In this document: in pieces, positions 1 to 64,000 of the stretch
Layout of the letters: every line of letters begins with the position of its first letter
Position numbering within the stretch: position 1 is the first letter of the stretch
DNA from: a virus
DNA: 64,000 nucleotides
Virus record (IMG/VR): IMGVR_UViG_3300045988_141640
Location: 1-64,000 of that record
Direction: 5' to 3' (one strand)
Notes under the pieces: generated by a model
Told to the model about the DNA's origin: nothing
Databases searched by the model: none
The model's input: only the letters and a program-made list of their open reading frames with translations
Position numbers and translations under genes: made by a program

Positions 1-140
1 ACAAACTAAACTCGGTATAGAGATATTTCCATTTATCCCTGTAACGGTATTTGTCGTTTGGGTATTGGCAACGGACACAATAATCCGTCTTATATAAAAC
101 CTCGTATATTACTCCCCTGTGTTCAAACAGTTCGTTCTCG

Positions 141-530
141 TCAAGGGTTCCTACTTCTACCTTCTTCATGACCTTGTACCAATTCTATTACAACATTTTC
201 GAGATTAACATACAAGTTTACTTTAGATACACTTCCATCTTTGTTTATCTTTTTAAACAATGGTTTGATATCGCACAGGTAACTGACATCATAACCCACA
301 ATATAGGCATACTGTTTTGTTTCAGGAACGGTGACACCTGTCAAATCATGCAAACTCGTATATACTGATGCAGGGGTGGTGATACAAACCTTGCTTCCGA
401 TAGGATACTTTATGTTGGATTTGATATACTCTTTTTTGAGTTTTACCATTTCATTATTCAATTCGTTTATCTTTGAATTGATAATTTCTTTCTTTGATTT
501 AAATTCTTCTTTAGTCATATACATATACAC
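141..530 (-). CDS. hypothetical early protein, 129 aa
   Basis: ORF track; protein-like Lys/Glu-rich sequence; first member of a tightly packed minus-strand block of small ORFs (141-4991); no motif recognised. Confidence 0.45.
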   Translation of the reverse strand: MYMYMTKEEFKSKKEIINSKINELNNEMVKLKKEYIKSNIKYPIGSKVCITTPASVYTSLHDLTGVTVPETKQYAYIVGYDVSYLCDIKPLFKKINKDGSVSKVNLYVNLENVVIELVQGHEEGRSRNP

Positions 531-656
531 ACATAATTAACATTCAGACAAAATCTGTAACACAATAAGCCATACAATGACAATCATCAATCGTCCAACA
601 TATTTCCACATATAGCTTTCATTATCATAGCAAAAACAATTCCAAAAAGCATAAAT

Positions 657-842
657 TCACTCCTTCCTAACATTATTGTCCACCCACCTCATTGCTCCCT
701 TTAACGCATCAGTTGTAGACCTGTAAAACATATATACAAAGAGAACCATCCGTTCACCTTTTATTATCCGGTACATGAAGTCTTTTTCTCCTGTGACCTC
801 TATTGTACAGCCTTTATAATATGCAACGTATTTTTTTCTCAT
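657..842 (-). CDS. hypothetical protein, 61 aa
   Basis: ORF track; co-oriented with neighbours; no motif. Confidence 0.35.
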   Translation of the reverse strand: MRKKYVAYYKGCTIEVTGEKDFMYRIIKGERMVLFVYMFYRSTTDALKGAMRWVDNNVRKE

Positions 843-858
843 ACGGCAAAGATATAGT

Positions 859-1107
859 TTATTGGTTTGCCAAAAACTTTTTATTAACTTTTATTAAGCG
901 TTTTTCCCATTCGTTCAGATCTACACCCGTCTTAATTTTCTCCATAACCGAATCTATATCAAAAGATTTACATTTTTCATACAGATCACTCATTGTCGTT
1001 CCTTGTATGATAACTCCGTTCTTTTCCCCGGAAAAATATCCGTCAACACTCTCTATCACATCCCATTTCCGCCCTTCCAGGATGGATTGTTTATTGTTCG
1101 TTCCCAT
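859..1107 (-). CDS. hypothetical protein, 82 aa
   Basis: ORF track; co-oriented; more protein-like than the overlapping plus-strand ORF 803-1168. Confidence 0.45.
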   Translation of the reverse strand: MGTNNKQSILEGRKWDVIESVDGYFSGEKNGVIIQGTTMSDLYEKCKSFDIDSVMEKIKTGVDLNEWEKRLIKVNKKFLANQ

Positions 1108-1537
1108 TATATTTAGCTATTATATTATTCATTTCATTGTTCTTGGCTTCCGTAAAACCTTAAATTAAAATTCGTTTCGGTAATAGTTCGCCAATCTTAT
1201 ACAGTTCTATGCTTGTAACCTCTTGTGTTTCTTTCAGTAAGTTAATTCCATCACTAAAGAAGTTTAGCAATCTTACATCCTTAAATGCGTTACACGGCTC
1301 AAGCATTACACTACGATTTTTTTTCGTTAATTTGAATGAAATAATTTGCTTTCATATTCTTTTGTTGTTTTAAGTTAGTAATTTGCTCCGCCCGTGGAAT
1401 TTGCACCACTTGCAAAGCGTTGAACCTTTGGCAGATAATTCGGCTTAAAAACCGTTATTTCCAGTCATTTCCTTCATACAGTCCACTACGAGCCACACGA
1501 TATCCATCAAAAAAACATAGTTCGTCCCTCCCTTTAA

Positions 1538-1750
1538 TTAAATGATACTTACAAGTTTTTCAAATGAATACACCCCACGAAGTTTGCCTAATTCTTCTTT
1601 ATGCCGTAATGTAACACGCCACGGGTAAATTATTTCATTTTCTGGATAACTTTCTTTATCCCCTTTGAACTCCATCAGTTTAACGCAATAGTTGTTGAAT
1701 AGTATTTGCGCCTGTCTGTCAGTAGCTAACAACTTGAATGTACTTTCCAT
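1538..1750 (-). CDS. hypothetical protein, 70 aa
   Basis: ORF track; co-oriented small early ORF. Confidence 0.4.
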   Translation of the reverse strand: MESTFKLLATDRQAQILFNNYCVKLMEFKGDKESYPENEIIYPWRVTLRHKEELGKLRGVYSFEKLVSII

Positions 1751-1966
1751 GTCTTTTTATTTTTAAGTTAATAAATAGTTCCCGGCGGCGGTGGCGATCC
1801 GCTTGTTGTTCTCCACGCCGGGATAGTTGGTTATTTAAATACATGATCAATGAATACCGTATTCGTTTGCCATTGCCCTCTATGTTTAAAAACAAAATAT
1901 CCGCGTATGGTTGCCGTTTCTTTCATTATCGCTCTGTTCGTTGTTCTCCATACCAGGCAATCCTAT

Positions 1967-2173
1967 TTATCTTAATTCCCTAAATGAAACCGTTTCAAAA
2001 TCGCTCTTAATGATCTCTATCTGTACAGGCTTAACAAATCGGTCCAATTCCTTGCGTATCTCTCTCATTTGTTCAAACGGTACGGTTACAATGTTCCCGG
2101 CAACTAACAAGTTGCGCAAAATGTTGTCTAATTCTTCGCGTTTCATATTATTGTATATTTTTGTAAAACTCAC
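1967..2173 (-). CDS. hypothetical protein, 68 aa
   Basis: ORF track; co-oriented small early ORF; charged helical composition. Confidence 0.4.
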   Translation of the reverse strand: MSFTKIYNNMKREELDNILRNLLVAGNIVTVPFEQMREIRKELDRFVKPVQIEIIKSDFETVSFRELR

Positions 2174-2251
2174 AATACAGGCCGTACAGGTCTATAATAT
2201 CTGAATCAGTTAGTATTCTCCTTAAAACTCTTATTACTCTAATTACTCTCA

Positions 2252-2692
2252 TTACTCGTTCAAATATGACTTGGGAAGCAAAGGGAAAACTCTTAACACT
2301 TCATCAAAACGCACGTTCCCAAACTTTTCGATATATACGGAAAAATAACGTTCATTCCGCCTACGATCAATAGTTATGCAGCTAGGTACGTCCTTTCGAT
2401 TTAACGTATTATAGTCGCTTGCGTGCTCTCTTACAAACTTAATCAATTCGGGCGTATCTAGGTACATTTTGATTATTTTTTGCGTCCTGGTGCCGTTATA
2501 ATACGCTCGTTTAACCTGTTTTTCGGGTAACTTGTGCCCGTCATAGCTTTTCCAAAACTTGATATTTTCCTTGATAAGATCCAATATATTAATACCTCTA
2601 CTAGCTTTAAATGTTCCTATCTTAATACTTTCATTTTCAAGGATAGGATATAATTCTTTTTGTAAGTTTTGTTTGTCCATAATACTATTCAT
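2252..2692 (-). CDS. hypothetical protein, 146 aa
   Basis: ORF track; start abuts the stop of 2693-3025 (no gap), suggesting an operon. Confidence 0.5.
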   Translation of the reverse strand: MNSIMDKQNLQKELYPILENESIKIGTFKASRGINILDLIKENIKFWKSYDGHKLPEKQVKRAYYNGTRTQKIIKMYLDTPELIKFVREHASDYNTLNRKDVPSCITIDRRRNERYFSVYIEKFGNVRFDEVLRVFPLLPKSYLNE

Positions 2693-3025
2693 TTAAAATA
2701 TCGTCAAGTTCGCCAATACGTCCACATTATATACGGGTAACTGTTTTGCGTATCTAGTACGACCGTCTAGGGGCGTTTCTTCAATGGTTATATCTAGTAG
2801 TTCGTGCATCGGTGTATTCCAGATAGATTTTTTTAGGGCTTCTATTTCCTTGTACCGTTCCGAACCTATATATATACCTTTTGGGCCGTGATATAATTGT
2901 TTAAAAAACGGGTGATCCTTGTGCCTGCATACGAAATGGTAGCTTATATACTTTACTGTTTTTGAAGCCGATTTACAAATATATTGACTACCTGTTTTGC
3001 TGTTTTTTACTATTACTTGTATCAT
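2693..3025 (-). CDS. hypothetical protein, 110 aa
   Basis: ORF track; directly abuts the downstream gene. Confidence 0.5.
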   Translation of the reverse strand: MIQVIVKNSKTGSQYICKSASKTVKYISYHFVCRHKDHPFFKQLYHGPKGIYIGSERYKEIEALKKSIWNTPMHELLDITIEETPLDGRTRYAKQLPVYNVDVLANLTIF

Positions 3026-3083
3026 AATGTTTTTGTTTTTATGGGTAATATATATCTTTCGTCACAGGGCTTTATTTTGCCCT

Positions 3084-3386
3084 CTATTGACGTTTTTGGA
3101 TGGAGTATTGCACACATTCAAGTATATATTTAGCGTGCTCCCGGGCCGCTTCCTGTTTTTCCTGTTTTGTGGGTGTTATCCCATCGTACTTGCGCAATAG
3201 TTTGGCAGCCTCTCTGACTATAGTTTTCACCGTGCTGCAATTTGCAAGGTATTCTAATTGTGGTTGTACACCCTTGTTTATTTTTTTAATTAGACAATCT
3301 TGCAGCCGTGATGTTATATTGTATATTTCGCTTGTATTACGTATATACATTGCAAGCAAATTAGGTATGTCGTTTCTTGTTTCCAT
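3084..3386 (-). CDS. hypothetical protein, 100 aa
   Basis: ORF track; helical, charged composition; preferred over the mirror plus-strand ORF 3100-3402 (Cys/Ser/Leu-rich). Confidence 0.5.
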   Translation of the reverse strand: METRNDIPNLLAMYIRNTSEIYNITSRLQDCLIKKINKGVQPQLEYLANCSTVKTIVREAAKLLRKYDGITPTKQEKQEAAREHAKYILECVQYSIQKRQ

Positions 3387-3655
3387 AATGTTACGTTTTT
3401 AAATTGTTATTGTTTGCTTTGGTTCTCTATGTAATCGGTTACCCGTATTGATAGGTACAGGCAACCTAATAGTATTAATGTTTCGATCATAGTTATTTAT
3501 TTTTGATTTTTCCAAACTCTATAATCATTATCACTATCAAAACACATATAACCGCCAAAAACCTTGGCAACATGTGCCGGGGTAAACGGGCAATTTTTAA
3601 TTGCCCGGTACCGTGTTTCAACTTGTGCAAAAAACGTTCTCATTGTTATTTTAAT

Positions 3656-3988
3656 TTAATTGTTTATTATTTTACTTAATTCACGTGCAAAACGCTTAAT
3701 CATTTTTTTGCGTTGACTAAAATCGTAATTATAATACAATTTTTCCCACCGTTCGCACACTTTGCGCGCATTTTTGTTTTTCGTCCCAAATGGTACATAT
3801 CCTGTGCAAATAGCTATATTATTATACGGTGCAGGTAATTCAAATATATCGGCGGCCCATCCTTCTACACGTTCGGTGTGTCCGACTTTTGTAAGGTAAT
3901 TTTGTATGTACTGTATTTCGCAATATCCTAATAATATTACATTTTCTTTGCCATAAATACGATATATTTCTTTCCTTGTTGTTTTCAT
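3656..3988 (-). CDS. hypothetical protein, 110 aa
   Basis: ORF track; co-oriented; no motif. Confidence 0.5.
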   Translation of the reverse strand: MKTTRKEIYRIYGKENVILLGYCEIQYIQNYLTKVGHTERVEGWAADIFELPAPYNNIAICTGYVPFGTKNKNARKVCERWEKLYYNYDFSQRKKMIKRFARELSKIINN

Positions 3989-4058
3989 AACTCAATTCCT
4001 TTAATTTACTGAAGATCTTTCGGTACAGGGGCTTATTTACCTCTGTATGCGCGTTTTA

Positions 4059-4418
4059 TTATTCTTCTTCTGTTTCCACTTCGTCCAACACTTCTGAAAT
4101 TGCTTGGCCTAACAGATAACAGCGTATTGTAGCGTCGCACTCTTCCGCACCATGTTCCAAGTAACTCATATCACACCCGAATTCCGTTAACGCTTCACTT
4201 AACAGATCCAAATTGTGGCACAGGTATTCCTCAGCCGTCCAAGTGTTAAAGGTATAAGATCCTGATGCGTTCCCTGTTACGCTATCACATGTAAACAGTG
4301 TATCATTAAGATCCTGTTCCACTTCGTCCCTATTTTCGGAAGTTACTACTATATTGTTTTCGTTGATATAGTTCAAAACATCCTCTTTAACCGCTTCCAA
4401 ATAATCGTATCTTTCCAT
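4059..4418 (-). CDS. strongly acidic small protein, 119 aa (possible DNA mimic)
   Basis: By my count 20 Glu + 10 Asp versus 1 Lys + 3 Arg; C-terminal EVETEEE tail. Confidence 0.55.
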   Translation of the reverse strand: MERYDYLEAVKEDVLNYINENNIVVTSENRDEVEQDLNDTLFTCDSVTGNASGSYTFNTWTAEEYLCHNLDLLSEALTEFGCDMSYLEHGAEECDATIRCYLLGQAISEVLDEVETEEE

Positions 4419-4595
4419 AATTGTAATATTTAATTGTTAATAATTATTTCCCGTTCTTTCTTGACAAAATTTCTAAAGTTACCGAAATTACGCTTAAATT
4501 CGACTATAGCTTGCTTCTTCGTTTTTCCATAATAGCAAAACCTTTGTCCATTATGGAATTCTACTGTTAACTTGTATTCTTTCATATCCTACTTA

Positions 4596-4991
4596 TTATC
4601 CAATTATATAAGGTTCTTTCATTGGAATATATTCCATTCCGTTAAGCTGGTAGATTGGTAGATATATTCTAAACCAACCGTTACCGGCATCATAAAACCC
4701 CTTGAAAACGAAATCAGAAGGGGAAGCATTACCAATTATTTCGAGCTCTCTATATCCGTATACGTTGCTTTCTCCGTTCTTCTTGATGAACTTCTTTAAC
4801 CAATTCAACCCCTGTATTCCTTGTTCCTCTGTTAATGGAATGCCGTAACCGTCTCCGATACTTTCCAACCAGTCGTAATTTATAACGTCTTGTTGCGCCT
4901 TGTTGGAGCGGTTTTTTAACACCTGCAACTGCTGTTTAGTGATTACACCGTTTTCTGTGATTTCTTTAAAAATTGTCTCATTTGTTTTCAT
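4596..4991 (-). CDS. hypothetical protein, 131 aa
   Basis: ORF track; last (promoter-proximal) gene of the minus-strand early block. Confidence 0.5.
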   Translation of the reverse strand: MKTNETIFKEITENGVITKQQLQVLKNRSNKAQQDVINYDWLESIGDGYGIPLTEEQGIQGLNWLKKFIKKNGESNVYGYRELEIIGNASPSDFVFKGFYDAGNGWFRIYLPIYQLNGMEYIPMKEPYIIG

Positions 4992-5429
4992 AATATATAA
5001 TGTTTTAAATTGTACTCTGTATTAATACGGGCTTGTAACCGTTACCAACCAATTATACCAATAAATCTAGAGATGGCAGCTACATTACAATATGCGCGTA
5101 TCGTATGTTTTTACGGCTTATATATACCGACCGTAACTAACGGACCAGTATTAAGGCTTATGTATAGGATACACACGCACATACATTATATTATATTAGG
5201 GATGTTAATCGCATATCGCACTAAGTTACTATCTCCATTATCAAGCAATACCCGCACCTCTGCATCGTGGCTAACAACACCGCTATTTATATTCCGCTTA
5301 TTCCCTGGTTTGCGGATCTGTACCACGCTCTCACCGTGGCAAGCTGTTTCAATACGTCAAATATCTCTTTGTCCTTCCGACACTGCAAACATACAGCGTT
5401 TTTGTTTAGGTTGTATATTTTGTTAACAT

Positions 5430-6740
5430 TCATTATAAATTAAGCCCGTTTTTAGCAAAATCAATACTGTTTATATACATATTTTAAATTAATATTGCAT
5501 AATATTAATAGATCAGACCGTGTAAGACCGTTTTAGCCTAATATTATGTTTAATTTCAAGATTTTTCAATGTTAATTTGTGTTAAATTTTGTTGTAAGTG
5601 TCTGATAATGAAGGAATTACGAAATCTTCGTAGAAGTAATTTGTAAAGATTTTTATTTGTAAAGATTTCGAAATTCGATTGTCGTAGAAAAAAATTCTTT
5701 TTTATTTACAAACGTTGAGAATCGCGGTATATAAACGTGCGTAATTGCCTGTAAATAAGTGCCATACCCCCTTTTATAGAGGCTTCGCTGCGGGTGTGTC
5801 GCTCCCGATAAATTTTTTTCTGAAAATTTTTTTCCCCCAAATTTTGCTCGGATGTCTGATTTTGCGTTTTGGTGGTGTATTTTCGGTAGTTTTCAACAAA
5901 ATTGGATAAATCTTTACATAAAAAGTTACGAAAATCGTAGGTTTTTTGGTGTATTTCGTAGGTATGGTTGCATTTTTTATGTCTTTTTTTGCGGTGTAAG
6001 TTATTGGTTTACAGTATTCTTCGTTGATTTCGTCGTTTTGATATGTATCTATACTAAATTACGTATGCAATTTTGGTGTCTGTATGCGTATGTGTCGTAT
6101 ATGTGATGTACGTGTATATGTATTGTAATAGAGCATATACGGTGTACGTGTATGTATATTTTGTATATATATATTACTTTTAACATTTAATATACAAATT
6201 AATAGAGAGTAAATTTTCAAAGATTTACGATTCAATTTTTTTTGACAAGGCTAAACAGCTTGTTTTAAGTAACTTATCCTCTAATTTGCGCGAGTTTTTT
6301 GACAAGTGTTGAAAAACGAAGAGTTTACGAAGTCTACGAAAAATCAACGAATTTCGTAGGTTTTTTACGAATTTTCCCGAATCAATTAGTTGCATATGCA
6401 ACTATCGGTGTTGAGATTTTTTATTTTATGTTAAATTAAGTCAATTTTACATTTCTTAACGTAGAAAATAATAAGTAGATAAAAAATTATAGTTAAATCA
6501 TTTTAACTAAAATGAGAAAAATTATTACAAAAGTAAAAAATAACAACAATCAATATTTTTTACTTTTCCTATTCAAATAATACTGTGGACGTGAAAGTAA
6601 AAAATCTTGTGTAAAGAAAGATAAACTATCTTCCTTGACACGTATTTGTTAATCACATAAACATTTGTAGTTAATTAATTTAACTACTAGTTTTCGTATT
6701 GTTTTTTTTCGCTATATTTGCAGGTAAAATCAAGTAAAAT
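5430..6740. promoter_or_regulatory. ORF-free AT-rich divergent control region / putative replication origin with iterons
   Basis: Lies between divergent gene blocks. I counted 8 copies of TACGAA/TTCGTA, including the palindrome TACGAAATCTTCGTA at 5618-5632. TCGTAGGTTTTTT occurs twice (5935-5947, 6354-6366), TTGTAAAGATTT twice 16 bp apart (5641-5652, 5657-5668), and TTTTTTGACAAG twice (6238-6249, 6295-6306). A TG/TA alternating tract spans about 6061-6180. Confidence 0.45.
6713..6720 (+). promoter_or_regulatory. Bacteroidota -7 promoter box TATATTTG
   Basis: Matches TAnnTTTG; 20 nt upstream of the ATG at 6741. Confidence 0.5.
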
Positions 6741-7742
6741 ATGGAAGAAGAAATAGAGATTAAACTTAGGTTGCCCGAATCAAGGCGTGTCGTATGCCTG
6801 TCCGATGCAATGCCCGACAGGGAGAGGTGGTTTAAGGGAATGAGGGTACAGACGCATCTTTTCGGGTGGGTTACGCTCGTCAACGTTGCGGACAGGCAGT
6901 GTTTCCTCAAACTTGACGAGCCGTTGAAGGACGGTACTAGGACGGTTCTTGTGTCGGAAGCGTCATTCATAAGACGCGTGCCCGTACCTTTAACTGCAAA
7001 GTCTATGGCTGCACAGGTCGCTGGTGTCAGCGTGGAGGGTGAGGTGCTGGAGTACGAGAGGAAGATGAAGAGAAAATGGGAGAAGGAGAGGAAGCATATA
7101 GCGGAGATATGTGCAAGATACGGGTATGTGCTCCCTTCCGAGTGGAAACGGTCGTTAAGGAGATTTGCTTCGTGGTGTGAGGGCCAGGTAAGGCAGTACG
7201 GTCATATCGTGGATGCCGACTATCTTATGCGGCATGACACGTCCGTTGTGGGCGGAAGGAGCGTGGATGATCTAAGGTTCGTGCCAGATGTGGATATGGT
7301 GGATGGGACCGGGGCGAACGGGAAGCCTTCCGCCGCTCGCGTTTCACGGTGCGCGCTCATGCCGGGAAGCATCGTCACCGCCATACGTAACGCAGGGAAC
7401 GAGATGGACAAGTCGGTGTCGTTGTGGCGGAACAGCTACTTCGTGAAGATGAGGCGTTTCGGGTACACGTTCAACACCTGCTGTGACGGGGCAAAGACAC
7501 GTGACGATGCGTTCACGTGGTTCAAGGACATCACCATACAGTACATGGCTGACCTTATAGAGTATTACGGGATAAGACGTGATTCCATCGTGTGCAGGAA
7601 ACTGGAGCACATCGCGGACGTTTACTCTTCCCTTGATGATATGGACGCACGCCCTGATATATCAACGGACGATTATGACCTGTATCCCGTTGTAATGTTC
7701 GGGAAGGTTGTGGACCGGGAGAAATCGGTAGAATCGGTATAG
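6741..7742 (+). CDS. hypothetical protein, 333 aa (first gene of replication module)
   Basis: ORF track; visibly G+C-richer than flanks; followed after 13 nt by the primase-helicase gene. Confidence 0.6.
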   Translation: MEEEIEIKLRLPESRRVVCLSDAMPDRERWFKGMRVQTHLFGWVTLVNVADRQCFLKLDEPLKDGTRTVLVSEASFIRRVPVPLTAKSMAAQVAGVSVEGEVLEYERKMKRKWEKERKHIAEICARYGYVLPSEWKRSLRRFASWCEGQVRQYGHIVDADYLMRHDTSVVGGRSVDDLRFVPDVDMVDGTGANGKPSAARVSRCALMPGSIVTAIRNAGNEMDKSVSLWRNSYFVKMRRFGYTFNTCCDGAKTRDDAFTWFKDITIQYMADLIEYYGIRRDSIVCRKLEHIADVYSSLDDMDARPDISTDDYDLYPVVMFGKVVDREKSVESV

Positions 7743-7755
7743 AAAGGAGGGGAAA

Positions 7756-9222
7756 ATGACTGTCGCTGAATCTGCAAAGGCTTCTTATGAATACATCCTT
7801 GATTCCGTTATGGGCAAGCTGGCGGACAAGGGTGGTGGTCGTGGCTTCCGTAAAGCAAGGGATGAAGGCGAGTGGAAGCGTTCCATATCCGCTATGGTCG
7901 AGATGGATATAGCTGATGCATGCAGGGAGTGCAATTTCAGACGCCACAGGAGCGGTTCCATCATGGCTTTTGACGGTAAGATATTCGTTCCCATGATGAA
8001 GGACGATCTGATGCGCCTGTGTATGGATTTGTGCCGCATAAACGGTCTTAGCGAACTGTACATGACCGATACGAGCGAGCGTTTCTACCGTACCATTGTG
8101 AAGAACGTGACGCATGAGATATTCAATCCCAAGCGTAACTTCATCACGTTTGACAATTGTGTCCTTGACACGGAAACGATGGAAACGTTTGATTTCTCCC
8201 CTATGATAGAATCGTGCATACGTATCAATATCAATTATGACCCGTTGGCGCGCAGCCCGTTGTGGGAGAAGTTTCTGGACGATGTGATCCCGGTGAAGGA
8301 CACACAGGATGCCTTGCAGGAGTTTGTGGGGTGTGCCTTTGTTGACAGGAAGAAGATCAAGATGGAGAAGATGTGTTACCTTCTCGGTTGTGGTAGTAAC
8401 GGTAAGTCGGTGTTCTTTGACGCTGTTGTCAACGCGCTAGGGAAGGATAATGTTTCTTATATGGAGATGGCTGACCTGTCGGGTGACAAGTCTACTTGCG
8501 AGTACAATATAGCTATGATAAACGGCAAACTGCTCAACTACGCCTCAGAGATGGGTGGGAAGGATGTGAGCGGTGGCAAGTATAAGAAGTTCATATCCGG
8601 TGAGCCTACTATGGCACGCCTTCCGTTCGGTGAGCCTTTCCTTGCCGACATGATGCCACCGTTTATGGCCAACCTTAACAAGATGCCTTCTGTTTCGGAC
8701 CAGACTTACGGTCATTTCAGACGCTCCCTTGTTATCCCGTTCTATCGTGTGTTCAAGGAATCGGAACAGGACAGGTCGCTTCCGTTGAAGCTGTCAAAGG
8801 AATCGGCAGCCATTATCAACTGGATAATAGAGGGTGCAAGACGGTTTGTGAAGAACAAGGGTGAATTTACGAGAAGTTATACGATAGAATCCGTTACGGA
8901 GAACGCAAGACGTGATTCCAACAGTGTCCTGTCGTATCTTTACGATTCGGGGTATGATGCTGATGGGGGAATTGAACTTGAGGCTATCCGTGACCGTGAT
9001 CTGTATGTGAAATACAGTGCATATTGTATTGACTGTGGTGTAAGACCTTACAGCAAGAGAAAGATGGTTGACATGATACGCCAGGAAGGCTATTCCGTCA
9101 CTTCCGCGTGGGATGAAAATAGGAACAGAATGTTCCAGATTGTCCTAAGACGGAAGTATAATCCTGACGAATACCTTCTGCAACAGGCTGATGATATAAT
9201 GAAGGAGGATTTGCCGTTCTAA
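7756..9222 (+). CDS. SF3 (D5/P4-type) primase-helicase NTPase
   Basis: Walker A in LLGCGSNGKSVFFDAV, preceded by the LQEFVGCAF context typical of the P4-family primase C-terminal / D5 NTPase domain. Confidence 0.8.
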   Translation: MTVAESAKASYEYILDSVMGKLADKGGGRGFRKARDEGEWKRSISAMVEMDIADACRECNFRRHRSGSIMAFDGKIFVPMMKDDLMRLCMDLCRINGLSELYMTDTSERFYRTIVKNVTHEIFNPKRNFITFDNCVLDTETMETFDFSPMIESCIRININYDPLARSPLWEKFLDDVIPVKDTQDALQEFVGCAFVDRKKIKMEKMCYLLGCGSNGKSVFFDAVVNALGKDNVSYMEMADLSGDKSTCEYNIAMINGKLLNYASEMGGKDVSGGKYKKFISGEPTMARLPFGEPFLADMMPPFMANLNKMPSVSDQTYGHFRRSLVIPFYRVFKESEQDRSLPLKLSKESAAIINWIIEGARRFVKNKGEFTRSYTIESVTENARRDSNSVLSYLYDSGYDADGGIELEAIRDRDLYVKYSAYCIDCGVRPYSKRKMVDMIRQEGYSVTSAWDENRNRMFQIVLRRKYNPDEYLLQQADDIMKEDLPF

Positions 9223-9271
9223 AGTGATGTTTTTTTTATAATAAATAAATGTCTTTTGAAAAAAAGTGTTT

Positions 9272-9307
9272 TATATTTGCTTTTATAATAAATAGTATGT
9301 ATATTTG
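9272..9307 (+). promoter_or_regulatory. two tandem -7 boxes TATATTTG (9272-9279, 9300-9307)
   Basis: Exact TAnnTTTG matches upstream of the ATG at 9333. Confidence 0.45.
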
Positions 9308-9332
9308 CATTGTATTTTAAAACACTTTTATT

Positions 9333-9968
9333 ATGAAAACAGAAGTTGAAATGAAAAGAATTCTTTTTGGGCATGAGATTTCCCAAAAAAGCAAAAGTGA
9401 ATTTTTGTCTGCTACCGATTTGGTTAAAGCTGGTAATGCTTGGAGGATTAATAATGGGTTTCCTGAATTTAATTTTTATCAGTGGCGGCAAAGCAATAAT
9501 ACAAGAGAGTTTATTGTAGAGTTAGAAAAAAAGTATGGTACTGCTATTATCAGTGGAAGGGGTAGAGGGCATCATACATGGATTCATCCTTTTTTATTCT
9601 TGGATTTGGCGTTGGCTATAAATCCAAAGTTAAAAGTTGAGGTGTATGAATGGTTATTCGACAAACTTCTTGAATATCGTAATGATAGCGGTGATTCATT
9701 TAAGGAAATGACTGGTGCGCTGTATAATAATTGTTCCAATAAAAGCCAGTTCTCAAAAGCTATGTCTTTATTGTGCACTATGATAAAAGAAGAATGTGGT
9801 ATAACAACAGATTGGCAACACGCAACAGAAGAACAGTTGTTGTATAGAGATAAGATTCATGAATATATATCTCTTATGTGTGACATTTTTAAATGGAATA
9901 ACAATGAAGCTGTCCGTATAGGTTTGTTGAAAGCTAAAAAATGGAAGGATAATAGGTTGTCTGTTTAA
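9333..9968 (+). CDS. KilA-N domain protein
   Basis: SATDLVKAG...NNTREFIVELEKKYG...HHTWIHPFLFLDLALAINPKLKVEVYEWL resembles the KilA-N DNA-binding domain core. Confidence 0.6.
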   Translation: MKTEVEMKRILFGHEISQKSKSEFLSATDLVKAGNAWRINNGFPEFNFYQWRQSNNTREFIVELEKKYGTAIISGRGRGHHTWIHPFLFLDLALAINPKLKVEVYEWLFDKLLEYRNDSGDSFKEMTGALYNNCSNKSQFSKAMSLLCTMIKEECGITTDWQHATEEQLLYRDKIHEYISLMCDIFKWNNNEAVRIGLLKAKKWKDNRLSV

Positions 9969-10027
9969 TATTGTTTAACCGTTATTTTTTTTGCCATGAC
10001 ATATTGTAGTAGTATAGATTAAGATAT

Positions 10028-10111
10028 TGCGCCTACCGAGTGGAGCTGCGGAAACGCCTCCGAAATAAACCCTATGGTTGATTTGACAGCTCGTAGTAGG
10101 CGCACTTTTTT
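10028..10111 (+). ncRNA. candidate structured RNA / long-stem terminator
   Basis: TGCGCCTAC (10028-10036) pairs with GTAGGCGCA (10096-10104). Nested CGAG/CTCG pairing and a GCG-GAAA-CGC tetraloop hairpin lie inside, and a T6 run follows. Confidence 0.3.
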
Positions 10112-10179
10112 ATTGTTATGAATGAACTGGTTTTTAAAGGTCATAATGACCAAGTTTTAACTAATAGTATATAATTGCC

Positions 10180-11127
10180 TCAATTTTCTTCAAATCCTAT
10201 AATCTTGTCTATGCCTTTGTCGAAGTCATCATTAGATTTACTTTTAACTTCATTAATATCCTCATTAAACTCTAACTCTAATTGAATAGGTTTAGCATTA
10301 TATTTCCTCTCAAACAGTTCATTAAATTCTGATTTGGATTTAGAAATAGACATTAATGTGGTAACTTCTATAATCTGTTTTTTCAGGTGTTCTCTACCTA
10401 TTTCTGGTGTTAATGATTGATGCCATTTGTATTTCCAATTTCCTTTATCCGTTTTTCCCGTTTTCTCCTTAATTTTGTCAACAACTCCATCAGATAATAA
10501 ATCATAAATATACTTAGTTGTTAATTTACCAATAAAAGATGGCTTGTTTTTAATGTATTTAGGTATAAAAGGTAGCCCCCATAATCTATACACTTCTCTA
10601 TAAAAATCATCTGTAAAGGTTAATTGCCATTTCAAAATTTCTTCAGAAATATAAGCACTAAGGATTTTTTGCAATTCAAAATGTTCTCGTTCATTTTGAT
10701 ACCCAGTAGCTTCATCAATAAGGGCAATTATACCAATCTTAGCAAATGAAGATAATAAAATTTCGCATTGATTAGCAACTATTTGTTGTCTTTCTGTCAT
10801 TTTGACTCCACTGCGCCTAGCTCTTAAAATAGCCTCACAAATATCGGTCAAAACAGTAGCCTCATAACCATTAATTCGCTGTTTACCTTTAAAGCATATA
10901 ATTGGATCAAAATGTGCCGCGTCTTTATTGCTGAAAATGAAAGGTTTAAGTATTGAATTTGATAGGAACTGTGGCAATTTTGTGCCGCTTATATTCCCAT
11001 CAACTACTTTTAATATTTCTTGCATTTTCCTTCCTGATAGAACTCTTGTCCCATCTTCTAATACATAACATGGCAATTTGTTTTCACCAAGATTTAAAGT
11101 TCCTTCGTATTTTATTTGATTATCCAT
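10180..11127 (-). CDS. P63C domain protein
   Basis: N-terminus GTLNLGENKLPCYVLEDGTRVLSGR and central IIALIDEATGYQNEREHFELQKIL resemble the phage Mx8 p63 C-terminal (P63C) family. Confidence 0.6.
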   Translation of the reverse strand: MDNQIKYEGTLNLGENKLPCYVLEDGTRVLSGRKMQEILKVVDGNISGTKLPQFLSNSILKPFIFSNKDAAHFDPIICFKGKQRINGYEATVLTDICEAILRARRSGVKMTERQQIVANQCEILLSSFAKIGIIALIDEATGYQNEREHFELQKILSAYISEEILKWQLTFTDDFYREVYRLWGLPFIPKYIKNKPSFIGKLTTKYIYDLLSDGVVDKIKEKTGKTDKGNWKYKWHQSLTPEIGREHLKKQIIEVTTLMSISKSKSEFNELFERKYNAKPIQLELEFNEDINEVKSKSNDDFDKGIDKIIGFEEN

Positions 11128-12073
11128 ATACTAATTCTTTGTAAGTTAATCTACATTCAATATTCTGCAAAAATAAATCAAATCTTTCTTTATCAGATAA
11201 AGAGCGAGTGTTAAAACGATACACACACTCGTCAATATAACGTTGCATGTGTTGTTTAGACCAATGGTAGTATATACCCATAATACTTCTTTTCACTAAA
11301 GCCCAAAATCCTTCGATGTGATTTGTTGTCAGATCACCACTACCATAAAATCCTGCTCCATGATTTACATTTCTATGGTTGTAGTAAATATTAGCCCCAT
11401 CACTATAATTCCATTCGTCTGTATAAAGATTACTACCTTCTTTCACGTAATTATGAATAACAGAGAAAAGGGTATTTGATTTTGTGTCAGAAACAACTTT
11501 AGCAATAACCCTACCATTACGTTGAATCATTCCGAATACAGGTATTTTATCTTTGAAACTTCTACCTTGACAAGCCTTTACTTTCTTGTCTGCATGACGA
11601 TTTTTATTCTTCCCACCAATAAAAGTTTCATCTACCTCAATAGTACCACTCAATTTACCACCATCACTGTCATTATTGTCATCTTCATTTGACTTATCGT
11701 TTTCTATACCTAAAGCCTTTCTGATTCTGTGAAGCATAAACCATGCAGTTTTCTGAGTTACCCCAATATCTTTACTTAATTGTATTGAAGATATACCTTT
11801 TTTGTGGGATAATACAAGCCATATAGCCATAAACCAATAAATTAAAGGTAGGGAGGTTTTATGAAAAATAAGTTTAGTCTTAACATTAAAGTATTTTCCA
11901 GTGTTTTTACAACGATATTTATTATCTTTGCATTTGTAGACTTTGGAAGTAGGATCAAAAGGGGAAACGACCTTTGCACCCCACCTTCTTTCTTCCAGAT
12001 AATCTATACAGTGCTGTTCTGTTGGGAAAGCATCTTGTAAATCTTTTAATGATTTGAATCTACTATTAAACAT
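11120..12073 (-). CDS. IS1595-family (ISXO2-like) transposase
   Basis: N-terminal zinc-ribbon region (HCIDYLEERRWG...KCKDNKYRCKNTGK), an HTH segment (ISSIQLSKDIGVTQKTAWFMLHRIRKAL) and a DDE core; overlaps the P63C gene by 8 nt. Confidence 0.85.
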   Translation of the reverse strand: MFNSRFKSLKDLQDAFPTEQHCIDYLEERRWGAKVVSPFDPTSKVYKCKDNKYRCKNTGKYFNVKTKLIFHKTSLPLIYWFMAIWLVLSHKKGISSIQLSKDIGVTQKTAWFMLHRIRKALGIENDKSNEDDNNDSDGGKLSGTIEVDETFIGGKNKNRHADKKVKACQGRSFKDKIPVFGMIQRNGRVIAKVVSDTKSNTLFSVIHNYVKEGSNLYTDEWNYSDGANIYYNHRNVNHGAGFYGSGDLTTNHIEGFWALVKRSIMGIYYHWSKQHMQRYIDECVYRFNTRSLSDKERFDLFLQNIECRLTYKELVYG

Positions 12074-12125
12074 AAGGCTTAGTTTTTAATTATGCCCCTA
12101 ATATAGTAACTTTTTACACAATATG

Positions 12126-12133
12126 CAAATATA
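12126..12133 (-). promoter_or_regulatory. -7 box TATATTTG for the transposase operon
   Basis: Reverse complement of CAAATATA; 53 nt upstream of the minus-strand ATG at 12073. Confidence 0.45.
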
Positions 12134-12333
12134 ATGCAGTGTTTTTACATAATTGGTGTAAATTAATATATAATTGCCAAAGTAAAAGGAGAATTTTATT
12201 CAATTGACGAAAATGAAATATTATCAATAATAAAAGAATACGGTTTCTCTACTTATTTAAAACCTTCTCGAGAATACAATAACGATTAAAGATTATTTAA
12301 CCGTTATTGTTTTTACCATATTGCTTTAATGTG

Positions 12334-12341
12334 TATTTTTG
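12334..12341 (+). promoter_or_regulatory. -7 box TATTTTTG
   Basis: TAnnTTTG match 20 nt upstream of the ATG at 12361. Confidence 0.45.
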
Positions 12342-12360
12342 CTGAAAAATTTTATTGTAT

Positions 12361-12957
12361 ATGGATAATAAAGAGATTGTATTATTTGATAGAAGTATTC
12401 GTATGACTTCTGATTGGTATGTATGTGTGTCTGATGCCCAGTGTGCGATAAATGAAGCTCGTAACAGGACTGGTTTGAAAAGGTATAATTTCAGCCAGTG
12501 GTTAAAGACGCTTTACGTAAGTGACATGGTTTGCAGTATTAATGAGAGCGGTAAGGATGCTTTTAAGGTTGAGTTTGACAATGATTCGGGTAAGATAGAG
12601 CAGTATTGTCATTTTGGTGTGTTTGTTAATATGATTTTGTCGGCAAGTCCTGTTAGTGGTGTGCTTGACGATGAGGATTGGTTTAATGATTACGTTTGTG
12701 ATGTATATTCCATTGACGGTCATGTTTATGAACACGCCAAGATACTTGCCGTTGGCGGTTTGTGGCGTTATACGACAAAGAATGCCAGGTTCAGTGATGA
12801 TATCCGTATGATGGATGATATCATGTATTCCGTTCCCGATGGTGACAAGGATGCCGTGTATAGCCTGTTCTTTGATTTGTTAGGTACGTTTTATTACAAT
12901 TGGGAGTTTGCGTTGCGTTATGCGAAGAAACTTCTTTTAGGGGATGTGGAGGAATGA
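12361..12957 (+). CDS. hypothetical protein, 198 aa
   Basis: ORF track (12355 is a TTG; the first ATG is at 12361). Confidence 0.5.
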   Translation: MDNKEIVLFDRSIRMTSDWYVCVSDAQCAINEARNRTGLKRYNFSQWLKTLYVSDMVCSINESGKDAFKVEFDNDSGKIEQYCHFGVFVNMILSASPVSGVLDDEDWFNDYVCDVYSIDGHVYEHAKILAVGGLWRYTTKNARFSDDIRMMDDIMYSVPDGDKDAVYSLFFDLLGTFYYNWEFALRYAKKLLLGDVEE

Positions 12958-13187
12958 TTATGAGGTGTTTTGTTCGTTTTGTCATGTTTCTCATATACGT
13001 TGACATTGTATTTGTTCTTCTTGTGTTTATGGTTCCTGCCGAAATGGTGTACCGATGGACGGATGGACGTAAGCCTGGAGGATATGTTTCATGCCTATCT
13101 GATTTTCTAGGATATCCTGACGGTTATCGTTATACGTTGAGCGATTTCTTTAGGGATATGAAACAGGGATGGCGCAATTTTAAGTAG
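12954..13187 (+). CDS. small membrane protein, 77 aa
   Basis: ATGA overlap with the upstream stop, preceded by GGAGGA; hydrophobic segment FVRFVMFLIYVDIVFVLLVFMV. Confidence 0.4.
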   Translation: MIMRCFVRFVMFLIYVDIVFVLLVFMVPAEMVYRWTDGRKPGGYVSCLSDFLGYPDGYRYTLSDFFRDMKQGWRNFK

Positions 13188-13188
13188 C

Positions 13189-14166
13189 ATGGGTTCCATT
13201 GATTATGAGTATATATTTGCCAATCTTGATACTGTGCTTGGGCTTCCTTTAAGGCGTAGGGGTAAGCGGTGGACGTTGCCTGCCAGGATAAATCTTGAGA
13301 GTCATAGCAGGAAGGATAAGCTGGTTTTCTATATGAACAAGTCGGGCAGTATTACCGTTACCGAGCAGGGCGGTGATTCTGTCAACCTGTTTGACTTTCT
13401 CGTGTCTTATCTTCCCGGTTGCAGTAGTGCTTCTGATGCTTTTAGGATTCTGTCAAGTCCTGACGGTTGCAGGATGAGTTTGAAGGATTTCTACGAGAGG
13501 GAGTATGATTCGGGTAGACAGGAATCAAGGTTTGTTGATATGAAGTATGTTGACAGGCTTAGCGATGCCGGGCATTGGAAGGGTAATAACCTGTACGAGT
13601 ACCTTTCAGGTGTTTTCGGTGTTGATTCCGTGAATGATGTGTTTTCAAGGTATAAGGTAGGATGTCTTGGAAAGGAATCCGCTGTGTTCTGGTATTCCGA
13701 CAAGGATGGTAACGTGTGCCATGACAACAGGATAAGATATGAGGTGAACGGGCACAGGAAGAAGGAATCCCATGCTTTTAGGAAGTTTACTACGGGCGAA
13801 GGGTTTACCTATCGCGGCTATTTTAAGCCTTTTTCTGGGGATTATTGTAACAACGCTATAACTTGTATGGTCGAATCGGAGAAGACCGCCCTGATAGCCT
13901 CTATGGCTTTCGGAAACGGTTTTATATGGACAGCTTGTGGCGGAATGAACCAGCTTGGAAATAAATTGCCAAAAAATGTTATTTTGTTCCCCGACTTTGA
14001 TAATAAAGCTATATCTTTGTGGGGTGACAAAGGACGTGTGGCGAGATGGTGGGAATACCCTAGCCTGTCTTTTGGATTGAAGCATAACGATGATATCGGA
14101 GATGCTGTTATTAATAATTTGAATAGTATTAACATTAAAGAATTTAGAGAATGGACATTGAAGTAG
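13189..14166 (+). CDS. Toprim-like protein, putative primase component
   Basis: MVESEKTALIA (conserved Glu) and ILFPDFDNKA (DxD) spaced as in Toprim domains; sits in the replication module. Confidence 0.45.
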   Translation: MGSIDYEYIFANLDTVLGLPLRRRGKRWTLPARINLESHSRKDKLVFYMNKSGSITVTEQGGDSVNLFDFLVSYLPGCSSASDAFRILSSPDGCRMSLKDFYEREYDSGRQESRFVDMKYVDRLSDAGHWKGNNLYEYLSGVFGVDSVNDVFSRYKVGCLGKESAVFWYSDKDGNVCHDNRIRYEVNGHRKKESHAFRKFTTGEGFTYRGYFKPFSGDYCNNAITCMVESEKTALIASMAFGNGFIWTACGGMNQLGNKLPKNVILFPDFDNKAISLWGDKGRVARWWEYPSLSFGLKHNDDIGDAVINNLNSINIKEFREWTLK

Positions 14167-14693
14167 GAATTGATTTTAAGGAAAATCTTCTTTCATTGCG
14201 TAATTATATCTCTTTGGGATTTAGTTGTGATGATATTGATTTCAAGAACGCGGCTATTGCTTCCATCGATAGAATGATGGAAGAAGTATTGGATGAGCAT
14301 GATGTGAATTTCTTTGACGCATTGCAGAATGTTATTGACAACCTTGATGAGATTAATACAGTAGATGATGTTCACGATATTTGCTGTGAATTTTATCATG
14401 TGATGGATGAGAACGAGCGTGTCATGCACCGTGAGTTCTTTGAAAAACTGAAAAAATATCGCGAAGGCAAGATTGAACGTATTGTTCCTTTGAAGGAAAA
14501 AGACTGCATTGTCATGGGTAATAAGTATGTTGAATTAGGTAGCGGCAAAGAGTGTGTCGTTGACAGTGTTATCCACATGCTTGCCGAGAATGACCGAATG
14601 ATCACAGATGCTGTTTTGTATGTAGACCATCTTGGTCAGCGAATAGCGTGCTCTATTGATGAGTTTAGGAAAAAGTTTGGGGTGAGGAAATAA
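14151..14693 (+). CDS. hypothetical acidic protein, 180 aa
   Basis: ORF track; overlaps the upstream gene by 16 nt. Confidence 0.5.
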   Translation: MDIEVGIDFKENLLSLRNYISLGFSCDDIDFKNAAIASIDRMMEEVLDEHDVNFFDALQNVIDNLDEINTVDDVHDICCEFYHVMDENERVMHREFFEKLKKYREGKIERIVPLKEKDCIVMGNKYVELGSGKECVVDSVIHMLAENDRMITDAVLYVDHLGQRIACSIDEFRKKFGVRK

Positions 14694-14701
14694 GGCATGT
14701 T

Positions 14702-14929
14702 ATGGCTAATAAAGGAGAAATAAGGATTGACGGTAAGGTGATGGGAAAGGATTACGGTAAGTATTTCTATTCTCCCCGTGGTAATATGTGGGCTGTAACC
14801 TTGTGTACGTATGACTGTGATGATGGTCGTATGTTTGAAAAAATAGAGTTGTATAGAACGAAGGATCAGGCTAGGGAAGCCGCATTTAGATTAAACACGG
14901 AGGAAAGAAGTCAACTACCCATAGGCTAA
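14702..14929 (+). CDS. hypothetical protein, 75 aa
   Basis: ORF track; co-oriented. Confidence 0.45.
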   Translation: MANKGEIRIDGKVMGKDYGKYFYSPRGNMWAVTLCTYDCDDGRMFEKIELYRTKDQAREAAFRLNTEERSQLPIG

Positions 14930-15025
14930 AAGTCCAAGTTGATTAGACTGAGCATTAGGATAGAATAGGAAACTTGATAGACAAAAGAAGAAGTATATTA
15001 ATTGAAAAACGAATACTAGTAAAAA

Positions 15026-15484
15026 ATGAATCAAGTAAAATTCGTAAAATTAAGACGGGATGCAGTTCTTCCCGAAAAAAAAACTGATGGTGCTGCCGGG
15101 TATGATTTGTATGTTCCTGACAACACGTTGATAAGAAAAGGTCGTAATCTGATTAAACTTGGTATAGCCATTCAGATGCCATCAAATATGAAGGCTATTA
15201 TCAAGCCGCGGAGTGGATTTTCCCTGAAAGGTATTATTGGCGTTGACGGGAAGTATCATGACGCAGATGTGTTGGATGGTGTTATTGATTGTGACTATAC
15301 TGGTTGTATCGGTGTTATAGTGAAGAGTTTTGAGAAAGAGCCTTTCTATATTGCTGCCAAGGAGCGAATTGCTCAGCTTCTTTTCAGTAATTATATTGAG
15401 GTTGAATTTGTTGAGGTTGAAAGCCTTGATTCAACGGATAGGGGCGATGGAGGTTTTGGTTCCACAAATAATTTAGGCAAATGA
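15026..15484 (+). CDS. dut: dUTP diphosphatase
   Basis: dUTPase motifs GAAGYDL, RSGFSLKG, GVIDCDYTG and C-terminal GDGGFGSTN. Confidence 0.9.
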   Translation: MNQVKFVKLRRDAVLPEKKTDGAAGYDLYVPDNTLIRKGRNLIKLGIAIQMPSNMKAIIKPRSGFSLKGIIGVDGKYHDADVLDGVIDCDYTGCIGVIVKSFEKEPFYIAAKERIAQLLFSNYIEVEFVEVESLDSTDRGDGGFGSTNNLGK

Positions 15485-15861
15485 GAAAGAAATTTTTATT
15501 ATTTTTTGCTATTTTTTCAATAGTATTATTGGGGTTGTGTAGTTGTTCCAATGATAAGGATGATGAATACAAGGATGCTATTATCGGTACATGGGAACTT
15601 GTTCAGGTAAAAGTGGATGGTAGATGGTATCCTATGATAAGACCTACTTACGCTAAGTTTAATCAGGATGGTACTTATGTAGGAAGGGGCTATTTTGGGA
15701 ATGGTTACGGTACTTATGATATATCTGGTAAAACCATTACATGTTATGTTGATGGATATGAGTACGTAAGATACGAGGTTGTTGAACTTATGTCCAATAC
15801 ATGTACGTTGAAGATGATGATGGGAGGTGACAGTATGGATATTAAATGTGAAAAAAGATGA
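15481..15861 (+). CDS. lipoprotein with lipocalin-like GTWEL motif
   Basis: Signal peptide plus lipobox (LLGLCSC), followed by acidic CSNDKDDEYKD; ATGA overlap with dut. Confidence 0.65.
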   Translation: MRKKFLLFFAIFSIVLLGLCSCSNDKDDEYKDAIIGTWELVQVKVDGRWYPMIRPTYAKFNQDGTYVGRGYFGNGYGTYDISGKTITCYVDGYEYVRYEVVELMSNTCTLKMMMGGDSMDIKCEKR

Positions 15862-16025
15862 AAACAAAAAAGATAAATAAGATTTACGACAAGGGTTATG
15901 ATAGTGTACTGAACAAGTATTTTATCTTAGCTATGTTTGTTGAGTTTGGTGAAACTAAGTATGACCGTATCTTCTTTTCTGATAAGAAGGATGCGGATAA
16001 CATAAAAGTTGGTGATTTGTTATGA
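15858..16025 (+). CDS. small hypothetical protein, 55 aa (below the ORF-track cutoff)
   Basis: My translation gives 56 codons with no internal stop; ATGA overlaps at both ends (15858-15861, 16022-16025) fit a translationally coupled chain. Confidence 0.4.
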   Translation: MKTKKINKIYDKGYDSVLNKYFILAMFVEFGETKYDRIFFSDKKDADNIKVGDLL

Positions 16026-16522
16026 TTGGAGTTACATTGAACAGCAGGGTGAAAATTATAAACCGTGATAAATACATTTCACTTCACGGTGAAGATTCTG
16101 TAAGCAAGTCAAATGTATTCGGTGAATTTGTCACTGTTAAATACTGTTTTGAGAATGGTGAAAAGTTTCTTTGTGTGGATGATCAGGGTAAAGAATATAT
16201 TCTTTTTTCGGATTGTATTGCTTATGTTGATCATGTTAAAGAGAGAAGCATCCTTGATGAAGCAAAGGATATCCGCAACAACAGCAGACAGTCTGACTAT
16301 GGTGATGCAGTAGTCAATTTTGAAAATATTTCCAAGATGGCTTCTTTGATTACGGGAAAGGAATTATCTCCTTATGACTGTGTTGCTGTACAGATAGCTG
16401 TAAAACTATGCAGACAGGGATTCCATAAAAAGCGTGACAATATGGTTGACTTGGCTGGCTACGCTGATATAATGCAATTGATTGTAGATAAGGAAAATGT
16501 GAGAAATGGGGAAAAATGCTGA
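16022..16522 (+). CDS. conserved phage protein, DUF6378-like C-terminal half
   Basis: RQSDYGDAVVNFENISKMA...DCVAVQIAVKLCRQ...DNMVDLAGYA matches my recollection of the DUF6378 pattern. Confidence 0.5.
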   Translation: MIGVTLNSRVKIINRDKYISLHGEDSVSKSNVFGEFVTVKYCFENGEKFLCVDDQGKEYILFSDCIAYVDHVKERSILDEAKDIRNNSRQSDYGDAVVNFENISKMASLITGKELSPYDCVAVQIAVKLCRQGFHKKRDNMVDLAGYADIMQLIVDKENVRNGEKC

Positions 16523-16781
16523 CAATGCTTTGATGTATCGGAGAGTTTTAGCGGCAAGCGGTCTTTCCGATACTGATGTTAACAGGAAAAGCAGAAAGCA
16601 TGATATTGTGATGAACCGTGCTCTTGTGTGCTGTGTCATGCGTGATATAGGTTTAAGTATGTCTGAAATTTCTGATTTTCTATGTATTGACAGGAGTAGC
16701 ATATACAATCTTTTAAAATATTCTTCTGAACTTGACGAGAAGGTAAGGGAGATAAAATCTAGGATGAAGGAGGAAAGATAA
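16506..16781 (+). CDS. small HTH protein (DnaA-C-like helix-turn-helix)
   Basis: RKHDIVMNRALVCCVMRDIGLSMSEISDFLCIDRSSIYNLL resembles the DnaA C-terminal DNA-binding pattern. Confidence 0.4.
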   Translation: MGKNADNALMYRRVLAASGLSDTDVNRKSRKHDIVMNRALVCCVMRDIGLSMSEISDFLCIDRSSIYNLLKYSSELDEKVREIKSRMKEER

Positions 16782-17467
16782 TGGGTTTGAATAAAGGATG
16801 GGGTAAACTTCCCCTTAGTAACAATCTTCTTATTGACGATGAAAAACAGAAGAAGATTGATATAGCAAAGCATATTGATGATGCGAATGAGATGGAGTTA
16901 TGGGCTGCGTCCGCTTATGTCATAGATACCAATCCTGTCTTGTTTTACAAGGCTACACACGTTGTTGACGAGGGTATGTCAGAGCGTTCTTTGCTTATGA
17001 AAGCCAAGCAATGGGTGAACTCTCCAAGGATAACACAGATTGTCAATTATGCCAAATCTTCCATGCTTGCTTCCGATTATGTGACACCATCCATGAGGCG
17101 TGTATTGGAAGGGGAGAATAAGGAAAAGACAAAGACTTTGATAAACAAGGATAACCTTGAATTTGAAGATGCGATAAGTCTTATAGAAAGTTTCCTAAAG
17201 CGTTCTGATATAGATACTGCTGATTTTAAGGATGTGAAAGGTGCACTTGATATGCTTGCAAAGTTCAAAGGTTGGCTTTCTGATGATGATGCTGGTGAGG
17301 ATTTCTATGACAAGACTACCATAGCGTTTTTCCCATACGATTGCGACAAGTGTGTACGTGCCAAGGCAGGGTTATGCAACAAGTGTGTATATCATCGTGA
17401 ATCAACAGGTGATCTTAGTGATGATGAACGTAAATGGATAAAGGAAAACGATACATGGAAAGGATAG
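16781..17467 (+). CDS. hypothetical protein with C-terminal CxxC...CxxC zinc ribbon, 228 aa
   Basis: YDCDKCVRAKAGLCNKCVYH near the C-terminus; start overlaps the upstream stop. Confidence 0.5.
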   Translation: MGLNKGWGKLPLSNNLLIDDEKQKKIDIAKHIDDANEMELWAASAYVIDTNPVLFYKATHVVDEGMSERSLLMKAKQWVNSPRITQIVNYAKSSMLASDYVTPSMRRVLEGENKEKTKTLINKDNLEFEDAISLIESFLKRSDIDTADFKDVKGALDMLAKFKGWLSDDDAGEDFYDKTTIAFFPYDCDKCVRAKAGLCNKCVYHRESTGDLSDDERKWIKENDTWKG

Positions 17468-17470
17468 TCT

Positions 17471-18067
17471 ATGTCTGTAAGGAAAACTACTAATTTGACG
17501 GTAAGAAATAAGGAAAGGGAAAGGCGTATAAAGGAAATAGAGGAAGAGGGAGTATTTGATTATTTCCATAAATTTACTCCTGTCCAGTTGTACAAGTACC
17601 TTTCGCCTCTATGTAGTATTGATGCGTTACGGGTGTTACGTTTGTGTGTATTATCCGCACAGAGGGGAGATAATATGATAACGTTGAAGTTTATAAGGAG
17701 GCAACTTAAATACAAGCCTAGGCGTTCTGTTTTTGATTCATTGATAAATGCCGGATTGATAATAGAACCAGTTCCTAATGTTTTTTCCTGTACGGTGAAG
17801 GTGAACGAGTATTCTCATATATTAAGCATGATGCGTATTGATGATAATGCTCCCGATGTCGTAGATGTGGATGATTTAAATTGTTATAAAGTTGTAGCAG
17901 AGGATAATATTAGTTACCGTGTCGTTAGCAAACGGGGAAGTGTTGTAAAGAGTTTCACTGACAAGAGTGAAGCAAGCAATTATCTTGACGAACTGTATTT
18001 CCCTAAAGGTGAGGATGGTGACGTGGAAGCATTGTCGAAAGAGGAAGAGGAAGAATTAACTGTGTAA
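17471..18067 (+). CDS. hypothetical protein, 198 aa
   Basis: ORF track; acidic C-terminus. Confidence 0.5.
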   Translation: MSVRKTTNLTVRNKERERRIKEIEEEGVFDYFHKFTPVQLYKYLSPLCSIDALRVLRLCVLSAQRGDNMITLKFIRRQLKYKPRRSVFDSLINAGLIIEPVPNVFSCTVKVNEYSHILSMMRIDDNAPDVVDVDDLNCYKVVAEDNISYRVVSKRGSVVKSFTDKSEASNYLDELYFPKGEDGDVEALSKEEEEELTV

Positions 18068-18183
18068 TTAACTATTTTTAGTATTGTTTTCTGTATTAGT
18101 TTATTTTTTAAGGCATTAAGAAACAAATAAACACCATTACAAAAATTTAACACATAATATTTCCCAATGTCATTATATAGTAT

Positions 18184-18191
18184 TACATTTG
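18184..18191 (+). promoter_or_regulatory. -7 box TACATTTG upstream of the solo TnpB
   Basis: TAnnTTTG match; followed by a folded about 60-nt segment (18199-18256, CAGGGA...TCCCTG outer stem). Confidence 0.45.
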
Positions 18192-18293
18192 CACCATACA
18201 GGGATAGGAACGGAGTAGCTACCTTCCGACAAGCTGAAGTCAGTACGGCTTCCCTGTTCTCCTTTTTACTGGCGAAACATAATACTGGCTAAT

Positions 18294-19508
18294 ATGCAAT
18301 TAGTTTATAAATTTGATATCAACCATTCTGACAGGCTTTGCTCTATCTGCCGTGTTACGAACAACCTGTACAACCAGGCGTTGTATATCATTCGTAACGA
18401 GTTGAAGGATAACGACAGGTGGCTGTTCTATCCCGACTTGGACAGGATAATGAAAAATGTCACCAACCTTGAAGGTACGGTAAATTACAGGCTTGTGAAA
18501 TCACACGTAGCCCAACAGACATTGCGCGTGCTTGATAAGGCAATGAAGGGATATGTCAAGGCAGTAAAGGATTGGGCGAAGAATCCGGAGAAGTATAACG
18601 GCAAGCCCGAACTGCCATGCTATCACAAACGGGGAGGGATGAGCAATGCTATATATACCAACCAGTCGTGCAAGATACATGACGGGTATATAATACTTGA
18701 CCGTGACTTGAAAATACCCGTTCCGCAATGGGAGAAGTACAAGGACAGAATCGAACGGTTCAAACAGGTTAGGATAATTCCAAAACGTACATACATGACC
18801 GTGGAGGTTGTATATGATTGTGTCTGTTCGGATAATGTCGGTACGGGTATGGCTTCGATAGACTTGGGTGTGAACAACCTTGCCACGCTGGTTTGCGGAT
18901 GCAATGCGCTGCTGTTTTCCGGCAAGGTTGTCAAGTCATACAACAGATGGTTTAACAAAACATTATCCATGCTGCAATCCATAAAGGACAGGCAGGGGAT
19001 AGAGAAACTGACAAACAGAATGAGAAAGATGTATGAGAAACGTGAACGGTTTATGAATGATGCGATGCACAAGACAAGCAGGCGTATTGTTGATTATCTT
19101 GTATCACACCATATAGGCACTCTTGCTGTAGGCTACAACAAAGGATGGAAGCAATCCGTCAATATGGGCGGAGTAAACAATCAGAAGTTTACATTCATCC
19201 CTTTTGCGAGGTTGAGAAGCTGCCTTAGATACAAGTGTGAGATTGCAGGTATCAACTATATCGAACATGAGGAAAGTTACACTAGCAAATGTGACGCTCT
19301 ATCTATGGAGGATATATGCAAGCATGATATCTATCTCGGTAAGCGTGTCAAGCGAGGACTGTTCAAGTCGGCAGTTGGAAAGGTTATCAATGCCGATGTC
19401 AACGGTGCGCTTAATATAGGTAGAAAAGTATTCGGTGATTCTTTTATGATAACTGATAGTGGGCGTTGGTATCGTCCCGAACGGATTAACGTTTTAAAAT
19501 GTGTGTAA
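18294..19508 (+). CDS. tnpB: TnpB-family RuvC nuclease (IS200/IS605 OrfB-like), zinc finger absent
   Basis: RuvC triad candidates SIDLGVNN, HEESYTSKC and INADVNGALNI. The segment between the second and third motifs lacks the CxxC...CxxC pairs present in the neighbouring TnpB. Confidence 0.8.
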   Translation: MQLVYKFDINHSDRLCSICRVTNNLYNQALYIIRNELKDNDRWLFYPDLDRIMKNVTNLEGTVNYRLVKSHVAQQTLRVLDKAMKGYVKAVKDWAKNPEKYNGKPELPCYHKRGGMSNAIYTNQSCKIHDGYIILDRDLKIPVPQWEKYKDRIERFKQVRIIPKRTYMTVEVVYDCVCSDNVGTGMASIDLGVNNLATLVCGCNALLFSGKVVKSYNRWFNKTLSMLQSIKDRQGIEKLTNRMRKMYEKRERFMNDAMHKTSRRIVDYLVSHHIGTLAVGYNKGWKQSVNMGGVNNQKFTFIPFARLRSCLRYKCEIAGINYIEHEESYTSKCDALSMEDICKHDIYLGKRVKRGLFKSAVGKVINADVNGALNIGRKVFGDSFMITDSGRWYRPERINVLKCV

Positions 19509-19538
19509 AAATTAACATTAATGCTTTACTTTTGTCGC

Positions 19539-19742
19539 ATGAGATGCCATTGCTATGATAAAGAACGGTATGATTATCTTGTCAACGAGATTTTAAAATG
19601 TGGCAAGATACTTAAAGAGAACACCACTAACGGTAAAGAAGTTAGTTGGAAGGTTTTCTGGATAAGGGTGGACGCTCACAAAAGAAGGCTGTCCGCAATG
19701 AGAGAATTGGATAAGATTAAGAAAGAAAAATATTCTACTTGA
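19539..19742 (+). CDS. small hypothetical protein (67 aa from the second ATG)
   Basis: ORF track 19521-19742; a TACTTTTG box at 19527-19534 overlaps the first ATG region, so the start is uncertain. Confidence 0.3.
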   Translation: MRCHCYDKERYDYLVNEILKCGKILKENTTNGKEVSWKVFWIRVDAHKRRLSAMRELDKIKKEKYST

Positions 19743-20014
19743 TTTAATTGGTAGGATTAGCCTAAGTCAAATTTATGACTACGTTAGAAATGAATGTATA
19801 GGAACGTTGAAATGTTTATCCAAGTTTCAACCTCTTCGGTCAGTGATTAAACAGCCTCCAAAGGGGAAGTGTTGCTGGCAAATAAAGGAAACCATTTCAT
19901 AACCTTGGCGATGGGTAACTTACGGGAGAAGTCCTGGGCAGCTCTATTTTAGCTGCCGTAATACTTAAAAATTAGAGATATACAATGGAATAACTTAATA
20001 ATTAAGCGAGAATT

Positions 20015-20034
20015 CCCCTGCCTTCAGGCAGGGG
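20015..20034. repeat. left-end subterminal hairpin CCCCTGCC-TTCA-GGCAGGGG
   Basis: Perfect 8-bp stem with a 4-nt loop; same GCC-TTYA-GGC apex as the right-end hairpin. Confidence 0.6.
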
Positions 20035-20050
20035 ATGATAGCGCTTTTGT

Positions 20051-20455
20051 TCATACATTCTTTTGGTTTTCTATATATTTTCTTACCGTTTCCTCGGATA
20101 TATGTCCAATAGATTCTACAAAATAGGATCGTGTCCATAGTGATGGTAATCGGCTACGCAGCCATGGAAACTCCTTTCTCAAACGAACCGAAGAATAACC
20201 CTTCAATTGATTTATTACAAAATGAATGGCGTATGTAGATTTGCTTCGTATAAAAAGGTGAACATGGTCAGGCATGACCTCCATGTTTTCCAGGATGATT
20301 CCCAGTTCGTCTGCTTTCTGCTGCAACAGAATTTTCAATCGTTCATCCACCCCGTTTAACAGTACTTTCCGCCTATACTTCGGACAAAATACAATGTGAT
20401 ATCCCAAATTGGAAACGCAATGTGTATTTGATATGTATCTTTTTGCTAAAGTCAT
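20051..20455 (-). CDS. tnpA: IS200/IS605 Y1 (HUH) transposase TnpA
   Basis: HUH motif in PDHVHLFI and catalytic Tyr context LWTRSYFVESIG; start taken at MTLAKRY (20455), downstream of the -7 box. Confidence 0.85.
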   Translation of the reverse strand: MTLAKRYISNTHCVSNLGYHIVFCPKYRRKVLLNGVDERLKILLQQKADELGIILENMEVMPDHVHLFIRSKSTYAIHFVINQLKGYSSVRLRKEFPWLRSRLPSLWTRSYFVESIGHISEETVRKYIENQKNV

Positions 20456-20476
20456 AAAAAAAGTTTTTTTCACTTG

Positions 20477-20504
20477 CAAATATAAGAATAATATTATATA
20501 TTTG
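20477..20504. promoter_or_regulatory. back-to-back -7 boxes TATATTTG (minus 20477-20484, plus 20497-20504)
   Basis: Exact TAnnTTTG on each strand, facing tnpA and tnpB respectively. Confidence 0.55.
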
Positions 20505-20529
20505 CAATACAATTAATAACAAATAATCT

Positions 20530-21720
20530 ATGCTGAGAGCCTACAAATATAGAATATATCCGACAGACGAACAGAAGGTTTTGCTTGCCAAGACCTTCGG
20601 CTGCTGTCGCTTTGTCTATAACTGGGCACTCAAGCTAAAGATTGAAGTATATGAACATGAGAAAAAGTCCGTATCATACAAGACTGTTCAGGATATTATG
20701 GTTAACGAATTGAAGAAAGATAAACAATGGCTTAACGAAGTAAATTCACAAGCCCTTCTTAATTCCATCCGCAATCTTGACACCGCCTTTAAGAACTTTT
20801 TCCGTGATACTCATGCAGTAGGCTTCCCTAAATTAAAAAGCAAAAAGGACAGGCAGAGTTTTCAGTGCCCCCAGCATTGTGTCGTGGATTTCGGCAAAGG
20901 AACAATCACCATACCGAAAGTAAAGGATATTCCTGCTGTGTTTCACCGTAAATTCAAGGGAATGGTCAAAACCGTCACCATCAGCATGACACCATCGAGA
21001 AAATACTTCGCTTCCGTATTGGTTGACACGGACATTGAAGAACTTCCGACAACACCGATACATGGCGATACGTGTTTGGGTATAGATTTGGGTATAAAAT
21101 CACTTGCCGTATGTTCTGACGGGAGAACGTTTGACAACCCGAAAAACCTGCGACGAAGCCTTGATCGTTTGAAACTACTTCAAAAGCGGTTGAGCCGCAA
21201 AAAGAAAGGTTCTGCCAACCGAAACAAGGCACGCATTCGCGTAGCTAGGTTGCATGAACATATTGCCAATTGCCGTAAGGATAACCTTCACAAAATCACC
21301 TATGCACTGACGCACGACAGCCAAGTGCGTACCATCTGCATGGAGGATTTGAACGTGAAAGGAATGATGCAAAACCACCACTTGGCACAGGCAGTAGGTG
21401 ACGCATCTTTCGGGATGTTTCTTACGCTGCTTAAATACAAATGCAGTTGGTATGGTGTGAACCTCATTCAGATAAACCGATTTGCCCCAAGCTCAAAGAC
21501 TTGCGGAAAATGCGGCTATGTGTATAAAGGATTGAAACTTAGCGATCGCAGTTGGATCTGCCCGGAATGTGGCACACACCATGACCGTGACTTCAATGCA
21601 GCTTGCAATATAAAGGAATTTGGCTTAAAATCCCTACCCACGGAGCGTGGGAAAGTTAAGCCTGTGGACTGTCCTAAAAAGCAATGGCAGGAAGAAGCAG
21701 GAAGAAGCTCATGCCTTTAG
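20530..21720 (+). CDS. tnpB: TnpB RNA-guided endonuclease family protein
   Basis: MLRAYKYRIYPT N-terminus; RuvC motifs GIDLGIK, CMEDLNVKGM and DRDFNAACNI; zinc finger CGKCG...CPECG. Confidence 0.9.
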   Translation: MLRAYKYRIYPTDEQKVLLAKTFGCCRFVYNWALKLKIEVYEHEKKSVSYKTVQDIMVNELKKDKQWLNEVNSQALLNSIRNLDTAFKNFFRDTHAVGFPKLKSKKDRQSFQCPQHCVVDFGKGTITIPKVKDIPAVFHRKFKGMVKTVTISMTPSRKYFASVLVDTDIEELPTTPIHGDTCLGIDLGIKSLAVCSDGRTFDNPKNLRRSLDRLKLLQKRLSRKKKGSANRNKARIRVARLHEHIANCRKDNLHKITYALTHDSQVRTICMEDLNVKGMMQNHHLAQAVGDASFGMFLTLLKYKCSWYGVNLIQINRFAPSSKTCGKCGYVYKGLKLSDRSWICPECGTHHDRDFNAACNIKEFGLKSLPTERGKVKPVDCPKKQWQEEAGRSSCL

Positions 21721-21727
21721 GCGTGAG
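21708..21727. repeat. right-end subterminal hairpin CTCATGCC-TTTA-GGCGTGAG
   Basis: 8-bp stem (one G-U) spanning the tnpB stop codon; resembles the left-end hairpin. Confidence 0.55.
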
Positions 21728-21811
21728 TAGCTCACTAAGCTGTTATTAATTTCCCGTAAATATGGGGGTTTTATTGTTGAAAAAAAATAATTATATAAAA
21801 AAATAAAAAAA

Positions 21812-22147
21812 ATGGATTTAGTATTAAATTGTAAAGTAAAGAAAGTAGGTCAGTTACAGACTGGTACAAGTAAGGCAGGTAATCCTTGGCAAAAGAGAAA
21901 TTTTCTCGTTGAGGAAATTGGTTCTATGTATGCCAAAGAAGTGTATTTCTATGTAATGGGCAACCTGTGTGATCTTCAATTGAAAGAGGGTGATACTATT
22001 ACTGCCCATCTTGAAATCAGAGCAAGAGAATACCAGGGAAAATATTACAATGAAGTTGGGTGCTTTAAGATAGATATGCCGCAACCAGCACAAGCACCAT
22101 CACCTGCACCTGTTCAGCCTGAAAGACGGGATGATTTGCCCTTTTAG
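21812..22147 (+). CDS. DUF3127 family protein (OB-fold-like, Bacteroidota-typical)
   Basis: GQLQTGTSKAGNPWQKRNFLVEE...HLEIRAREYQGKYYNEVGCFKI matches the DUF3127 pattern as I recall it. Confidence 0.7.
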   Translation: MDLVLNCKVKKVGQLQTGTSKAGNPWQKRNFLVEEIGSMYAKEVYFYVMGNLCDLQLKEGDTITAHLEIRAREYQGKYYNEVGCFKIDMPQPAQAPSPAPVQPERRDDLPF

Positions 22148-22211
22148 TATTGCAATGCTATCCGAAATGTGTGGTTTTTGCCTGTATTGATTAATTTCTT
22201 GTTTTTGTTTG

Positions 22212-22268
22212 CGGATGGAGGTTTATCTTTTTTGCCATATTTCGGGTTTTCCTCCATCCGATTTTTAT
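22212..22268 (+). terminator. intrinsic terminator-like hairpin
   Basis: CGGATGGAGG (22212-22221) pairs with CCTCCATCCG (22251-22260), followed by ATTTTTATT. Confidence 0.5.
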
Positions 22269-22278
22269 TCATTGAGTT

Positions 22279-22971
22279 ATGAGAAAAAAGATGATTAAAG
22301 GTAAATATCCGTTAGTTGATACATTTAATATTGTGTTGGGTAAGTTGTCTGTTTTAAAATCTATTTCTGAGCCTGTTACCTTTTGTAAAAAAGAGCTTAG
22401 ATTTTCTGAATTATATTATGATATTATTTTGTACGAAAGGTATATTAGAGAAACGATGTTAAAATTGACGAATTGGATTGAAGATATTGAAATATATAAA
22501 TCTGTTGGATATGACCACTCTGAATTTATTGCAATAAAGAAAAGGCAGTATATAGATCCATCTATTATTGATTCAGAAGATGATATTCCAATTTTTTCTT
22601 TTAAAAGCTGTTTTGTGTGTGAAGATTATAGGGATATTGTCTTGGATTGTTCTGATAGAGATATTATAAGTATGATTAACACTATCAGTGCAATGAGTAG
22701 GTTTGATATATGCTCTTTCTTTAATATTCCTTCATATAAGATAGATGAAAATGGTAATATGGTTGAGAGAAGTTTTGCTGACAGAGAGATGGATAAGGCT
22801 TCTGATAGTGTAATGTTTGATAATGTTTGTTCTACTATGCTTGATGTGAACAGGGAAATTCATTCTTTAGTTGATTATGTGAAAGGAATTGATGATAATG
22901 GTTTCACCGAATCTGTTGTACAAAAAATGGAAAACAGTGTTACTAGAGTTCTTAATTTGAAAATAGTGTAA
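22279..22971 (+). CDS. hypothetical protein, 230 aa
   Basis: ORF track; co-oriented. Confidence 0.5.
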   Translation: MRKKMIKGKYPLVDTFNIVLGKLSVLKSISEPVTFCKKELRFSELYYDIILYERYIRETMLKLTNWIEDIEIYKSVGYDHSEFIAIKKRQYIDPSIIDSEDDIPIFSFKSCFVCEDYRDIVLDCSDRDIISMINTISAMSRFDICSFFNIPSYKIDENGNMVERSFADREMDKASDSVMFDNVCSTMLDVNREIHSLVDYVKGIDDNGFTESVVQKMENSVTRVLNLKIV

Positions 22972-23255
22972 TGAGGAAAAAAAAACTTCTTGATAACCTA
23001 AGAGAATATCAATATTGGCGTAAAGGTGCTGATATTCCTATGATGTCACCATCCGAAGTCACTAGGATGATTGATTCCGCAATAACGGTGATAGAAAAGT
23101 CTGATACAAGCAAGGCGAATGCCGTGCTGTTTAAAAAAGAAGTGATAGACAAACTTCACATCACTGTCGGTGCTATGATTTTGGACGGATATGACGAGTT
23201 GGATTCATGTGTAAAGTATGTTAATGATTTAATACGTGAGTTAGATGAAAATTAA
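22971..23255 (+). CDS. hypothetical protein, 94 aa
   Basis: ORF track; start overlaps the upstream stop. Confidence 0.5.
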   Translation: MRKKKLLDNLREYQYWRKGADIPMMSPSEVTRMIDSAITVIEKSDTSKANAVLFKKEVIDKLHITVGAMILDGYDELDSCVKYVNDLIRELDEN

Positions 23256-23279
23256 TTTGTTTGTAAATGGAAATTTGGT

Positions 23280-23504
23280 GTGCGACCGAAGCAAAGCGAG
23301 GGAGCACAGGGGCAGTCTAGCTGCACAGGGGCAGTCGAAGTTATAACACTATGTGGTGGGGAACTTCCTAGTGATTATGACATTTCTGATGCTGTTATAA
23401 TTGATGGCGATATTCATTGTCGTAGTATCAGTTGTAATGGCATTGTTGTTTGTAAAGGTTCTTATACCGTTATAGAGGAAGGGGGTGATTATGGGTCATT
23501 CTAA
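23280..23504 (+). CDS. possible small protein, 74 aa (GTG start)
   Basis: ORF track only; non-ATG start; contains a GC-rich 14-bp direct repeat. Confidence 0.25.
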   Translation: MRPKQSEGAQGQSSCTGAVEVITLCGGELPSDYDISDAVIIDGDIHCRSISCNGIVVCKGSYTVIEEGGDYGSF

Positions 23505-24501
23505 CGGTAAAATCACCGCACCTGTAGGGTTGGATAGTGATGTATATCCTACCCTTGGTATAGGTCCTACTAGTGATGGTTATGATTTGGGGTATGCTTG
23601 TCTTAGCGAAAAAATTAATATGTGGAGTTATATAAAACCCAAAGAAGCGTCTAGCCCTTCATTTGACAACGCTAGTTTACCTGGTATAGTTTACGATTCT
23701 GTAAATAAGAAATTAGTATATGATAGACCTAAAACATGGGCTAGGCTTACTGATTTTGATGGATACGATCATGGGGCTAAACCTCTTACAATAGATAAAG
23801 ATATTCTAACTAATCCCGTAGACGCTACAAAGGCAACGTTTGTGCTTACAATTTCACCATATTGGGCTGATTCTAGGTATAATTGGGGTAAAATACTTGG
23901 GGGATTTACTTGGTCTAATATGAAAATAAAGGTGGAAGTATATAATCAATTAAAGAGGTTGGTGGATTCTGGAGTTTTCGTTGTAAGTAGTATTGATAGT
24001 ACAGGAAAAATTTCAATTACCCTTAATCGCAATAATCTCATATCTATGGGGGATACATATATTTATATTAAGGGTTATTTTTGTGATTACAGTGGAAATG
24101 TATTATGCTTAATCCCTACTACATCTGACGGATTTATTCGTAAGCCGATAGTGGTTACTCAAAGTCTTTCTATTACACTTGGAGATACAACAGCCAACGC
24201 TTCTGGATTCTCTGTTTACGGACAGTTGACAAATGGGTCTATTTCTTCTAAATGCAGATTAAACATTACAAATAATACTTCTAGTGATTACGTTGCTTCA
24301 TCCGGAAGACCATACGCTAGATATAGATGGAGAGCGAAAGATGGATCTTATACAGGTCAATGGTCAGGTAATATCTTGATGCCTTCGTGTACAAATATTC
24401 CTAAATCATTTACTCGTAATGATGTAGTTGATGCTGGAAATCCCCCGTCTTATGGTAATGTTACTCAATGGTATGTTGATTATCAAGTTATTATGTATTA
24501 A
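23485..24501 (+). CDS. hypothetical protein, 338 aa (possibly virion-associated)
   Basis: ORF track; Ser/Thr/Asn/Gly-rich beta-type composition. Confidence 0.5.
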   Translation: MIMGHSNGKITAPVGLDSDVYPTLGIGPTSDGYDLGYACLSEKINMWSYIKPKEASSPSFDNASLPGIVYDSVNKKLVYDRPKTWARLTDFDGYDHGAKPLTIDKDILTNPVDATKATFVLTISPYWADSRYNWGKILGGFTWSNMKIKVEVYNQLKRLVDSGVFVVSSIDSTGKISITLNRNNLISMGDTYIYIKGYFCDYSGNVLCLIPTTSDGFIRKPIVVTQSLSITLGDTTANASGFSVYGQLTNGSISSKCRLNITNNTSSDYVASSGRPYARYRWRAKDGSYTGQWSGNILMPSCTNIPKSFTRNDVVDAGNPPSYGNVTQWYVDYQVIMY

Positions 24502-25303
24502 ACACCGGATATAATATACACAAACAATGGGCATGGAACGGCAGCTTAGGTCTGTCTGTGTGTATTCTGTATTGCTCATCAATGCAGAACTGGCATGGAT
24601 TTTTAGACGTTACTGCTGTCCTCCATCCCTTGAAATTTGGAATGTTTTTCCATGAGTTGTAATTTGCTTCATTGAAAATACCTAGAATCATCTGTTGCTC
24701 TATAACATACAACTGGCTTATACCATTTGTGGCATATCCTCTCCCATAGTGTTTCTGTTTGCTTGGCGGAATAAATGATACGTTATATGGTGATGATATG
24801 TTATTCCATACCTTCTTTTGAACCTCATCTGTTATTTTTTCTATATTGTTCGTTTTTATTGACAGTAATGTATTGGCAAGATATACTTCAACAACAGCGC
24901 GGAATCTGTTTGTGTTTGTGTTTATTCTCTGCTTTGTTGTTTCTCCACCGTATGTCCTTTCCATATATTCCTTAATGCCGTTATCCGTCATTGAAATATA
25001 CTCCCATCCAAGATCATCGTTTAGTTCGAGTGACAGCTTATTGCTTTCCAATACATATTGGTATATGTCGTTATATATATTCTCACGGAACTTTTTGGTA
25101 AGTTCAAGCACTTTTTCTTTTTGACTATCCGGGAGTTTTGATATTGACTTGAACGATTTAGCCCCTGCCAAAAGGAATACGGCTAGAAGGTCTTTAGAAA
25201 ACTTCTCCGCACGTTCTTTGGTTGACGATTTGATACCGTTCGCAAGTCTTTTTACCTGGAAGTAATAGTCTGCAATCTTAGATATTTCTTCTTTGTTGAT
25301 CAT
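24491..25303 (-). CDS. head morphogenesis protein (SPP1 gp7 / Mu F-like)
   Basis: C-terminal CQFCIDEQ...PKLPFHAHCLCILYPV resembles the conserved ...C..C...P.HPNCRC end of this family. Confidence 0.55.
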   Translation of the reverse strand: MINKEEISKIADYYFQVKRLANGIKSSTKERAEKFSKDLLAVFLLAGAKSFKSISKLPDSQKEKVLELTKKFRENIYNDIYQYVLESNKLSLELNDDLGWEYISMTDNGIKEYMERTYGGETTKQRINTNTNRFRAVVEVYLANTLLSIKTNNIEKITDEVQKKVWNNISSPYNVSFIPPSKQKHYGRGYATNGISQLYVIEQQMILGIFNEANYNSWKNIPNFKGWRTAVTSKNPCQFCIDEQYRIHTDRPKLPFHAHCLCILYPVFNT

Positions 25304-25493
25304 TGGCTTCTACTCTTTCTGTTATACCGTTTGCTACCATGTTTATCATCAAACTCTTGAAATCGCTTTGACTGTACACCTTTTGCCCAATTGATGCTAG
25401 AGTTTGAAATATGACAATTTGATTCTCGTACAAAACCTTTTGGTTCTGTATGATAGCGTCAAGTTTCGATAATATTTCTCTTTCGTTGTCCAT
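25278..25493 (-). CDS. hypothetical protein, 71 aa
   Basis: ORF track 25278-25532; start moved to MDNEREIL because a TACCTTTG box lies within the longer ORF. Confidence 0.4.
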   Translation of the reverse strand: MDNEREILSKLDAIIQNQKVLYENQIVIFQTLASIGQKVYSQSDFKSLMINMVANGITERVEANDQQRRNI

Positions 25494-25738
25494 AGTGCAA
25501 AGGTATGTATTAGACTTCAATTTACCATACAAATTGTTTTATTTCATTGGGTGTTATTGTATATTTATATGTAATGTAACAAAAAAGGCAACAGTAAAGA
25601 TTCACATCTGCCTGCTGCCAAAGTAAAAACATCGTAATGGTTCATCTATTGTTATACAAAGAAACAAAAAATATGGTATTTTTGCAATAATAAAATGTAT
25701 AAATATTGTTAATTGTTTTGTAATGCCTACTTTTTTTG

Positions 25739-25746
25739 TACATTTG
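25739..25746 (+). promoter_or_regulatory. -7 box TACATTTG (a second box TATTTTTG lies at 25677-25684)
   Basis: TAnnTTTG match 25 nt upstream of the ATG at 25771. Confidence 0.5.
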
Positions 25747-25770
25747 CAATGTATCAATAAATAAAAAATT

Positions 25771-26199
25771 ATGGAACTATTAGTAGAAAGAAAATGGTGT
25801 AAGCCTGATTATACTATAGGGCGTTTGTATATTGATGGTGAGTTTTTCAGTAATACGCTTGAAGATCGAATCGTTGACGTGAATAAGAACGGAGTTTTTG
25901 ATGGGAACGAGAAGAAGGTTTATGCTGAATCTGCTATCCCTTACGGTAGATACCAGGTGATATACAACTGGTCCCCAAAATTCGGACGTAATATGCCAAG
26001 ATTGTTGAATGTTCCTCATTTTGAGGGTATTCTTTTTCATGCTGGGAATACAGCAAAGGATTCTGCCGGATGTATCCTTGTAGGCAACAATACATCAAAA
26101 GGAAGGCTTACCGAATCACGCTATACTTCTGACAAGTTGAACAAATTGATTGACAATTCGATAAAGCGTGGCGAACAGGTTTGGGTTACGATAAAGTGA
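25771..26199 (+). CDS. DUF5675-like protein, putative cell-wall peptidase/lysin
   Basis: TIGRLYIDGEFFSNTLED...AIPYGRY...FEGILFHAGNTAKDSAGCILVG; the H...S.GC motif resembles L,D-peptidase active sites. Confidence 0.55.
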   Translation: MELLVERKWCKPDYTIGRLYIDGEFFSNTLEDRIVDVNKNGVFDGNEKKVYAESAIPYGRYQVIYNWSPKFGRNMPRLLNVPHFEGILFHAGNTAKDSAGCILVGNNTSKGRLTESRYTSDKLNKLIDNSIKRGEQVWVTIK

Positions 26200-26275
26200 T
26201 CAATCTACGTTAAAGGAAATATAGGAGCGATATTTTTGTCGCTCCTTGCTTTATAGTAATAACAGATGTATAGTG

Positions 26276-27142
26276 CTATACTATTCTCGCTAATTTTCCA
26301 TCGGACGGTTTTCCGCCAAACAGGTGATTAATGTATGCAAGACCTTTTTGTGTGCATAGAACAACCATCACGACAAAACCTGGGTGATTCTCTCTTGGAA
26401 TAGGCTTTTCTTTCATCTCGAAATACCCAGCATCAATATACTTCTGTTTTGGCTCATTCCTGTTAGCAAAGAATACTCCTGCTTCACGAAGTTTCTTGAA
26501 CAAGGTATTTCGTCCGAATGGTAAGCCGAGTATCTTGGCAGTCTGTCCTATATCGCACTTGCCTTCCATTGCAAAGGCTTTGTCGGCGAAGTCCGCTTTG
26601 GGCTGAATTTTGGCAATCTTGGCATCTTTTTGTTCGATTTGCTTTTTCTGTTGCTCCGATTCAATGCGCAACCGTTCTTTCTCCTTTTCAGAAGCTACCA
26701 AAGCTTCCAAGGCTTCAAGATAGGTTTGCGGAGTTTGAGGTTGTACGGAGTAGCTGCCGGTGTTTACTACCGATGGGACGATTTCGTCAAAAATCCAATT
26801 TTCAAATTCATCCGCCCTTGGCATTTGGCTTTTAGCGGTCAAACGGTAGATGTTACCTTCACTGATAAACTTCATTTGTTGAATACCGCTATTTGTAGGG
26901 GTGTCACGTAGCGTTACGCCCTGTGATTTACAATGGTCTATGATAGCTTTTCTTGGATTTGCATACTGCAAAGAGGTGGCAATATCTGTTGCACAAAACC
27001 AACTTTTACCGTTTTCAACAAACATACGAACCTTTCCGAATAAAGGATGTTCATAAACCATAACTTCGCTCGTTTCGTGAGCTGACGCAATCTGTACGGT
27101 ACTATTATTCCCGTTCAAATAGATTTCATTTGGTTGTAGCAT
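26276..27142 (-). CDS. antirepressor (Bro-N domain plus KilAC/ANT C-terminal domain)
   Basis: N-terminal FGKVRMFVENGKSWFCATDIATSLQY (Bro-N); C-terminal IGQTAKILGLPFGRNTLFKKLREAGVF...YIDAGYFEMKE (KilAC). Confidence 0.75.
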   Translation of the reverse strand: MLQPNEIYLNGNNSTVQIASAHETSEVMVYEHPLFGKVRMFVENGKSWFCATDIATSLQYANPRKAIIDHCKSQGVTLRDTPTNSGIQQMKFISEGNIYRLTAKSQMPRADEFENWIFDEIVPSVVNTGSYSVQPQTPQTYLEALEALVASEKEKERLRIESEQQKKQIEQKDAKIAKIQPKADFADKAFAMEGKCDIGQTAKILGLPFGRNTLFKKLREAGVFFANRNEPKQKYIDAGYFEMKEKPIPRENHPGFVVMVVLCTQKGLAYINHLFGGKPSDGKLARIV

Positions 27143-27151
27143 GAAATGAAA

Positions 27152-27811
27152 TTATTTGTTATTAAATAAAAAAGCAGACAAATATCCTAGTTTGCTACAA
27201 CCTACCATTGCCATTGGGCGATGATACACGGATATTGTCTGCCTATATTTCAATATATAAGTTTCCTTACGGGCATAAAAAATCCCATTGGCATATTTAA
27301 TAGTAAGTTGTAGCACTGCAAAGGTACAACATTTTTTCAAACAAACAAATAATGAAAATATATTTTTCATTGTTATTTTCACACACATAATATCCATCTT
27401 TCGCTTGGAATTTTGCTGTTCAAGACACTTAATCTTTTCCTCCGCAATCTCTATACGTTTCTGTAGAATCTGCTGGGAGCGCATCAAGATGTAATCATCA
27501 TCCTTTAGTAGGGCTTCCCGTCTGTTGAACTCATTGATGAATCTTTCCTTAAACTCTCCGGCTTTTACCCCAGTGTAGCCCATGACAAGGAAACTAAAAC
27601 CGTCCTTTGTCATTTCATAAGCGGTCTGTTCTCGATTTCTACTATCGATGTAGGTAATAACGCCAAAATTGGCGGCATTAAAACTCGCTGAGCATGAAAG
27701 ACTTTCAATGTCTCTGACTACTTTACTATGTTCTTTCCCGAACACTTCCGCAACAAGTAACGAAGTAGTCACATCGTTGCCGTTGCTGTTTTGAAATACT
27801 AATTCTGCCAT
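27152..27811 (-). CDS. Rha-family phage regulatory protein (3' about 90 codons doubtful)
   Basis: VTTSLLVAEVFGKEHSKVVRDIESL...EMTKDGFSFLVMGYTG matches the Rha domain; start taken at MAELVF (27811). The C-terminal tail is Cys-rich and runs through a promoter box and a terminator hairpin. Confidence 0.65.
   Translation of the reverse strand: MAELVFQNSNGNDVTTSLLVAEVFGKEHSKVVRDIESLSCSASFNAANFGVITYIDSRNREQTAYEMTKDGFSFLVMGYTGVKAGEFKERFINEFNRREALLKDDDYILMRSQQILQKRIEIAEEKIKCLEQQNSKRKMDIMCVKITMKNIFSLFVCLKKCCTFAVLQLTIKYANGIFYARKETYILKYRQTISVYHRPMAMVGCSKLGYLSAFLFNNK
27168..27242 (-). terminator. strong hairpin plus U-run between the internal promoter and the antirepressor start
   Basis: GGATATTGTCTGC (27230-27242) pairs with GCAGACAAATATCC (27174-27187), giving a 13-bp stem with one bulge. 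An A6 run on the plus strand (27168-27173) gives a U-run on the minus-strand transcript. Confidence 0.5.
27319..27326 (-). promoter_or_regulatory. -7 box TACCTTTG inside the 3' part of the Rha ORF
   Basis: Reverse complement of CAAAGGTA; faces the antirepressor gene. Confidence 0.45.
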
Positions 27812-28010
27812 AATCTGTGAACATTTAAGATTATAAGAAATTATATGTGGCAACTTTATCAAAAAGAAAGCGGTTGCACTTTACGCTGTTCACAGATGGC
27901 GCATTCGCTACGAGAGCAAATACTATAATCTTACGTAAAGGCAACCGCCAATATCCAATAAGGGCATAAAAAAAACCCATGTATGCGGCTCGTGCCGCTA
28001 TTAAGTTTAG

Positions 28011-28065
28011 ACACCACAAAGTAAATAATAATTTTTGATATATAAAAACTTTGTGGTGTTTTTTT
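28011..28065. terminator. hairpin ACACCACAAAGT / ACTTTGTGGTGT with adjacent T6
   Basis: 12-bp perfect stem (28011-22 and 28048-59), immediately downstream of the minus-strand gene ending at 28066. Confidence 0.5.
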
Positions 28066-28341
28066 CTACATCAATCCAAGCACCATACCTACTGCTCCCC
28101 AAAATACATCTCTCCATTCGGGCACTCCTTGTCTAAGCCACTTATCGTAGACGATTTCTTTCCCTACAAGAATGAACAAGGTTAGTGCTATTGCTGTCCA
28201 TACGGAGAAAAACCATTGCGCCACGCTTACTACAAGTATTCCTGCAATGAGGTGTTCCATTCCGTCAACTCTCAAATTGTTAAGGAATATATAGTCTAAT
28301 GTCCTTCTTATTTTTCTTAGTAAGTTCGTAAATTTTCCCAT
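28066..28341 (-). CDS. small membrane protein, 91 aa
   Basis: Hydrophobic segments LIAGILVVSVAQWFFSVWTAIALTLFILVG and VFWGAVGMVLGLM; 3 nt downstream of the portal gene. Confidence 0.55.
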   Translation of the reverse strand: MGKFTNLLRKIRRTLDYIFLNNLRVDGMEHLIAGILVVSVAQWFFSVWTAIALTLFILVGKEIVYDKWLRQGVPEWRDVFWGAVGMVLGLM

Positions 28342-28344
28342 AGT

Positions 28345-29892
28345 TTAGCTGTTATCGTTGTTATCATTGTTTTCATTGTTTTCATTATTTTCATTATTTT
28401 CCTCTATCACCCTAGCTTCCATATCGTTTAATCTCCTGTCTTGTTCGTCCATTCTATCATCTTCGTTATTTGCTGAGAAATCGCTTTCTTCTCTTGCTGT
28501 CTGTAATGATATTATTCGGGAGTTCACAAGCTGAACGAGTGTATTGTTCCATTCAGAGAAGTCTATGTATGAGTATGGCTCTATGGTAGCGTTTATTCTT
28601 AGAGCGTTATAACCTGTTGCGTCACCTTCCATTACTCCTACATAGTATTTGAATATATTGGCCATGTCATTTATGGCTGTATTCATCATTTGTGCATCAC
28701 TTCTCGCCCATTCCATTTCCGGCTCATAATACATTGCCGTTGTTCCAGTAGGTCTGTCACCTGACGATGATTGCATTGGCGGAACGACACCGCTTCCGTC
28801 AAGTATTCCGTTGTATATGTTGTCTATTTCGGTGAATAGTGAATTTGAAGCGTCCATTTTACCCATGAACTGTGCATCATCTTCTGCTCCTACACGTAAA
28901 ATGGAAGTTCCTCCCAATCCGTTTCTTTGAATGTTTATTCTTCCGTTTGTCTTGATAAGTAGCATTTGGAATGCCTGTCGTGTGTTGTATTCTCCTATCA
29001 TGGACATTAAGAACTCGAAATCGTCTATCAAGTCCTGTACTGCCCCCCAAAATGGAAGTTCAAGACGTAGATATACTACAGGTATAAATCCCAGGTTATG
29101 GAATTGATGCAGTTGTATGATATTTCCGTTTTCGTCAATATCCGTTGCTATATCTCCGTTGGAATCAAGCGTGTAAAACTCATCTTTAGTCCATACATCG
29201 ACAAGTGTGTCTGTATGTTCTTCTCCGTCAGCCGATATGTATGTGGTTGTATATTCCCTTGCGAAAGCTATTCTTTCCCCTCTTCTGTTTTTATGTTCAT
29301 ACAGTATATCTCCTTTTGAGTAGCTGAAAGACCTGTATTTTATCTCGTCCTTATCCTTATATATATATATGGCAGCATCCCCTACCTTTCCGGCTTCGCT
29401 TATAAGTTCAAACTTGGCTGTTTCCATGAGAGAATCAGTCCAGTATTCCTTGTATGTTGTCAGCTTATCCCTGTTCTGCTGGTTTGACGCGCTTTTCTTT
29501 ATCTGGAATTTAAGAGGATTGGTACATAGGTGTGATACCCTTTTCTTGTGTATCATCCTTTGAAGAGGAAATGCTCGTCTTTGCAGTACATAGGGAGTTG
29601 ATGCCAATTTCTTTTTTCTTTTCTGAGCACCTACATTCGCGCTTTCATCATCCGATGATGTGGCATCCTCGTCTGACGGGATACTGTCTTTCCAGTCGGG
29701 TCTGTTGTGTATATAATGCCCTGATGTATCCCATTGCGCTAGGAAATCATCTTGTGACATATATTTGTATATCAAAGTGGAGCGTCTTGGTTTTTTCTTT
29801 GTTCCTCCACCTCTTCCATCGTCACATCTTGACGGAAGTGCCACTTTGAACGGTTCTTTTCGTAATAAAACGTCTAATTTTAAAATTTCCAT
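28345..29892 (-). CDS. putative portal protein, 515 aa
   Basis: Size and position 6 nt downstream of TerL; C-terminal Asn/Glu/Asp repeat tail. Confidence 0.55.
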   Translation of the reverse strand: MEILKLDVLLRKEPFKVALPSRCDDGRGGGTKKKPRRSTLIYKYMSQDDFLAQWDTSGHYIHNRPDWKDSIPSDEDATSSDDESANVGAQKRKKKLASTPYVLQRRAFPLQRMIHKKRVSHLCTNPLKFQIKKSASNQQNRDKLTTYKEYWTDSLMETAKFELISEAGKVGDAAIYIYKDKDEIKYRSFSYSKGDILYEHKNRRGERIAFAREYTTTYISADGEEHTDTLVDVWTKDEFYTLDSNGDIATDIDENGNIIQLHQFHNLGFIPVVYLRLELPFWGAVQDLIDDFEFLMSMIGEYNTRQAFQMLLIKTNGRINIQRNGLGGTSILRVGAEDDAQFMGKMDASNSLFTEIDNIYNGILDGSGVVPPMQSSSGDRPTGTTAMYYEPEMEWARSDAQMMNTAINDMANIFKYYVGVMEGDATGYNALRINATIEPYSYIDFSEWNNTLVQLVNSRIISLQTAREESDFSANNEDDRMDEQDRRLNDMEARVIEENNENNENNENNDNNDNS

Positions 29893-29898
29893 AGGTAA

Positions 29899-31614
29899 TT
29901 ATAAATATTTTAATTCATCCATTATATCGTTAGGTATGTCAATCATTACATCGCATATATCAAAATATGTCCTGTATAAAAATGTTCCTTCTATCAAGTC
30001 GGGTGAGCATCCTACAATCTTTTTTGCTTCCTGCTTTTTCAGAAGTCTTAGTTTCCCGTTTTCCCTTTCCACGTCACGTCTTATTGCTCTTCTCTGGTCC
30101 ATCAACGCTTCCCGTATTGTTTTGTTTACATACGGTTTGTCGAGAAGTTCCGGGTTTATGCTGAATCCGCAATATCCTAAGTTTGTTCCTTTTATACGTG
30201 TTACCATTTCATCTGCAAGCTGTGCCCTTAGATCGAAATAGAATCTTACAGGTTGATCATCCTTGCTTTTGTCTAGTCTTTTCGGAACACCTCTAAGTAT
30301 TGCCAGGCTTTCGGGAAATGCGTCACGGAATGTCGGTGCTCCAAGACCGTCAAATGCCAGTCTGTTTTCACCGATTCCCCATTTCCGTAGATTGTTTCTT
30401 ACCCATCGGTTCAAATCCCTAGGCTTTAATGTGTTTGACCATTCTAGGTCTTGTAAGTGATGTCCTATGAAGTGCCCCATTACACAAACGTCACCAAGAC
30501 CGTATGCTATATCCAGTGTAGCACATTCAAAGTAATCGTCAAACACAGGCTGAGATGAGAACATTTCCTCCATTTCGTCACGGGTTATCCACTCGTTTCC
30601 CCCTTTTATCAGCTTCCATGAACCTAATGCGTTTATGGATACTTCCTGTGCTGTTCCTCCAAGGTTTTTCTGATAGTCTGGATTGGAAGCCATAAGTATC
30701 TTGTTATCTTCCAGCCCGGAAGCTATAAAGGTTATGCTCTTGATGTATCTTTTACAGTTTGTTTCGTCAATTTTGGTATTTTTACCGAATCTTGCGATGA
30801 TATAATCTTTTGCCTGAGCAAATACTTCTTGTGGGCTGTCACCCCATGCTGTTTCATGTATAGTATCTCCATATTGAAAGAAATATCTTACCTTTCCCGA
30901 TCTTTCTGGAATTGCTATTCCGTCATCGTCCACCCACCATGATACCAGTGCTCTCCAGAAATCGCTGTACGGGTTTGGATTGCACGCGCCTATAAGGCTT
31001 GTTCTTAGTCCTGATGATGAACGCAATACCGTTTGAAGGTAGTTTATGATAGGTTCTGTTGCCTGTGAGCACTCGTCTATCGCTACTTTGACAACGTTAC
31101 CACCTTGTTGTCTGTCCTTAAATTCGTTTACGCCTTTTTCTCCCGACAAGCAGGCATCACCGAAATAATCATATCGTATTTCACCTCCTGCGTCAAGTCT
31201 TGAAAGGCGTTTTGAATCAATATACTCACCATAAGGTTCAACCATCTTTGAAACCACTTTAAGAATACCGTCCGCTTTTTCTGCGGATGTCTTGTCCTTA
31301 CGGAAAACAAGTGCGGAAAATGACGGGTGGTTGCATGAACTCAGTATATCCATTCCAAGGCATACGGATTTTCCTCCCCCACGATTTCCGTGCAGTATCT
31401 TTATCCCTGCCCTGTTCCTTAGAAATGCCTCCTGTGAACCTTTCTGTGGGGCAAGCATATTTACCTTGTACCCCTTGCTTCTTCTGTCCTCTATATATCT
31501 TTGGACGAAATCAAGGCTTTTATATGGTATAATTCCTCTTTTGCCATATCGTTTCAGCGATTTGACAACATCCTTAGTCTTTAATCCTCGGTATTTTAAG
31601 TCAATTTCTTCCAT
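29899..31614 (-). CDS. terL: terminase large subunit
   Basis: Walker A in HGNRGGGKSVCLG; size and C-terminal nuclease-like half. Start moved to MEEIDLKY (31614), 18 nt downstream of the -7 box at 31633-31640. Confidence 0.8.
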   Translation of the reverse strand: MEEIDLKYRGLKTKDVVKSLKRYGKRGIIPYKSLDFVQRYIEDRRSKGYKVNMLAPQKGSQEAFLRNRAGIKILHGNRGGGKSVCLGMDILSSCNHPSFSALVFRKDKTSAEKADGILKVVSKMVEPYGEYIDSKRLSRLDAGGEIRYDYFGDACLSGEKGVNEFKDRQQGGNVVKVAIDECSQATEPIINYLQTVLRSSSGLRTSLIGACNPNPYSDFWRALVSWWVDDDGIAIPERSGKVRYFFQYGDTIHETAWGDSPQEVFAQAKDYIIARFGKNTKIDETNCKRYIKSITFIASGLEDNKILMASNPDYQKNLGGTAQEVSINALGSWKLIKGGNEWITRDEMEEMFSSQPVFDDYFECATLDIAYGLGDVCVMGHFIGHHLQDLEWSNTLKPRDLNRWVRNNLRKWGIGENRLAFDGLGAPTFRDAFPESLAILRGVPKRLDKSKDDQPVRFYFDLRAQLADEMVTRIKGTNLGYCGFSINPELLDKPYVNKTIREALMDQRRAIRRDVERENGKLRLLKKQEAKKIVGCSPDLIEGTFLYRTYFDICDVMIDIPNDIMDELKYL

Positions 31615-31632
31615 CTTTCTGTATGTATTTTG

Positions 31633-31690
31633 CAAATATAATGTTTTTTTAAATATTTTTTTGCTTATACACATTTTTTAACTACATTTG
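31633..31690. promoter_or_regulatory. divergent -7 boxes (minus TATATTTG 31633-31640; plus TACATTTG 31683-31690)
   Basis: Exact TAnnTTTG matches between divergent terL and the scaffold-like gene. Confidence 0.5.
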
Positions 31691-31758
31691 CATCGGTAAG
31701 AGGTACTTACTGTGCGCAAAGGTCTTGTGCATGAATCACATAAAAAAATAAATAGTAT

Positions 31759-32526
31759 ATGGATGAAAATGTAAAAGTCATTTTTGAAGGTATCAAGAAT
31801 GCGTTGGGAGAAAGTAGCTCCGTTATTACAGATCGTACAATCGAACAGACAATTAATGAGTTCTCAGCGTTCGCACCGCAGGAAAATGCGGAAAAGTTCT
31901 GGAATGAAAGTGTTGTGAATCATTTAAAGAATACTGTGGCAGGTCAGGTAAGAGCGTTTGCGTCTGATAAGCGCAAAGAGTGGGATACAATCAAGGAACA
32001 GGAAATATCCAACTTGAAAAAGGAATGGGAAAAATCACATCCTGCACCACAACCGACACCAGCACCGCAACCACAACCTACACCGACACCAGCACCCGAA
32101 CCGAAACCGTTTGAGTTGCCCGATGATGTTAAGGCTAAACTTGAAGAGTTTGAAAAGTTCAAGAAAGAGTTTGAAGCTAAAGAGCAGGAGGAAAAGCAGA
32201 AGCAGATTGTAACTGAAAAGCGCAAGAAGCTGTCTGATTTGATTAAACGCCCGGAAGCGGGTATGCCTAACGAGTTGTTGCGCAACATCATTTTTGAGAA
32301 CATTCAGATTTCGCCCGAAGAGGAAGATACAAGCATTCTTCTGAAAATACAGGGAAAGTACAATGAAACATGTACTAAATACACAAAGGATGGCATTAAT
32401 CCTTTCATCTCTGACAAGGGTGGTTCTAGCGATGTAAAGTCATTCATAGATAGAAAGAGAGAAGAAGATAAGGCTAACAAGGAAAACAACATTGTCAGCC
32501 GATATTACAGTAAAATTAACAAATAG
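31759..32526 (+). CDS. putative scaffolding protein
   Basis: Highly charged coiled-coil composition with a PAPQPTPAPQPQPTPTPAPEPKP linker; lies upstream of the capsid genes. Confidence 0.4.
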   Translation: MDENVKVIFEGIKNALGESSSVITDRTIEQTINEFSAFAPQENAEKFWNESVVNHLKNTVAGQVRAFASDKRKEWDTIKEQEISNLKKEWEKSHPAPQPTPAPQPQPTPTPAPEPKPFELPDDVKAKLEEFEKFKKEFEAKEQEEKQKQIVTEKRKKLSDLIKRPEAGMPNELLRNIIFENIQISPEEEDTSILLKIQGKYNETCTKYTKDGINPFISDKGGSSDVKSFIDRKREEDKANKENNIVSRYYSKINK

Positions 32527-32537
32527 TTTTTTTAATT

Positions 32538-33197
32538 ATGAAAGCAGGAGTTCTTGCAACAAGTTATAGTAAGATTGGTGGCGCAAGACATATCTTTTCT
32601 AATGATACGTCTTTGCACGTACTGTTGGTAGGATGTAACGTTCCAGTAGAACGTATGCCTACAGTTGGGAACAAACTTCCGGCTGGCACTATGATTAAAT
32701 GTGATTCCTCAAAGCAGAATGGCGGTGACATTCACTATTCATTCAGAATGTACGAGAAATCGGATTCTAGTGCTACGGTAAAAGTTGAAAAAATCATGGG
32801 TAATACAGTTGCCAAGGTTGGCATGGTTGTCGGTAAAGCACCTACTACTGCCTCAGGTACTACAACTGGCTTTACCATTAACGCTATTGATTCGTCTCAT
32901 GACGAATATGACATCCTTACATTGTCCGAGGATGCAGGTAAATTGGAATTGACCGATATTTTGGTTGAAGTTACACAGGTTGGTACTAGCGCAAAATTCA
33001 AGGTTATTCCTAATGCTATCCTGCCTTATGATGTTGACACCATTCCAGGTGCCACTCTCTATCCTTTCAACGGTGCATGGATGGTGACAAGTGAGATTTT
33101 GGAAAAACGCATTCCGCCCGTAGCTTCGGCAATCAAAAAGGCGATGAAGGATGATGAATCATATCCTTGCGTTTTCCGTTACACATTGTATAACTAA
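32538..33197 (+). CDS. putative auxiliary/decoration capsid protein, 219 aa
   Basis: Position immediately upstream of the putative major capsid gene; beta-rich composition. Confidence 0.35.
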   Translation: MKAGVLATSYSKIGGARHIFSNDTSLHVLLVGCNVPVERMPTVGNKLPAGTMIKCDSSKQNGGDIHYSFRMYEKSDSSATVKVEKIMGNTVAKVGMVVGKAPTTASGTTTGFTINAIDSSHDEYDILTLSEDAGKLELTDILVEVTQVGTSAKFKVIPNAILPYDVDTIPGATLYPFNGAWMVTSEILEKRIPPVASAIKKAMKDDESYPCVFRYTLYN

Positions 33198-33214
33198 TTA
33201 AATTTTTTCGTTTT

Positions 33215-34342
33215 ATGCAAAGATCGACATTTAGTTTCTATGATTGGCATTTTTCCGGGGAGATGCAGGAACTTATGGATTATGCCAATCAGAAATTTGA
33301 TAACGAAAACTGGAGAAGCTACGGAGATTGGGATGTTCCTCAGATGAGCAAATCATGGAACGTGATGGTTGACGAATACACACAGGCTACCCGTCCTGTA
33401 ATGCTGGCTCCTTTGGCTGAAAAGCCTATCATGGATACTACGGGATTTGAATGGTATTCTGGCCGTATTCCGAAGATGGGTCACGCCATTCAGTTTATGG
33501 AAACCGATATTCAGGAGTTCTATGAACTTGACATTCCGCAAGGCGCATTGCTTGACAAGATCCGTGAGAAATGGTACACAAAGATGGAAGCGTGTATCCA
33601 AGGTTTCCATACCGAGTTGAACTGCATGACTTATCAGGCTCTTTCTACAGGTATGCTTAACTATACAGCTAGTGGTACCAACTCAATCCCTGTTCAGATT
33701 GACTATCGTGTTCCTGCAAAACACAAGTTGAAAGCGTTGAAGCAGAAATGGTTTAACGATACAGACTGGACACCGAACGAGAATGCAGATCCTATTAAAG
33801 ACCTTCAAAGAATGTGTAAGATTGCCGACAATGACGGTGTACCATACGACCACTTTGAAATGTCCAAGGATTTGTATGACAACTTCCTGATGCACCCGAA
33901 AGTGACAGCAGCAGTACAGGCTCGTCTTGTTCCTGCCGCAGCATCTACTACAATCTATCCTATGAACAATCAGGAGATTGTTGATGTGCTGATGAAGGTG
34001 TTCTCTATTCCTGTGATTATTCCTGTTGATGAAAAATCAAAATGGAACAAACTTGGTGTGATTGAGGAAGCCAAACCGTCTTTTGAAAAGAACACCGTTG
34101 TTCTTGTTCAGAGCGGTCAGTTCTTCCGTATCAAGAACTCACCGTCAATGTATTTGCAGGATACCAACCCGGCTGTACGTATTTCTTCTTTGGAAGGCGG
34201 ACGTATCGCGTTCTTGCATCAGTATTCTTCCGAACCGTATGCGGAGAAGAGTTCAGGTGAGTTGTGGGCATGTCCTGTGATGAAGAATCCGAACAACCTT
34301 ATCATTATGAAGGTTGACGAACAGTCAAATACGGGATTGTAA
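33215..34342 (+). CDS. putative major capsid protein, 375 aa
   Basis: Size and position after the scaffold/decoration-like genes; no diagnostic motif. Confidence 0.5.
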   Translation: MQRSTFSFYDWHFSGEMQELMDYANQKFDNENWRSYGDWDVPQMSKSWNVMVDEYTQATRPVMLAPLAEKPIMDTTGFEWYSGRIPKMGHAIQFMETDIQEFYELDIPQGALLDKIREKWYTKMEACIQGFHTELNCMTYQALSTGMLNYTASGTNSIPVQIDYRVPAKHKLKALKQKWFNDTDWTPNENADPIKDLQRMCKIADNDGVPYDHFEMSKDLYDNFLMHPKVTAAVQARLVPAAASTTIYPMNNQEIVDVLMKVFSIPVIIPVDEKSKWNKLGVIEEAKPSFEKNTVVLVQSGQFFRIKNSPSMYLQDTNPAVRISSLEGGRIAFLHQYSSEPYAEKSSGELWACPVMKNPNNLIIMKVDEQSNTGL

Positions 34343-34353
34343 AAAGTTGAACC

Positions 34354-34950
34354 ATGAAGGTCATTATTGATATAAATGGCGAAGGCACAGCAAAGGGCGC
34401 AGGGGAGTATTTCATTGGAGATACTCTCACGCTCCAAGCTATTCCCGAAGAAAGTGTAGAGTTCGGATACTGGCTTATTGCCGACAATGAAACATTAAAG
34501 CCGGAGGATAGAATGAAAGTTTCGGATAATCCGTTCACTATTCAAGTTACCCCTCAGATAACAGCAAAGGGTAACATGAAGGTGGAAGCATATTTCTATA
34601 TGTCTATGCGTGAATATCTGAAAGCACAGATTGACTATGAGTTGAAAAACACATCGTATATCAGTGTTGCCCAGAAATGGGGATTCCGTTTGTCTGATGA
34701 CAGCCGTGAAACGTCTGAGATGAAGAAGGATTTGGCTTATGCTGACTTGTTGCTCATTGTTTGCACTGCCCCTTCAACGATACAGGGAAAGACGAAGAAA
34801 GCCGGGAACTGGTCAATTACCGACACAAGCAAGACTATTTCTATCAATGACAAGAAAAGATTGGAACAACGCGCAAAGGATTTATACGCCAAATGGGGTT
34901 TGAATTTGGATGTTGGAACTGATGTTGAAATAACTAGATTAAGATGGTAG
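34354..34950 (+). CDS. hypothetical structural-module protein, 198 aa
   Basis: ORF track; synteny (head-tail connector region). Confidence 0.45.
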   Translation: MKVIIDINGEGTAKGAGEYFIGDTLTLQAIPEESVEFGYWLIADNETLKPEDRMKVSDNPFTIQVTPQITAKGNMKVEAYFYMSMREYLKAQIDYELKNTSYISVAQKWGFRLSDDSRETSEMKKDLAYADLLLIVCTAPSTIQGKTKKAGNWSITDTSKTISINDKKRLEQRAKDLYAKWGLNLDVGTDVEITRLRW

Positions 34951-34951
34951 T

Positions 34952-35305
34952 ATGGGAAAGAGTATTTTAGGTGAGGATATGTTTCCTGATATGGTGAGAA
35001 TTTATCAGAACAAGAACAGTTCGGATAAATATCATACCACCCCGTATTGGGAGATGATATACGAAGGAAGGGCAAACATACAGGAAAAGGATACTGGTTC
35101 GGAAACGAATGATGTTGATAAATCCGAATATGCCGCCTACCTAGAAGATAACGATGTAACCATACCTTCCGGGTGTCTGTTGGATTGGCAGAATTTCAAC
35201 CATCCGTTTTCGGACAACAGCAATAGTTGGCGTGAGATAAAGAAACCTCCATTTAACAATATGGAATTTGGTACGGTGATATACTTTAACCAAATAGAAA
35301 ACTAG
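34952..35305 (+). CDS. hypothetical head-tail connector-region protein, 117 aa
   Basis: ORF track; tight packing. Confidence 0.45.
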   Translation: MGKSILGEDMFPDMVRIYQNKNSSDKYHTTPYWEMIYEGRANIQEKDTGSETNDVDKSEYAAYLEDNDVTIPSGCLLDWQNFNHPFSDNSNSWREIKKPPFNNMEFGTVIYFNQIEN

Positions 35306-35311
35306 AATACT

Positions 35312-35686
35312 ATGACAATCAATTGGACGGAAATAATACTTGCTTTGTTGGGTACAAATGGCATAACCCTTCTAACTTCAATATTACTGTTTAAGCAGAA
35401 GAAGGAAAAGATGGAAACTGAAATTGATTCTTCTACCTTGGACAATCTTGAAAAAGGGTTTGCTATTCAGGGTGCTCAGTTGAAAAAGGCACAGGAAGAA
35501 ATATTGAGTTATCAGCAATCTCTTCATGATGCTTATCAGAAGATACAGGAGCTTTATAATGAGATGAACAAAATCAAAAACGAGTTGAAATGCGCAAAAG
35601 ATGATCGAGATTCATTAAAAAAGCAGATTGATAAACTGAGTAAACCAGTAACAAGAAAGACAAGTACAAAAAATGCAGGCAAATAA
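35312..35686 (+). CDS. N-terminal transmembrane plus coiled-coil protein, 124 aa
   Basis: TM segment IILALLGTNGITLLTSILLF followed by a Gln/Lys/Glu-rich coiled coil. Confidence 0.5.
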   Translation: MTINWTEIILALLGTNGITLLTSILLFKQKKEKMETEIDSSTLDNLEKGFAIQGAQLKKAQEEILSYQQSLHDAYQKIQELYNEMNKIKNELKCAKDDRDSLKKQIDKLSKPVTRKTSTKNAGK

Positions 35687-36176
35687 CAACGATAAAGTAT
35701 TGAAAGAGTTTGGTAGTAATGTCCAGCTTGCTTTGGATGCTTCTATCATGCAGTTCATGGAAGATATCGCCACGAATATCATGGATGATATAAAAGACAT
35801 AGAGGGATTTACCAATCAGACTTTCAATCTTGAAGATAGTTATGGCTGTGGCATTTATAAAGATGGGGTCCTAAAGAAGATTGTGTGGGCAAATGCAACG
35901 AAAGTTGCAAATGAACCTAGGAAACGTAACAATGTAGAATATTGGGGGCGTGAACTTGCCGAAGATTTCTTCAACAGTTACAAGTCTGATAGGTCCGGAA
36001 GATACGAACTAGTTGTAGCTGCTGTCATGTTTTATGGGAAGTATTTGGAGAATTACCATTTATTGAATGTTCTTACAGATTCTTGGCTTAAAACAAAAAC
36101 AGATTTAAACGGAGGTAAATATACTGTAGTTTTTAAAAAAATTGCAGCTAATATGTTGAACAAATATTTTAAGTGA
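35673..36176 (+). CDS. hypothetical structural-module protein, 167 aa
   Basis: ORF track; overlaps the upstream gene by 14 nt. Confidence 0.45.
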   Translation: MQANNNDKVLKEFGSNVQLALDASIMQFMEDIATNIMDDIKDIEGFTNQTFNLEDSYGCGIYKDGVLKKIVWANATKVANEPRKRNNVEYWGRELAEDFFNSYKSDRSGRYELVVAAVMFYGKYLENYHLLNVLTDSWLKTKTDLNGGKYTVVFKKIAANMLNKYFK

Positions 36177-36181
36177 GGTAA

Positions 36182-36595
36182 ATGGGGTACTTTAATCCTT
36201 CAACGATAAATACAACCTTGTACAATATTGTATTGGACGAGAATATTGCTGATGATGTATATAAAGTACAGCGTCCTGCAAATGTTGATGATAAGGTAAC
36301 GAGTTTTATTGTCGTAAACAATAATACTAGGATTGTAAGCAACACTGAAAATGGTCCTTATGGACATTTTGGGAAGGGCGAAACAATGGCTACGGTTACT
36401 TTGTTTGTTAGAGCATTACCAGGTAATATTTATCCGTCAATTATGGATGCGTTAAGTGAGAAGATTGTGAACTTATTTCCTCAAAAGGCTGTGCAGCTTC
36501 ATTTTAAAATATTTAATGTTTTACCACCAATGTTTGATGGTGTCGGATTTTATTATACATCCGTTCTGTTAAACGTTGATATTTATAAAGATTAG
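36182..36595 (+). CDS. hypothetical structural-module protein, 137 aa
   Basis: ORF track; synteny. Confidence 0.45.
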   Translation: MGYFNPSTINTTLYNIVLDENIADDVYKVQRPANVDDKVTSFIVVNNNTRIVSNTENGPYGHFGKGETMATVTLFVRALPGNIYPSIMDALSEKIVNLFPQKAVQLHFKIFNVLPPMFDGVGFYYTSVLLNVDIYKD

Positions 36596-36599
36596 CCGC

Positions 36600-37292
36600 A
36601 TGGGAACCGTAAGAAAAAAGAGTGAAAACGCATCAATAGATACGTTTTCGACATATAGTAATAACCTTTTAAATTTAGAAAATAGAATGGCACGAGTAAA
36701 TTTAGACACCAGCCCTGCTTACTTGAACGGGCAGTCGGCTGCTTTAACTTTTGATCCTATTGAAATTACCGATTCGACTCAATATTCATCATTTTTGAAT
36801 CCAAAAATCCTGCCTAATATTGAGTCTGGTACTACAGAATCCGCAGGAACGGACGCTGACACTTCTGAAACCAAGAATGAACAGGGTGCTACTGTGTTCC
36901 AGAACATCACACCTGGTACTATGGCATTCACGTTTACAGGTATGTCTACCTCTAAGGCTGCATTTGCATTCTTTACTACTGGTAATACAACTCCTGAATT
37001 GAATTTGGATTCTCTGACTGACACACAAGACGCTTTCGGAAAAGGTGCTACTCAAAAATTGAAAGCATTTGGGGCAAGTGCGTTTAAACAGTTTGTACGT
37101 CCTATCGGTATTATCAACGGTACTGGTGACCGTATGATCTTCTTCCCGAAGGCATCATGGGCTGTCAGCTTCACAGGTGCTCCAAGTAACGCAGGATACC
37201 TTGGATTCTCCGTTACAGTGACAGCATTGGAAGTTAACACTCGGTATTTGAAAACCATGATGGTTCTCGAACTTGACAATTCGGCTGAATGA
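36600..37292 (+). CDS. putative major tail (tube) protein
   Basis: Position upstream of the chaperone pair and tape measure; followed by a strong terminator; start taken at MGTVRKK. Confidence 0.45.
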   Translation: MGTVRKKSENASIDTFSTYSNNLLNLENRMARVNLDTSPAYLNGQSAALTFDPIEITDSTQYSSFLNPKILPNIESGTTESAGTDADTSETKNEQGATVFQNITPGTMAFTFTGMSTSKAAFAFFTTGNTTPELNLDSLTDTQDAFGKGATQKLKAFGASAFKQFVRPIGIINGTGDRMIFFPKASWAVSFTGAPSNAGYLGFSVTVTALEVNTRYLKTMMVLELDNSAE

Positions 37293-37315
37293 GGTATATG
37301 GGGTGATGAATTATT

Positions 37316-37347
37316 AGCCGGGCGTTTTGTCCGGCTTTTATTGTTTT
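37316..37347 (+). terminator. intrinsic terminator
   Basis: AGCCGGGC-GTTTT-GTCCGGCT stem-loop followed by TTTATTGTTTTTT. Confidence 0.7.
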
Positions 37348-37384
37348 TTAACTGATTGTGTTTGATTTTTGTTAACCTTTGTTG

Positions 37385-37392
37385 TATTTTTG
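37385..37392 (+). promoter_or_regulatory. -7 box TATTTTTG
   Basis: TAnnTTTG match 18 nt upstream of the ATG at 37410. Confidence 0.5.
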
Positions 37393-37409
37393 CTGTAAAA
37401 AATAACACC

Positions 37410-37922
37410 ATGACAGATAAAGAATTGTCTGATAAATTAAAGCAAAAGGCTATAAGTCTTGGAGCTTGCGAAAAAGGATTGAACGAATGGGGTAACCTAG
37501 ATAAATATGAATTATGCGAGATGTATATTAGATACATTGATTTCTGCCTGCTTAACAGATACCCGTCAAATGAAATAATCAAGAAGGAGTTTGCAGGATT
37601 TAGGGAGAAGTTTAATGTATTCGTTGATGATACAAACCTGTTCATAAGCAATCCTAAATGGTCTATATTTAATGGAGCTTGTGATTGTGTTGTCACCTAT
37701 AATGACTATGGTATAGGAGAAATGTATGTCAAGGATAACAGTCATGTAAATATTGTTGCACTTGATAATAGCATAGTATATATTACATTGCTTGATAACG
37801 CTAGTATTGAAATAATATCATCGGAATATACGAAAGTGTTCGTTTCTACAAATACACCTGAAAACATATCAAAAGTGGATGTAAAAGGTAAATTAACAGT
37901 AAAACCATTTAAGCTAGATTAA
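37410..37922 (+). CDS. hypothetical protein, 170 aa
   Basis: ORF track 37356-37922; start moved to MTDKELSD, downstream of the promoter box. Confidence 0.5.
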   Translation: MTDKELSDKLKQKAISLGACEKGLNEWGNLDKYELCEMYIRYIDFCLLNRYPSNEIIKKEFAGFREKFNVFVDDTNLFISNPKWSIFNGACDCVVTYNDYGIGEMYVKDNSHVNIVALDNSIVYITLLDNASIEIISSEYTKVFVSTNTPENISKVDVKGKLTVKPFKLD

Positions 37923-37928
37923 TAACAC

Positions 37929-38468
37929 ATGGGACTATTTAACTGGAAACAGCCTGATTTAGACGATCAGATAAAAATGCAGAAGTTTGCCACTCATAAA
38001 TATAAAGAAGTTATGGTTGGTAACAAGAAATTTAAAATACGCGGTCTTCGTTTGGGAGCATACGATTATATTGTGGATAAACTGCTGATTCGTGATATTA
38101 TCAATCCAGATACAGCAAAGAAAGAAATGATTGCAATAATGAAAAATGATGCGTCTATTCCATACAAAGTTGCTGCGGCAGGAGTATTGAACAACTATTG
38201 GTTTTTTGAAATCATTCCTTTTGCAAGACGTATATATGCTTGGTGGTTAAGCAGGCATTATGACCATAAGGAACTCACTCCGTTGATAGAAGCCATCGTG
38301 GAGGGGGCTAATGTAAGTGATTTTTTTACAAATACAATCCGTTTAGCGTTCTTGATAGATACGACAGCGACATTAAGCAAGAAGGATGCCATGAAATTAT
38401 CTCTCGATGCAAAATCGGCTCACGAGGATCTATCCAAAAAGATTTCCCCCAATTCAGAGGAGATTTAA
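37929..38468 (+). CDS. putative tail assembly chaperone (G-like)
   Basis: Position between the tube and tape-measure genes; contains a T7 slippery run at 38321-38327, where the -1 frame opens. Confidence 0.45.
   Translation: MGLFNWKQPDLDDQIKMQKFATHKYKEVMVGNKKFKIRGLRLGAYDYIVDKLLIRDIINPDTAKKEMIAIMKNDASIPYKVAAAGVLNNYWFFEIIPFARRIYAWWLSRHYDHKELTPLIEAIVEGANVSDFFTNTIRLAFLIDTTATLSKKDAMKLSLDAKSAHEDLSKKISPNSEEI
38321..38327 (+). promoter_or_regulatory. candidate -1 programmed frameshift slippery heptamer T TTT TTT
   Basis: Zero frame reads GAT TTT TTT ACA. The -1 frame has a TGA at 38318-38320 and is then open to 38728. Confidence 0.4.
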
Positions 38469-38482
38469 GGCTATTCGGAGGT

Positions 38483-38728
38483 TTGGTAGTAATTAAGGAT
38501 TGGGCTTTATTATGGAAATATTCATGGAGTTATATACAAGCTGTTATAATTGATCAACCTAAACTTGATTACCATTTTGAAGAAAAGATGAAGTTATACA
38601 AGGCTTCTCTTACAGATGATTTATACGAGAAAGCTAACATGAATGCAAGTGGTTTTATAGGTAGATTCAAAGAGTATAAACCTAAAGAAGAACATCCTGA
38701 TATATTATTAAAAGACGTTTTGCGATGA
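38483..38728 (+). CDS. -1 frame extension ORF (GT-like C-terminal part); unlikely to be independently initiated
   Basis: The track start is a TTG; no ATG in roughly the first 30 codons; the frame is -1 relative to 37929-38468 and open from 38321. Confidence 0.4.
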   Translation: MVVIKDWALLWKYSWSYIQAVIIDQPKLDYHFEEKMKLYKASLTDDLYEKANMNASGFIGRFKEYKPKEEHPDILLKDVLR

Positions 38729-39120
38729 TAACAAAATATGATCCTAAAATATATCCCCTTAAACTGTATGTTGCAGTGGGGGATGATCAATGGGGAAAAA
38801 TATATAGAAAATTCACCAAACTTAATCATGACCCGATAGATACATCCAAAGATGAAATTAAGAGCTGTAATGGCATGACTATTTTTGTAAGGGAAAAAAG
38901 TACAAACCATTTAGGTGTACTTATTTGTTTATCCAACGATGGTATAGGGGTGAGAACTGTTGCTCATGAATCTGTTCATTATGTTTGTAATGTATTTGGG
39001 TATTGTGATATTTCTATGGGATATGAAAATGGGCAGGATGAGCACTTTGCATACCTTTTAGGTTGGTGTGTTGAATGCGTAATGGATAGTGTTGCGAAAT
39101 ATTTAAAAAAAAAGCATTAA
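38725..39120 (+). CDS. small HExxH-motif protein, putative metallopeptidase, 131 aa
   Basis: VAHESVHYV motif with a downstream acidic DEHFAY; ATGA overlap with the preceding ORF. Confidence 0.45.
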   Translation: MITKYDPKIYPLKLYVAVGDDQWGKIYRKFTKLNHDPIDTSKDEIKSCNGMTIFVREKSTNHLGVLICLSNDGIGVRTVAHESVHYVCNVFGYCDISMGYENGQDEHFAYLLGWCVECVMDSVAKYLKKKH

Positions 39121-39159
39121 GGGACAAATTGACACAGATAAATAAAATAAGTCCGAAAG

Positions 39160-39642
39160 TTACACGAACTTTCGGACTATTTTGTAACCTGAAAACAATA
39201 TGAAACCGATACCTATGTATCCAAGACTTATCAGTATTTTTTGCCATTTTGACAATTCCTTTTCCACCTCTACTTCTACTTCTACAATTTTTTCTACGGT
39301 TATTATCGAATCTTTTGTTACCACCGTTTCTTTTTCCAAAGATGGAATACTGTCTTGTAAAAAGTTCGTCTTGTTCTTTAAACTATGAAAAAGTCTACCA
39401 TCTGCCATTATTTTAGCGTCTGATATGGCTAATGATGTTTCAAGATGTGAACTGTCTTCAAACGTTACTTGTTGTGTATGCTCTACAGGAAGGGTGATTA
39501 TTTTTGATTGCCATACTATTCTTTCTGTCACTGTCGTGTTGTGGTCTACTATAGTTGTATTTGTCGAAGAGGGAAGTAGCTTGCGTGAGCAAGAACACGA
39601 CAGTAACAAAAAAAATAGCAATATAGAAAACGGCTTATTCAT
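39160..39642 (-). CDS. lipoprotein with C-terminal transmembrane anchor (unimolecular-spanin-like architecture)
   Basis: Signal peptide plus lipobox FFLLLSCSCS; C-terminal TM ILISLGYIGIGFILFSGY; the only minus-strand gene in the tail module. Confidence 0.6.
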   Translation of the reverse strand: MNKPFSILLFFLLLSCSCSRKLLPSSTNTTIVDHNTTVTERIVWQSKIITLPVEHTQQVTFEDSSHLETSLAISDAKIMADGRLFHSLKNKTNFLQDSIPSLEKETVVTKDSIITVEKIVEVEVEVEKELSKWQKILISLGYIGIGFILFSGYKIVRKFV

Positions 39643-39933
39643 AAATTTACTAGTATTCGCTTTTCAATTATATTGTTTTTCCACAGGTAATTATATACGT
39701 TTATACACGTACATATTGACGTTTCACCGTCCCGACTACTGTCGACCACTCCACGTCCCCAACCCCTTCTACCAAGGGTGATACTAATTTAGTTTAATAG
39801 TATTTAATTAGTTATAAATGCCATAATACATTTATCTTTTTGCAAAGATAACATAATCGTTTTTATCCACAATTTTTAATATGTTAAAAAATACTAATGG
39901 GTTTTTGTTTGTTGTAAATCATGCTCTTGTGCT

Positions 39934-39950
39934 TATTTTTGCTATTTTTG
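39934..39950 (+). promoter_or_regulatory. two -7 boxes TATTTTTG (39934-39941, 39943-39950)
   Basis: TAnnTTTG matches upstream of the tape-measure ATG at 39973. Confidence 0.45.
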
Positions 39951-39972
39951 CAATAATTAAAAAACAATAACT

Positions 39973-42900
39973 ATGGCTGATGTTGATTTAGGAGCATTAA
40001 AGTTTAAGATTGGGCTAGATGATTCCGGTCTTGACAAACAGATAAAGGATATACAGAAGAAGTTGCAGGACACCTTTAACCAGGAGATGTCCTTCAAGCC
40101 TATGTTGACCGATATAGGCAAAATGAATGACGAACTTAGCGAGGTTGTAGATAAGATAAACAAAGCGAATGAAAACGCGTCCAAGGTAGGGAAAGGTAAG
40201 TCAAACAAGAAAATGGATATACTTGTTCAGATGGAAGAGTTGTCAAACAAGATTGTCGAAGCGACAAGGGAGTATGACAAGCTGGAAAAGACTTACCGTA
40301 ACCTAGGCAATGCAGGCGGAGATAAGGGGATGGCTACAAGAAAAGCCAATCTTGAAAGTCAGAAGAAAGCGATAGATGATCTTGTGGCTGAATTGAACAG
40401 ATTGAAAACGGCATATTCCCTTACTGCTAACAGTGCGCCCAAATTGTCCATTTCCGATGAGAGAGAACTTAATCTTCTACGCCAGCAATACGAGATGGAG
40501 ATTGCACGGACAAAGGAGATGGATAGACAAGCATCAAAGCAGGAACAGGCGAATAAGAAGATGCAGCAGACCAATCAGAAGTATCTACAATACCTTTCTG
40601 GTCAGTCTGGACTTGCCCTTGGTATGCCAGAGGGAAGTGCTGAGGACTTGAACAGGAAGATTGCCGCTATACAGAAACGCCTTGAACTATTGAATAAATT
40701 TAAGGTTGAAGTTCCTTTAAACAGCAATCAGATAACAAAGGCTGACGCTCTTATTCAGAAATTGCAAGGCAGATTGGAGAAGTTGCAATCATCTTTAAGA
40801 AAAACATCAACGAATGAATTGTTGAGCATCAATCCTACGTCTATCAATCAGGCTAACAATCTTATTTCTGAATTAACGAACAGGCGTAATGCGCTTAATA
40901 CGACTGACGCAAACTATAACCGTACCCTTACTCTTCTCAACAGGAAGATACAGGAACACAACAAGTTTGTAAACGAAGCTACATCCTATGGAACAAAGAT
41001 GCAGCAGACCAATCAGAAAAATGCCGCAAGTTCAAAGGAATTTACCGAGGAACTGACAAAGCAGAGCAGAATGATGCGTGAGTTTGTCAATACGATAAAG
41101 ACTTATGCCGGATTCTACTTTTTCAGAGATATGTTTCAGGAACTTGTTTCCATTCGTGGGGAGTTCGAGCTGCAACAGGTATCTTTACGTGCCATTATAC
41201 AGGATGCAAGACGGGCTGACCAGATATTCAGTCAGATTAAGGGGCTTGCTGTAATATCTCCTTTCCAGTTCAGTGATTTGGTTGGATATACCAAACAGCT
41301 TGCAGCATTCCAGATACCTGTCAATGAATTGTACGGTACAATGAAAAGCCTTGCGGACGTTTCCGCAGGTCTTGGTGTTGATATGGGGCGTATTATTCTA
41401 GCTTATGGACAGATAAGAAGCGCAGGTGTGTTAAGGGGACAGGAATTACGTCAGTTGACAGAAGCTGGTATTCCTGCATTGGACGCATTAAGAAAAAAAC
41501 TGGAAGAAGTAAGAGGCGTGGCTCAAACTACTGATGATGTGTTCAACGCCATATCAACACGTCAGATTCCTTTCGAGTATATTCGGGAGATGTTTACCAC
41601 AATGACGGAAGATGGTGGTATGTTCTACAAGATGCAGGAAATACAAGCTGCATCTTTGAAAGGTATGGTAAGTAACCTTGCCGATTCATACAAGATTATG
41701 ATGAATGACATAGGCGAGGCGAATGATTCCGTTCTGAAAGGAATTGTTGGAAGCATAACCGATGCGATGAACAACTGGAGATATTTCTCCAAAGCAATAG
41801 AGGGTGTTGCTGTAGGATATGCCGCATTGAAAGGATTGCAGTTGGCTAGAACAGCCATGCTAGGAAAAGAAGTTGTCGCAACAACTAATGCTATTAAGGC
41901 TGAGAAATTACGGGAAGCCCAGTTGCTTAAACAGGCTGCAATGTACAGAACGCTCACTACTGCCGAGAGGTGGAAGATAGCGACAGCGTCAAAACTGTCT
42001 GCCGTAGAGATAGTTGCTGCCGTTAATTCGGGAAAGATGTCGGCAGAGATGGCTAAACGTATTCTTGCCACCAATATGTTGACACAGGCTGAACGTCACC
42101 TTCTTGTCACCGAACTAAAACTGACAGGTGCGGAAGCTGCAAGAATGTTGTCTATGACAAAAACGACAATGTTGATGAATAGATTTAAACTGGCAACATT
42201 CGGTTTGACAAATTCATTGAAAACATTGTGGCTTACGATAAAGGCTAATCCTCTTATGACAATACTTACCGTTGCAGGGCTTGTAGCGGAAGCGTTTCAT
42301 ATTATGTCTGCACGTTCGGAAGAGTTCAATCAGAAGATAAAGGACAGTGCAAAGTCTTTCCGCGAATCATACAGTGACTTGCAAAAAGACCTTGACAAGA
42401 TAAACTTCGACAAACTCACCCCGGAAAACCTTGAACAGCTTGATACGAAACAGTTGCAGTCGTATGAGGAAACACTGACTGGAATATTGTCTAAATATGG
42501 CAATATGGGGCAGTATATAATACAGAACAGCAAGAAGATAGATGATCAGAAATCACGTGTGGAATATTTGCAAAAGTCAGCATCGGAACTAGAGCAAGTT
42601 TATAAACGTGCTGCCGAAAATGCGGATATATTGTTCAAGGCAGACAAGGCAACATCTACAGGCGTATTTGGTGATTCATTCTCCGATATGCTTAAAGATT
42701 ATGAGAAATCGTCTGTAAAACTAACTTCGGCAAGTAAGGATATAGAAGAGTTTCGTGGGCAGATAGTACAGGCATCCAAGGAAATTATAAATATGGGTAA
42801 GGGTACTAAGGAATGGAGAAACGAACTTACCGAACTGATAAACAAAGGGGCTTCGGCAGCTACTATTGTCGAGAAGATACGTTCTTTGGCTGAAACGTCA

Positions 42901-45900
42901 GGGGATGCGAGAACATTTGAAATATTCAAGAACAAAACCCATTTTGATAGTGAGGAATTGTTGAAGGAATATGAGAAGTTGAGGATGGGTATAATGGGTG
43001 AAACTGAAGAACTTGAAAAATCATTTAATGTTTTTGCAAACAGCCTTGATAAAGAATTGAAAAAAGTATTTGCTGGTATTGACCCAAATAAATTAAATGA
43101 TGCTCAAAAGGACTTTATAAGGATTCAATCTGAAAATTTTGCCACAACTAGCGAACTTGGGGAGAATGCTAAAAAATTGTTTAATGAATTTATTGACAAA
43201 AAATATGCTGTTAAAATAGAACTTGACGATAAGGAAGCACAAGAAGGATTGACGGGATGGAAAAAATCTCTTGACGAAATTACAGGGCATAAATGGACTA
43301 TTGCTATAAAGGCTGCCGATGTGAAATCTATGGAGGATTACTTTAAATCGGTAAAACAGGAATATAAGGACGCCAAAAGTTCAATAGAAAATTTACAGCG
43401 TACCATTGATATGTATGTTAGCCAAGGAAAGGTTAAGAAACTTGGAGATGAGTATCAAATTACAGGCATTGTAAGCCCTTATGAAGCCGAGCAAGTACAA
43501 CAGACGGTATATGAGATTAACGCTGCCAATGAAGCGATGTCGAAAGCTACAGGAACAGCAAAACAATTTAATCTTGAACTAGAAAAACAGAAGAAGGAAG
43601 CACAAAAAAGAGATCCTCTTGCTGACCTTTGGAAAAACAGGTTGTCATTGCTTGAATCCGCCTATTCCAAGTTCAAGGATTTGAGCATTAACATAGGAAA
43701 AGAGGAAGCTAAAAAGCAGATTGAAGCCATATATGGTTCACAGGCGTTAAAACTTGGTGTAGACCTTGTATATGACAAACAGGCTATTGTTGACAATTAT
43801 AACAAGGCAGCAAAGGAATTGGAAACACGAGTTCCACAGGATGCTGTTAAAAATGCAAGGAAAGCAGCCGAATTGTCCTCTGAAATTTATGTTAATGCAG
43901 CCAAGAATGTAATGAAAAGAATTACGGATGAGTTTGACAGATACAGGAACAAGTATGACTTTTACAGTGACATACTTGGGATAACGGGTGATTCCGAACT
44001 TGCCTTAGACCTTGCGGTTCAGTTTAGTGGTGACACATCCACTATGGCTGAAAGTTTTGCGGCAGGTATATATAATAATCTGCAATCCGCATTGGCAGGA
44101 ATGAATCTTGACCTTGGCGTTTCTGTTGTGCCCGACACCTCTTCATTTACCTCAATGAACCAGTATATCAATCAGATACAGGAGGCAATTAAGGGGAATA
44201 AGAATATCGGAGAAGATCAGAAAGAGGTTATACAAGGAATGATTGACGCATGGAAAGGCTACTTTGGTGAGATGGCAAAGCAATATGCTAATGACCTTGA
44301 AAAATACGGTGACTACTATACTCAGGTTGATATCATCAGAGAGAAGTACCGTAAAAAGATTGAAGGAGCAAAGGGGATGGAAAACGCATCCTTAATTTCC
44401 GCATTGCAGAAAAGCGAAGAGATGGACTTGTTCAAGCTGACCACAGACTATCAGAACTTCTTCGGTGCTGTTGAAGCGATGTCTATGGAAGCTGCAAATA
44501 CCGTTGCCGACAAGGTAAGGGAAATGCTCAACAGTGCATTTAGATCTGGTGCTATCAGCGCAAAGGAATACATGAAAGAACTTGAACGCGTGGACAAGCA
44601 GATAGAGAAGATGATGAAGAACAACCAGTCTGACTTTCAGACGTACATGAAGGAAGGTCTTGACGGTCTGTACAACAAGCGTTATGATGCAGGAAAGTCA
44701 AAGATGATGGCAGGCATGAATGATATGCAACAGGCTATGGCTGACATAGAAAATGCTTCCAAGGCATACGAGGACGCGATGAAGAACGGTGATGAAGAAG
44801 CTGCCAATGCCGCTTTGAGTGCCAAGTCGGAAGCCGAATCAAGATACAAGAGCGGACAGGAAGCTGTCAAGACTGGTAAAGGAATGATGGCTGCCGCACA
44901 AAACGCTTTGCAGACGGTAAATCTTATCGACTTTATCATAACCAACATATACAATGCCATAAGGGCTATACAGCAGATAATTTCATCCGTGTCCAACCTT
45001 ATGGATTCTATGGGTAAGGATACCGATAGCGGTTTCATGCGTGAGATGAACCAGTTCTCGGAAGTTATGGGTGTTATGAATGAGGGTGTGAAGAAATCAT
45101 GGGATTCATTCAAAAGTGGTGATTTATTTGGTGCTATAGGGTCAGCTATATCAATGCCACTTGACGTTATCGCAACGTTTAACAGGCAACATGACAAAAG
45201 GCTTCAAAAGCATATAGAAAACTTACAGTTTGAAGCTAAAAAACTGACCAATATCTATAATATGCTCGAAAAAGAATTTGATCACATTATAGACCCGGAA
45301 AGACTTGATGAGGTGACATCCCAACAGGTATCCAACCTAAAAGAACAGTTGCAGATTCAAAAGGATATTCTTGCTTCCGAACAAAAAAAGAAAGATCCTG
45401 ACAGGGAAAAAGTAGAAGAATACAAACAGACCATAAAGGAATTAGAGTACGAAATAAGATATTATTCAGAAACACTTGCAAGTGAATTGTACAGCATTGA
45501 CTTGAAAGGCTGGGCTAGTCAGATAGGTGACGCTCTTGTCGAAGCATGGCTGAAAGGGGAAGATGCTGCAAAGGCTTATAAGGACACTGTGGCAGACGTT
45601 ATGAGAGATGTTGTTAAGAGTTGGGTACAGCAACAATACATAGAAAAGGCAATGCAACAGGTACAGACCACATTGTTCGGAGCAGACGGCAAAGGTGGTA
45701 TGTTTGCGGATAACAAGATAGATAAGGATGAACTTATAATACTAGGAAATGTAATGGGTTCATTGGAATCAGCCTTTGCGGAAGCCGGAGGTGTAGTCAA
45801 TGAGATAAACAACGCCCTTGGTGGTATGCTTACTGAAACGGAGGAAAATGCGGAAGGTCTGTCCAATGCCATTGCAGGAGTTGACGAGAATACATTTAAT

Positions 45901-46152
45901 CAAGCGTTGGGGTATCTTAACGGGATGAGATACGAAATGGTTGTACAAAGCGATCTTCTCCGTCAGTTGGTATCGTTAAACGGTGGTTCGGCAGGAACGG
46001 GAGGAACGAACATGACAGCCATACAGCAGTCACAGCTTGAAGTTCTCACCCAGCAGCTTGCCGCAACTATGGCGATAAAGACAGCACTCCTAAGTGTCGT
46101 TTCCATTGCCCCAAGGTCAGGCGGAAATGCGATAAAAGTTATAATTGACTAA
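39973..46152 (+). CDS. tail tape measure protein, 2059 aa
   Basis: Very long Ala/Lys/Glu/Gln-rich coiled-coil protein with central hydrophobic segments, in the canonical position after the chaperone genes. Confidence 0.85.
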   Translation: MADVDLGALKFKIGLDDSGLDKQIKDIQKKLQDTFNQEMSFKPMLTDIGKMNDELSEVVDKINKANENASKVGKGKSNKKMDILVQMEELSNKIVEATREYDKLEKTYRNLGNAGGDKGMATRKANLESQKKAIDDLVAELNRLKTAYSLTANSAPKLSISDERELNLLRQQYEMEIARTKEMDRQASKQEQANKKMQQTNQKYLQYLSGQSGLALGMPEGSAEDLNRKIAAIQKRLELLNKFKVEVPLNSNQITKADALIQKLQGRLEKLQSSLRKTSTNELLSINPTSINQANNLISELTNRRNALNTTDANYNRTLTLLNRKIQEHNKFVNEATSYGTKMQQTNQKNAASSKEFTEELTKQSRMMREFVNTIKTYAGFYFFRDMFQELVSIRGEFELQQVSLRAIIQDARRADQIFSQIKGLAVISPFQFSDLVGYTKQLAAFQIPVNELYGTMKSLADVSAGLGVDMGRIILAYGQIRSAGVLRGQELRQLTEAGIPALDALRKKLEEVRGVAQTTDDVFNAISTRQIPFEYIREMFTTMTEDGGMFYKMQEIQAASLKGMVSNLADSYKIMMNDIGEANDSVLKGIVGSITDAMNNWRYFSKAIEGVAVGYAALKGLQLARTAMLGKEVVATTNAIKAEKLREAQLLKQAAMYRTLTTAERWKIATASKLSAVEIVAAVNSGKMSAEMAKRILATNMLTQAERHLLVTELKLTGAEAARMLSMTKTTMLMNRFKLATFGLTNSLKTLWLTIKANPLMTILTVAGLVAEAFHIMSARSEEFNQKIKDSAKSFRESYSDLQKDLDKINFDKLTPENLEQLDTKQLQSYEETLTGILSKYGNMGQYIIQNSKKIDDQKSRVEYLQKSASELEQVYKRAAENADILFKADKATSTGVFGDSFSDMLKDYEKSSVKLTSASKDIEEFRGQIVQASKEIINMGKGTKEWRNELTELINKGASAATIVEKIRSLAETSGDARTFEIFKNKTHFDSEELLKEYEKLRMGIMGETEELEKSFNVFANSLDKELKKVFAGIDPNKLNDAQKDFIRIQSENFATTSELGENAKKLFNEFIDKKYAVKIELDDKEAQEGLTGWKKSLDEITGHKWTIAIKAADVKSMEDYFKSVKQEYKDAKSSIENLQRTIDMYVSQGKVKKLGDEYQITGIVSPYEAEQVQQTVYEINAANEAMSKATGTAKQFNLELEKQKKEAQKRDPLADLWKNRLSLLESAYSKFKDLSINIGKEEAKKQIEAIYGSQALKLGVDLVYDKQAIVDNYNKAAKELETRVPQDAVKNARKAAELSSEIYVNAAKNVMKRITDEFDRYRNKYDFYSDILGITGDSELALDLAVQFSGDTSTMAESFAAGIYNNLQSALAGMNLDLGVSVVPDTSSFTSMNQYINQIQEAIKGNKNIGEDQKEVIQGMIDAWKGYFGEMAKQYANDLEKYGDYYTQVDIIREKYRKKIEGAKGMENASLISALQKSEEMDLFKLTTDYQNFFGAVEAMSMEAANTVADKVREMLNSAFRSGAISAKEYMKELERVDKQIEKMMKNNQSDFQTYMKEGLDGLYNKRYDAGKSKMMAGMNDMQQAMADIENASKAYEDAMKNGDEEAANAALSAKSEAESRYKSGQEAVKTGKGMMAAAQNALQTVNLIDFIITNIYNAIRAIQQIISSVSNLMDSMGKDTDSGFMREMNQFSEVMGVMNEGVKKSWDSFKSGDLFGAIGSAISMPLDVIATFNRQHDKRLQKHIENLQFEAKKLTNIYNMLEKEFDHIIDPERLDEVTSQQVSNLKEQLQIQKDILASEQKKKDPDREKVEEYKQTIKELEYEIRYYSETLASELYSIDLKGWASQIGDALVEAWLKGEDAAKAYKDTVADVMRDVVKSWVQQQYIEKAMQQVQTTLFGADGKGGMFADNKIDKDELIILGNVMGSLESAFAEAGGVVNEINNALGGMLTETEENAEGLSNAIAGVDENTFNQALGYLNGMRYEMVVQSDLLRQLVSLNGGSAGTGGTNMTAIQQSQLEVLTQQLAATMAIKTALLSVVSIAPRSGGNAIKVIID

Positions 46153-46156
46153 AACA

Positions 46157-46190
46157 AACGCCCTGCTAGCTTCACAGTTGGCAGGGCGTT
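46157..46190. terminator. hairpin between the convergent tape-measure gene and tRNA
   Basis: AACGCCCTGC (46157-66) pairs with GCAGGGCGTT (46181-90). Confidence 0.5.
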
Positions 46191-46225
46191 CCAGTTTGAT
46201 TATGAACAAAAAATCCAATCACTTG

Positions 46226-46297
46226 AGGTGCTTAGCGGAATCGAACCGCTGTTGTCGGTTTTGCAGACCGTTGACTAAACCACTCATCCAAAGCACC
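46226..46297 (-). tRNA. tRNA-Cys: tRNA-Cys (anticodon GCA)
   Basis: Hand fold of the reverse complement: acceptor GGTGCTT/AAGCACC, T arm AGCGG-TTCGATT-CCGCT, anticodon loop CTGCAAA, D loop with GG. A -7 box TATATTTG lies at 46308-46315 on the same strand. Confidence 0.8.
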
Positions 46298-46351
46298 AAT
46301 TTTTATGCAAATATAGAAAAATAATTTTTAAATTTACATAAACTTTAAAAC

Positions 46352-46368
46352 TATTTTTGCTATCTTTG
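46352..46368 (+). promoter_or_regulatory. -7 boxes TATTTTTG (46352-59) and TATCTTTG (46361-68)
   Basis: TAnnTTTG matches upstream of the ATG at 46391. Confidence 0.45.
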
Positions 46369-46390
46369 CACTAATAAACAATGTACACGA

Positions 46391-46888
46391 ATGGCTATAG
46401 CTAAATATTTTATAAAGAAAGGAAGCGATACGGCAAAGGATTTGTATGCCACATACAGGCTGTATATACTTGAAAGCAAGGGATTATGGGATTTGCCGAC
46501 AAGAAAGGAAGCCTATGCCGAAAAATGGTATGACAAGAACGGTCAGAAGGTGTACGAACCTGTCACGCCTGTTTACCAGCCAACGGAAGGAAGCATAACA
46601 TTTGCCGCTTTGGGAGATGTGGAAACGGTAAAGACGAATATCCGTTCGTTCTATTCATATATAACCAATGTGATACCTGCCACTCCCGGTACGCCATACG
46701 GTTCATCCTCTTTCTCTATATGGAATGATGTATGGGGAGAATCGGCAAAGCAGGTGATAAGATGCACGGGTTTTGAAACAGGTGCAAAGATGAGTTATCA
46801 GGACGTTCAGGACTTGCAGAACCCGGACCGACTTGTGTCCGCCTATACATTTTCGTTAAATTTCAGTATTGACCAACCAACTCTTTAA
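46391..46888 (+). CDS. putative distal tail protein, 165 aa
   Basis: Position directly after the tape-measure gene. Confidence 0.35.
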   Translation: MAIAKYFIKKGSDTAKDLYATYRLYILESKGLWDLPTRKEAYAEKWYDKNGQKVYEPVTPVYQPTEGSITFAALGDVETVKTNIRSFYSYITNVIPATPGTPYGSSSFSIWNDVWGESAKQVIRCTGFETGAKMSYQDVQDLQNPDRLVSAYTFSLNFSIDQPTL

Positions 46889-46894
46889 AGACCA

Positions 46895-49800
46895 ATGATT
46901 TTACAGATTAAAAGAGGAAATAAGGTTATTGCGGAGAGTGCTGATTTCTCATACAGCCCGTCTTTGCAGGAAGTGAGAAAATTGACTTGTGAAGTCGTTT
47001 CCGTTGTTCCGATAGAGTTCAAGGCATACAACTCAAAGAGTGAATCGGAATACGATACAGTCGTATATAACGGTAATACATTCATCCTGTACCAAGCCCC
47101 ATCGGGAGATAATCTTAACGAAGCAGGAAAATACAAATACTCCCTTCTGTTTTACGGTAAGGAGGTGCTTTTGCAGAATGTGGCATTTCTTGACATAGTA
47201 AGCGGAACAGGTGGGGAAATAAATAAGATAAGATACACTCATGGCGGTCTGTTCCAGTTCTGGGGTGATGCAAAACAGCTTGCCGCACGTATAGAAGCAA
47301 ATATAGAATCTTACAATGCGTCATTGGGTGCAGGATATACAGGCATTGGCACATGGACGCTCAACGTGGATGCGGAAGGCGAACTGACGGAGGATATGAT
47401 TGATATAACCGATGGGACCAACCTGTTTGAAGCATTGAAGAACTTCTATGACAAGTTTTATCTCAATTATTACTTCTCAACGACAGCGAACGGTGGGATA
47501 ATAACCATTACGGACAAGACAAGACCGTCCGTAAACTGGACATTCAAGCAGGGTGACGGTGGGGGTGCTGTAAAAGTTTCCTCTTCCGTAGATACAAGCA
47601 CACCTGTCATAACCCGAATCATACCACAAGGTGGAAGCAGGAACGTTCCTCCCGAATACAAGAAAGACGCTAAGCCTGCCGATGAATCACGCTATTGCCC
47701 GTACATCCTTCTTCCGAATGATTCTGACAGGAATATAAGATATTATATTGACAGCGAATACGGATTGAAGAACTATGGTGTGAGAGGAAAAACCATATCA
47801 AACACGTTCAGTGGGATATACCCTTCCATCAGAGGGAAAAAACTTGGCGATCTGTACCCGTCAGGACTTCCAGAATGGGATACATACAAGGCGGATGGAG
47901 AACCAGACCCTCAATCGGGTAAGGTGGCAGGTGAGGGTGCTAGCGCATCTACACGGATAGACAAGATTATCGGTTCTACTCCTATAAAGAGTGATGATAG
48001 TGACAGTTTCTTCATTTATATGACCTCTCCCGGATTCAACCTAGGGTACAAAGTATATGAGGACGGTGATTCATCCGACAAGATAAACGACAATGTGCAG
48101 CCCCAGTACAAACCCCATGCTATGTTTGACAAGTACAGGGATTTCGAGAGTTTTGATATATATGGTACAAGGGCATATTATGACCAGCCTGTAAAGGTTA
48201 CTGCCACATTCTCCGGGAAGATGCTTTTCAGTATATTACCTATAGGAAGTGATGCTGTAGGGAAAAAGGTGAAGATTAACCTACGTATGGTTTTAAACCG
48301 TGTATTGGGTCAGGCTTCTCCATTGAAAGAGGTTGTTATCGGAGAGGAAGGTGCTACTGGTATGCTTGAAATACCTTACGACAAGACCTCTCTTGTAGGA
48401 TATATAGAAAAAGGTCAGAATACGACAGTCACCATACGTGTTGAGTTCACGTTTGATTCTGATATCCCTGCCGAAAGCTGTAAGATAGGCTTTAGTGAGG
48501 AAATGACATGCAACATACATTTCGGTAATCAGGACGGTTCACAGGACAGGTTCTATTATAAATACGCTTCTGTAACGGACGCGGTGTTCAGTATGCGTAC
48601 AGGAACTTATACAGGCACGGAATTTAAGATAAACAAAAACGGTATTATTCCTCTTTACGGTGAGGTGAACGGTGATACGGGGGAAACGGAAGAGGATGTT
48701 GCCATGTTTAATAAGGGGGCACGATATAAAATATCATGTTACAGAACAGATAGCGACAATGCCAAACTTCCCCTTTACACAGATGGTAAATCTCCTTCAA
48801 TTGCGGCAGGAACGGAATTTGTCATTCTGAATATCGTCATGCCCGAATCTTATGTGACAATGGCTGAGAACACGCTTGAAAAGGCGGCTCTTGACTACCT
48901 GTCAAGATATGACCATGAGAACCGAACCGTTTCACTTGACATATCTAGCGGATTTGTCGCAGAGCATCCTAACCTTTTCATTGACTTCATAGAAGGAAAT
49001 ATGCTAAAGGTAAGGGATGATGGAATAGGCGTGTTCGATTTCTCTGATAACGGTCAGATAGTGGATATGCAGTTGCAGATACAGTCTTTGGAAATTAAAT
49101 ATTCCAAGGATAATATGTTCCCGTCATATTCATGCACCATTGCAAGAAGAAAGATACTGTCTTTCTATGAACGGTTGGCACAGGAAAATCAAACGGCTTC
49201 AACGCAGAATACGACAAATATAACATTGGGTGGAAGTGGTACGGGAAGCGGAACGGGAAGCGGCGGTGGAAGTAGCAATATAACCAATGCCGATCATGCT
49301 AAATCCGCATACACACTAGACGATGATACCCCTGTGCTTAATTGGTTTTTGTCAGCACTGAATGACGATGAAGCGGAAGGTATAATCAATTTTCTTAAAG
49401 GTCTTAAGATATCCGGGAATCTGATAAACCGCATTGTGAAGCAGGGTGACAGGGATGTTACCTACACCGATGAAGACGTGATGAGCGCATTACGTGTAAT
49501 GGTTGAGATAGAGAACAGTGTGGAGAAGATGAAAGAGATATTCTTGCGGAAGGACGTGGCGGATTCCACTAAGTTCCTTCTCAGCATGTTTGCCGGTGCT
49601 GTTTTCGGGAAGAATGGTTTTGCAAGCGGCTTGACCGGATTCGGAGCCAAGATATTCGATACAGGGCATGGAGAGTTTGAGAGCATGTTTATCCGCCGGT
49701 TCCTTGAAGTTCCCGAATTAAGATACAATCGTGTGATGGTCACGCTGGGCGACAAGTGGCGTGCGCCCGGAGCTGGTATTATAGAAACAGTAGATACAGG

Positions 49801-52699
49801 AACCAAAACATGTACACTTAAACTGGAAGATGGTGAGATCGGAGCTGTCGCAGTAGGTGATATCTGTATGGGTATCTATCATAACATCACTGGGAATGCT
49901 ACGGAGGATTATGACGATGGAAAGGGCAACAGGCGTTTTGCCGGATTCTGTACGGTCTATTTCACAATCACGGAAGTCACAGGTGAAAGAAACGAAACAT
50001 TCAAATACCAGTTGCGTCCTACATCTTCATCGTGGTCTTCTTCTTTCGATCCATTTGAAATGATGACATTCGTTGCATATGGTAACTTTACCAATGCAGG
50101 CCGTCAGACCTCAGTCTACGAAACAAGGACTTACACCCGTATGTTGTGGAAGCAGAATACATGGGAGATCTCCGCTGCCAATGTTGCCCTGCAATATGGA
50201 GACCTTTCTAATCTGAATATATTCGGATTGAACATGGATGGTTACTCCATGTATCTGAATAATATATATATGACAGGTATTATCAAGCAGATAAAGCCGG
50301 ACGGAACACCTGTACAGACTTTGAATTTCCGTGAGGAAGGATATATACCTGGCGTACATTACGATTACTACGACAGCTTGTCTTATAACGGAAGCATGTG
50401 GGCGTGTATCAATGAGGATGGTTCGTCTGCTGCACCGGGATCTAACGGCGATTGGCTGGAGATTGCTTCTAAAGGTGATACGGGAGCACCGGGGGCACCG
50501 GGAAAGGACGGTGTGAGCGTGACCAATAGCGGTCCGTGGTATTCCGGCTTGGTTGTTCCCAAAATGAGTATCGTTACAATGGGAGGAAGTTCGTTTCTTT
50601 CTAAGGTATCCACTACCAATCCTCCCTTGTGGTGCTGGACAGACAATGCCGGTAATCGGTTTACTTTCAATGATGGTGGCTATTGCTTGACGGGTGAGAT
50701 AAATACCGATGAATATGAACTTTTGGTTCAAAGCGGAAAGGACGGAAGAGATGGTACCAGTTATGAGAGGGTATTCATCCATACTACAACAGAGAGTAAA
50801 CCTGCCACTCCTTCCACGTCACAGACAGACGATTATGTGCCTTCCGGCTGGCATGATGATCCTGTAGGTGTTTCCAGCTCTCTGCCTTATGAGTGGATCA
50901 GTGAGAGGGAGAAGAAAAACGGTATATGGAGTAAATTCAGTGCTCCTGCCCTTTGGGCGAAGTACGGATTTGATGGTGCTGACGGTGCTGAGGGCGTAGC
51001 CGGAACGAGCATCATTTGGAAAGGTGATTTTTCCTCCGCTCCTTCCAATCCTCAGAACGGGTGGGCATACAAGAATACCACTGATAAGAAATCATATGTA
51101 TATCAGGATGGACAGTGGTATCAGATGACTATTGACGGAATTGATGGGAAGAACGGAAAAGACGGATTGAGTATTGTATGGAAAGGAGATCTCCAAACAC
51201 CTCCTTCTAATCCTCAGACCAACTGGGCATACCGGGATACCAATAATGGTCGTGTATATATATGGAACGGAACAGCATGGGCATTGATGGTTGTGGACGG
51301 ATCGGACGGTGCTGATGGTGCAGCCGGTTCTGACGGATTGAGCGTGTTTATAACTTATAATGACAGCACTTCCCAACCTTCTGTACCTACCGGGAACGGT
51401 ACTACTGGAGGATGGCATACAAATGCGACAAGTACAGCCATATGGATGTCACAGAAGGTTGCTGCGTCCGCATCTGACGGAGCATGGGGTACACCGATAA
51501 AAATCAAAGGTGACAAGGGTGATGATGGTGAAAAGGGGGACAAAGGAGATAAGGGAGATAAGGGAGATAAGGGAGATAAGGGAGATCAGGGCGTACAAGG
51601 AATACAGGGCTGTATCATACGGGATTCCGAATGGACAACCGGGGTAACGTACAGAAATGACGAAGCCCTTACAAGCGGCACGCGGTATATTGATATCGTA
51701 ATGGTGAGAAACAATAGTGCGGTGGACGGATGGGATGTTTATAAGTGTATTAAAACACATACATCTTCGTCTTCTATAACCTATACTAACACTACCTACT
51801 GGACGGAATTAAGTAATGTTGGTCCCATCTATACCAGTCTTATTATTGCCAAGAACGCCAGTCTTGATTTCGTCCAAGGGAATGAACTGATAATAAAGGA
51901 TTCGAATAATAATGTCGTAGCCGGTCTTACAGGAGGAAGCAGCAAGGAAGCCGGTACGACACCTGTAAGGATATGGGCTGGCGGTGGTGTTCCGGGCAGT
52001 GCTCCGTTCCGGGTGGATCAGGAAGGGAATCTTGTTGCAACGAAGGCAAATATCACGGGGACAATAACTGCCACAGGTGGAAATATTGGCGGTTTCAATA
52101 TTTCCACCTCAAGTATGGAATCGGTTTCCGGGAATAATGCCATGCTCCTTTCCGCCAACTTGGTAAGATTTACCGGAAGTTATTCAAGCGTGTTTATTGG
52201 AGCGGATACTTTTCCTTCATCTAGTGGGGGGGCAATATTATGCCCATCCCGTATTTCGGTTAATAGGAATATAACGAATACGGCGTATGGCAATGTGGGC
52301 ATGTATTTTGACATACAAGGTTCCCATGCTTATGATGATAATGATTTTCAGTATACCGGGAATCATGCGTTGTATATCGTCAAGGGGGACATCTGTGGGT
52401 TTAGGCTCAGATTGCGCAGAATAAGCAAGAGCACAACTTTGTCAGTGATGGATAGTGTTATCATGGCTGTAACGTCCGGTATTACGCTGACTGTTCCGTC
52501 CACTGCGGAAGACGGGCAGTTCTACTGGATAAGAAACGTTTCTGGTGGTAATGTGACCATAGCCGGAACAAATCTTGTCGGCTGGAATTCCGGGGAGGTC
52601 AGCACTTCGATAGGTTTGTCCAAGTCAAAGGCGGCAGCAATGTATTATGACAAGCATAATAACAAGTGGTTTATGAACTGGATTGATTGTTGGAATTAA
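46895..52699 (+). CDS. giant tail tip / host-specificity fibre protein with collagen-like repeats, 1934 aa
   Basis: Position after the tape-measure and Dit-like genes. Contains G-X-Y runs (GDTGAPGAPGKDG; GDKGDDGEKGDKGDKGDKGDKGDKGDQGVQGIQG), duplicated about 55-aa WKGD...W.Y modules and a GGSGTGSGTGSGGGSS linker. Confidence 0.65.
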   Translation: MILQIKRGNKVIAESADFSYSPSLQEVRKLTCEVVSVVPIEFKAYNSKSESEYDTVVYNGNTFILYQAPSGDNLNEAGKYKYSLLFYGKEVLLQNVAFLDIVSGTGGEINKIRYTHGGLFQFWGDAKQLAARIEANIESYNASLGAGYTGIGTWTLNVDAEGELTEDMIDITDGTNLFEALKNFYDKFYLNYYFSTTANGGIITITDKTRPSVNWTFKQGDGGGAVKVSSSVDTSTPVITRIIPQGGSRNVPPEYKKDAKPADESRYCPYILLPNDSDRNIRYYIDSEYGLKNYGVRGKTISNTFSGIYPSIRGKKLGDLYPSGLPEWDTYKADGEPDPQSGKVAGEGASASTRIDKIIGSTPIKSDDSDSFFIYMTSPGFNLGYKVYEDGDSSDKINDNVQPQYKPHAMFDKYRDFESFDIYGTRAYYDQPVKVTATFSGKMLFSILPIGSDAVGKKVKINLRMVLNRVLGQASPLKEVVIGEEGATGMLEIPYDKTSLVGYIEKGQNTTVTIRVEFTFDSDIPAESCKIGFSEEMTCNIHFGNQDGSQDRFYYKYASVTDAVFSMRTGTYTGTEFKINKNGIIPLYGEVNGDTGETEEDVAMFNKGARYKISCYRTDSDNAKLPLYTDGKSPSIAAGTEFVILNIVMPESYVTMAENTLEKAALDYLSRYDHENRTVSLDISSGFVAEHPNLFIDFIEGNMLKVRDDGIGVFDFSDNGQIVDMQLQIQSLEIKYSKDNMFPSYSCTIARRKILSFYERLAQENQTASTQNTTNITLGGSGTGSGTGSGGGSSNITNADHAKSAYTLDDDTPVLNWFLSALNDDEAEGIINFLKGLKISGNLINRIVKQGDRDVTYTDEDVMSALRVMVEIENSVEKMKEIFLRKDVADSTKFLLSMFAGAVFGKNGFASGLTGFGAKIFDTGHGEFESMFIRRFLEVPELRYNRVMVTLGDKWRAPGAGIIETVDTGTKTCTLKLEDGEIGAVAVGDICMGIYHNITGNATEDYDDGKGNRRFAGFCTVYFTITEVTGERNETFKYQLRPTSSSWSSSFDPFEMMTFVAYGNFTNAGRQTSVYETRTYTRMLWKQNTWEISAANVALQYGDLSNLNIFGLNMDGYSMYLNNIYMTGIIKQIKPDGTPVQTLNFREEGYIPGVHYDYYDSLSYNGSMWACINEDGSSAAPGSNGDWLEIASKGDTGAPGAPGKDGVSVTNSGPWYSGLVVPKMSIVTMGGSSFLSKVSTTNPPLWCWTDNAGNRFTFNDGGYCLTGEINTDEYELLVQSGKDGRDGTSYERVFIHTTTESKPATPSTSQTDDYVPSGWHDDPVGVSSSLPYEWISEREKKNGIWSKFSAPALWAKYGFDGADGAEGVAGTSIIWKGDFSSAPSNPQNGWAYKNTTDKKSYVYQDGQWYQMTIDGIDGKNGKDGLSIVWKGDLQTPPSNPQTNWAYRDTNNGRVYIWNGTAWALMVVDGSDGADGAAGSDGLSVFITYNDSTSQPSVPTGNGTTGGWHTNATSTAIWMSQKVAASASDGAWGTPIKIKGDKGDDGEKGDKGDKGDKGDKGDKGDQGVQGIQGCIIRDSEWTTGVTYRNDEALTSGTRYIDIVMVRNNSAVDGWDVYKCIKTHTSSSSITYTNTTYWTELSNVGPIYTSLIIAKNASLDFVQGNELIIKDSNNNVVAGLTGGSSKEAGTTPVRIWAGGGVPGSAPFRVDQEGNLVATKANITGTITATGGNIGGFNISTSSMESVSGNNAMLLSANLVRFTGSYSSVFIGADTFPSSSGGAILCPSRISVNRNITNTAYGNVGMYFDIQGSHAYDDNDFQYTGNHALYIVKGDICGFRLRLRRISKSTTLSVMDSVIMAVTSGITLTVPSTAEDGQFYWIRNVSGGNVTIAGTNLVGWNSGEVSTSIGLSKSKAAAMYYDKHNNKWFMNWIDCWN
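51545..51589 (+). repeat. 9-bp tandem repeat (GGAGATAAG x4 plus GGAGATCAG) encoding GDK collagen triplets
   Basis: Read directly from the sequence. Confidence 0.85.
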
Positions 52700-52710
52700 A
52701 AATATAAATT

Positions 52711-52992
52711 ATGAAAATAGATTTTACAAAATTTCCTTGTTACACAGGGATAAAGAAGGATATCAGAGTTGAGATGGATATTGCGGAGTCATTGGCTAAT
52801 GCCATATACACAAATGTTCCGGGCATAGCCGCCAGTTCTTTGGCTCATAAGATTTACTCTGGCAAGGGAGAAGTAGATTACGATGAACGGGAAATACGAA
52901 TTATACGTGATTGTACACCGTTATTTTCTGGAGTTTATGCGGATTCCATAAACGATTATTTGGACACAAAAGAAAAGGAGGAACAAGGATGA
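52711..52992 (+). CDS. hypothetical tail-module protein, 93 aa
   Basis: ORF track. Confidence 0.45.
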   Translation: MKIDFTKFPCYTGIKKDIRVEMDIAESLANAIYTNVPGIAASSLAHKIYSGKGEVDYDEREIRIIRDCTPLFSGVYADSINDYLDTKEKEEQG

Positions 52993-53618
52993 TATTACAA
53001 GCAGGTTATGATTGTTATCTGACACAGGCCGAGGATATGCCTCTGTCGGAACGAAGATTTGAAAATCAGGTAGTAATAAACAGCCCTGAGGATGTGGCTG
53101 TGTGGAAAGAGATCACATCGAAACAGAAGGAGCAGATGATTGCCGAAGCATCATTTATTGATGTGGCGGCTATAGACGTTGAAGCACTTGGCCGTGTGAA
53201 TACGCTGCTCAATGATATTGCGGCAAACATCAACAATGCCGGACTTACTGTAGAGGAAGCATTGGCGAAGAAAGAGTACTTCCCCGCATGGGAGGATCTG
53301 ATAGGTACAGAGGTTGATGTGTCGTTCCGGTTCCGTTACGATGGTACACTCTATGAGGTTATACAGAAACATACACCGCAGGAGGACTGGAAGCCGGGAA
53401 CGGGTACGGAATCCTTGTACAAGGTTGTGCAGATAGAGCACTCCGGCACACTGGATGATCCTATACCTTGGGTACATAACATGGTGCTGGAAGAAGGCAA
53501 GTATTACACCGATAAGGAGGTTCTTTATCTCTGTATCCGTGACAGCGGAATAGGCATGGCATTTGACTTGGGAAATATTGTTTCGGGCGGATATGTTCAA
53601 GTAGTAATAAATAATTAA
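52989..53618 (+). CDS. hypothetical tail-module protein, 209 aa
   Basis: ORF track 52911-53618; start moved to the ATGA overlap at 52989 (MILQAGYD). Confidence 0.45.
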   Translation: MILQAGYDCYLTQAEDMPLSERRFENQVVINSPEDVAVWKEITSKQKEQMIAEASFIDVAAIDVEALGRVNTLLNDIAANINNAGLTVEEALAKKEYFPAWEDLIGTEVDVSFRFRYDGTLYEVIQKHTPQEDWKPGTGTESLYKVVQIEHSGTLDDPIPWVHNMVLEEGKYYTDKEVLYLCIRDSGIGMAFDLGNIVSGGYVQVVINN

Positions 53619-53630
53619 AAAAATACGATT

Positions 53631-54020
53631 ATGGCAGACAAAAAATTAAATCAAGTATCGCAGTTGACGGATTTTGATTATGCGTTGGTTGTAAAAGGGG
53701 ATGACGTGGCAAAAGTTACAAAACAGCAGCTAGCTACAATACTGGGAGGACTGATGAATAGTTTGAAGCTGTTCCCGTTCATGAATAAAGGGAGATTAAC
53801 AGGAACAGATGACTTAAATAATGTATTAACATCAGGAATCTATGAAATTAGTGCCCCTACAACAGGGGTACTAAATGGGAAAGATATTCAATACGGAATC
53901 TTAATAGTATTCTCAGCAGGACAAAGAATACAGTTATTAGGTAATGGCTTATACGGAAATGCATATTTTAGGACAGGTAGAGATAATGGAACATGGTATG
54001 ATTGGGTATCTATATATTGA
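53631..54020 (+). CDS. small tail-fibre / receptor-binding protein: constant N-terminus (aa 1-37) plus currently expressed shufflon cassette A
   Basis: Fibre-like N-terminus KLNQVSQLTDFDYALVVKGDDVAKVTKQQLATI; crossover motif at codons 38-42 (LGGLM). Confidence 0.65.
   Translation: MADKKLNQVSQLTDFDYALVVKGDDVAKVTKQQLATILGGLMNSLKLFPFMNKGRLTGTDDLNNVLTSGIYEISAPTTGVLNGKDIQYGILIVFSAGQRIQLLGNGLYGNAYFRTGRDNGTWYDWVSIY
53742..53755 (+). repeat. shufflon crossover site S1 CTGGGAGGACTGAT
   Basis: First of seven copies of CTGGGRGRACT; lies inside the expressed gene. Confidence 0.7.
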
Positions 54021-54044
54021 CATAAAATCTATTCGAAACGAGAG

Positions 54045-54058
54045 CTGGGAGGACTGAT
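54045..54058 (+). repeat. shufflon site S2 CTGGGAGGACTGAT (direct orientation)
   Basis: Identical 14 nt to S1; in frame with cassette B. Confidence 0.7.
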
Positions 54059-54335
54059 TCCTACCGCAAGTAATAAAAATAAAGGTTTAGTTGCTCCTGA
54101 TATGTTCTCATTTACAAGGGATGCCGTAACAGACGCTAATGGTTGTAGTGTATTCGGTAGTTACAAGTTGTCCCCCGGAGTCTTGAATGCCCCTGATGGA
54201 ATTAAATATGGTGATGTGTTATTCGCCGTTCCATGGGATACAAACACAATACACCAATTTATATATACGATTAGCGGAGGTACGTATAGAAGGGTTGGAG
54301 GAAAAGAAAATTGGAGTGAATGGGTAAAAGATTGA
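54059..54335 (+). other. silent C-terminal cassette B (92 codons after LGGL)
   Basis: Reads LGGL-IPTASNKNKGLVAPDMFSF...; same frame as the active gene but separated from it by its stop codon. Confidence 0.6.
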
Positions 54336-54386
54336 CAAGAAAAAGTGGTATTTCCACGAACTGGGGGAATTCTTGGGTATAAAAAA

Positions 54387-54417
54387 CGGGTGGTCCGGTA
54401 CAAGCCGGTTCCACCCG
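54387..54417. terminator. bidirectional hairpin between convergent cassettes B and C
   Basis: CGGGTGG-T-CCGG...CCGG-TT-CCACCCG. Confidence 0.5.
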
Positions 54418-54427
54418 ATACGACAAA

Positions 54428-54695
54428 TCACTTATAATACGCTAATAGCCTATAATGAAGTTTTCGGCTAGTATTAGAATGAAAAGTTACACCATTTGAA
54501 CTAAACTCTATAGATAAGCTGGTTGATTTTTCACCTGCAATAATCTTACTTCTATCAGTATAAATATTGTCCGAAACTGTTAGGATGAAGCCGGAGATTG
54601 CATAATTATCATAAAACGCATATATGCCTTCTCGCAACTTCATGTTTACATCAACATCAGGCTTTAAATCAATTGTTCCAACTGAAGAAACCTCT
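54428..54695 (-). other. silent inverted cassette C (89 codons after LGGL)
   Basis: In frame with S3; the track M is a TTG; no ATG near the 5' end. Confidence 0.6.
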
Positions 54696-54709
54696 AGAAG
54701 TCCCCCCAG
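54696..54709 (-). repeat. shufflon site S3 (CTGGGGGGACTTCT on the minus strand)
   Basis: Inverted copy of the core. Confidence 0.65.
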
Positions 54710-54757
54710 TCCGCAGAGTGGGAGAAATTTTGTTGCAAATCTTTCCAATAAAATTGT

Positions 54758-55022
54758 CTATTGTTTAAGCATAAACTCCTTAAATATTCCCCATCCGTTA
54801 TAAAAACGCCTAAAGCCAACGCTATCGAAACCAATAGTATATACAATTTGTACGATATATCCAGCTGCGTCATTGTAAACAATCATAATGGAATAGTCCG
54901 GAACAACATTAATATTTCCACTCCCAAACAAACGATATATTCCATTTTCTTTAGTATTGTTTACTTCATCGTTTGTTTTGCAGGTCCCTTTTGACATGAA
55001 CGGGAACAATTTTAAATTCCCC
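54758..55022 (-). other. silent inverted cassette D (88 codons; closest homologue of cassette A)
   Basis: MGNLKLFPFMSKG versus MNSLKLFPFMNKG in cassette A. Confidence 0.65.
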
Positions 55023-55036
55023 ATCAGTCCCCCCAG
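55023..55036 (-). repeat. shufflon site S4 (CTGGGGGGACTGAT on the minus strand)
   Basis: 13 of 14 nt identical to S1. Confidence 0.7.
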
Positions 55037-55050
55037 AAGTAAAAAATAGT

Positions 55051-55303
55051 TTACTTGTGCGCAATATTCCTTACTCTGACAGATTCTTCTCCTAATAAAG
55101 CTGTTGCATACAATTTACTTTCTTGTACTCTATACTTGATTCGATAGTCTTTTTCTCCTAATATAAATGAATTATCGTAATTGATTACGACTAAACTTGA
55201 CACGGAATCTAAATAGGAATTTGAAACGTAATAAACACCAGTACCATTTGCTATTAGTGTTTCTTCTCCTTTTGCTAAAGTGAAAGAACTATAGGTATTT
55301 CCT
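55051..55303 (-). other. silent inverted cassette E (84 codons; no start codon, absent from the ORF track)
   Basis: My translation: LGGL-IGNTYSSFTLAKGEETLIANGTGVYYVS...RVRNIAHK-stop. Confidence 0.6.
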
Positions 55304-55317
55304 ATCAGTCCCCCCAG
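55304..55317 (-). repeat. shufflon site S5 (CTGGGGGGACTGAT on the minus strand)
   Basis: Identical to S4. Confidence 0.7.
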
Positions 55318-55342
55318 ATCGCCAACAGGCAGAAATTCTTGT

Positions 55343-55700
55343 TTAAATTCCTACCTGTGTTAGTGTGCTGATATCTATATTTACCTTGGTTGCTGAAATG
55401 GTATTATTCATCGGTATACGGTTAGCAAAACATACTACAGCGTAGCCCCATCCTGCTACATAGACATAATAGTTATCATCATCATCTTTATACATTTTTA
55501 TTGATAACGGTCCAGAATTATGAGTAATACATAAATTATTACCATAACCATGTCCGCAGATAATAGAGTAGTCATCAGCTATTGCTGAATTACCTTCACC
55601 AACAATCTTAACAATCAAATTTTTATTTCTCGTAAAATCAATCCTATATAAAGCCGGAGAGTCTGTGTTTGCTGATAGATTTATATAGTTTCCATTTTGC
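55343..55700 (-). other. silent inverted cassette F (119 codons)
   Basis: In frame with S6; the track M is a TTG. Confidence 0.6.
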
Positions 55701-55714
55701 AGAAGTCCTCCCAG
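55701..55714 (-). repeat. shufflon site S6 (CTGGGAGGACTTCT on the minus strand)
   Basis: Inverted copy; shares the GGACTTCT end with S3. Confidence 0.65.
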
Positions 55715-55733
55715 AAGGATTTTGCTAATCTTC

Positions 55734-56046
55734 TTAAGGCAATAAATTTTGATAAGCAATTAAAAAAGGAACCCTGCTTCCTTCAACTCCTTCAATTTTG
55801 GAAGTCATAATAGTAGTATAGTCATTTTCAAAAGTGAAAGTAAATAATGTTCCATCAACATATTCTTTATACCCTCCAATATATTTTATATTTTTAGTTG
55901 CTGGAGATATTACAGCTATTGATGGATATAAATTATAATATTGACTACATATCACCAATATGCCATTTGCTTTTATTCTTTTTGATTCACCTTTATGTAA
56001 CGAAAATGATTCACTAGTAAAACCATTGATAATATTATTTATCTTT
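55734..56046 (-). other. inverted cassette G (104 codons; has its own ATG two codons upstream of the site)
   Basis: MLLGELLKINNIINGF... Confidence 0.55.
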
Positions 56047-56060
56047 AACAGTTCTCCCAG
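56047..56060 (-). repeat. shufflon site S7, degenerate (CTGGGAGAACTGTT on the minus strand)
   Basis: Most divergent copy; encodes LGEL. Confidence 0.5.
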
Positions 56061-56129
56061 AAGCATTTTTTGTGGTTTATTTTGTAAATACAGAAGATTT
56101 TTTTTTAACTTTAAAACAAAAAGTTGAAT

Positions 56130-57368
56130 ATGTTAGAGAAGATCAGATACCGTTTGGTTTATAACCGACAAAACAAGTTAAATCGACAAGGGACAGCCCT
56201 AGTCCAAATAGAAGCCTATTTGAATCAGAGAAAGGTATATTTTAAAACCAATGTTTATCTAAAGCCGGAGTGTTGGAGTAAGGATGGCGCTCAAGTAATT
56301 AACCATCCGCAATCGAATGAGCTTAACGCAATGCTATACGAGAAGATACTGGAGTTGCAGGCTATAGAACTTAGCTACTGGAAAAGAGGGCTTGAATCAA
56401 ACCTTTCCACGTTAAAGGAGGCTGTAAAAAAGGGAATTAAACCAGTTGTGTCGTTTTTAAAATTTGCAATACAAGCGATAGAGAATTCTGATAGAAAACC
56501 GGGAACCAAGGATAACATGCTGGGCACGGTAGCCACTTTGAAGGAATTTCGGAACGTGATAGAGTTCACAGACATCAATTATACGTTTCTAAAGGAGTTT
56601 GACGCATTTCTTCGCAATAAGGGATTGAAGGTAAACACGGTAGGGAAACACATGAGAATACTTCGTACCTTGGTCAACGAAGCAATAAATGAAGGTTATA
56701 TATTACAGGAGGCATACCCTTTCCGTAAGTTCAAGATCAAGAAAGAGAAGAAGGAGCATAACTTCCTGATGCCCGCAGACTTGGAGAAGCTGGAGAATCT
56801 TGAACTGCCGGACAGGAAGAACAACAGTCGGCACATACTGGACGCATTTCTCTTCTGCTGCTATTGCGGATTGAGATTCTCTGATTTCAAGCAATTGACT
56901 TATAAAAATCTCGTAACAGTTGACGGAAAGGAATGGCTGGTCCTAAACAGCGTCAAAACAGGTGTGAAACTCAATATTCCGCTATATCTGCTGTTTAACG
57001 GGAAGGCTCTGGGTATAATGCGGAAGTACGACAGCATCGAACAACTGGCTGCATTAGGTTGCAATTCGGACACCAATCGGACGTTGCAGAAATTGGGAAG
57101 GATGGCGCGTATCAGCAAGAAATTTACCTACCATACAAGTCGTCATACTTGTGCTACTCTGTTGGTTCACCAAGGCGTTCCGATAACCACCGTCCAAAAA
57201 CTCTTGGGGCATACATCGGTCAAGACAACAGAGATATATTCCGAGGTGTTTGATGAAACGATTATCAAGGATCTGACAAGGGCTAACCAGAAGTATTCTA
57301 AAAGTAGAAATGTAAAACAAAATCAAATAAAATCTCAAAAATACCCGGAAAAATACCTCAGGCAGTAG
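56130..57368 (+). CDS. int: tyrosine recombinase / integrase (IntDOT-like, with N-terminal arm-binding domain)
   Basis: Arg box CGLRFSD, HTSRHTCATLL (HxxR) and LLGHTSVKTTEIYSEV (catalytic Tyr); first ATG at 56130 (track start 56124 is a TTG). Confidence 0.85.
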   Translation: MLEKIRYRLVYNRQNKLNRQGTALVQIEAYLNQRKVYFKTNVYLKPECWSKDGAQVINHPQSNELNAMLYEKILELQAIELSYWKRGLESNLSTLKEAVKKGIKPVVSFLKFAIQAIENSDRKPGTKDNMLGTVATLKEFRNVIEFTDINYTFLKEFDAFLRNKGLKVNTVGKHMRILRTLVNEAINEGYILQEAYPFRKFKIKKEKKEHNFLMPADLEKLENLELPDRKNNSRHILDAFLFCCYCGLRFSDFKQLTYKNLVTVDGKEWLVLNSVKTGVKLNIPLYLLFNGKALGIMRKYDSIEQLAALGCNSDTNRTLQKLGRMARISKKFTYHTSRHTCATLLVHQGVPITTVQKLLGHTSVKTTEIYSEVFDETIIKDLTRANQKYSKSRNVKQNQIKSQKYPEKYLRQ

Positions 57369-57611
57369 AAATCTATAGAGGCTATCTGTTTTATACTTGT
57401 TTTTCCGACTTCAATATATTTATATTCTATTTGTAAATAAAAATGTAAATAATTTACCTTTATTTTTCTATAAATATTTCTTACTGTTCTAGAATTTTTC
57501 CTTATTGTGCTAGAAGTAAAAAATATTGCATTAATAGCAATTTGGTAAGCCTTAACAGTGCGGCATATAAGGGAAGTACATTGCTTCTTTCTATGAGTCC
57601 AGGGTTATAAG

Positions 57612-57655
57612 AACAATCCTCCCCCCCTTACCGTTTATCAGTAAGGGGGATTGTT
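57612..57655. terminator. strong hairpin downstream of the minus-strand gene 57655-57972
   Basis: AACAATCC...CCCCCTTAC pairs with GTAAGGGGGATTGTT. Confidence 0.55.
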
Positions 57656-57972
57656 TATTTCGTTTTCATTAGTTTTTCCTCAAACTCCGCAATGATACAG
57701 TCTGCATCACCGCCATGCACCCAATTATCTAATACGGAAGAGAGAACTTCTGTTGCTTTTTCAACCGAAACATTATCTGTTACTTTGCCACGACACTTAA
57801 ATTCAGTATTTATCACTTCTGATTCAGAAGCTAAACTAATCCAACATAGACACGCGATTCCAAATTCATCCTGACATAAATCACGTAACGAACATTTTGA
57901 ACAATCTTTATGTTTCGTTTCCTTCAATTCATGTAGCACTCCGTCTATTATTATTCCGTTCTTTACTTCCAT
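57655..57972 (-). CDS. hypothetical Cys-rich protein, 105 aa
   Basis: ORF track 57655-58032; start moved to MEVKNG, preceded by AAGGAG. Confidence 0.45.
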   Translation of the reverse strand: MEVKNGIIIDGVLHELKETKHKDCSKCSLRDLCQDEFGIACLCWISLASESEVINTEFKCRGKVTDNVSVEKATEVLSSVLDNWVHGGDADCIIAEFEEKLMKTK

Positions 57973-58063
57973 ATTCAATCTCCTTTCGTTCCAAAATAAA
58001 TAGCACCAAGTATGACAAACGAGCATCCGCAAAGGAATGCAAATATATGACTAACTATCGGGT

Positions 58064-58888
58064 TCATTTTATTCCTTTAAAAATATGACTAATAACATCT
58101 ACTGTCCATCCGTTTCCTAACAGCCCCATGCCTATATGTGGCTGTACCGACTTGGTGTATCCTTCGGGTACGGTCTGTAATCTTTCCGCTTCCGTAATAT
58201 TGGGTGTTCTGAAACCTTTTTCGGAATTACAGTCAGGTGAGTTGAATATCAACGGTGTAAGTGATTTTTTATATCTTCTCAACAGTGATTCGGGGTTCTT
58301 GGCAAACCTGTTCCATGATTCAAGCATACACCATGACTTTTTCTTCTCAACATATCCATCAGTGATGATGTCCTTGAACAGTATTCCCTTGTCCTTCCAT
58401 GCAGGTATTTCCCAGTTGCACCAGTAGTATCTTGCTCTCATTTGTGCGGAAAAATCGGAGCTGTTGATATACACATAGTCTACTCCAAGATGTGACGAAA
58501 TCAAATCAGCCCAATCGGATTTCATCTTCACATTTTCAAGCAGAAACTTTATATTAGGATTGAACTGTCTGATATGGTTCAATATGTTGACATATTCAAA
58601 GAATAATCCCGAACGCTCGCCATCGAAGTTCAGTTTCTCTTTCCCTAACTGTGAAAAATCCTGGCATGGTGTTCCACCAATAAGTAAATCAATATCTTCC
58701 CACTGTATATCCCATTTATTCCAGTTCCTAATATCCCCTAATTCAATTATATCGGGATAATTATCCAGTGCAACTTTGATAGACGGTTCGTTTATTTCGC
58801 TTGCGTAATACTTGTCTACCTTTATGCCTGCTCTTTCCAGTGCAATACGTCCGCAAGCTATCCCGTCACATAAACTCAATACGTTCAT
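58064..58888 (-). CDS. DNA (cytosine-5)-methyltransferase, short form (274 aa)
   Basis: Motif I LSLCDGIACG, motif IV GGTPCQDFS, motif VI LLENV, motif VIII SAQMRAR, motif X GNGWTV. Confidence 0.85.
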   Translation of the reverse strand: MNVLSLCDGIACGRIALERAGIKVDKYYASEINEPSIKVALDNYPDIIELGDIRNWNKWDIQWEDIDLLIGGTPCQDFSQLGKEKLNFDGERSGLFFEYVNILNHIRQFNPNIKFLLENVKMKSDWADLISSHLGVDYVYINSSDFSAQMRARYYWCNWEIPAWKDKGILFKDIITDGYVEKKKSWCMLESWNRFAKNPESLLRRYKKSLTPLIFNSPDCNSEKGFRTPNITEAERLQTVPEGYTKSVQPHIGMGLLGNGWTVDVISHIFKGIK

Positions 58889-58966
58889 AGATATGTTTTT
58901 TTTTAATTTTCAGCAAATATACGACATAAAACCGTATGCAACCAATACGTTTAACTATTTTTTAAT

Positions 58967-58974
58967 TATCTTTG
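58967..58974 (+). promoter_or_regulatory. -7 box TATCTTTG (the divergent partner TATATTTG lies on the minus strand at 58914-58921)
   Basis: TAnnTTTG matches facing 58998 (+) and 58888 (-). Confidence 0.5.
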
Positions 58975-58997
58975 CGATAATAGATAAAATTCATAAT

Positions 58998-59249
58998 ATG
59001 CAGTTTTCCATAGTACCAAAAATAGATGCCGAGATTATGTTTTCGGAAGATGATCTGTCCGTTTTCAGACAATCGACAGACGGTCTGTATTATATGATCC
59101 ATACCGAGAAGGTCATGGAAGTGATGCCTATGACGTTGCCGGATGACGAAACGGAACACCCTTTCCCTTACGACACATACGACACGGGCACAAGAGAGTT
59201 TGAGAAGCTGCTTTTATCTGATGAGTGGGCTAAAACAGACGTGATATGA
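58998..59249 (+). CDS. hypothetical acidic protein, 83 aa
   Basis: ORF track 58812-59249; start moved to MQFSIV, downstream of the promoter box. Confidence 0.45.
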   Translation: MQFSIVPKIDAEIMFSEDDLSVFRQSTDGLYYMIHTEKVMEVMPMTLPDDETEHPFPYDTYDTGTREFEKLLLSDEWAKTDVI

Positions 59250-60979
59250 GAAAGATAGGTTTTTTTAACATAGGAAGGCTTGGACTTGTAAAATCGGCAG
59301 GTACAGGAAAAACCGATATAAACAAGGTGATAGAAAAATGGATACCAAAACACATGGTGTTCTGGTACGATATGTCAAAGCCTGTGGATACATATATTCC
59401 TAGCGTTACCTATGCAAATCCTTTTGTTAATGATGGTGGAAAATTAACTTATGATAATGCTATAAATAAGTGTATAATAACCCATACACCTACAAATAAC
59501 AATAATATTGCATTTTGGCAAATAATTGTAAAACCGTTACAATATGTAGAATCTTATAAAATACGTGTAACAGGATTGCCAACAGGTTTCACCATTAAAG
59601 GAAGGCTTGGATATGATATTCAGATAACATCTGATGGAGAATATGACATACCTGAATACAGGAACAGTAGCACAACAAGCTCATCTTATCCTGGATTTTA
59701 TTTGGCAGGCGATAATGTGAATGATGTGGATTGTAATATTGTGGTAGAAGAAATACCTACAAAACAATCCGTTCCCACAAACGAGATACTAAAAGCCAAT
59801 CCATACCTGCAAGACCATAGCGGAAACAACAGGCCGCTGAAACTTAACAATTTCCTGTTCGCTGCAATGAGCGGTGTGGGTGGGTATGACATTTCTAGCA
59901 CCAATATTCTACCCGATAGAGCAAATGCTACTGTTACGGATAACAGGGTTATACATATTACTAAGAAACTATCCACCACAGATAACATGGTAAACATAGT
60001 TCCGTCAAATTCCAATCCTACACATAGATTTAAGGTTACAGGACTTTCTGATGGTAGGCAGGTTAGTTTGGTAAACAGAAATGGCGGATTTTATACTTTT
60101 GACAACGGGGAACATGAAGTTACATTGACTTATCCCGAAGGAACCACTTCATTGTATAACGCCATAGGAGTTACAGGGGATATAGGAGATATGGACGTAA
60201 CAATAGAGTTCCTGCCTAAATATCCCAACGCCCTAGTGACAGACGGAGTGGATGATTACGGTGTTGTGGAGAACTTGCAGCAGGGCGTTAAGGTGTTGTT
60301 TGTAACTATCAATCCGTTTGTTGATGGAAAGTTTATCTATGACCAAAGACTGAATACTACTGAACCTTGGCTGTTTGCCGTATTCAATGACAAAGGTAGT
60401 ATTGCTTATAATAGTAGGAACTCAAACGGCAAGACCTATATTGATGGAACACTGAATGAATCTACAATAGTTTCCGCTTTATTAAACAAAAAGCAAATAA
60501 TCACCATAGTAAACAATGATGTGACAGGTGATAAAACTAAAACTCCTGTATTCTTTAGCAATACTGACCATGATAGCGGATGGATTAGTTCAGCTTTCTA
60601 CAACTCCTTCGGGTTCGATTCCGTCCCCACCAAACAGAATGACGGATTCACCGAGCAGGATTTGATTGACTACTATATACCGAAGGCTATCGTAACGATA
60701 ACGGTGGTGGACGTATCAGGCTCACCCATACAGGATGCAACGGTCACGGTGGAAGGTATACAGTACAAAACATTGTCTGACGGTACGGTAAAAGTACGGG
60801 GTATGGCAAATAGCACAATGTCGCTGTCTGTAAAGAAAGACGGGTATATGCCGTTTTCTGACAACTCGTGGAAGTTTGCCGATTCAAGGATAACGCTAGA
60901 GGTGCTTAGGAATACCGTAATTACCGAAAATGGATACAGCATATTGCTTGAAAACGATGGTTTAATATTAACGGAATAA
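59246..60979 (+). CDS. tail-fibre-like protein with a C-terminal carboxypeptidase-regulatory-like beta-sandwich, 577 aa
   Basis: ITVVDVSGSPIQDATVTVEGIQYKTLSDGTVKV pattern; ATGA overlap with the upstream gene; lies upstream of the DGR target. Confidence 0.4.
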   Translation: MRKIGFFNIGRLGLVKSAGTGKTDINKVIEKWIPKHMVFWYDMSKPVDTYIPSVTYANPFVNDGGKLTYDNAINKCIITHTPTNNNNIAFWQIIVKPLQYVESYKIRVTGLPTGFTIKGRLGYDIQITSDGEYDIPEYRNSSTTSSSYPGFYLAGDNVNDVDCNIVVEEIPTKQSVPTNEILKANPYLQDHSGNNRPLKLNNFLFAAMSGVGGYDISSTNILPDRANATVTDNRVIHITKKLSTTDNMVNIVPSNSNPTHRFKVTGLSDGRQVSLVNRNGGFYTFDNGEHEVTLTYPEGTTSLYNAIGVTGDIGDMDVTIEFLPKYPNALVTDGVDDYGVVENLQQGVKVLFVTINPFVDGKFIYDQRLNTTEPWLFAVFNDKGSIAYNSRNSNGKTYIDGTLNESTIVSALLNKKQIITIVNNDVTGDKTKTPVFFSNTDHDSGWISSAFYNSFGFDSVPTKQNDGFTEQDLIDYYIPKAIVTITVVDVSGSPIQDATVTVEGIQYKTLSDGTVKVRGMANSTMSLSVKKDGYMPFSDNSWKFADSRITLEVLRNTVITENGYSILLENDGLILTE

Positions 60980-60983
60980 TATA

Positions 60984-63011
60984 ATGGAAGATAATCTTAA
61001 AATTTCACAGATGCCTCCCGTTGAAACCGCTACGGGAGAAGAGATGATACCATGTGTGACGGGAAGCCCTAAACAGAACAAATCCGTCACGGTGTCCAAG
61101 ATAAGACAGGGTATGGTAAAGGACGAAAGCTATGTGCATACCGACAACAACTTTACTACCCAGTTAAAAACCAAACTTGACGGGATACAGGAAGGCGCAC
61201 AGAAGAATACTGTCATAGGCGTGAAAGGTAATGCCGAACAGTCTTACAGGACGGGTAATGTAAATATAACGAAAGACAATATAGGTCTGTCAAAGGTGGA
61301 CAATACGTCCGATGCGGAAAAGCCCGTATCCACCGCGCAGAAAGCAGCCATAGACAAGAAGGTAGACAAGGTGGACGGCAAGGCGTTATCCACAAACGAC
61401 TTTACCAATGACTACAAAACCCTTCTCGAACAGATAAAGATGCAGCAGGGGAACATATATGGAGTGGAGATGAGAAGAGGGCAGGCAGACCCAGCCTTTC
61501 AGACATGGATAGGAAAGGAAGAGTTCAAGACATCACATCCTATCCTCAACTCTTTCCGTGCGGCAAAGGTAAAGGACGGTAAGGTAGTAGGATTCCTTGA
61601 CCAGACCAATTTCTTCAAAATGGCTGACGGTAGCCCGTCAAATATTGTTATTGACGGAACTGATGTAACAGATGACGGAAGTGACATCATGCTTGTAAAC
61701 ACCAAGCCTTTCTGGATAATCAACGGAGGAACGGATGATACATACGAAAGAAGGCTCGTCAGTGACGCTCCGTTTACATACGGTGGCGATACGGCCATAG
61801 AGATAAAACCGTTCGGAATGAGTATCGGTTACTCCACGATAAAGGATGGGAAGCAGAGATCTATTTTTGACAACACGGTAAAAGGAACAACATCAGCAGG
61901 AAATCTAGGCGTGAACATAATGGAAGGAAATGGATGGCCTACGACAAACGTGTCACGTTTTGATTACGAGAAATACGCTAGGGCAAAGAACCAGGACATC
62001 ACAAAGAACTATCCTTACGCCAATGCGTTCGCCCTTGACCTTGAAGTATGGTGCACGCTTCTGTTCATTAAGTTCAGAACAAAAGACCTGCACGCACAGT
62101 CTGTTTGCGGAAAAGGAATATCATCCAACGATTCAGCCCCCGATGCGTCAAGCTGGGGGAAAATGACAGGCGTCAGATTCAAGAAGGCGGACGGTCAGAC
62201 CTATGTGTATTACAATATGAACGGGCAAGGATTTAAAGCGTCCGAAACAGGAACGACTTACAATTTCTCCCAACTCATAAACAATTACCATCCTTGCATG
62301 AAGATGTTTGAAGCACAGCTTGCCATGTCATACGCAAAAGAACACAGTGTTGCGCCTGATACCGAGTTTGTATATGAAAATACAAAATACAAATATTATA
62401 ATTTTCAAGGTCATAACGGATTGGCTGACGGGGAAATGTCAGGTATCGTAGCCAAGTTTGTCAATGCAACTGTAACTAGCGGATGGAGTATTCCTGACAA
62501 TGCGGCAGTTACAAACCGTGAAATAGAGATATGCTTCACACAGCCTATCATTCGCGGACGTATTGCCGGGTGGGGAGATATATGGATGTGGTACAGTGGG
62601 ATAGATTGTGTCATGCACGATTCTACATCCATAGACATCTATCAGACCTATGACGTGAACAATCTGACTACGGACAATGTAGCCACAGAAAAGAATCCTG
62701 GGGAATCTTACGGTTTTGAGAATACATATGAATTTGTCGGTTCTATGGCTAGAGGTGAAGGATATATAACGAAGAACTTTAAGAACTCTCTTATTGGAGA
62801 GGTCAAGGGAAGCAATCTTCACACGGGGGAATGCCATTACAACTGGTTTATGGGAAATGCAGGTTCGGGTAAGATTGGAAGGTGTGGTGTTTACTTTGGT
62901 GGGTCGAACGGCGACTCTTGTTCTCTGCGGCTTGGTTGTGCGTACTATGCCCCTGAAACTGCGGACACGAGCATCGGTGGCGGCTTTCGTTGTTCAATAA
63001 CCCAAGCCTAA
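60984..63011 (+). CDS. DGR target protein: tail-fibre-like, with a C-terminal variable region
   Basis: Fibre-like N-terminus; the C-terminal ...VYFGGSNGDSCSLRLGCAYYAPETADTSIGGGFRC carries the VR. Confidence 0.8.
   Translation: MEDNLKISQMPPVETATGEEMIPCVTGSPKQNKSVTVSKIRQGMVKDESYVHTDNNFTTQLKTKLDGIQEGAQKNTVIGVKGNAEQSYRTGNVNITKDNIGLSKVDNTSDAEKPVSTAQKAAIDKKVDKVDGKALSTNDFTNDYKTLLEQIKMQQGNIYGVEMRRGQADPAFQTWIGKEEFKTSHPILNSFRAAKVKDGKVVGFLDQTNFFKMADGSPSNIVIDGTDVTDDGSDIMLVNTKPFWIINGGTDDTYERRLVSDAPFTYGGDTAIEIKPFGMSIGYSTIKDGKQRSIFDNTVKGTTSAGNLGVNIMEGNGWPTTNVSRFDYEKYARAKNQDITKNYPYANAFALDLEVWCTLLFIKFRTKDLHAQSVCGKGISSNDSAPDASSWGKMTGVRFKKADGQTYVYYNMNGQGFKASETGTTYNFSQLINNYHPCMKMFEAQLAMSYAKEHSVAPDTEFVYENTKYKYYNFQGHNGLADGEMSGIVAKFVNATVTSGWSIPDNAAVTNREIEICFTQPIIRGRIAGWGDIWMWYSGIDCVMHDSTSIDIYQTYDVNNLTTDNVATEKNPGESYGFENTYEFVGSMARGEGYITKNFKNSLIGEVKGSNLHTGECHYNWFMGNAGSGKIGRCGVYFGGSNGDSCSLRLGCAYYAPETADTSIGGGFRCSITQA
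62884..62990 (+). repeat. DGR variable repeat (VR)
   Basis: Aligns with the TR at 63163-63272: 14 substitutions, all at TR adenines, plus one 3-nt gap. Confidence 0.85.
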
Positions 63012-63031
63012 TTTTTCACAAAGTGAAAAAT
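63011..63031 (+). other. perfect 9-bp hairpin ATTTTTCAC-AAA-GTGAAAAAT immediately 3' of VR and the stop codon
   Basis: Read directly; the position is analogous to the homing-enhancing hairpin/cruciform described for the Bordetella phage DGR. Confidence 0.5.
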
Positions 63032-63068
63032 CCCATTCCCAAAACTTGCAAAATATATTAATTATGTT

Positions 63069-63076
63069 TAAGTTTG
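63069..63076 (+). promoter_or_regulatory. -7 box TAAGTTTG upstream of the TR
   Basis: TAnnTTTG match 87 nt upstream of the TR start. Confidence 0.4.
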
Positions 63077-63162
63077 CATAATAAAAATCTAACCAAATGC
63101 GTCAGCAAAGTGAAATAAGTCTGTCAAAGGCGGTTAGTTGAAAAAAGGCGGTCTGTAGAATG

Positions 63163-63272
63163 GTGGTGTTTACTTTGGTGGTAAGTCGAACAACGACAAT
63201 TGTTCTCTGCGGAATGGTTATGCGAACAATGCCCCTGAAACTGCGAACACGAACATCGGTGGCAGCTAACGT
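63163..63272 (+). repeat. DGR template repeat (TR)
   Basis: 110 nt; AAC/AAT-rich at the positions that differ from the VR. Confidence 0.85.
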
Positions 63273-63430
63273 GCTAAAAAAATTACTGCTATACAGAAGC
63301 CTCGTCAGGAAGATGAAAAATGTCAAGACAACCCATTGTTTGAGGATGGGAACTTATTAGTACATTTACAGTTGTAGGTATATGGAAAGTTAGTTATCTT
63401 TGGCTCAACGGACAAAGAAAAGCACGTAAG

Positions 63431-64000
63431 ATGAAAAGATTGAATAATATTTTTGAAACGATAGGCAGTGTAGATAATATTATCTCTGCTGCTGAAAAGG
63501 CAAAGAAAGGAAAGAGGAATCACAGGGGTGTGAGGGATTATGAGAAACATAAGGATGAATATCATCAGAATGTTTATCAGATGCTCAAAGACAAATCATA
63601 CCATGTAAGCAAGTATGAGGTGATAGAAAAAGTGACTGATGCAGGAAAGGTAAGGGAGATACACAAACTCCCGTTTTACCCGGACAGGATTATCCAGCAC
63701 AGCCTTTTGATACCCATGATGGACAGATGGACGAAAAGCCTTACACTTGATTCATATAACTGTCTGCCTAAAAGGGGAATTACAAGTAAGGTAAAAAAGC
63801 ATTCCCTTGTGAGAAAGATGAAACGGACATTACTTGAAATGGACAAAAACGGAAAAATATACGTTTTGAAAATGGATATTAAGAAGTTTTATCCGTCCGT
63901 AAGGCACAGTGTTTATAAGAAGGCATACAGCAAAGATTTGAAAGACAGGGATGCGTTATGGCTTATGAATACGCTTAATTATAGCAATAAAGGTCTGGCT
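63431..64000 (+). CDS. DGR reverse transcriptase (5' part; runs off the window)
   Basis: My translation is open for 190 codons: MKRLNNIFETIGSVDNIISAAEKAKKGKR...KVREIHKLPFYPDRIIQHSLL...VLKMDIKKFYPSV, with RT motifs 1-3. It lies directly downstream of the TR and has a -7 box TATCTTTG at 63395-63402. Confidence 0.85.
   Translation, partial: MKRLNNIFETIGSVDNIISAAEKAKKGKRNHRGVRDYEKHKDEYHQNVYQMLKDKSYHVSKYEVIEKVTDAGKVREIHKLPFYPDRIIQHSLLIPMMDRWTKSLTLDSYNCLPKRGITSKVKKHSLVRKMKRTLLEMDKNGKIYVLKMDIKKFYPSVRHSVYKKAYSKDLKDRDALWLMNTLNYSNKGLA

Follow-up and report, generated by a model that had tools for sequence, protein, structure and literature searches.

The window, the whole 64,000-nucleotide stretch of DNA that was analysed, belongs to a long-tailed phage with a genome of about 93 kb, about 30 kb of which lie beyond it. 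The source is a gut phage of Phocaeicola/Bacteroides, and the region from 46.9 to 64 kb is its tail-tip module. A crAss-like identity was rejected on the evidence of a tape-measure protein and an HK97-type head gene in the genome. A nucleotide search of the phage collection with the 11-kb region gave just two tiny matches, so there is no close sequenced isolate. The following features occupy the left part of the region.

39973-46152, plus strand: tape-measure protein, 2059 aa (PHROG phrog_9959 tail length tape measure protein, 8.8e-67), marking the start of the tail-tip module
46895-52699, plus strand: 1934-aa giant fibre that combines GXY runs with paralogous globular modules and matches several PHROG "tail fiber protein" families
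51509-51616, plus strand: longest GXY run, 12 triplets, (GDK)n, with a 9-nt tandem array at 51515-51591
52711-53618, plus strand: a 93-aa and a 209-aa ORF, matching PHROG families of unknown function (phrog_27545, phrog_30034), with a weak CBM_5_12 match

The giant fibre ORF is downstream of the tape-measure gene and contains five GXY runs of 4-12 triplets each. Because the runs are this short and the match to Pfam Collagen (PF01391) scores 23.8 bits, below the 27.2 cut-off, "collagen-like" describes the repeat and not the family. Paralogous modules at 50998-51085 and 51160-51247 are 70% identical. In L001, a genome otherwise identical to the window, the giant fibre has 2009 aa, with an extra 75-aa module between GXY runs. 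The longest run is the site of this length difference and of stepwise 9-nt variation in relatives. Exchange of heterologous modules was not seen among the compared fibres, where the only module change is loss or gain of a paralogous module. The initial annotation had counted this fibre as a diversification mechanism. Its repeats, paralogous modules and length variation are real, but the repeats are a passive substrate for recombination and slippage, with no dedicated mechanism. They alter fibre length and module content, and no identified binding site is affected. The two small ORFs separate the giant fibre from the next variable gene, a synteny kept in relatives that share the constant region of the window. 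That gene is the expressed end of a cassette array.

53631-53741, plus strand: first 37 codons of the shufflon target gene, encoding its constant N-terminus
53742-54020, plus strand: core A (53742-53752) and expressed cassette A; the whole gene, 53631-54020, encodes 129 aa with a knob-like tip domain predicted
54045-54335, plus strand: core B and silent cassette B, 96 codons, oriented as the expressed gene
54361-54427, plus strand: pivot between the plus and minus cassettes, with a degenerate core-like motif (CTGGGGGAATT), a 36-codon stub and a GC-rich hairpin
54428-54709, minus strand: silent cassette D, 93 codons; core 54699-54709
54758-55036, minus strand: silent cassette E, 92 codons, 39% identical to A; core 55026-55036
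55051-55317, minus strand: silent cassette F, 88 codons; core 55307-55317
55343-55714, minus strand: silent cassette G, 123 codons; core 55704-55714
55734-56060, minus strand: silent cassette H, 108 codons; core 56050-56060, adjoining the recombinase
56130-57368, plus strand: tyrosine recombinase of 412 aa counted from ATG, or 414 from a TTG at 56124; presumed to invert the shufflon

The array is defined by an 11-bp core, CTGGGRGRACT. Seven exact copies are present in the 64 kb, all within 53742-56060 (2.3 kb), whereas shuffled sequences have a mean of 0.09 matches and never more than 2. An eighth, degenerate copy lies at 54361. Two exact copies and the degenerate one are on the plus strand, and five are on the minus strand. 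Every core is read in the frame CTG-GGN-GRA-CTN, which encodes L-G-G/E-L, and the open frames from the eight cores run for 92, 96, 36, 93, 92, 88, 123 and 108 codons. The eight alternative C-termini are one expressed, six full silent cassettes and one 36-aa stub. A seven-cassette shufflon at 53631-56060 had been proposed at the outset; the core-bounded inversion isomers described below uphold the shufflon, but the open frame at one site has only 36 codons, so the "seven cassettes" are six full silent ones and a stub in the pivot. The locus has at least three short sites in both orientations, a constant 5' part with in-frame alternatives, an adjacent recombinase and isomers, as a shufflon does.

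The product of the array is a small protein. In public proteins the 37-aa N-terminus, at 92-100% identity, is fused to many unrelated C-termini. An AF2 model of the 129-aa protein (pLDDT 84) predicts a knob-like tip resembling phage fibre and baseplate tips, the top five Foldseek matches being phage phi812 baseplate chains, the R2 pyocin fibre (6ct8/6cl6) and the Mu tail fibre (8ju3). Near-identical cassettes are labelled "pyocin knob domain-containing protein" at NCBI. The pivot is 95-100% conserved in relatives and is present in both orientations, which shows that it flips. Its hairpin (54387-54417; -31.4 kcal/mol, z = -2.98) was detected by folding only. A scan of the shufflon for consensus promoters and terminators gave nothing exceeding chance.

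The recombinase gene starts 70 nt past the last core site. Its product has the domains Arm-DNA-bind_5, Phage_int_SAM_5 and Phage_integrase, all exceeding the Pfam cut-offs, and retains the R...HxxR...H...Y catalytic motifs, the tyrosine being that of EIYSEV. A paralogue was not found within the 64-kb window. A serine-invertase system was rejected, the enzyme being a tyrosine recombinase.

Relatives show the array in other states. Phages of this kind are frequent in public sequence collections. A relative of the recombinase is encoded on 130 viral contigs, of which 80, with a recombinase at least 95% identical, were kept for analysis, and the target of the diversity-generating retroelement (DGR) discussed below has thousands of variants. 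Fusions were traced by a DNA pattern scan of the viral contigs and database ORFs of silent cassette A; a protein search with an artificial concatenated query (the constant part and six cassettes) had no match. Between contigs L077 and L078 the flanks are collinear at 99.7-99.9%, and an internal block of 1097 nt is inverted at 100% identity, with an 18-nt overlap at each breakpoint. Contigs L013 and L019 differ by a 1522-nt inversion at 99.87% identity. In L096, window sequence up to 53752 is joined directly to 55714->55312, a constant-G fusion (98.3%) that is also present in L093. Constant-H and constant-D fusions occur in relatives as well; H is the expressed cassette in L023 and D in L059, and D has the plus orientation in L072. 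In L105, window sequence 54419->53742 is inverted (99.6%) and abuts site H and the recombinase. The inversion breakpoints in these contigs coincide with cores.

All 86 arrays examined follow the same convergent order, > ... > pivot < ... <. They contain 93 cassette clusters, and up to 13 cassettes are found per array in relatives. The shufflon fragments short-read assemblies: 33 of 85 contigs stop inside it, eight of these at most 2 nt from a core, and two independent assemblies terminate exactly at 55704 in cassette G. Among the contigs, no isomer with all eight cassettes was recovered for exactly the strain of the window.

Downstream of the recombinase lies a second variable fibre gene with its own enzyme.

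58064-58888, minus strand: C5 cytosine DNA methyltransferase (Pfam DNA_methylase 4.3e-29; PHROG phrog_116)
59246-60979, plus strand: 577-aa protein directly 5' of the DGR target, probably structural, with a weak Ig-like CarboxypepD_reg domain; synteny conserved
60984-63011, plus strand: DGR target, 675 aa, fibre-like; PHROG tail fiber and minor tail families match residues 71-158
62884-62990, plus strand: variable repeat (VR), closing the target ORF at its 3' end (aa 634-669)
63163-63272, plus strand: template repeat (TR), non-coding, identical in the window and L001-L003
63431-64000, plus strand: reverse transcriptase (RT), first 190 of 429 codons, the rest being cut off by the window end (PHROG phrog_1423 reverse transcriptase, 8.5e-38)

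Set as an island between shufflon and DGR fibre operon, the methyltransferase gene belongs to neither system. The full 429-aa RT is present in L002, a 99.8%-identical contig, and scores 36.4 bits against Pfam RVT_1 (cut-off 29.6). VR and TR differ by 16 mismatches in a 94-nt ungapped block, all 16 at TR adenines, plus a one-codon indel. L002 and the window have 0 mismatches across 53832-62890 and then 14 mismatches and a 3-nt indel, all inside the VR. The VR-TR differences of L002 are likewise at TR adenines, with a TR identical to that of the window. Thirteen genomes each have 13-22 adenine mismatches, and most of their remaining 2-4 mismatches fall in the two columns immediately beyond the end of the TR. 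Nearly all VRs carry the same G/T/T within their final 10 nt, opposite the last three TR adenines, and we propose that this fixed end is a directional, IMH-like boundary. The 90%-identity cluster of the target has 6131 distinct members, and hypervariable positions make up 17 of 36 in the VR as against 24 of 639 outside it. This adenine-only VR turnover between near-identical genomes indicates recent mutagenic homing, as judged from assembled sequence.

An accessory variability determinant (Avd) was not recognised: the target and the TR have no ORF between them, and none of the three small ORFs that follow the RT in L002 matches Pfam or NCBIfam. Avd is common but not universal, so its absence does not exclude membership among DGRs. 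As for a C-type-lectin (or Ig) fold displaying the VR, the AF2 model of target residues 301-675 was too poor there to show one (pLDDT 64, and about 30 over the VR) and gave no significant Foldseek match; there was no Pfam match either. A second VR was not found within the 64-kb window.

Several of the first expectations for this region thus hold. The initial annotation had stacked three elements within 17 kb, and all three are in place, each varying between near-identical genomes. The action of a DGR on the gene at 60984-63011 is borne out by the adenine-only VR differences, the identical flanks in L002 and the large target cluster. The proposed Bacteroidota host is supported by sequence matches. 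A recombinase 98% identical is encoded on a contig of a P. vulgatus isolate, and a P. vulgatus chromosome holds an integrated related phage with a cassette array of the same type, near which no recombinase gene was called. A survey of relatives for co-occurrence, suggested earlier as a check, found both the shufflon and the DGR in 11 of the 51 with enough downstream DNA; the combination is missing from the rest. The shufflon and the DGR are separable modules.

From the anatomy, the inversion products, the adenine-only VR turnover and the fibre length polymorphism, we favour a tail-tip module with two programmed diversifiers acting on two fibre proteins, together with a repeat-rich giant fibre (probability about 0.85). 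The promoter-proximal constant segment of 37 codons ends in a core, which recurs, in an unchanged reading frame, ahead of each silent cassette. The adjacent recombinase would catalyse the inversions by joining a plus core with a minus core, and would invert everything between them, always including the pivot. A single inversion between the first core and any minus core would place that cassette behind the constant segment and yield a protein of 125-160 aa with a new knob-like tip. Plus cassettes 3' of the expressed one would require two inversions, as cassette B does because it shares the orientation of the expressed gene. The window could encode seven full isoforms in this manner. In the DGR, by analogy with BPP-1, the RT would copy TR RNA with adenine-specific errors, and the cDNA would replace the VR at the 3' end of the 675-aa gene. 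In the giant fibre, short GXY-coding repeats flank paralogous globular modules and may allow slippage and unequal recombination that change fibre length. The three proteins are presumably located in the virion. These systems may change adsorption and host range, and the variation might track capsule phase variation of the host.

The 412-aa recombinase could instead be a plain phage integrase, with the array rearranged by a host invertase or homologous recombination, or made of static gene fragments. Its domain set, including the arm-binding domain, is typical of Bacteroidota integrases. The best tblastn match in the phage collection, and closest annotated relative, BS-TP2 gp3 (62%), is labelled "integrase", and the phage integrated in the P. 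vulgatus chromosome shows that relatives can be prophages. However, BS-TP2 carries a second, separate integrase (gp12), and gp3 is also beside cores of the same kind. The recombinase gene adjoins the cassette array in 85 of 85 related loci, even where the backbone is unrelated at the DNA level, and in a genome scan for prophages close relatives appeared in only 3 of 185,579 species-representative genomes, all on tiny contigs, one of them from the P. vulgatus isolate. The breakpoints are exact at the 11-bp core, which is too short for homologous recombination and argues against it. A recombinase also flanks the BV01-like shufflon, whose core is the same (PMC13596623). A plain integrase is therefore unlikely. 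It is very unlikely that the isomers, VR changes and fibre variants are metagenome assembly artefacts or different strains, with systems that are fossil in this genome. The isomers are comparisons between assemblies of different samples, heterogeneity within a population being read from contig breaks and sample comparison only, and the window and L001 have one arrangement in common. DGR loss does occur in the family, since L031, L033 and L058 retain the target with its VR while TR and RT are absent nearby. Against this, TR, VR and RT are intact in the lineage of the window, the catalytic motifs of the recombinase are kept, and over more than 10 kb L002 differs from the window by VR changes only, where the TR has adenine. 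Chimeric assembly would not produce inverted blocks of 99.6-100% identity with breakpoints at cores and a convergent rule without exception.

A third alternative is that the GXY repeats are purely structural spacers, with length differences that are neutral or due to assembly collapse, leaving just two diversification systems. This is a real possibility, somewhat short of even. The runs are short and below the Pfam Collagen cut-off, the length differences leave binding domains unaffected, and among the 10 fibres compared the 75-aa module is missing from the window alone, as expected for a rare deletion or a mis-assembly. The length difference could in principle be an effect of short-read assembly. 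On the other hand, the end-points of the deletion lie within two GXY-coding repeats, and run lengths of 318, 327 and 336 nt among relatives form 9-nt steps. The repeats span 17-77 nt, shorter than the reads and the assembly k-mers (k119 and k127, judged from contig names).

The stretch between core A and core B (53742-54055, 98% identity) is all that a chromosomal prophage of P. vulgatus has in common with the window. The same cassette (99% in amino acids) is fused to at least three unrelated constant N-termini, and recombinases 98-100% identical in protein (95-96% in DNA) occur in phages whose backbones show no other alignment. Perhaps the shufflon is a portable module for host range, drawing on a cassette library shared across Bacteroidaceae phage lineages, with cassettes exchanged as units bounded exactly by the cores encoding L-G-G/E-L; we hold this tentatively, at just under an even chance. 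If it is true, the roughly one-fifth of lineages with a DGR would combine a coarse, reversible tip search with fine, private mutation, the coarse search using a public library of fibre tips and the fine one acting on a second fibre.

In Bacteroidaceae, DNA inversion switches capsules and surface proteins, which poses the question of how their phages keep pace. With two mechanistically different diversifiers on two fibre proteins, the lineage is a natural test case. The recombinase is routinely annotated as an integrase, so such phages would be mislabelled as temperate.

Tail-fibre inversion by Gin, Cin and Min (Mu, P1, p15B) depends on serine invertases that need an enhancer and Fis, and the R64 pilV shufflon uses the tyrosine recombinase Rci, 19-bp sfx sites and a conjugative pilus adhesin. 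The logic is shared with all of these: a constant N-terminus, invertible C-termini and a change of host or recipient specificity. The system described here is Rci-like in having a tyrosine recombinase on asymmetric sites, and its modelled tip resembles the Mu fibre, whereas its site sequences and targets are unrelated to those of Gin/Cin/Min and R64. A close counterpart is the tail-fibre shufflon of BV01-like P. vulgatus phages, whose isomers were confirmed at read level (Res Sq preprint, Sept 2026, PMC13596623). Its directional 10-bp core, TGGGAGAACT, is the same as site H here (CTGGGAGAACT), and the other sites are off by one or two purines. In both, cassettes swap the distal end of a tail-fibre gene next to a flanking recombinase, in the same host genus. 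The BV01-like array has three cassettes in 1.7 kb and six variants, whereas the present locus packs eight sites, with six full silent cassettes plus a pivot, into 2.4 kb. Its target is a minimal protein of 129 aa, 37 of them constant, and its backbone of about 93 kb also carries a DGR.

The Rin shufflon of Bifidobacterium and Eggerthella prophages also has a phage-encoded tyrosine-family invertase (PMC6109161, PMC8778435). It shares 11-bp asymmetric crossover sites 5' of each variable C-terminal cassette of a receptor-binding protein, and its array likewise lies between the constant N-terminal coding part and the recombinase gene. The Rin site, TTCCCTAACCC, is unrelated to the core here, Rin lacks the arm-binding domain, and its hosts are actinobacterial. 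In Eggerthella, shufflon and DGRs are present in different prophage clades and not in one phage (PMC6109161, PMC8778435). The shufflon and the DGR are each of a known kind, and we found no report in the literature of both in one phage.

The giant fibre recalls the "bacteriophage collagen" of Smith et al. in Science in 1998, in which collagen-like repeats of phage tail fibres reportedly serve as recombination points. Common to both are short GXY arrays between globular modules and indels that end in repeats; the arrays here are very short and heterologous module exchange was not seen. DGRs are common in Bacteroides phages, for example Hankyphage (PMC6199706) and Quimbyvirus (PMC8008677). The order of target with VR, TR and RT and the adenine-only substitutions are shared with these and BPP-1, as are the placement of the VR within the final ~40 codons of a fibre-like protein and turnover between near-identical genomes. 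This DGR differs from them in having no recognisable Avd, a single target and a VR one codon shorter than the TR. The RT carries IGNPDAQ at the place where IGxxxSQ is usual.

The tail-tip module of a long-tailed phage occupies the right-hand 17 kb of the window; genes for a large terminase, a major head protein of HK97 type and a 2059-aa tape-measure protein lie upstream. Contigs with a recombinase identical to that of the window are 93.5 kb and derive from human gut metagenomes. The initial annotation had proposed that three diversifiers are stacked here. This three-element observation was confirmed, and its interpretation is supported with caveats. The tail genes are split by a reverse-strand methyltransferase island between the shufflon and the operon of the diversity-generating retroelement (DGR). 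Insertion-sequence-like genes, two ORFs matching PHROG phrog_506 'transposase', are also present within the phage genome.

Features of the window and open-frame lengths of the cassettes
18294-19508: transposase-like ORF (phrog_506, 1e-43)
20530-21720: transposase-like ORF (phrog_506, 3.5e-132)
Directly after the tape-measure gene: 165-aa ORF
46895-52699: giant fibre, 1934 aa, after the 165-aa ORF
Between giant fibre and shufflon gene: two small ORFs
53631-56060: shufflon gene (129 aa) and cassettes
Cassettes A-D: A 92 codons (expressed), B 96, C 36 (stub), D 93
Cassettes E-H: E 92 codons, F 88, G 123, H 108
56130-57368: tyrosine recombinase, after the shufflon
57655-58032, minus strand: small cysteine-rich ORF of the reverse-strand island
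58064-58888, minus strand: C5 cytosine DNA methyltransferase of the same island
60984-63011: 675-aa DGR target, preceded in its operon by a 118-aa and then a 577-aa ORF
63163-63272: template repeat (TR), 3' of the DGR target
63431-64000: beginning of the reverse transcriptase (RT), start only

Seven copies of the 11-bp core CTGGGRGRACT are present in the 64 kb, always within 53742-56060, as compared with 0.09 copies expected by chance from dinucleotide-preserving shuffles. A degenerate eighth core, CTGGGGGAATT, is located at 54361. The constant segment of 37 codons terminates in the first core, whose frame CTG-GGN-GRA-CTN encodes L-G-G/E-L, and an open frame follows all eight cores in precisely this frame. 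Seven cassettes had been counted previously, but the frame lengths, with only 36 codons in C, give six full silent cassettes and a stub. Cassettes A, B and C point rightward and D-H leftward, and they are separated by a 56-nt pivot (54372-54427). The pivot is 95-100% conserved among relatives with differing cassettes, occurs in both orientations and contains a GC-rich hairpin (54387-54417; folding energy -31.4 kcal/mol, z = -2.98). The pivot may serve as a one-strand terminator or may be required for recombination. Cassette A ends in a TGA stop that shares its reading frame with core B (…WVSIY*HKIYSKRE-LGGL…, 54018-54055). In the database ORFs P0038, P0041, P0048 and P0057, this stop is read through into the next cassette, presumably because the gene calling treated TGA as coding for an amino acid.

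Scanning viral contigs identified 130 stretches encoding a recombinase relative, and 80 loci, 95-100% identical to the recombinase of the window, were retained. Arrays were cut at the cores and the cassettes clustered, which sorted 351 cassettes into 93 clusters; a locus has between 1 and 13 cassettes (median 5). Rightward cassettes, pivot and leftward cassettes followed one another in this order in 86/86 arrays, as fits inversion between opposed sites, which preserves the order. Two pairs of related contigs are single-inversion isomers. In L077 and L078, collinear flanks (99.7-99.9% identical) enclose an inverted segment of 1097 nt that is 100% identical, with an 18-nt overlap at each of the two breakpoints; in the pair L013 and L019, the inverted segment measures 1522 nt (99.87% identity). 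A fusion of the constant segment to cassette G was found in L096, where window position 53752 is joined directly to 55714->55312 (98.3%). In L105, window 54419->53742 (A, B and pivot) is inverted (99.6%) and adjoins site H and the recombinase, which is what an A-H inversion should produce. In L023 the expressed cassette is H, and in L059 it is D. At core G, two independent assemblies stop precisely on the outer edge (55704); contig ends fall inside the shufflon in 33/85 contigs, and in eight of these the end is no more than 2 nt from a core. No isomer that carries the full set of eight cassettes and belongs to exactly the same strain as the window was found among the related contigs. The cores, the in-frame cassettes and the inversion isomers between contigs bear out a shufflon on the small fibre-tip gene.

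We strongly infer that the adjacent tyrosine recombinase is the shufflon invertase. Its arm-binding, SAM-like and catalytic domains all exceed the Pfam cut-offs, and the R, HxxR, H and Y motifs are retained. No paralogue was found in the window. The recombinase adjoins the cassette array in every locus, even where the rest of the backbone does not align to the window. Its homologue in Bacteroides phage BS-TP2 (PQ571275.1), gp3, is 62% identical, is annotated 'integrase' and adjoins an unannotated shufflon, with CTGGAAGRACT cores on gp85 and reverse-strand cassettes (record end and start; L086, L087). A second integrase, gp12, is encoded elsewhere in BS-TP2.

The AlphaFold model of the 129-aa protein has a pLDDT of 84, and its five best PDB matches are baseplate chains of phage phi812, the R2 pyocin fibre (6ct8, 6cl6) and the Mu tail fibre. 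Proteins with a 99%-identical cassette carry the NCBI name 'pyocin knob domain-containing protein [Phocaeicola vulgatus]'. The modelled fold supports the description of the product as a small fibre-tip protein, a putative virion component.

Cassettes appear to be exchanged between phage lineages as units delimited by the core sites. One 5.5-Mb P. vulgatus contig carries an integrated related phage whose constant region is different; the only block that this prophage has in common with the window is 53742-54055 (L103 10265-10578, 98.1%). The block begins at the first base of core A and stops at the last base of core B, hence the suggestion of site-bounded transfer. Three unrelated constant N-termini are found fused to cassette A (99% amino acid identity). 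The assembly of a P. vulgatus isolate includes a 3.7-kb contig on which a recombinase (98%) is accompanied by six cassettes.

The DGR on a fibre-like protein is upheld by adenine-only differences between the variable repeat (VR) and TR, by differences between L002 and the window confined to the VR, and by an intact RT in L002. Within a 94-nt ungapped block, VR and TR mismatch at 16 positions, 16/16 at TR adenines. L002 matches the window without a difference across the 9 kb preceding the VR; all 14 mismatches and a 3-nt indel lie inside the VR, where departures from the TR are at TR adenines. Between the window and L001 or L003 there is a difference at one TR-adenine position, and all four have the same TR. 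The VR is one codon shorter than the TR in the window, L001 and L003 (62884-62905 versus 63163-63187), and full-length in the otherwise identical L002. Across 13 genomes, adenine mismatches number 13-22 per genome, non-adenine mismatches are chiefly in two columns immediately beyond the repeat end, and the final three TR adenines are G/T/T in nearly all VRs, a fixed end that is IMH-like. At 90% identity, the target falls in a cluster of 6131 distinct sequences; among 12 sampled sequences, at least three residue types occur at 17/36 VR positions versus 24/639 elsewhere. The N-terminal third of the target matches PHROG tail-fibre and minor-tail families; a lectin fold of the VR domain was not confirmed. 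The complete RT in L002 (9603-10892) passes Pfam RVT_1. The RT motif is IGNPDAQ; the usual motif in DGR RTs is IGxxxSQ. No Avd was recognised near the RT, including the three small ORFs after it in L002, and the window has no second VR.

The giant fibre, described initially as having slippage-prone collagen repeats, has five GXY runs, the longest being GDK-rich (12 triplets, 51509-51616); its Pfam Collagen match is below the cut-off. The L001 fibre is 75 residues longer, in a context 100% identical across 5.2 kb upstream and near-identical downstream. The extra residues form a globular module between two GXY runs, paralogous to window residues 1208-1280, and L001 has three fewer 9-nt units. 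The module is present in 9/9 relatives, with inter-flank lengths of 318, 327 or 336 nt. The module insertion, unit differences and varied lengths indicate that the repeats are real sites of length change, by a passive process.

Shufflon, DGR and giant fibre are each of an already known type. BV01-like P. vulgatus phages have an active, read-confirmed three-cassette tail-fibre shufflon with core TGGGAGAACT and a flanking recombinase (September 2026 preprint, PMC13596623). The first reported phage tyrosine invertase system was the Rin shufflon of Bifidobacterium prophages (PMC6109161), and DGRs are well known from Bacteroides phages (PMC6199706; PMC8008677). In Eggerthella prophages, shufflon and DGR occur in different clades (PMC8778435), whereas the present phage has both in one genome. 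None of the most relevant papers examined that mention both systems reports the two in one phage. Of interest are this combination, how large the cassette pool is and the sharing of cassettes between lineages.

The suggested survey of related phages did find co-occurrence, in 11/51 relatives with enough downstream DNA (DGR target present in 14), but most lack the pair. The shufflon and the DGR are independent, mosaic modules. In L031, L033 and L058, a target gene ending in a VR-like sequence persists ~5.8-7.8 kb downstream of the recombinase; TR and RT are absent from the 3.4 kb after the target. The DGR was apparently lost or relocated in part of the phage family. In L006, a 2-kb block just downstream of the recombinase (11580-13581) matches window 12181-10180 in opposite orientation (99.6%), and the rest of its backbone shares little DNA with the window (a 719-nt block upstream, 93%). 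These blocks point to extensive mosaicism.

Follow-up and report, generated by a model that had tools for sequence, protein, structure and literature searches.

A probable seven-cassette inversion shufflon for the tip of a phage tail fibre, next to a tyrosine recombinase gene

Does a short phage tail-fibre gene with a row of open frames behind it represent a switch that exchanges the C-terminus of the protein by DNA inversion, or a set of ordinary genes sharing a coding motif? The locus lies in a 64,000-nt stretch of DNA from a gut Bacteroidales phage (positions 1 to 64,000 of IMG/VR record IMGVR_UViG_3300045988_141640, hereafter the window). A motif scan of the whole 64 kb found seven copies of CTGGGRGRACT, all within 53742-56060, and none outside this array. 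Two copies lay on the + strand (starting at 53742 and 54045) and five on the - strand (54709, 55036, 55317, 55714 and 56060), confirming the two direct and five inverted sites of the first-pass annotation. The expected number in the window was 0.09, and none of 100 shuffles reached seven. Every site encoded L-G-G/E-L in frame, followed by 84-119 codons that stayed open until a stop, so the claim of seven open in-frame C-terminal cassettes also stood. Three or more sites in mixed orientation, and a constant 5' coding segment with in-frame alternative 3' segments, are the general features of a multiple-inversion shufflon of the R64 type. We consider it very likely that the array is such a shufflon, serving the distal tip of the phage tail fibre.

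The expression site is a constant N-terminal coding segment of 37 aa (MADKK...QQLATI; 53631-53741, + strand). Site 1 (53742-53752, CTGGGAGGACT) follows and begins the currently expressed cassette A (53742-54020, + strand; 92 codons, motif included, plus stop). Silent cassette B (54045-54335, 96 codons) is also on the + strand and starts with site 2 in direct orientation (54045-54055). The remaining silent cassettes are on the - strand: C (54428-54709, 93 codons; site 54699-54709, CTGGGGGGACT), D (54758-55036, 92 codons; site 55026-55036), E (55051-55317, 88 codons; site 55307-55317), F (55343-55714, 123 codons; site 55704-55714) and G (55734-56060, 108 codons), which carries the terminal site (56050-56060, CTGGGAGAACT). 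A constant 69-nt spacer (56061-56129), presumably containing the recombinase promoter, separates the terminal site from the recombinase gene. Core position 6 was mixed in the window array, with A in four sites (cassettes A, B, F and G) and G in three (C, D and E); it was uniform in 55 of 60 arrays compared. If this position falls within the strand-exchange region, recombination of the expression site with cassettes C, D and E may be inefficient.

The cassettes might instead be small paralogous genes, each translated independently, with LGGL merely a conserved protein motif. Several of them are indeed covered by ORFs that gene callers predict. In cassette D the motif is followed at once by an ATG, the conserved Met found also in A, and in cassette G an ATG lies in frame, two codons upstream, within the constant flank; both could therefore formally start alone. 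However, that flank ATG was missing in 19 of 75 arrays, and usable starts were missing in four cassettes. C and F had upstream TTG starts only, E, lacking a start codon of its own, offered only an internal 50-aa GTG ORF, and B lay behind the TGA stop of A with its first ATG internal (54102). For this reason B, C, E and F need fusion, and inspection of the start codons bore out their predicted dependence on it. The called N-termini of silent copies (P0133, P0134 and P0136) were unconserved translated flanking DNA, and cassettes occurred fused to real N-terminal anchors in other genomes. Conservation also acted at the DNA level, synonymous sites included. Among 263 unique sites, the first codon was always CTG, the second only GGA or GGG, and the third ended in A in 262, and the 5' flank was not conserved. 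The invariance of synonymous positions indicates constraint on the DNA. We give independent translation practically no credence.

The structure predicted for the variable protein (pLDDT 83.9) contained a beta hairpin at residues 17-30 and a helix at 31-44 that crossed the junction. Foldseek matched it to the R2 pyocin fibre (6ct8 and 6cl6, probability 1.00), with cassette A fitting the fibre knob at an rmsd of 2.3-2.4 Å over 87 columns. The fold test, which covered A alone, thus found a beta-sandwich knob like that of the R2 pyocin fibre. Homologues are named "pyocin knob domain-containing protein" at NCBI, and no Pfam or NCBIfam model matched cassette A above threshold. On this model, cassette A is a pyocin-knob-like domain at the tail-fibre tip. 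The cassettes had been described as divergent but related. This held for A and D, which shared 43% identity (E 4e-12) and an 81-nt inverted repeat, and weakly for A and B (E 0.003); it failed for C, E, F and G, none of which showed significant similarity to another cassette in the cassette-to-cassette comparison. A tail-module gene of 209 aa (52989-53618, + strand) ends 13 nt before the variable gene and is probably co-transcribed with it. It had a weak CBM_5_12 match and belonged to PHROGs families of unknown function, and it was kept in the subset of relatives having the 37-aa N-terminus.

The relatives revealed how freely these parts are combined. Arrays adjoined the recombinase gene in each of the 80 viral contigs whose recombinase matched that of the window at 95% identity or more, and together they held about 70 cassette families. 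The N-terminus of the window was attached to 8 or more cassette families in the protein collection and to 27 or more in IMG/VR contigs, and cassette A to at least 6 other N-termini. Cassette A occurred on the - strand in L034, L058 and L060. An identical cassette B lay on the - strand beside the recombinase in L003, and a B-like cassette was fused to the N-terminus of the window in P0140. Cassette C was found on the + strand in L004, L058, L060 and L071, and P0135 and L099 had it joined to the 37-aa N-terminus. Cassette F occupied the expression site in L103, L107 and L121, with F-like cassettes fused to 91-aa and 38-aa N-termini (P0141 and P0154). Cassette G was fused to a 91-aa N-terminus in P0129 and lay on the + strand in L028 and L037. 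Conserved homologues of cassette E (in L074, and in P0138 at about 86% identity) were encountered as silent copies only. Judged by these joins in the relatives, the cassettes are modular at the junction.

Comparison of whole arrays supported the shufflon reading further. Relative to the fixed recombinase, both orientations were seen for 40 of the 49 recurrent cassette families (those seen twice or more). The 49 complete arrays displayed 48 different arrangements. The contigs L076 and L077 were 99.6-100% identical save for one segment of 1097 nt, inverted precisely between two sites, and this inversion switched the fused cassette from a9 to T. Another near-identical pair, L012 and L018, likewise differed by a 1522-nt site-to-site inversion, and L024 could be reached from L012 by four site-bounded inversions. 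The search for isomers among related contigs that the first-pass annotation had proposed thus yielded two pairs, both between samples and separated by one site-bounded inversion each. As far as these relatives can tell, inversions occur in nature exactly at these sites. Assembly breaks point to heterogeneity within samples. Towards the array, nearly two-fifths of the contigs (31/80) ended within 3.3 kb of the recombinase, vs 11/80 in the opposite direction. In addition, 11 of 42 contigs stopped 12-89 nt beyond base 1 of the expression site; several of these ends fell at 55 or 77-78 nt, lengths that assemblers commonly use as k-mers.

These arrays might also be an evolutionary record, with each genome effectively static and its cassettes rarely shuffled: recombination, homologous or illegitimate, would have acted at a conserved motif in the coding sequence, or cassettes would have been exchanged horizontally. 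No isomer of the exact window array was found, and contigs with exactly this gene had the identical arrangement or broke after cassette B. The six alternative fusions predicted for the window array were absent from about 15 billion proteins. Cassette sets differed among almost all arrays, and the 45 sets in 49 arrays imply that exchange between genomes is clearly frequent. One Phocaeicola vulgatus prophage even carried five cassettes in the same orientation and an IS element, with no recombinase nearby. Against a static record, however, stand the genome pairs of 99.6-100% identity separated by one precise inversion alone. An identity of 11 bp is too short for efficient homologous recombination, the synonymous positions of the site are fixed, and contigs break exactly at the site. 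Moreover, reads show all configurations within populations of BV01-like phages (PMC13596623). We therefore regard a static record as highly unlikely, and the window array is probably still active.

The gene beyond the terminal site encodes a tyrosine recombinase of 412 aa (56130-57368, + strand), the presumed shufflon invertase. Its domains were Arm-DNA-bind_5 (PF17293), Phage_int_SAM_5 (PF13102) and Phage_integrase (PF00589). The ATG start is at 56130, while the ORF lister placed a TTG start at 56124; from the ATG, the gap to the last site is 69 nt, one less than first annotated, and the adjacent tyrosine recombinase was otherwise confirmed. The motifs GLRFSD (from residue 247), HTSRHT (from 335), LGHTS (from 359) and EIYSE (from 368) would supply the catalytic R, HxxR, H and Y, respectively. 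In the relatives, the terminal site was always on the - strand, 67-71 nt from the recombinase start. Homology to a phage with a different backbone was restricted to 56033-57408. This restriction and the constant spacing suggest that the recombinase and terminal site travel together. A P. vulgatus assembly (L087) had a recombinase 98% identical to that of the window. In phage BS-TP2, a recombinase of 62% identity lay beside an array with the variant site CTGGAAGRACT, and the phage also encodes a separate integrase, gp12; this is a diverged version of the system with a co-varying site.

Could the neighbouring gene instead be the phage integrase or have some other role, the sites being recombined by a different phage recombinase, for example, or by a host invertase of the Tsr type? 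Its three domains form the architecture of Bacteroidales integrases, the top PHROGs match was "integrase", and NCBIfam models for "tyrosine-type DNA invertase" matched negligibly. No second integrase or other tyrosine recombinase was detected within the 64-kb window. Given this, and an arm-binding domain of the kind that integrases usually have, the gene may serve two roles or a different one. In contrast, in every relative 67-71 nt separated the gene from the terminal site, and both were exchanged jointly among unrelated backbones. The diverged homologue of BS-TP2 pairs with a diverged site, and gp12 is there as integrase. The gene is also flanked by tail genes and lies outside any lysogeny module. 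BV01 has three PF00589 genes, of which experiment assigned the integrase to the one adjacent to attP (PMC8354205). Inversion by another enzyme thus appears unlikely. Adjacency, co-transfer and co-variation instead suggest that the adjacent recombinase is the invertase.

On the shufflon reading, the expression site would provide a 37-residue anchor whose terminal helix runs on through the L-G-G/E-L site, and each of the seven cassettes would contribute the 11-bp site followed by a distinct C-terminal domain of about 90-120 residues. The recombinase would pair two oppositely oriented sites and invert the DNA between them, probably favouring inversion over deletion, and so place a different cassette in frame with the anchor. 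A single inversion could bring any of cassettes C to G into the expression site, and B would need two. A phage or prophage population would then release virions with different receptor-binding tips. These tips would determine host range, and their variety might counter the phase-variable surface of the Bacteroidales hosts. We also lean, with some reserve, towards the view that the recombinase, together with the 69-nt spacer and the terminal site, forms a self-contained portable module, carried by several otherwise unrelated Bacteroidales phage backbones with at least three types of N-terminal anchor, and drawing on an open, population-wide pool that numbers over 70 families of tail-tip cassettes. 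If so, host range would be diversified both by fast inversion within genomes and by integron-like exchange of cassettes between them. This goes past the three segments and "four additional unique sequences" of the BV01 preprint (PMC13596623).

Several known systems resemble the window array. The R64/IncI shufflon (Rci, sfx, PilV tips) also has a tyrosine recombinase adjoining the array, and the two enzymes share the PF00589 fold. In both, only one side of each asymmetric site is conserved, inversion takes single segments or groups of them, variable C-termini join a constant N-terminus, and directly repeated sites persist without deletion. However, R64 varies a conjugative pilus adhesin rather than a phage tail fibre, and sfx is longer and unrelated in sequence. 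The inversion switches Gin (Mu), Cin (P1), Min (p15B) and Pin (e14) likewise change the tail-fibre C-terminus, and with it host range, by site-specific inversion, and Min handles several segments. These are serine invertases with an enhancer and Fis, whereas the window enzyme is a tyrosine recombinase. We rejected a switch of this kind since the adjacent gene belongs to PF00589 and no resolvase-family protein was found among the 30 window ORFs scanned.

The first-pass annotation had suggested that such a system was undescribed, a view that two precedents overturn. The Rin shufflon of Bifidobacterium prophages uses a tyrosine invertase to vary a receptor-binding protein, and comparison of prophages with virions showed isomers of it (Mavrich et al. 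2018, PMC6109161). Like the window array it is phage-encoded, with a constant N-terminal receptor-binding protein gene, several dissimilar C-terminal cassettes, short (11-bp) asymmetric crossover sites and a flanking tyrosine-family invertase. It has five cassettes, vs seven in the window, and an actinobacterial host. [quoted passage not shown] The arm domain and the different site led us to reject membership in the Rin shufflon, which is an analogue only.

The closer precedent is the tail-fibre shufflon of BV01-like phages (Salyersviridae) of P. vulgatus, described in a Research Square preprint of 16 Sep 2026 (PMC13596623). Reads confirmed all six of its configurations, and its directional 10-bp motif is TGGGAGAACT (PMC13596623). 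The core motif is common to both arrays; the terminal site of the window, CTGGGAGAACT, contains TGGGAGAACT exactly, and the other six sites fit TGGGRGRACT, differing from TGGGAGAACT at the two R positions only. In both, a recombinase gene flanks the array on one side and the 3' end of a tail-fibre gene on the other (in the window, 56130-57368 and 53631-54020), and inversion alters the C-terminus and stop codon in the BV01-like phages as it would in the window. The window has seven cassettes in 2.3 kb, compared with three invertible segments giving six variants in 1.7 kb in BV01. The anchor is 37 aa in the window vs the 88-91-aa type in P. vulgatus prophages. The window backbone (contigs about 93-95 kb) differs from that of the other lineage, with nucleotide homology in the recombinase and terminal site only, and the 25-bp BV01 att site was not found in the window. 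The BV01 lineage (vOTU_0) is defined by an ANI above 99.7% to BV01. Activity was confirmed by reads in the BV01-like phages and is predicted for the window array. The window array is a larger, seven-cassette example of an already described shufflon type, on a different phage backbone.

The 11-bp core CTGGGRGRACT occurred seven times in the 64-kb window, and a motif scan placed all copies within 53742-56060, with two in + and five in - orientation. By chance 0.09 copies would be expected, and none of 100 shuffles reached seven. All seven sites read L-G-G/E-L, in frame with an open frame heading away from the site, and these cassette frames spanned 88-123 codons with the motif counted in. The first site (+) lies inside the 129-aa gene at 53631-54020, downstream of its 37-residue N-terminus, and the second, in the same orientation, lies 24 nt past the TGA stop of this gene. 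The five remaining cassettes (C-G, - strand) are directed back at the gene. Cassettes C and F have an upstream TTG as their only start codon, E has no start close to its site, and the first ATG of B is internal. In D, an ATG immediately past the motif equals the conserved Met of cassette A, and G has an in-frame ATG within the constant flank. The motif scan, reading frames, starts and recombinase position bore out all coordinates of the first-pass annotation, which had also described the cassettes as divergent but related. That relationship held for A and D (43% identity) and faintly for A and B, but not for C, E, F and G, for which cassette-versus-cassette comparison detected no similarity to other cassettes. 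Pfam and NCBIfam scans of the cassettes gave nothing above threshold. In a simple model, the array can reach 1440 arrangements with seven products; each of C-G needs one inversion, and B two, to reach the expression site (53631-53741).

The TGA of cassette A is in frame with a 24-nt spacer encoding HKIYSKRE (54018-54044) and then with cassette B, and the same spacer also trails other cassettes, such as K. Several database proteins (P0138 and others) read the TGA of A as W and continue into the next cassette. Stop-codon readthrough from A into B was rejected, as we took this W to come from gene calling under another genetic code.

The finding is real, and comparison with relatives supported the shufflon reading proposed in the first-pass annotation. 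A search of IMG/VR with the recombinase gave 80 loci at ≥95% identity, and a cassette array starting LG[GE]L adjoined the recombinase in nearly all of those that reached upstream. The arrays held 2-12 cassettes each, drawn from about 70 families at 60% identity. With the fixed recombinase as reference, 40 of the 49 families seen at least twice occurred in both orientations, and the 49 complete arrays showed 48 arrangements. The isomers L076 (a9+ H+ T- a0-) and L077 (T+ H- a9- a0-) were 99.6-100% identical outside one flip of 1097 nt between two inverted sites, which switches the fused cassette. Loci L012 and L018 likewise differed by a 1522-nt inversion, and four site-bounded inversions would convert L012 into L024. 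Cassettes of the window itself were also found rearranged, with B inverted and beside the recombinase in L003 and C on the + strand in other relatives (L004, L058 and L060).

Fusions on record gave the same picture. In the protein collection, the 37-aa N-terminus was fused to at least eight cassette families and cassette A to at least six different N-termini, and the breakpoint was always LG[GE]L. In IMG/VR contigs, the N-terminal DNA was followed by at least 27 cassette families, C and F among them. Searches with the silent cassettes found G joined to a 91-aa N-terminus, C and a B homologue joined to the 37-aa N-terminus, and F homologues joined to two other N-termini, all in other genomes. 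In the motif codons, the synonymous third positions were fixed or A/G only across 263 unique sites, and the 5' flank was unconserved. Therefore, the site is asymmetric, and the constraint acts on its DNA as well as on the protein.

The contig ends were also unevenly distributed. They fell within 3.3 kb of the recombinase on the array side in 31 of the 80 loci, versus 11 on the other side. Counted from the first base of the expression site, 11 of 42 contigs ended after 12-89 nt, and their ends clustered at 55 and 77-78 nt. These are typical assembler k-mer sizes, so such ends would be the outcome of a graph branch at the site if several arrangements were present in one sample. An exact look-up of the seven predicted fusions of the window array found only the N-terminus with A on record. 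Among the contigs carrying exactly this gene, no isomer of the exact array was found; one (L001) had the identical order and another (L002) ended past cassette B. In a prophage of P. vulgatus (L136; GCA_024790525.1, JANUKW010000004.1: 5299430-5319972), five cassettes, all +, were followed by a DDE_5 transposase, with no recombinase found within 10 kb of the array. This array was probably locked by the IS insertion.

The cleanest isomer pair, L076/L077, also located the crossover. From core position 8 onward the sequence moved with the cassette, and the sequence before position 1 remained with the flank; therefore, exchange took place within CTGGGGG, the first 7 nt of the core. A second isomer pair was ambiguous at position 8. 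Core position 6 (A/G) was uniform in 55 of 60 related arrays versus about 21 expected, while position 8 was mixed in 42 of the 60. This pattern fits an overlap region inside the first seven bases. The uniformity of position 6 may also reflect lineage, since arrays with G at this position accompany the more diverged recombinases. The window array is one of the few mixed at position 6: the sites of cassettes A, B, F and G have A and those of C, D and E have G, so exchange between C-E and the expression site might be inefficient. The position data hint at how far the strand-exchange region extends, and at two classes of sites, differing in compatibility, in the window array.

At NCBI, homologues of the 129-aa protein are named 'pyocin knob domain-containing protein [Phocaeicola vulgatus]'. 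An AlphaFold model built with 56 homologues as input (pLDDT 83.9) contained an N-terminal β hairpin, a helix (residues 31-44) running across the LGGL junction and a C-terminal β sandwich. Its best structural matches were the tail fibre of R2 pyocin (6ct8 and 6cl6; 87 columns aligned at rmsd 2.3-2.4 Å) and phage phi812 baseplate proteins, alongside many viral tail-fibre models. The model and these matches thus place the recombination site in the neck that joins an anchor to a receptor-binding-type head.

The window phage is siphovirus-like. Its structural and packaging genes include those for a large terminase, a major head protein, a tape measure of 2059 aa and a tail protein of 1934 aa, and it also has antirepressor, Rha, KilA-N and D5-type primase genes. 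The variable gene closes a run of tail genes, and past the recombinase lie a cytosine methylase and further tail-like genes. The recombinase is therefore placed in a tail module and not in a recognisable lysogeny module. The 1934-aa tail protein (46895-52699, +) has collagen-like GDK repeats (a weak Pfam Collagen match) and a glycine/serine-rich linker, and the gap that separates the tape-measure gene from the following tail gene holds a tRNA-Cys (GCA; 46225-46297, -) encoded on the opposite strand. Two TnpB-like ORFs (18294-19508 and 20530-21720, +) carry OrfB_IS605 with a Cas12f1-like TNB domain, the latter with an additional HTH_OrfB_IS605. A segment on the - strand with a P63C-domain gene (10180-11127) and a transposase of the IS1595 family (11120-12073) is present in an ENA contig (L093) and missing at the same place in the relatives L090-L092, which makes a recent insertion probable. 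Upstream of the window, the additional 10 kb held small early genes only, and megablast against GenBank phages gave no match to the array or the structural module.

The 412-aa recombinase gene begins 69 nt past the last site and encodes Arm-DNA-bind_5, Phage_int_SAM_5 and Phage_integrase domains; we read the catalytic R, HxxR, H and Y in its sequence motifs. Less probably, it is an integrase, and not, or not only, an invertase. It has an arm-binding domain, unlike the Rin enzyme of Bifidobacterium prophages, and tblastn found no second integrase across the 64-kb window. The terminal site of relatives, however, was invariably on the - strand, 67-71 nt from the recombinase start. The window and L012, which has a different N-terminus and backbone, shared nucleotide homology at 56033-57408 only, a stretch made up of the recombinase gene with its spacer and terminal site. 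From this boundary, site and enzyme appear to transfer as a single unit. In BS-TP2, an isolated temperate phage of Bacteroides salyersiae, gp3 is a 62%-identical homologue that adjoins a four-cassette array with the site CTGGAAGRACT, and a separate integrase, gp12, is present. The phage BV01 has three PF00589 genes, and experiment identified the one adjoining attP as the integrase (PMC8354205). Taken together, the terminal-site spacing, the co-transfer and these two comparisons make the neighbouring enzyme the likely invertase, with catalysis inferred. Directly repeated sites persisted, up to nine per array (L037), which implies that inversion would be favoured over deletion, as in R64.

The BS-TP2 array (L085/L086; PQ571275: 56724-57555 and 1-3000) is unannotated, its sites read LE[EG]L, and it sits between gp85 and gp3, the latter annotated 'integrase'; the record ends fall within a cassette, and the published description of BS-TP2 makes no mention of an inversion system. 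The constant flank of the recombinase-proximal site (56061-56072, CAAAAAATGCTT) places an in-frame ATG two codons ahead of the site in 55 of 75 arrays, and a variant, AAAATTGTT, has no in-frame ATG in 19 of the 75 (relatives L005-L084). A second expression site at this end was rejected as a general feature because the ATG is missing in those 19; some phages may make the last cassette as a product of its own, but this is not a conserved feature. Two short contigs (L088 and L089) with recombinases 95-97% identical come from a MAG labelled 'Clostridia' and an assembly of Acinetobacter lwoffii, most likely through binning errors or contamination and not as true hosts.

Bacteroidales switch capsules and surface proteins through DNA inversion, and inversion of the receptor-binding tip in a phage is the matching counter-move. 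For such phages a single assembled tail-fibre sequence misleads, and anyone predicting host range or designing phage therapy from it would be wrong. Shufflon arrays also break assemblies, and silent cassettes give rise to spurious ORFs from gene callers. The window is a large, seven-cassette example, and the comparison set already catalogues cassettes and natural isomers with which tips could be matched to host surfaces. A compact multi-state DNA switch may also be a use for the recombinase and its 11-bp site.

The first-pass annotation had suggested a system not yet described, but two are already on record. The Rin shufflon, reported in 2018, joins the constant N-terminal gene of a receptor-binding protein to five dissimilar C-terminal cassettes through 11-bp asymmetric sites and a flanking tyrosine invertase, reported as the first encoded by a phage (PMC6109161). 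The window shares this logic and differs in the arm-binding domain of its recombinase. In BV01-like phages of P. vulgatus, a 1.7-kb array between a recombinase and the end of a tail-fibre gene has a 10-bp motif, TGGGAGAACT, with three segments and six variants, and reads showed all configurations (PMC13596623, preprint 16 September 2026); according to the preprint, BV01 itself is missing from reference databases. The terminal site of the window includes TGGGAGAACT exactly, and a P. vulgatus assembly carries a recombinase 98% identical to that of the window. However, the window has seven cassettes, a different anchor of 37 aa and a different backbone, with window-type contigs of about 93-95 kb, and the BV01 att site was not found in it. 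Rather than a new kind, the window array is thus a larger, new example of one already described. In scale and portability the system exceeds the published description, with cassette families numbering more than 70, several types of anchor, a recombinase-plus-site module common to unrelated backbones and an unannotated variant in a cultured phage.

Follow-up and report, generated by a model that had tools for sequence, protein, structure and literature searches.

The window, i.e., the whole 64-kb stretch of viral DNA analysed here (IMG/VR record IMGVR_UViG_3300045988_141640), includes a phage structural module in which a 1934-aa collagen-repeat fibre gene and two small genes lie upstream of an array of short, alternative reading frames. 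The array starts on the + strand with an ATG-initiated constant part of 37 aa (MADKK...QQLATI, 53631..53741), which runs into the expression site S1 (53742-53753, + strand, CTGGGAGGACTG); S1 encodes LGGL and opens the frame of cassette A (53742..54020, + strand, 92 codons plus stop), the cassette currently expressed. Cassette B (54045..54335, + strand) is silent, lies on the same strand as A and starts with S2 (54045-54056, + strand). The other five cassettes are silent, reside on the - strand and are in frame from their own sites: C (54428..54709) from S3 (54698-54709, CTGGGGGGACTT), D (54758..55036) from S4 (55025-55036), E (55051..55317) from S5 (55306-55317), F (55343..55714) from S6 (55703-55714, CTGGGAGGACTT) and G (55734..56060) from S7 (56049-56060, CTGGGAGAACTG). 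Each site, read as Leu-Gly-Gly/Glu-Leu, starts an in-frame cassette of 88-123 codons with its own stop, and S1 is the only site preceded by an ATG-initiated frame. The expressed gene would, in this arrangement, consist of the 37-aa constant part, the 12-bp site (LGGL) and one cassette, with six further, presumably promoterless cassettes downstream that have the same site at the start of each.

A pattern scan of the 64-kb window finds seven mismatch-free copies of CTGGGRGRACTK, all within 53742-56060, with two on the + strand (S1 and S2) and five on the - strand (S3-S7). The chance expectation for this pattern is 0.01 copies per window, and seven copies are reached in none of 100 dinucleotide shuffles. 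Conservation is confined to 11-12 bp of the site, and the flanks of the internal sites vary (logo of 276 unique sites). As proposed in a preliminary description of this DNA, S1 and S2 are identical direct repeats around cassette A; they are the same over 14 nt (CTGGGAGGACTGAT) and are spaced by 303 bp. At position 6, the sites of the window have A in S1, S2, S6 and S7 and G in S3, S4 and S5. The overall layout is convergent, (+)(+)|(-)(-)(-)(-)(-), about one hairpin.

The cassettes have no family in Pfam, NCBIfam or PHROGs, B and D find only distant relatives in IMG/VR, and D is 39% identical to A. The 37-aa constant part, at 92-100% identity, is joined to many different cassettes in database proteins, and homologues are named 'pyocin knob domain-containing protein [Phocaeicola vulgatus]' by NCBI. 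An AlphaFold model of the constant part plus A (mean pLDDT 83.8) matches the R2-pyocin tail-fibre knob 6ct8 with an rmsd of 2.3 A over 86 columns; further structural matches are 6cl6 (R2-pyocin) and baseplate fibre proteins of phage phi812. In the model, S1 is located inside helix 31-44, ahead of the knob. The fit to a pyocin fibre knob and the placement of the site in the helix before it suggest that the cassettes are alternative receptor-binding tips, and the tip likely sets the host range.

The hairpin at the junction of the two strands (54387-54417) adjoins an A6 run (54381-54386), and the combined element (54381..54417, - strand) provides U6 on the - strand transcript. The folding energy of the stem-loop is -22.6 kcal/mol for the + strand (z -4.1) and -19.7 kcal/mol for the - strand. 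A simple terminator scan leaves the junction hairpin unlisted due to an internal bulge, and the element was instead folded directly; Rfam gives no credible match over 53000-58000. The U-tract follows the stem on the - strand only, directly past the stop of cassette C, and in the present state a + strand transcript meets the stem without a U-tract. The hairpin is thus far a candidate intrinsic terminator of transcripts that read cassette C in sense, and would be placed correctly after C in an isomer that expresses C. The earlier proposal that it works as a terminator in either state holds for folding, which occurs on both strands, but with the U-tract on one strand the element is classical in one orientation only. 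The hairpin is found as one copy per array in 95 relatives, with an A-run on one side in 94/95 and a T-run on the other side in 5/95. In a few relatives, this position is occupied by another hairpin, as would fit a role in termination.

Beside the hairpin is a pseudo-site (CTGGGGGAATTC, 54361..54372, + strand), first regarded as a possible decayed cassette. It is present and is conserved as CTGGGGG(A/G)ATT, within 60 nt of the hairpin and on the A-run side, in 28/95 relatives, with more decayed forms in other relatives. Conservation near the hairpin argues against a chance match, and the element is a relic or, possibly, a weak site.

The adjacent recombinase and related arrays

A tyrosine recombinase of 414 aa is encoded at 56124..57368 (+ strand; likely start ATG 56130), 63 bp downstream of the last site, S7. 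It has the Pfam domains Arm-DNA-bind_5, Phage_int_SAM_5 and Phage_integrase (PF00589), with intact catalytic motifs for R (GLRFSD), HxxR (HTSRHT), H (LLGH) and Y (EIYSE). NCBIfam matches are sub-threshold Xer and integron integrase models only, and the domain search of the recombinase finds tyrosine-recombinase domains only, with no resolvase-type (serine) domain. Based on its adjacency to the array, the enzyme is presumed to be the shufflon invertase, which would pair a + site with a - site and invert all of the DNA between them.

It is improbable that this enzyme is instead the phage integrase and that the inversions are catalyzed by another host- or phage-encoded enzyme. The arm-binding domain is typical of integrases, and the best match of a tblastn search against the phage collection (62% identity) is annotated as an 'integrase' of Bacteroides phage BS-TP2; however, BS-TP2 has a second integrase besides this homologue. 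No other tyrosine recombinase is detectable within the 64-kb window, and as the sole one the adjacent enzyme could double as the integrase. An exclusive role in integration is at odds with its start being 72-76 bp past the last site in nearly all of the ~80 relatives, and with a recombinase conserved at 95-100% identity amid constant regions and cassettes that vary. For BV01, a preprint that mentions a known BV01 integration site likewise reports a recombinase next to the array (PMC13596623).

The relatives of the array are 80 IMG/VR loci retrieved by the recombinase at the above identity. The recombinase of a contig from P. vulgatus ATCC 8482 (L081) is 98% identical to that of the window, and a search of the genome collection returns three short contigs only. 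The (+)^m(-)^n form is found in 46/46 complete arrays (expression site included), in which m is 1-10 and n is 1-8. Clustering of 314 cassettes at 85% identity gives 83 clusters; thus defined, the 84 arrays (83 related loci plus the window) include at least 83 cassette clusters and at least four unrelated constant regions. Cassettes of at least 98% nucleotide identity are found behind constant regions of less than 50% identity in 129 pairs, which suggests a cassette pool that is common to phage lineages via the shared site. Cassette identity is often greater than recombinase identity between arrays, and the boundaries of the exchanged cassette blocks coincide with sites. One such relative, L131, has cassettes 99.5% identical to those of the window and a recombinase side of only 95.5% identity. 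The 12-bp sites and the near-identical recombinase may, beyond an internal switch, form an integron-like exchange platform for receptor-binding tips.

Inversion isomers and array activity

Inversion between a + and a - site swaps the inner parts of the + and - runs, and thus the (+)^m(-)^n form, the innermost pair and the junction are invariant. By enumeration, 1440 isomers are reachable from the state of the window, with B and C innermost in every one. Since the B/C pair and the hairpin are inside every inversion, the hairpin is expected to flip each time; it flips between isomers, and relatives have it in the two orientations at 32:25. From the present state, ten single inversions are available, five of which change the expressed cassette. 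A single inversion that uses S1 would put C, D, E, F or G in place of A, while B is two steps from expression.

The preliminary description placed weight on an S1xS3 inversion, worked out on paper to give C+ | B- A- D- E- F- G-, and the enumeration returns the same order. The array is one inversion from expressing C, as was stated, but D, E, F and G are each at the same distance. The all-inverted arrangement, termed the 'ground state' in that description, has no special status, with m = 1 in 15, m = 2 in 19 and m >= 3 in 12 of the 46 complete arrays. By contrast, the view of the same-strand cassettes A and B as the footprint of a past inversion is supported, as inversions leave such cassettes. 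Thus, the description was largely right on mechanism and activity, and over-read the locus in three claims: the 'ground state', the bidirectional terminator and the stress on C.

Activity of the system is borne out in the lineage by inversion isomers and by A and F junctions in one sample. An S1xS3-type inversion (of those arrays) is the sole difference between L074 and L075, where a 1097-bp segment is 100% identical in reverse complement, is bounded exactly by sites and has flanks of 99.7-99.9% identity. Similarly, an S1xS4-type inversion is the sole difference between L006 and L016, with an inverted segment of 99.87% identity. Isomers built of the window's own cassettes are exemplified by L131 (c5+ B+ | C- D- E- F-) and L134 (c5+ F+ E+ D+ C+ | B-), which are S2xS6 isomers at 99.76% identity. 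Cassette B is inverted in L134, L136 and L139, and in L139 the order B- A- is directly beside the recombinase.

Heterogeneity at S6 is found within a single sample, ERZ28598740. The 16-kb scaffold_803 of this sample ends at window position 55704, inside S6, while the 2-kb scaffold_11834 (99.95% identical to the window) has the 55-nt S6 flank at both of its ends, one copy being joined to A and the second to F. As A and F are both joined to the S6 flank, both orientations of the S1-S6 segment occur in one population. The break at 55704 recurs in an independent assembly (Logan ERR1578642). The inverted 55-nt ends (L140) were considered as an assembler artefact, and this reading was rejected because k-mers that span flank, site and A must come from reads; it is also countered by the partner scaffold of the same sample, which ends at exactly that base. 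Among the relatives, contig ends are on the shufflon side of the recombinase in 28/80, compared to 11/80 on the other side.

All long contigs of the exact phage, which are from five samples, have the order A+ B+ C- D- E- F- G-. This order is thus the dominant (assembled majority) form, which could reflect infrequent switching or selection for A. One order in five samples is also what an array frozen in this genome would present, with the differences among relatives arising from homologous recombination or horizontal exchange and not from ongoing inversion. Movement of cassette blocks between backbones, as in L131, and the near-identical cassettes behind unlike constant regions are in keeping with such exchange. 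A frozen remnant is nevertheless very unlikely: the breakpoints map exactly to the 12-bp sites, inverted segments show 100% identity, one sample has both of the junctions in DNA 99.95% identical to the window, seven of the seven sites match the consensus next to an intact recombinase, and the hairpin is found in both orientations among relatives. Read-level activity is, in addition, reported in BV01-like phages (PMC13596623). Taken with the tip fold, the locus is very probably a shufflon by which a Phocaeicola/Bacteroides gut phage exchanges the C-terminal receptor-binding knob in a small tail-fibre tip protein.

Given an active shufflon, not all of the site pairs may be equivalent. A constant-C fusion is present in public data (P0121, 97% identical to the predicted 130-aa product), C is joined to the constant region in P0121-P0129, and the cassette C of P0125 is identical to that of the window. 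The silent cassettes of these constant-C loci differ from those of the window, and the exact S1xS3 product of this cassette set (C+ B- A- D-...) is found in none of the related contigs. The S1xS3 inversion, which would pair a site with base A at position 6 and a site with base G there, may be disfavoured if position 6 is within the strand-exchange overlap, as a few events suggest.

Tyrosine recombinases, including Cre, lambda Int and Flp, generally require identical overlap regions. In an active array with such a requirement at position 6, the partners of an exchange would need to match, and S1, S2, S6 and S7 would recombine mutually. S3-S5, all with G and on one strand, would then form a locked C-D-E block that needs a mismatch-tolerant event to reach the expression site. 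This constraint is plausible, if somewhat doubtful. Position 6 is uniform within 62/69 arrays, the window being one of the seven mixed ones, and is shared by two sites in 94% of same-array comparisons vs 63% between arrays; positions 8 and 12 show no such homogenisation. In near-identical relatives, only A-type sites take part in the rearrangements (S1xS6, S2xS6, A- beside the flank of S7, and an absence of G that spans S6..S7), and C-D-E is contiguous throughout. In recombinant sites, positions 8 and 12 stay with the cassette, and strand exchange, as read from these sites, is located at or left of position 8, a range that includes position 6. These rearrangements, however, amount to three or four events only; with four of the ten inversions being within the A class, three of three would occur by chance at ~0.06. 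Moreover, the placement of position 6 in the overlap is assumed, its uniformity could be a by-product of repeated exchange, and the base is not fixed, as other arrays have cassette C at a site with A in position 6.

Deletion between direct sites was also predicted, with isomers of fewer cassettes as the outcome. In partial agreement, L131 lacks G within site boundaries and L122 is reduced to one cassette, but no case of S1-S2 segment loss (303 bp) was found. In L131, which is without cassette G, the boundaries are in S6/S7. L131 was at first taken as a simple deletion derivative of the window and was downgraded to a site-bounded absence of G because its recombinase side has only the 95.5% identity given above; the absence may have arisen by exchange between phages and not by deletion. 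In L122, constant-C is followed by the hairpin and next by the pseudo-site, which is fused directly to the recombinase-proximal flank, with no other cassette. The pseudo-site may be a working site that permits such array collapse or a knob-less 'off' product; a junction of the constant region to the pseudo-site is found in none of the loci examined. Relatives retain as many as 10 cassettes in a row on the same strand, an indication that deletion is rare.

Known systems and biological meaning

The closest known system is the active tail-fibre shufflon of BV01-like P. vulgatus phages, described in a Res Sq preprint of Sept 2026 (PMC13596623). It has the core TGGGAGAACT, a flanking recombinase, several configurations in reads and six tail-fibre variants that are described as three cassettes (PMC13596623). 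The window shufflon belongs to this kind, and the type of system was thus already known. Both have a directional core of ~10 bp before each cassette: TGGGAGAACT corresponds to positions 2-11 of S7, and the other sites of the window depart from it at R positions only. Both also have a recombinase that flanks the array, an array that overlaps the tail-fibre gene's distal end, and cassettes that each carry their own stop. The window differs in having seven cassettes, a constant part of 37 aa (MADKK...) vs ~95 aa in BV01-type proteins, and a set of sites that is mixed at position 6. Its backbone may also be different: a megablast of 53600-57400 gives no match in a phage collection that does not include the BV01 genome.

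The Rin shufflon of Bifidobacterium prophages (Mavrich et al. 2018; PMC6109161) is a further phage-encoded system in which a constant N-terminal part of a receptor-binding protein is followed by several variable C-terminal cassettes, a short asymmetric site (11 bp) precedes each cassette and a tyrosine invertase is located at the array end. Unlike the window, Rin uses an unrelated rix site (TTCCCTAACCC) and an invertase without an arm-binding domain (PMC6109161), whereas the window recombinase has Arm-DNA-bind_5. The hosts are also of different phyla.

The mechanistic prototype is the shufflon of the R64/IncI1 plasmids, in which the Rci recombinase acts at sfx sites in pilV. Like the window, R64 has a tyrosine-recombinase multiple-inversion system that swaps the C-terminus of a surface adhesin, and an asymmetric site in which a short core and one side are conserved; in the window-type arrays, the upstream flank of internal sites is not. 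Rci is known to act only on inverted sites, and the long same-orientation runs of the window-type arrays are as expected if deletion is suppressed. The target in the window is, by contrast, a phage tail-fibre tip and not the pilV pilus adhesin, and its cassettes are unidirectional and convergent, whereas R64 segments are read from both ends. The window recombinase is of the Bacteroidota integrase type (Arm-DNA-bind_5/SAM_5), with no Rci-type match among the NCBIfam models. The invertases Gin, Cin, Min and Pin (of Mu, P1, p15B and e14, respectively) are serine enzymes that use an enhancer and Fis. These systems also swap tail-fibre C-termini by DNA inversion and thereby change host range, with Min being multi-segment; as the enzyme of the window is a tyrosine recombinase, they are functional analogues only.

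The window extends the system, which was first reported in 2026, by an array of seven cassettes on what may be a different phage backbone. The comparison also provides rules that can be checked in read data: no inversion alters the (+)^m(-)^n form, each one takes the innermost pair and the single hairpin along, and 1440 isomers are available. Two testable ideas are the compatibility classes of position 6 and the cassette pool common to phage lineages. In the first, the base at position 6 may set classes within an array that decide which cassettes can be expressed, with C-D-E locked here. A joint reading, in which cross-lineage cassette exchange, position-6 classes and a working pseudo-site operate together, is tentative and rather less than probable.

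Invertible promoters allow Bacteroidaceae to vary their capsules. A phage that is able to present any of seven receptor-binding tips, with each silent minus-strand cassette one step from expression, would have a counter-move to this capsule variation. Such tips are relevant to the prediction of host range and to the design of phage therapy.

Base composition of the recombination sites

The seven 12-bp recombination sites of the tail-fibre tip shufflon (53742-56060), each of which opens one of cassettes A-G, are of two kinds: S1, S2, S6 and S7 carry A at site position 6, while S3, S4 and S5 carry G. Among the related arrays, 62 of 69 have one base throughout at this position. In near-identical relatives, the A-type sites are those used in every rearrangement observed.

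A collapsed array and possible locked and read-through forms

One relative, a contig of Logan SRR17769758 (L122, 7380-7530), is an array collapsed to a single cassette: it contains only the constant region fused to cassette C, the hairpin (54387-54417 in the window) and the adjoining degenerate site copy, or pseudo-site (54361-54372 in the window), and the recombinase-proximal flank follows the pseudo-site with nothing in between. In P0126, a database protein with the same constant-C fusion, precisely the four site codons are missing (junction ATI|LEVSS); barring an assembly error, it would be a locked, non-invertible variant expressing C. In four other database proteins (P0038, P0041, P0048 and P0057), reading continues from cassette A into the next same-strand cassette; either these derive from relatives that lack the TGA stop of A, or the gene caller took TGA as sense.

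Closest relative and neighbouring genes

The closest relative of the window, L084, differs from it by one base across 51572-60000 and, relative to window position ~51522, has an additional 213 bp (5668-5880 of L084) inside a 1934-aa collagen-repeat fibre gene. Just past the recombinase lies a DNA cytosine methyltransferase gene (58064-58888, minus strand; PF00145 in the homologous locus L084). The otherwise phage-like contig also includes an IS1595-type transposase (11120-12073, minus strand) and two IS605 OrfB/TnpB-like genes (18294-19508 and 20530-21720, both plus strand).

Distribution of cassettes and recombinase

Across the window and 80 IMG/VR loci (L001-L080), 129 pairs share cassettes of at least 98% nucleotide identity behind constant regions that are less than 50% identical, and the same site, with a 95-100% identical recombinase, is common to at least four constant-region families. 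In the cultured Bacteroides phage BS-TP2 (PQ571275.1, 1-3000), small minus-strand genes precede an 'integrase' 62% identical to the window recombinase, and a second integrase lies further on; a related array, split between the two ends of the record, may be present in this phage.
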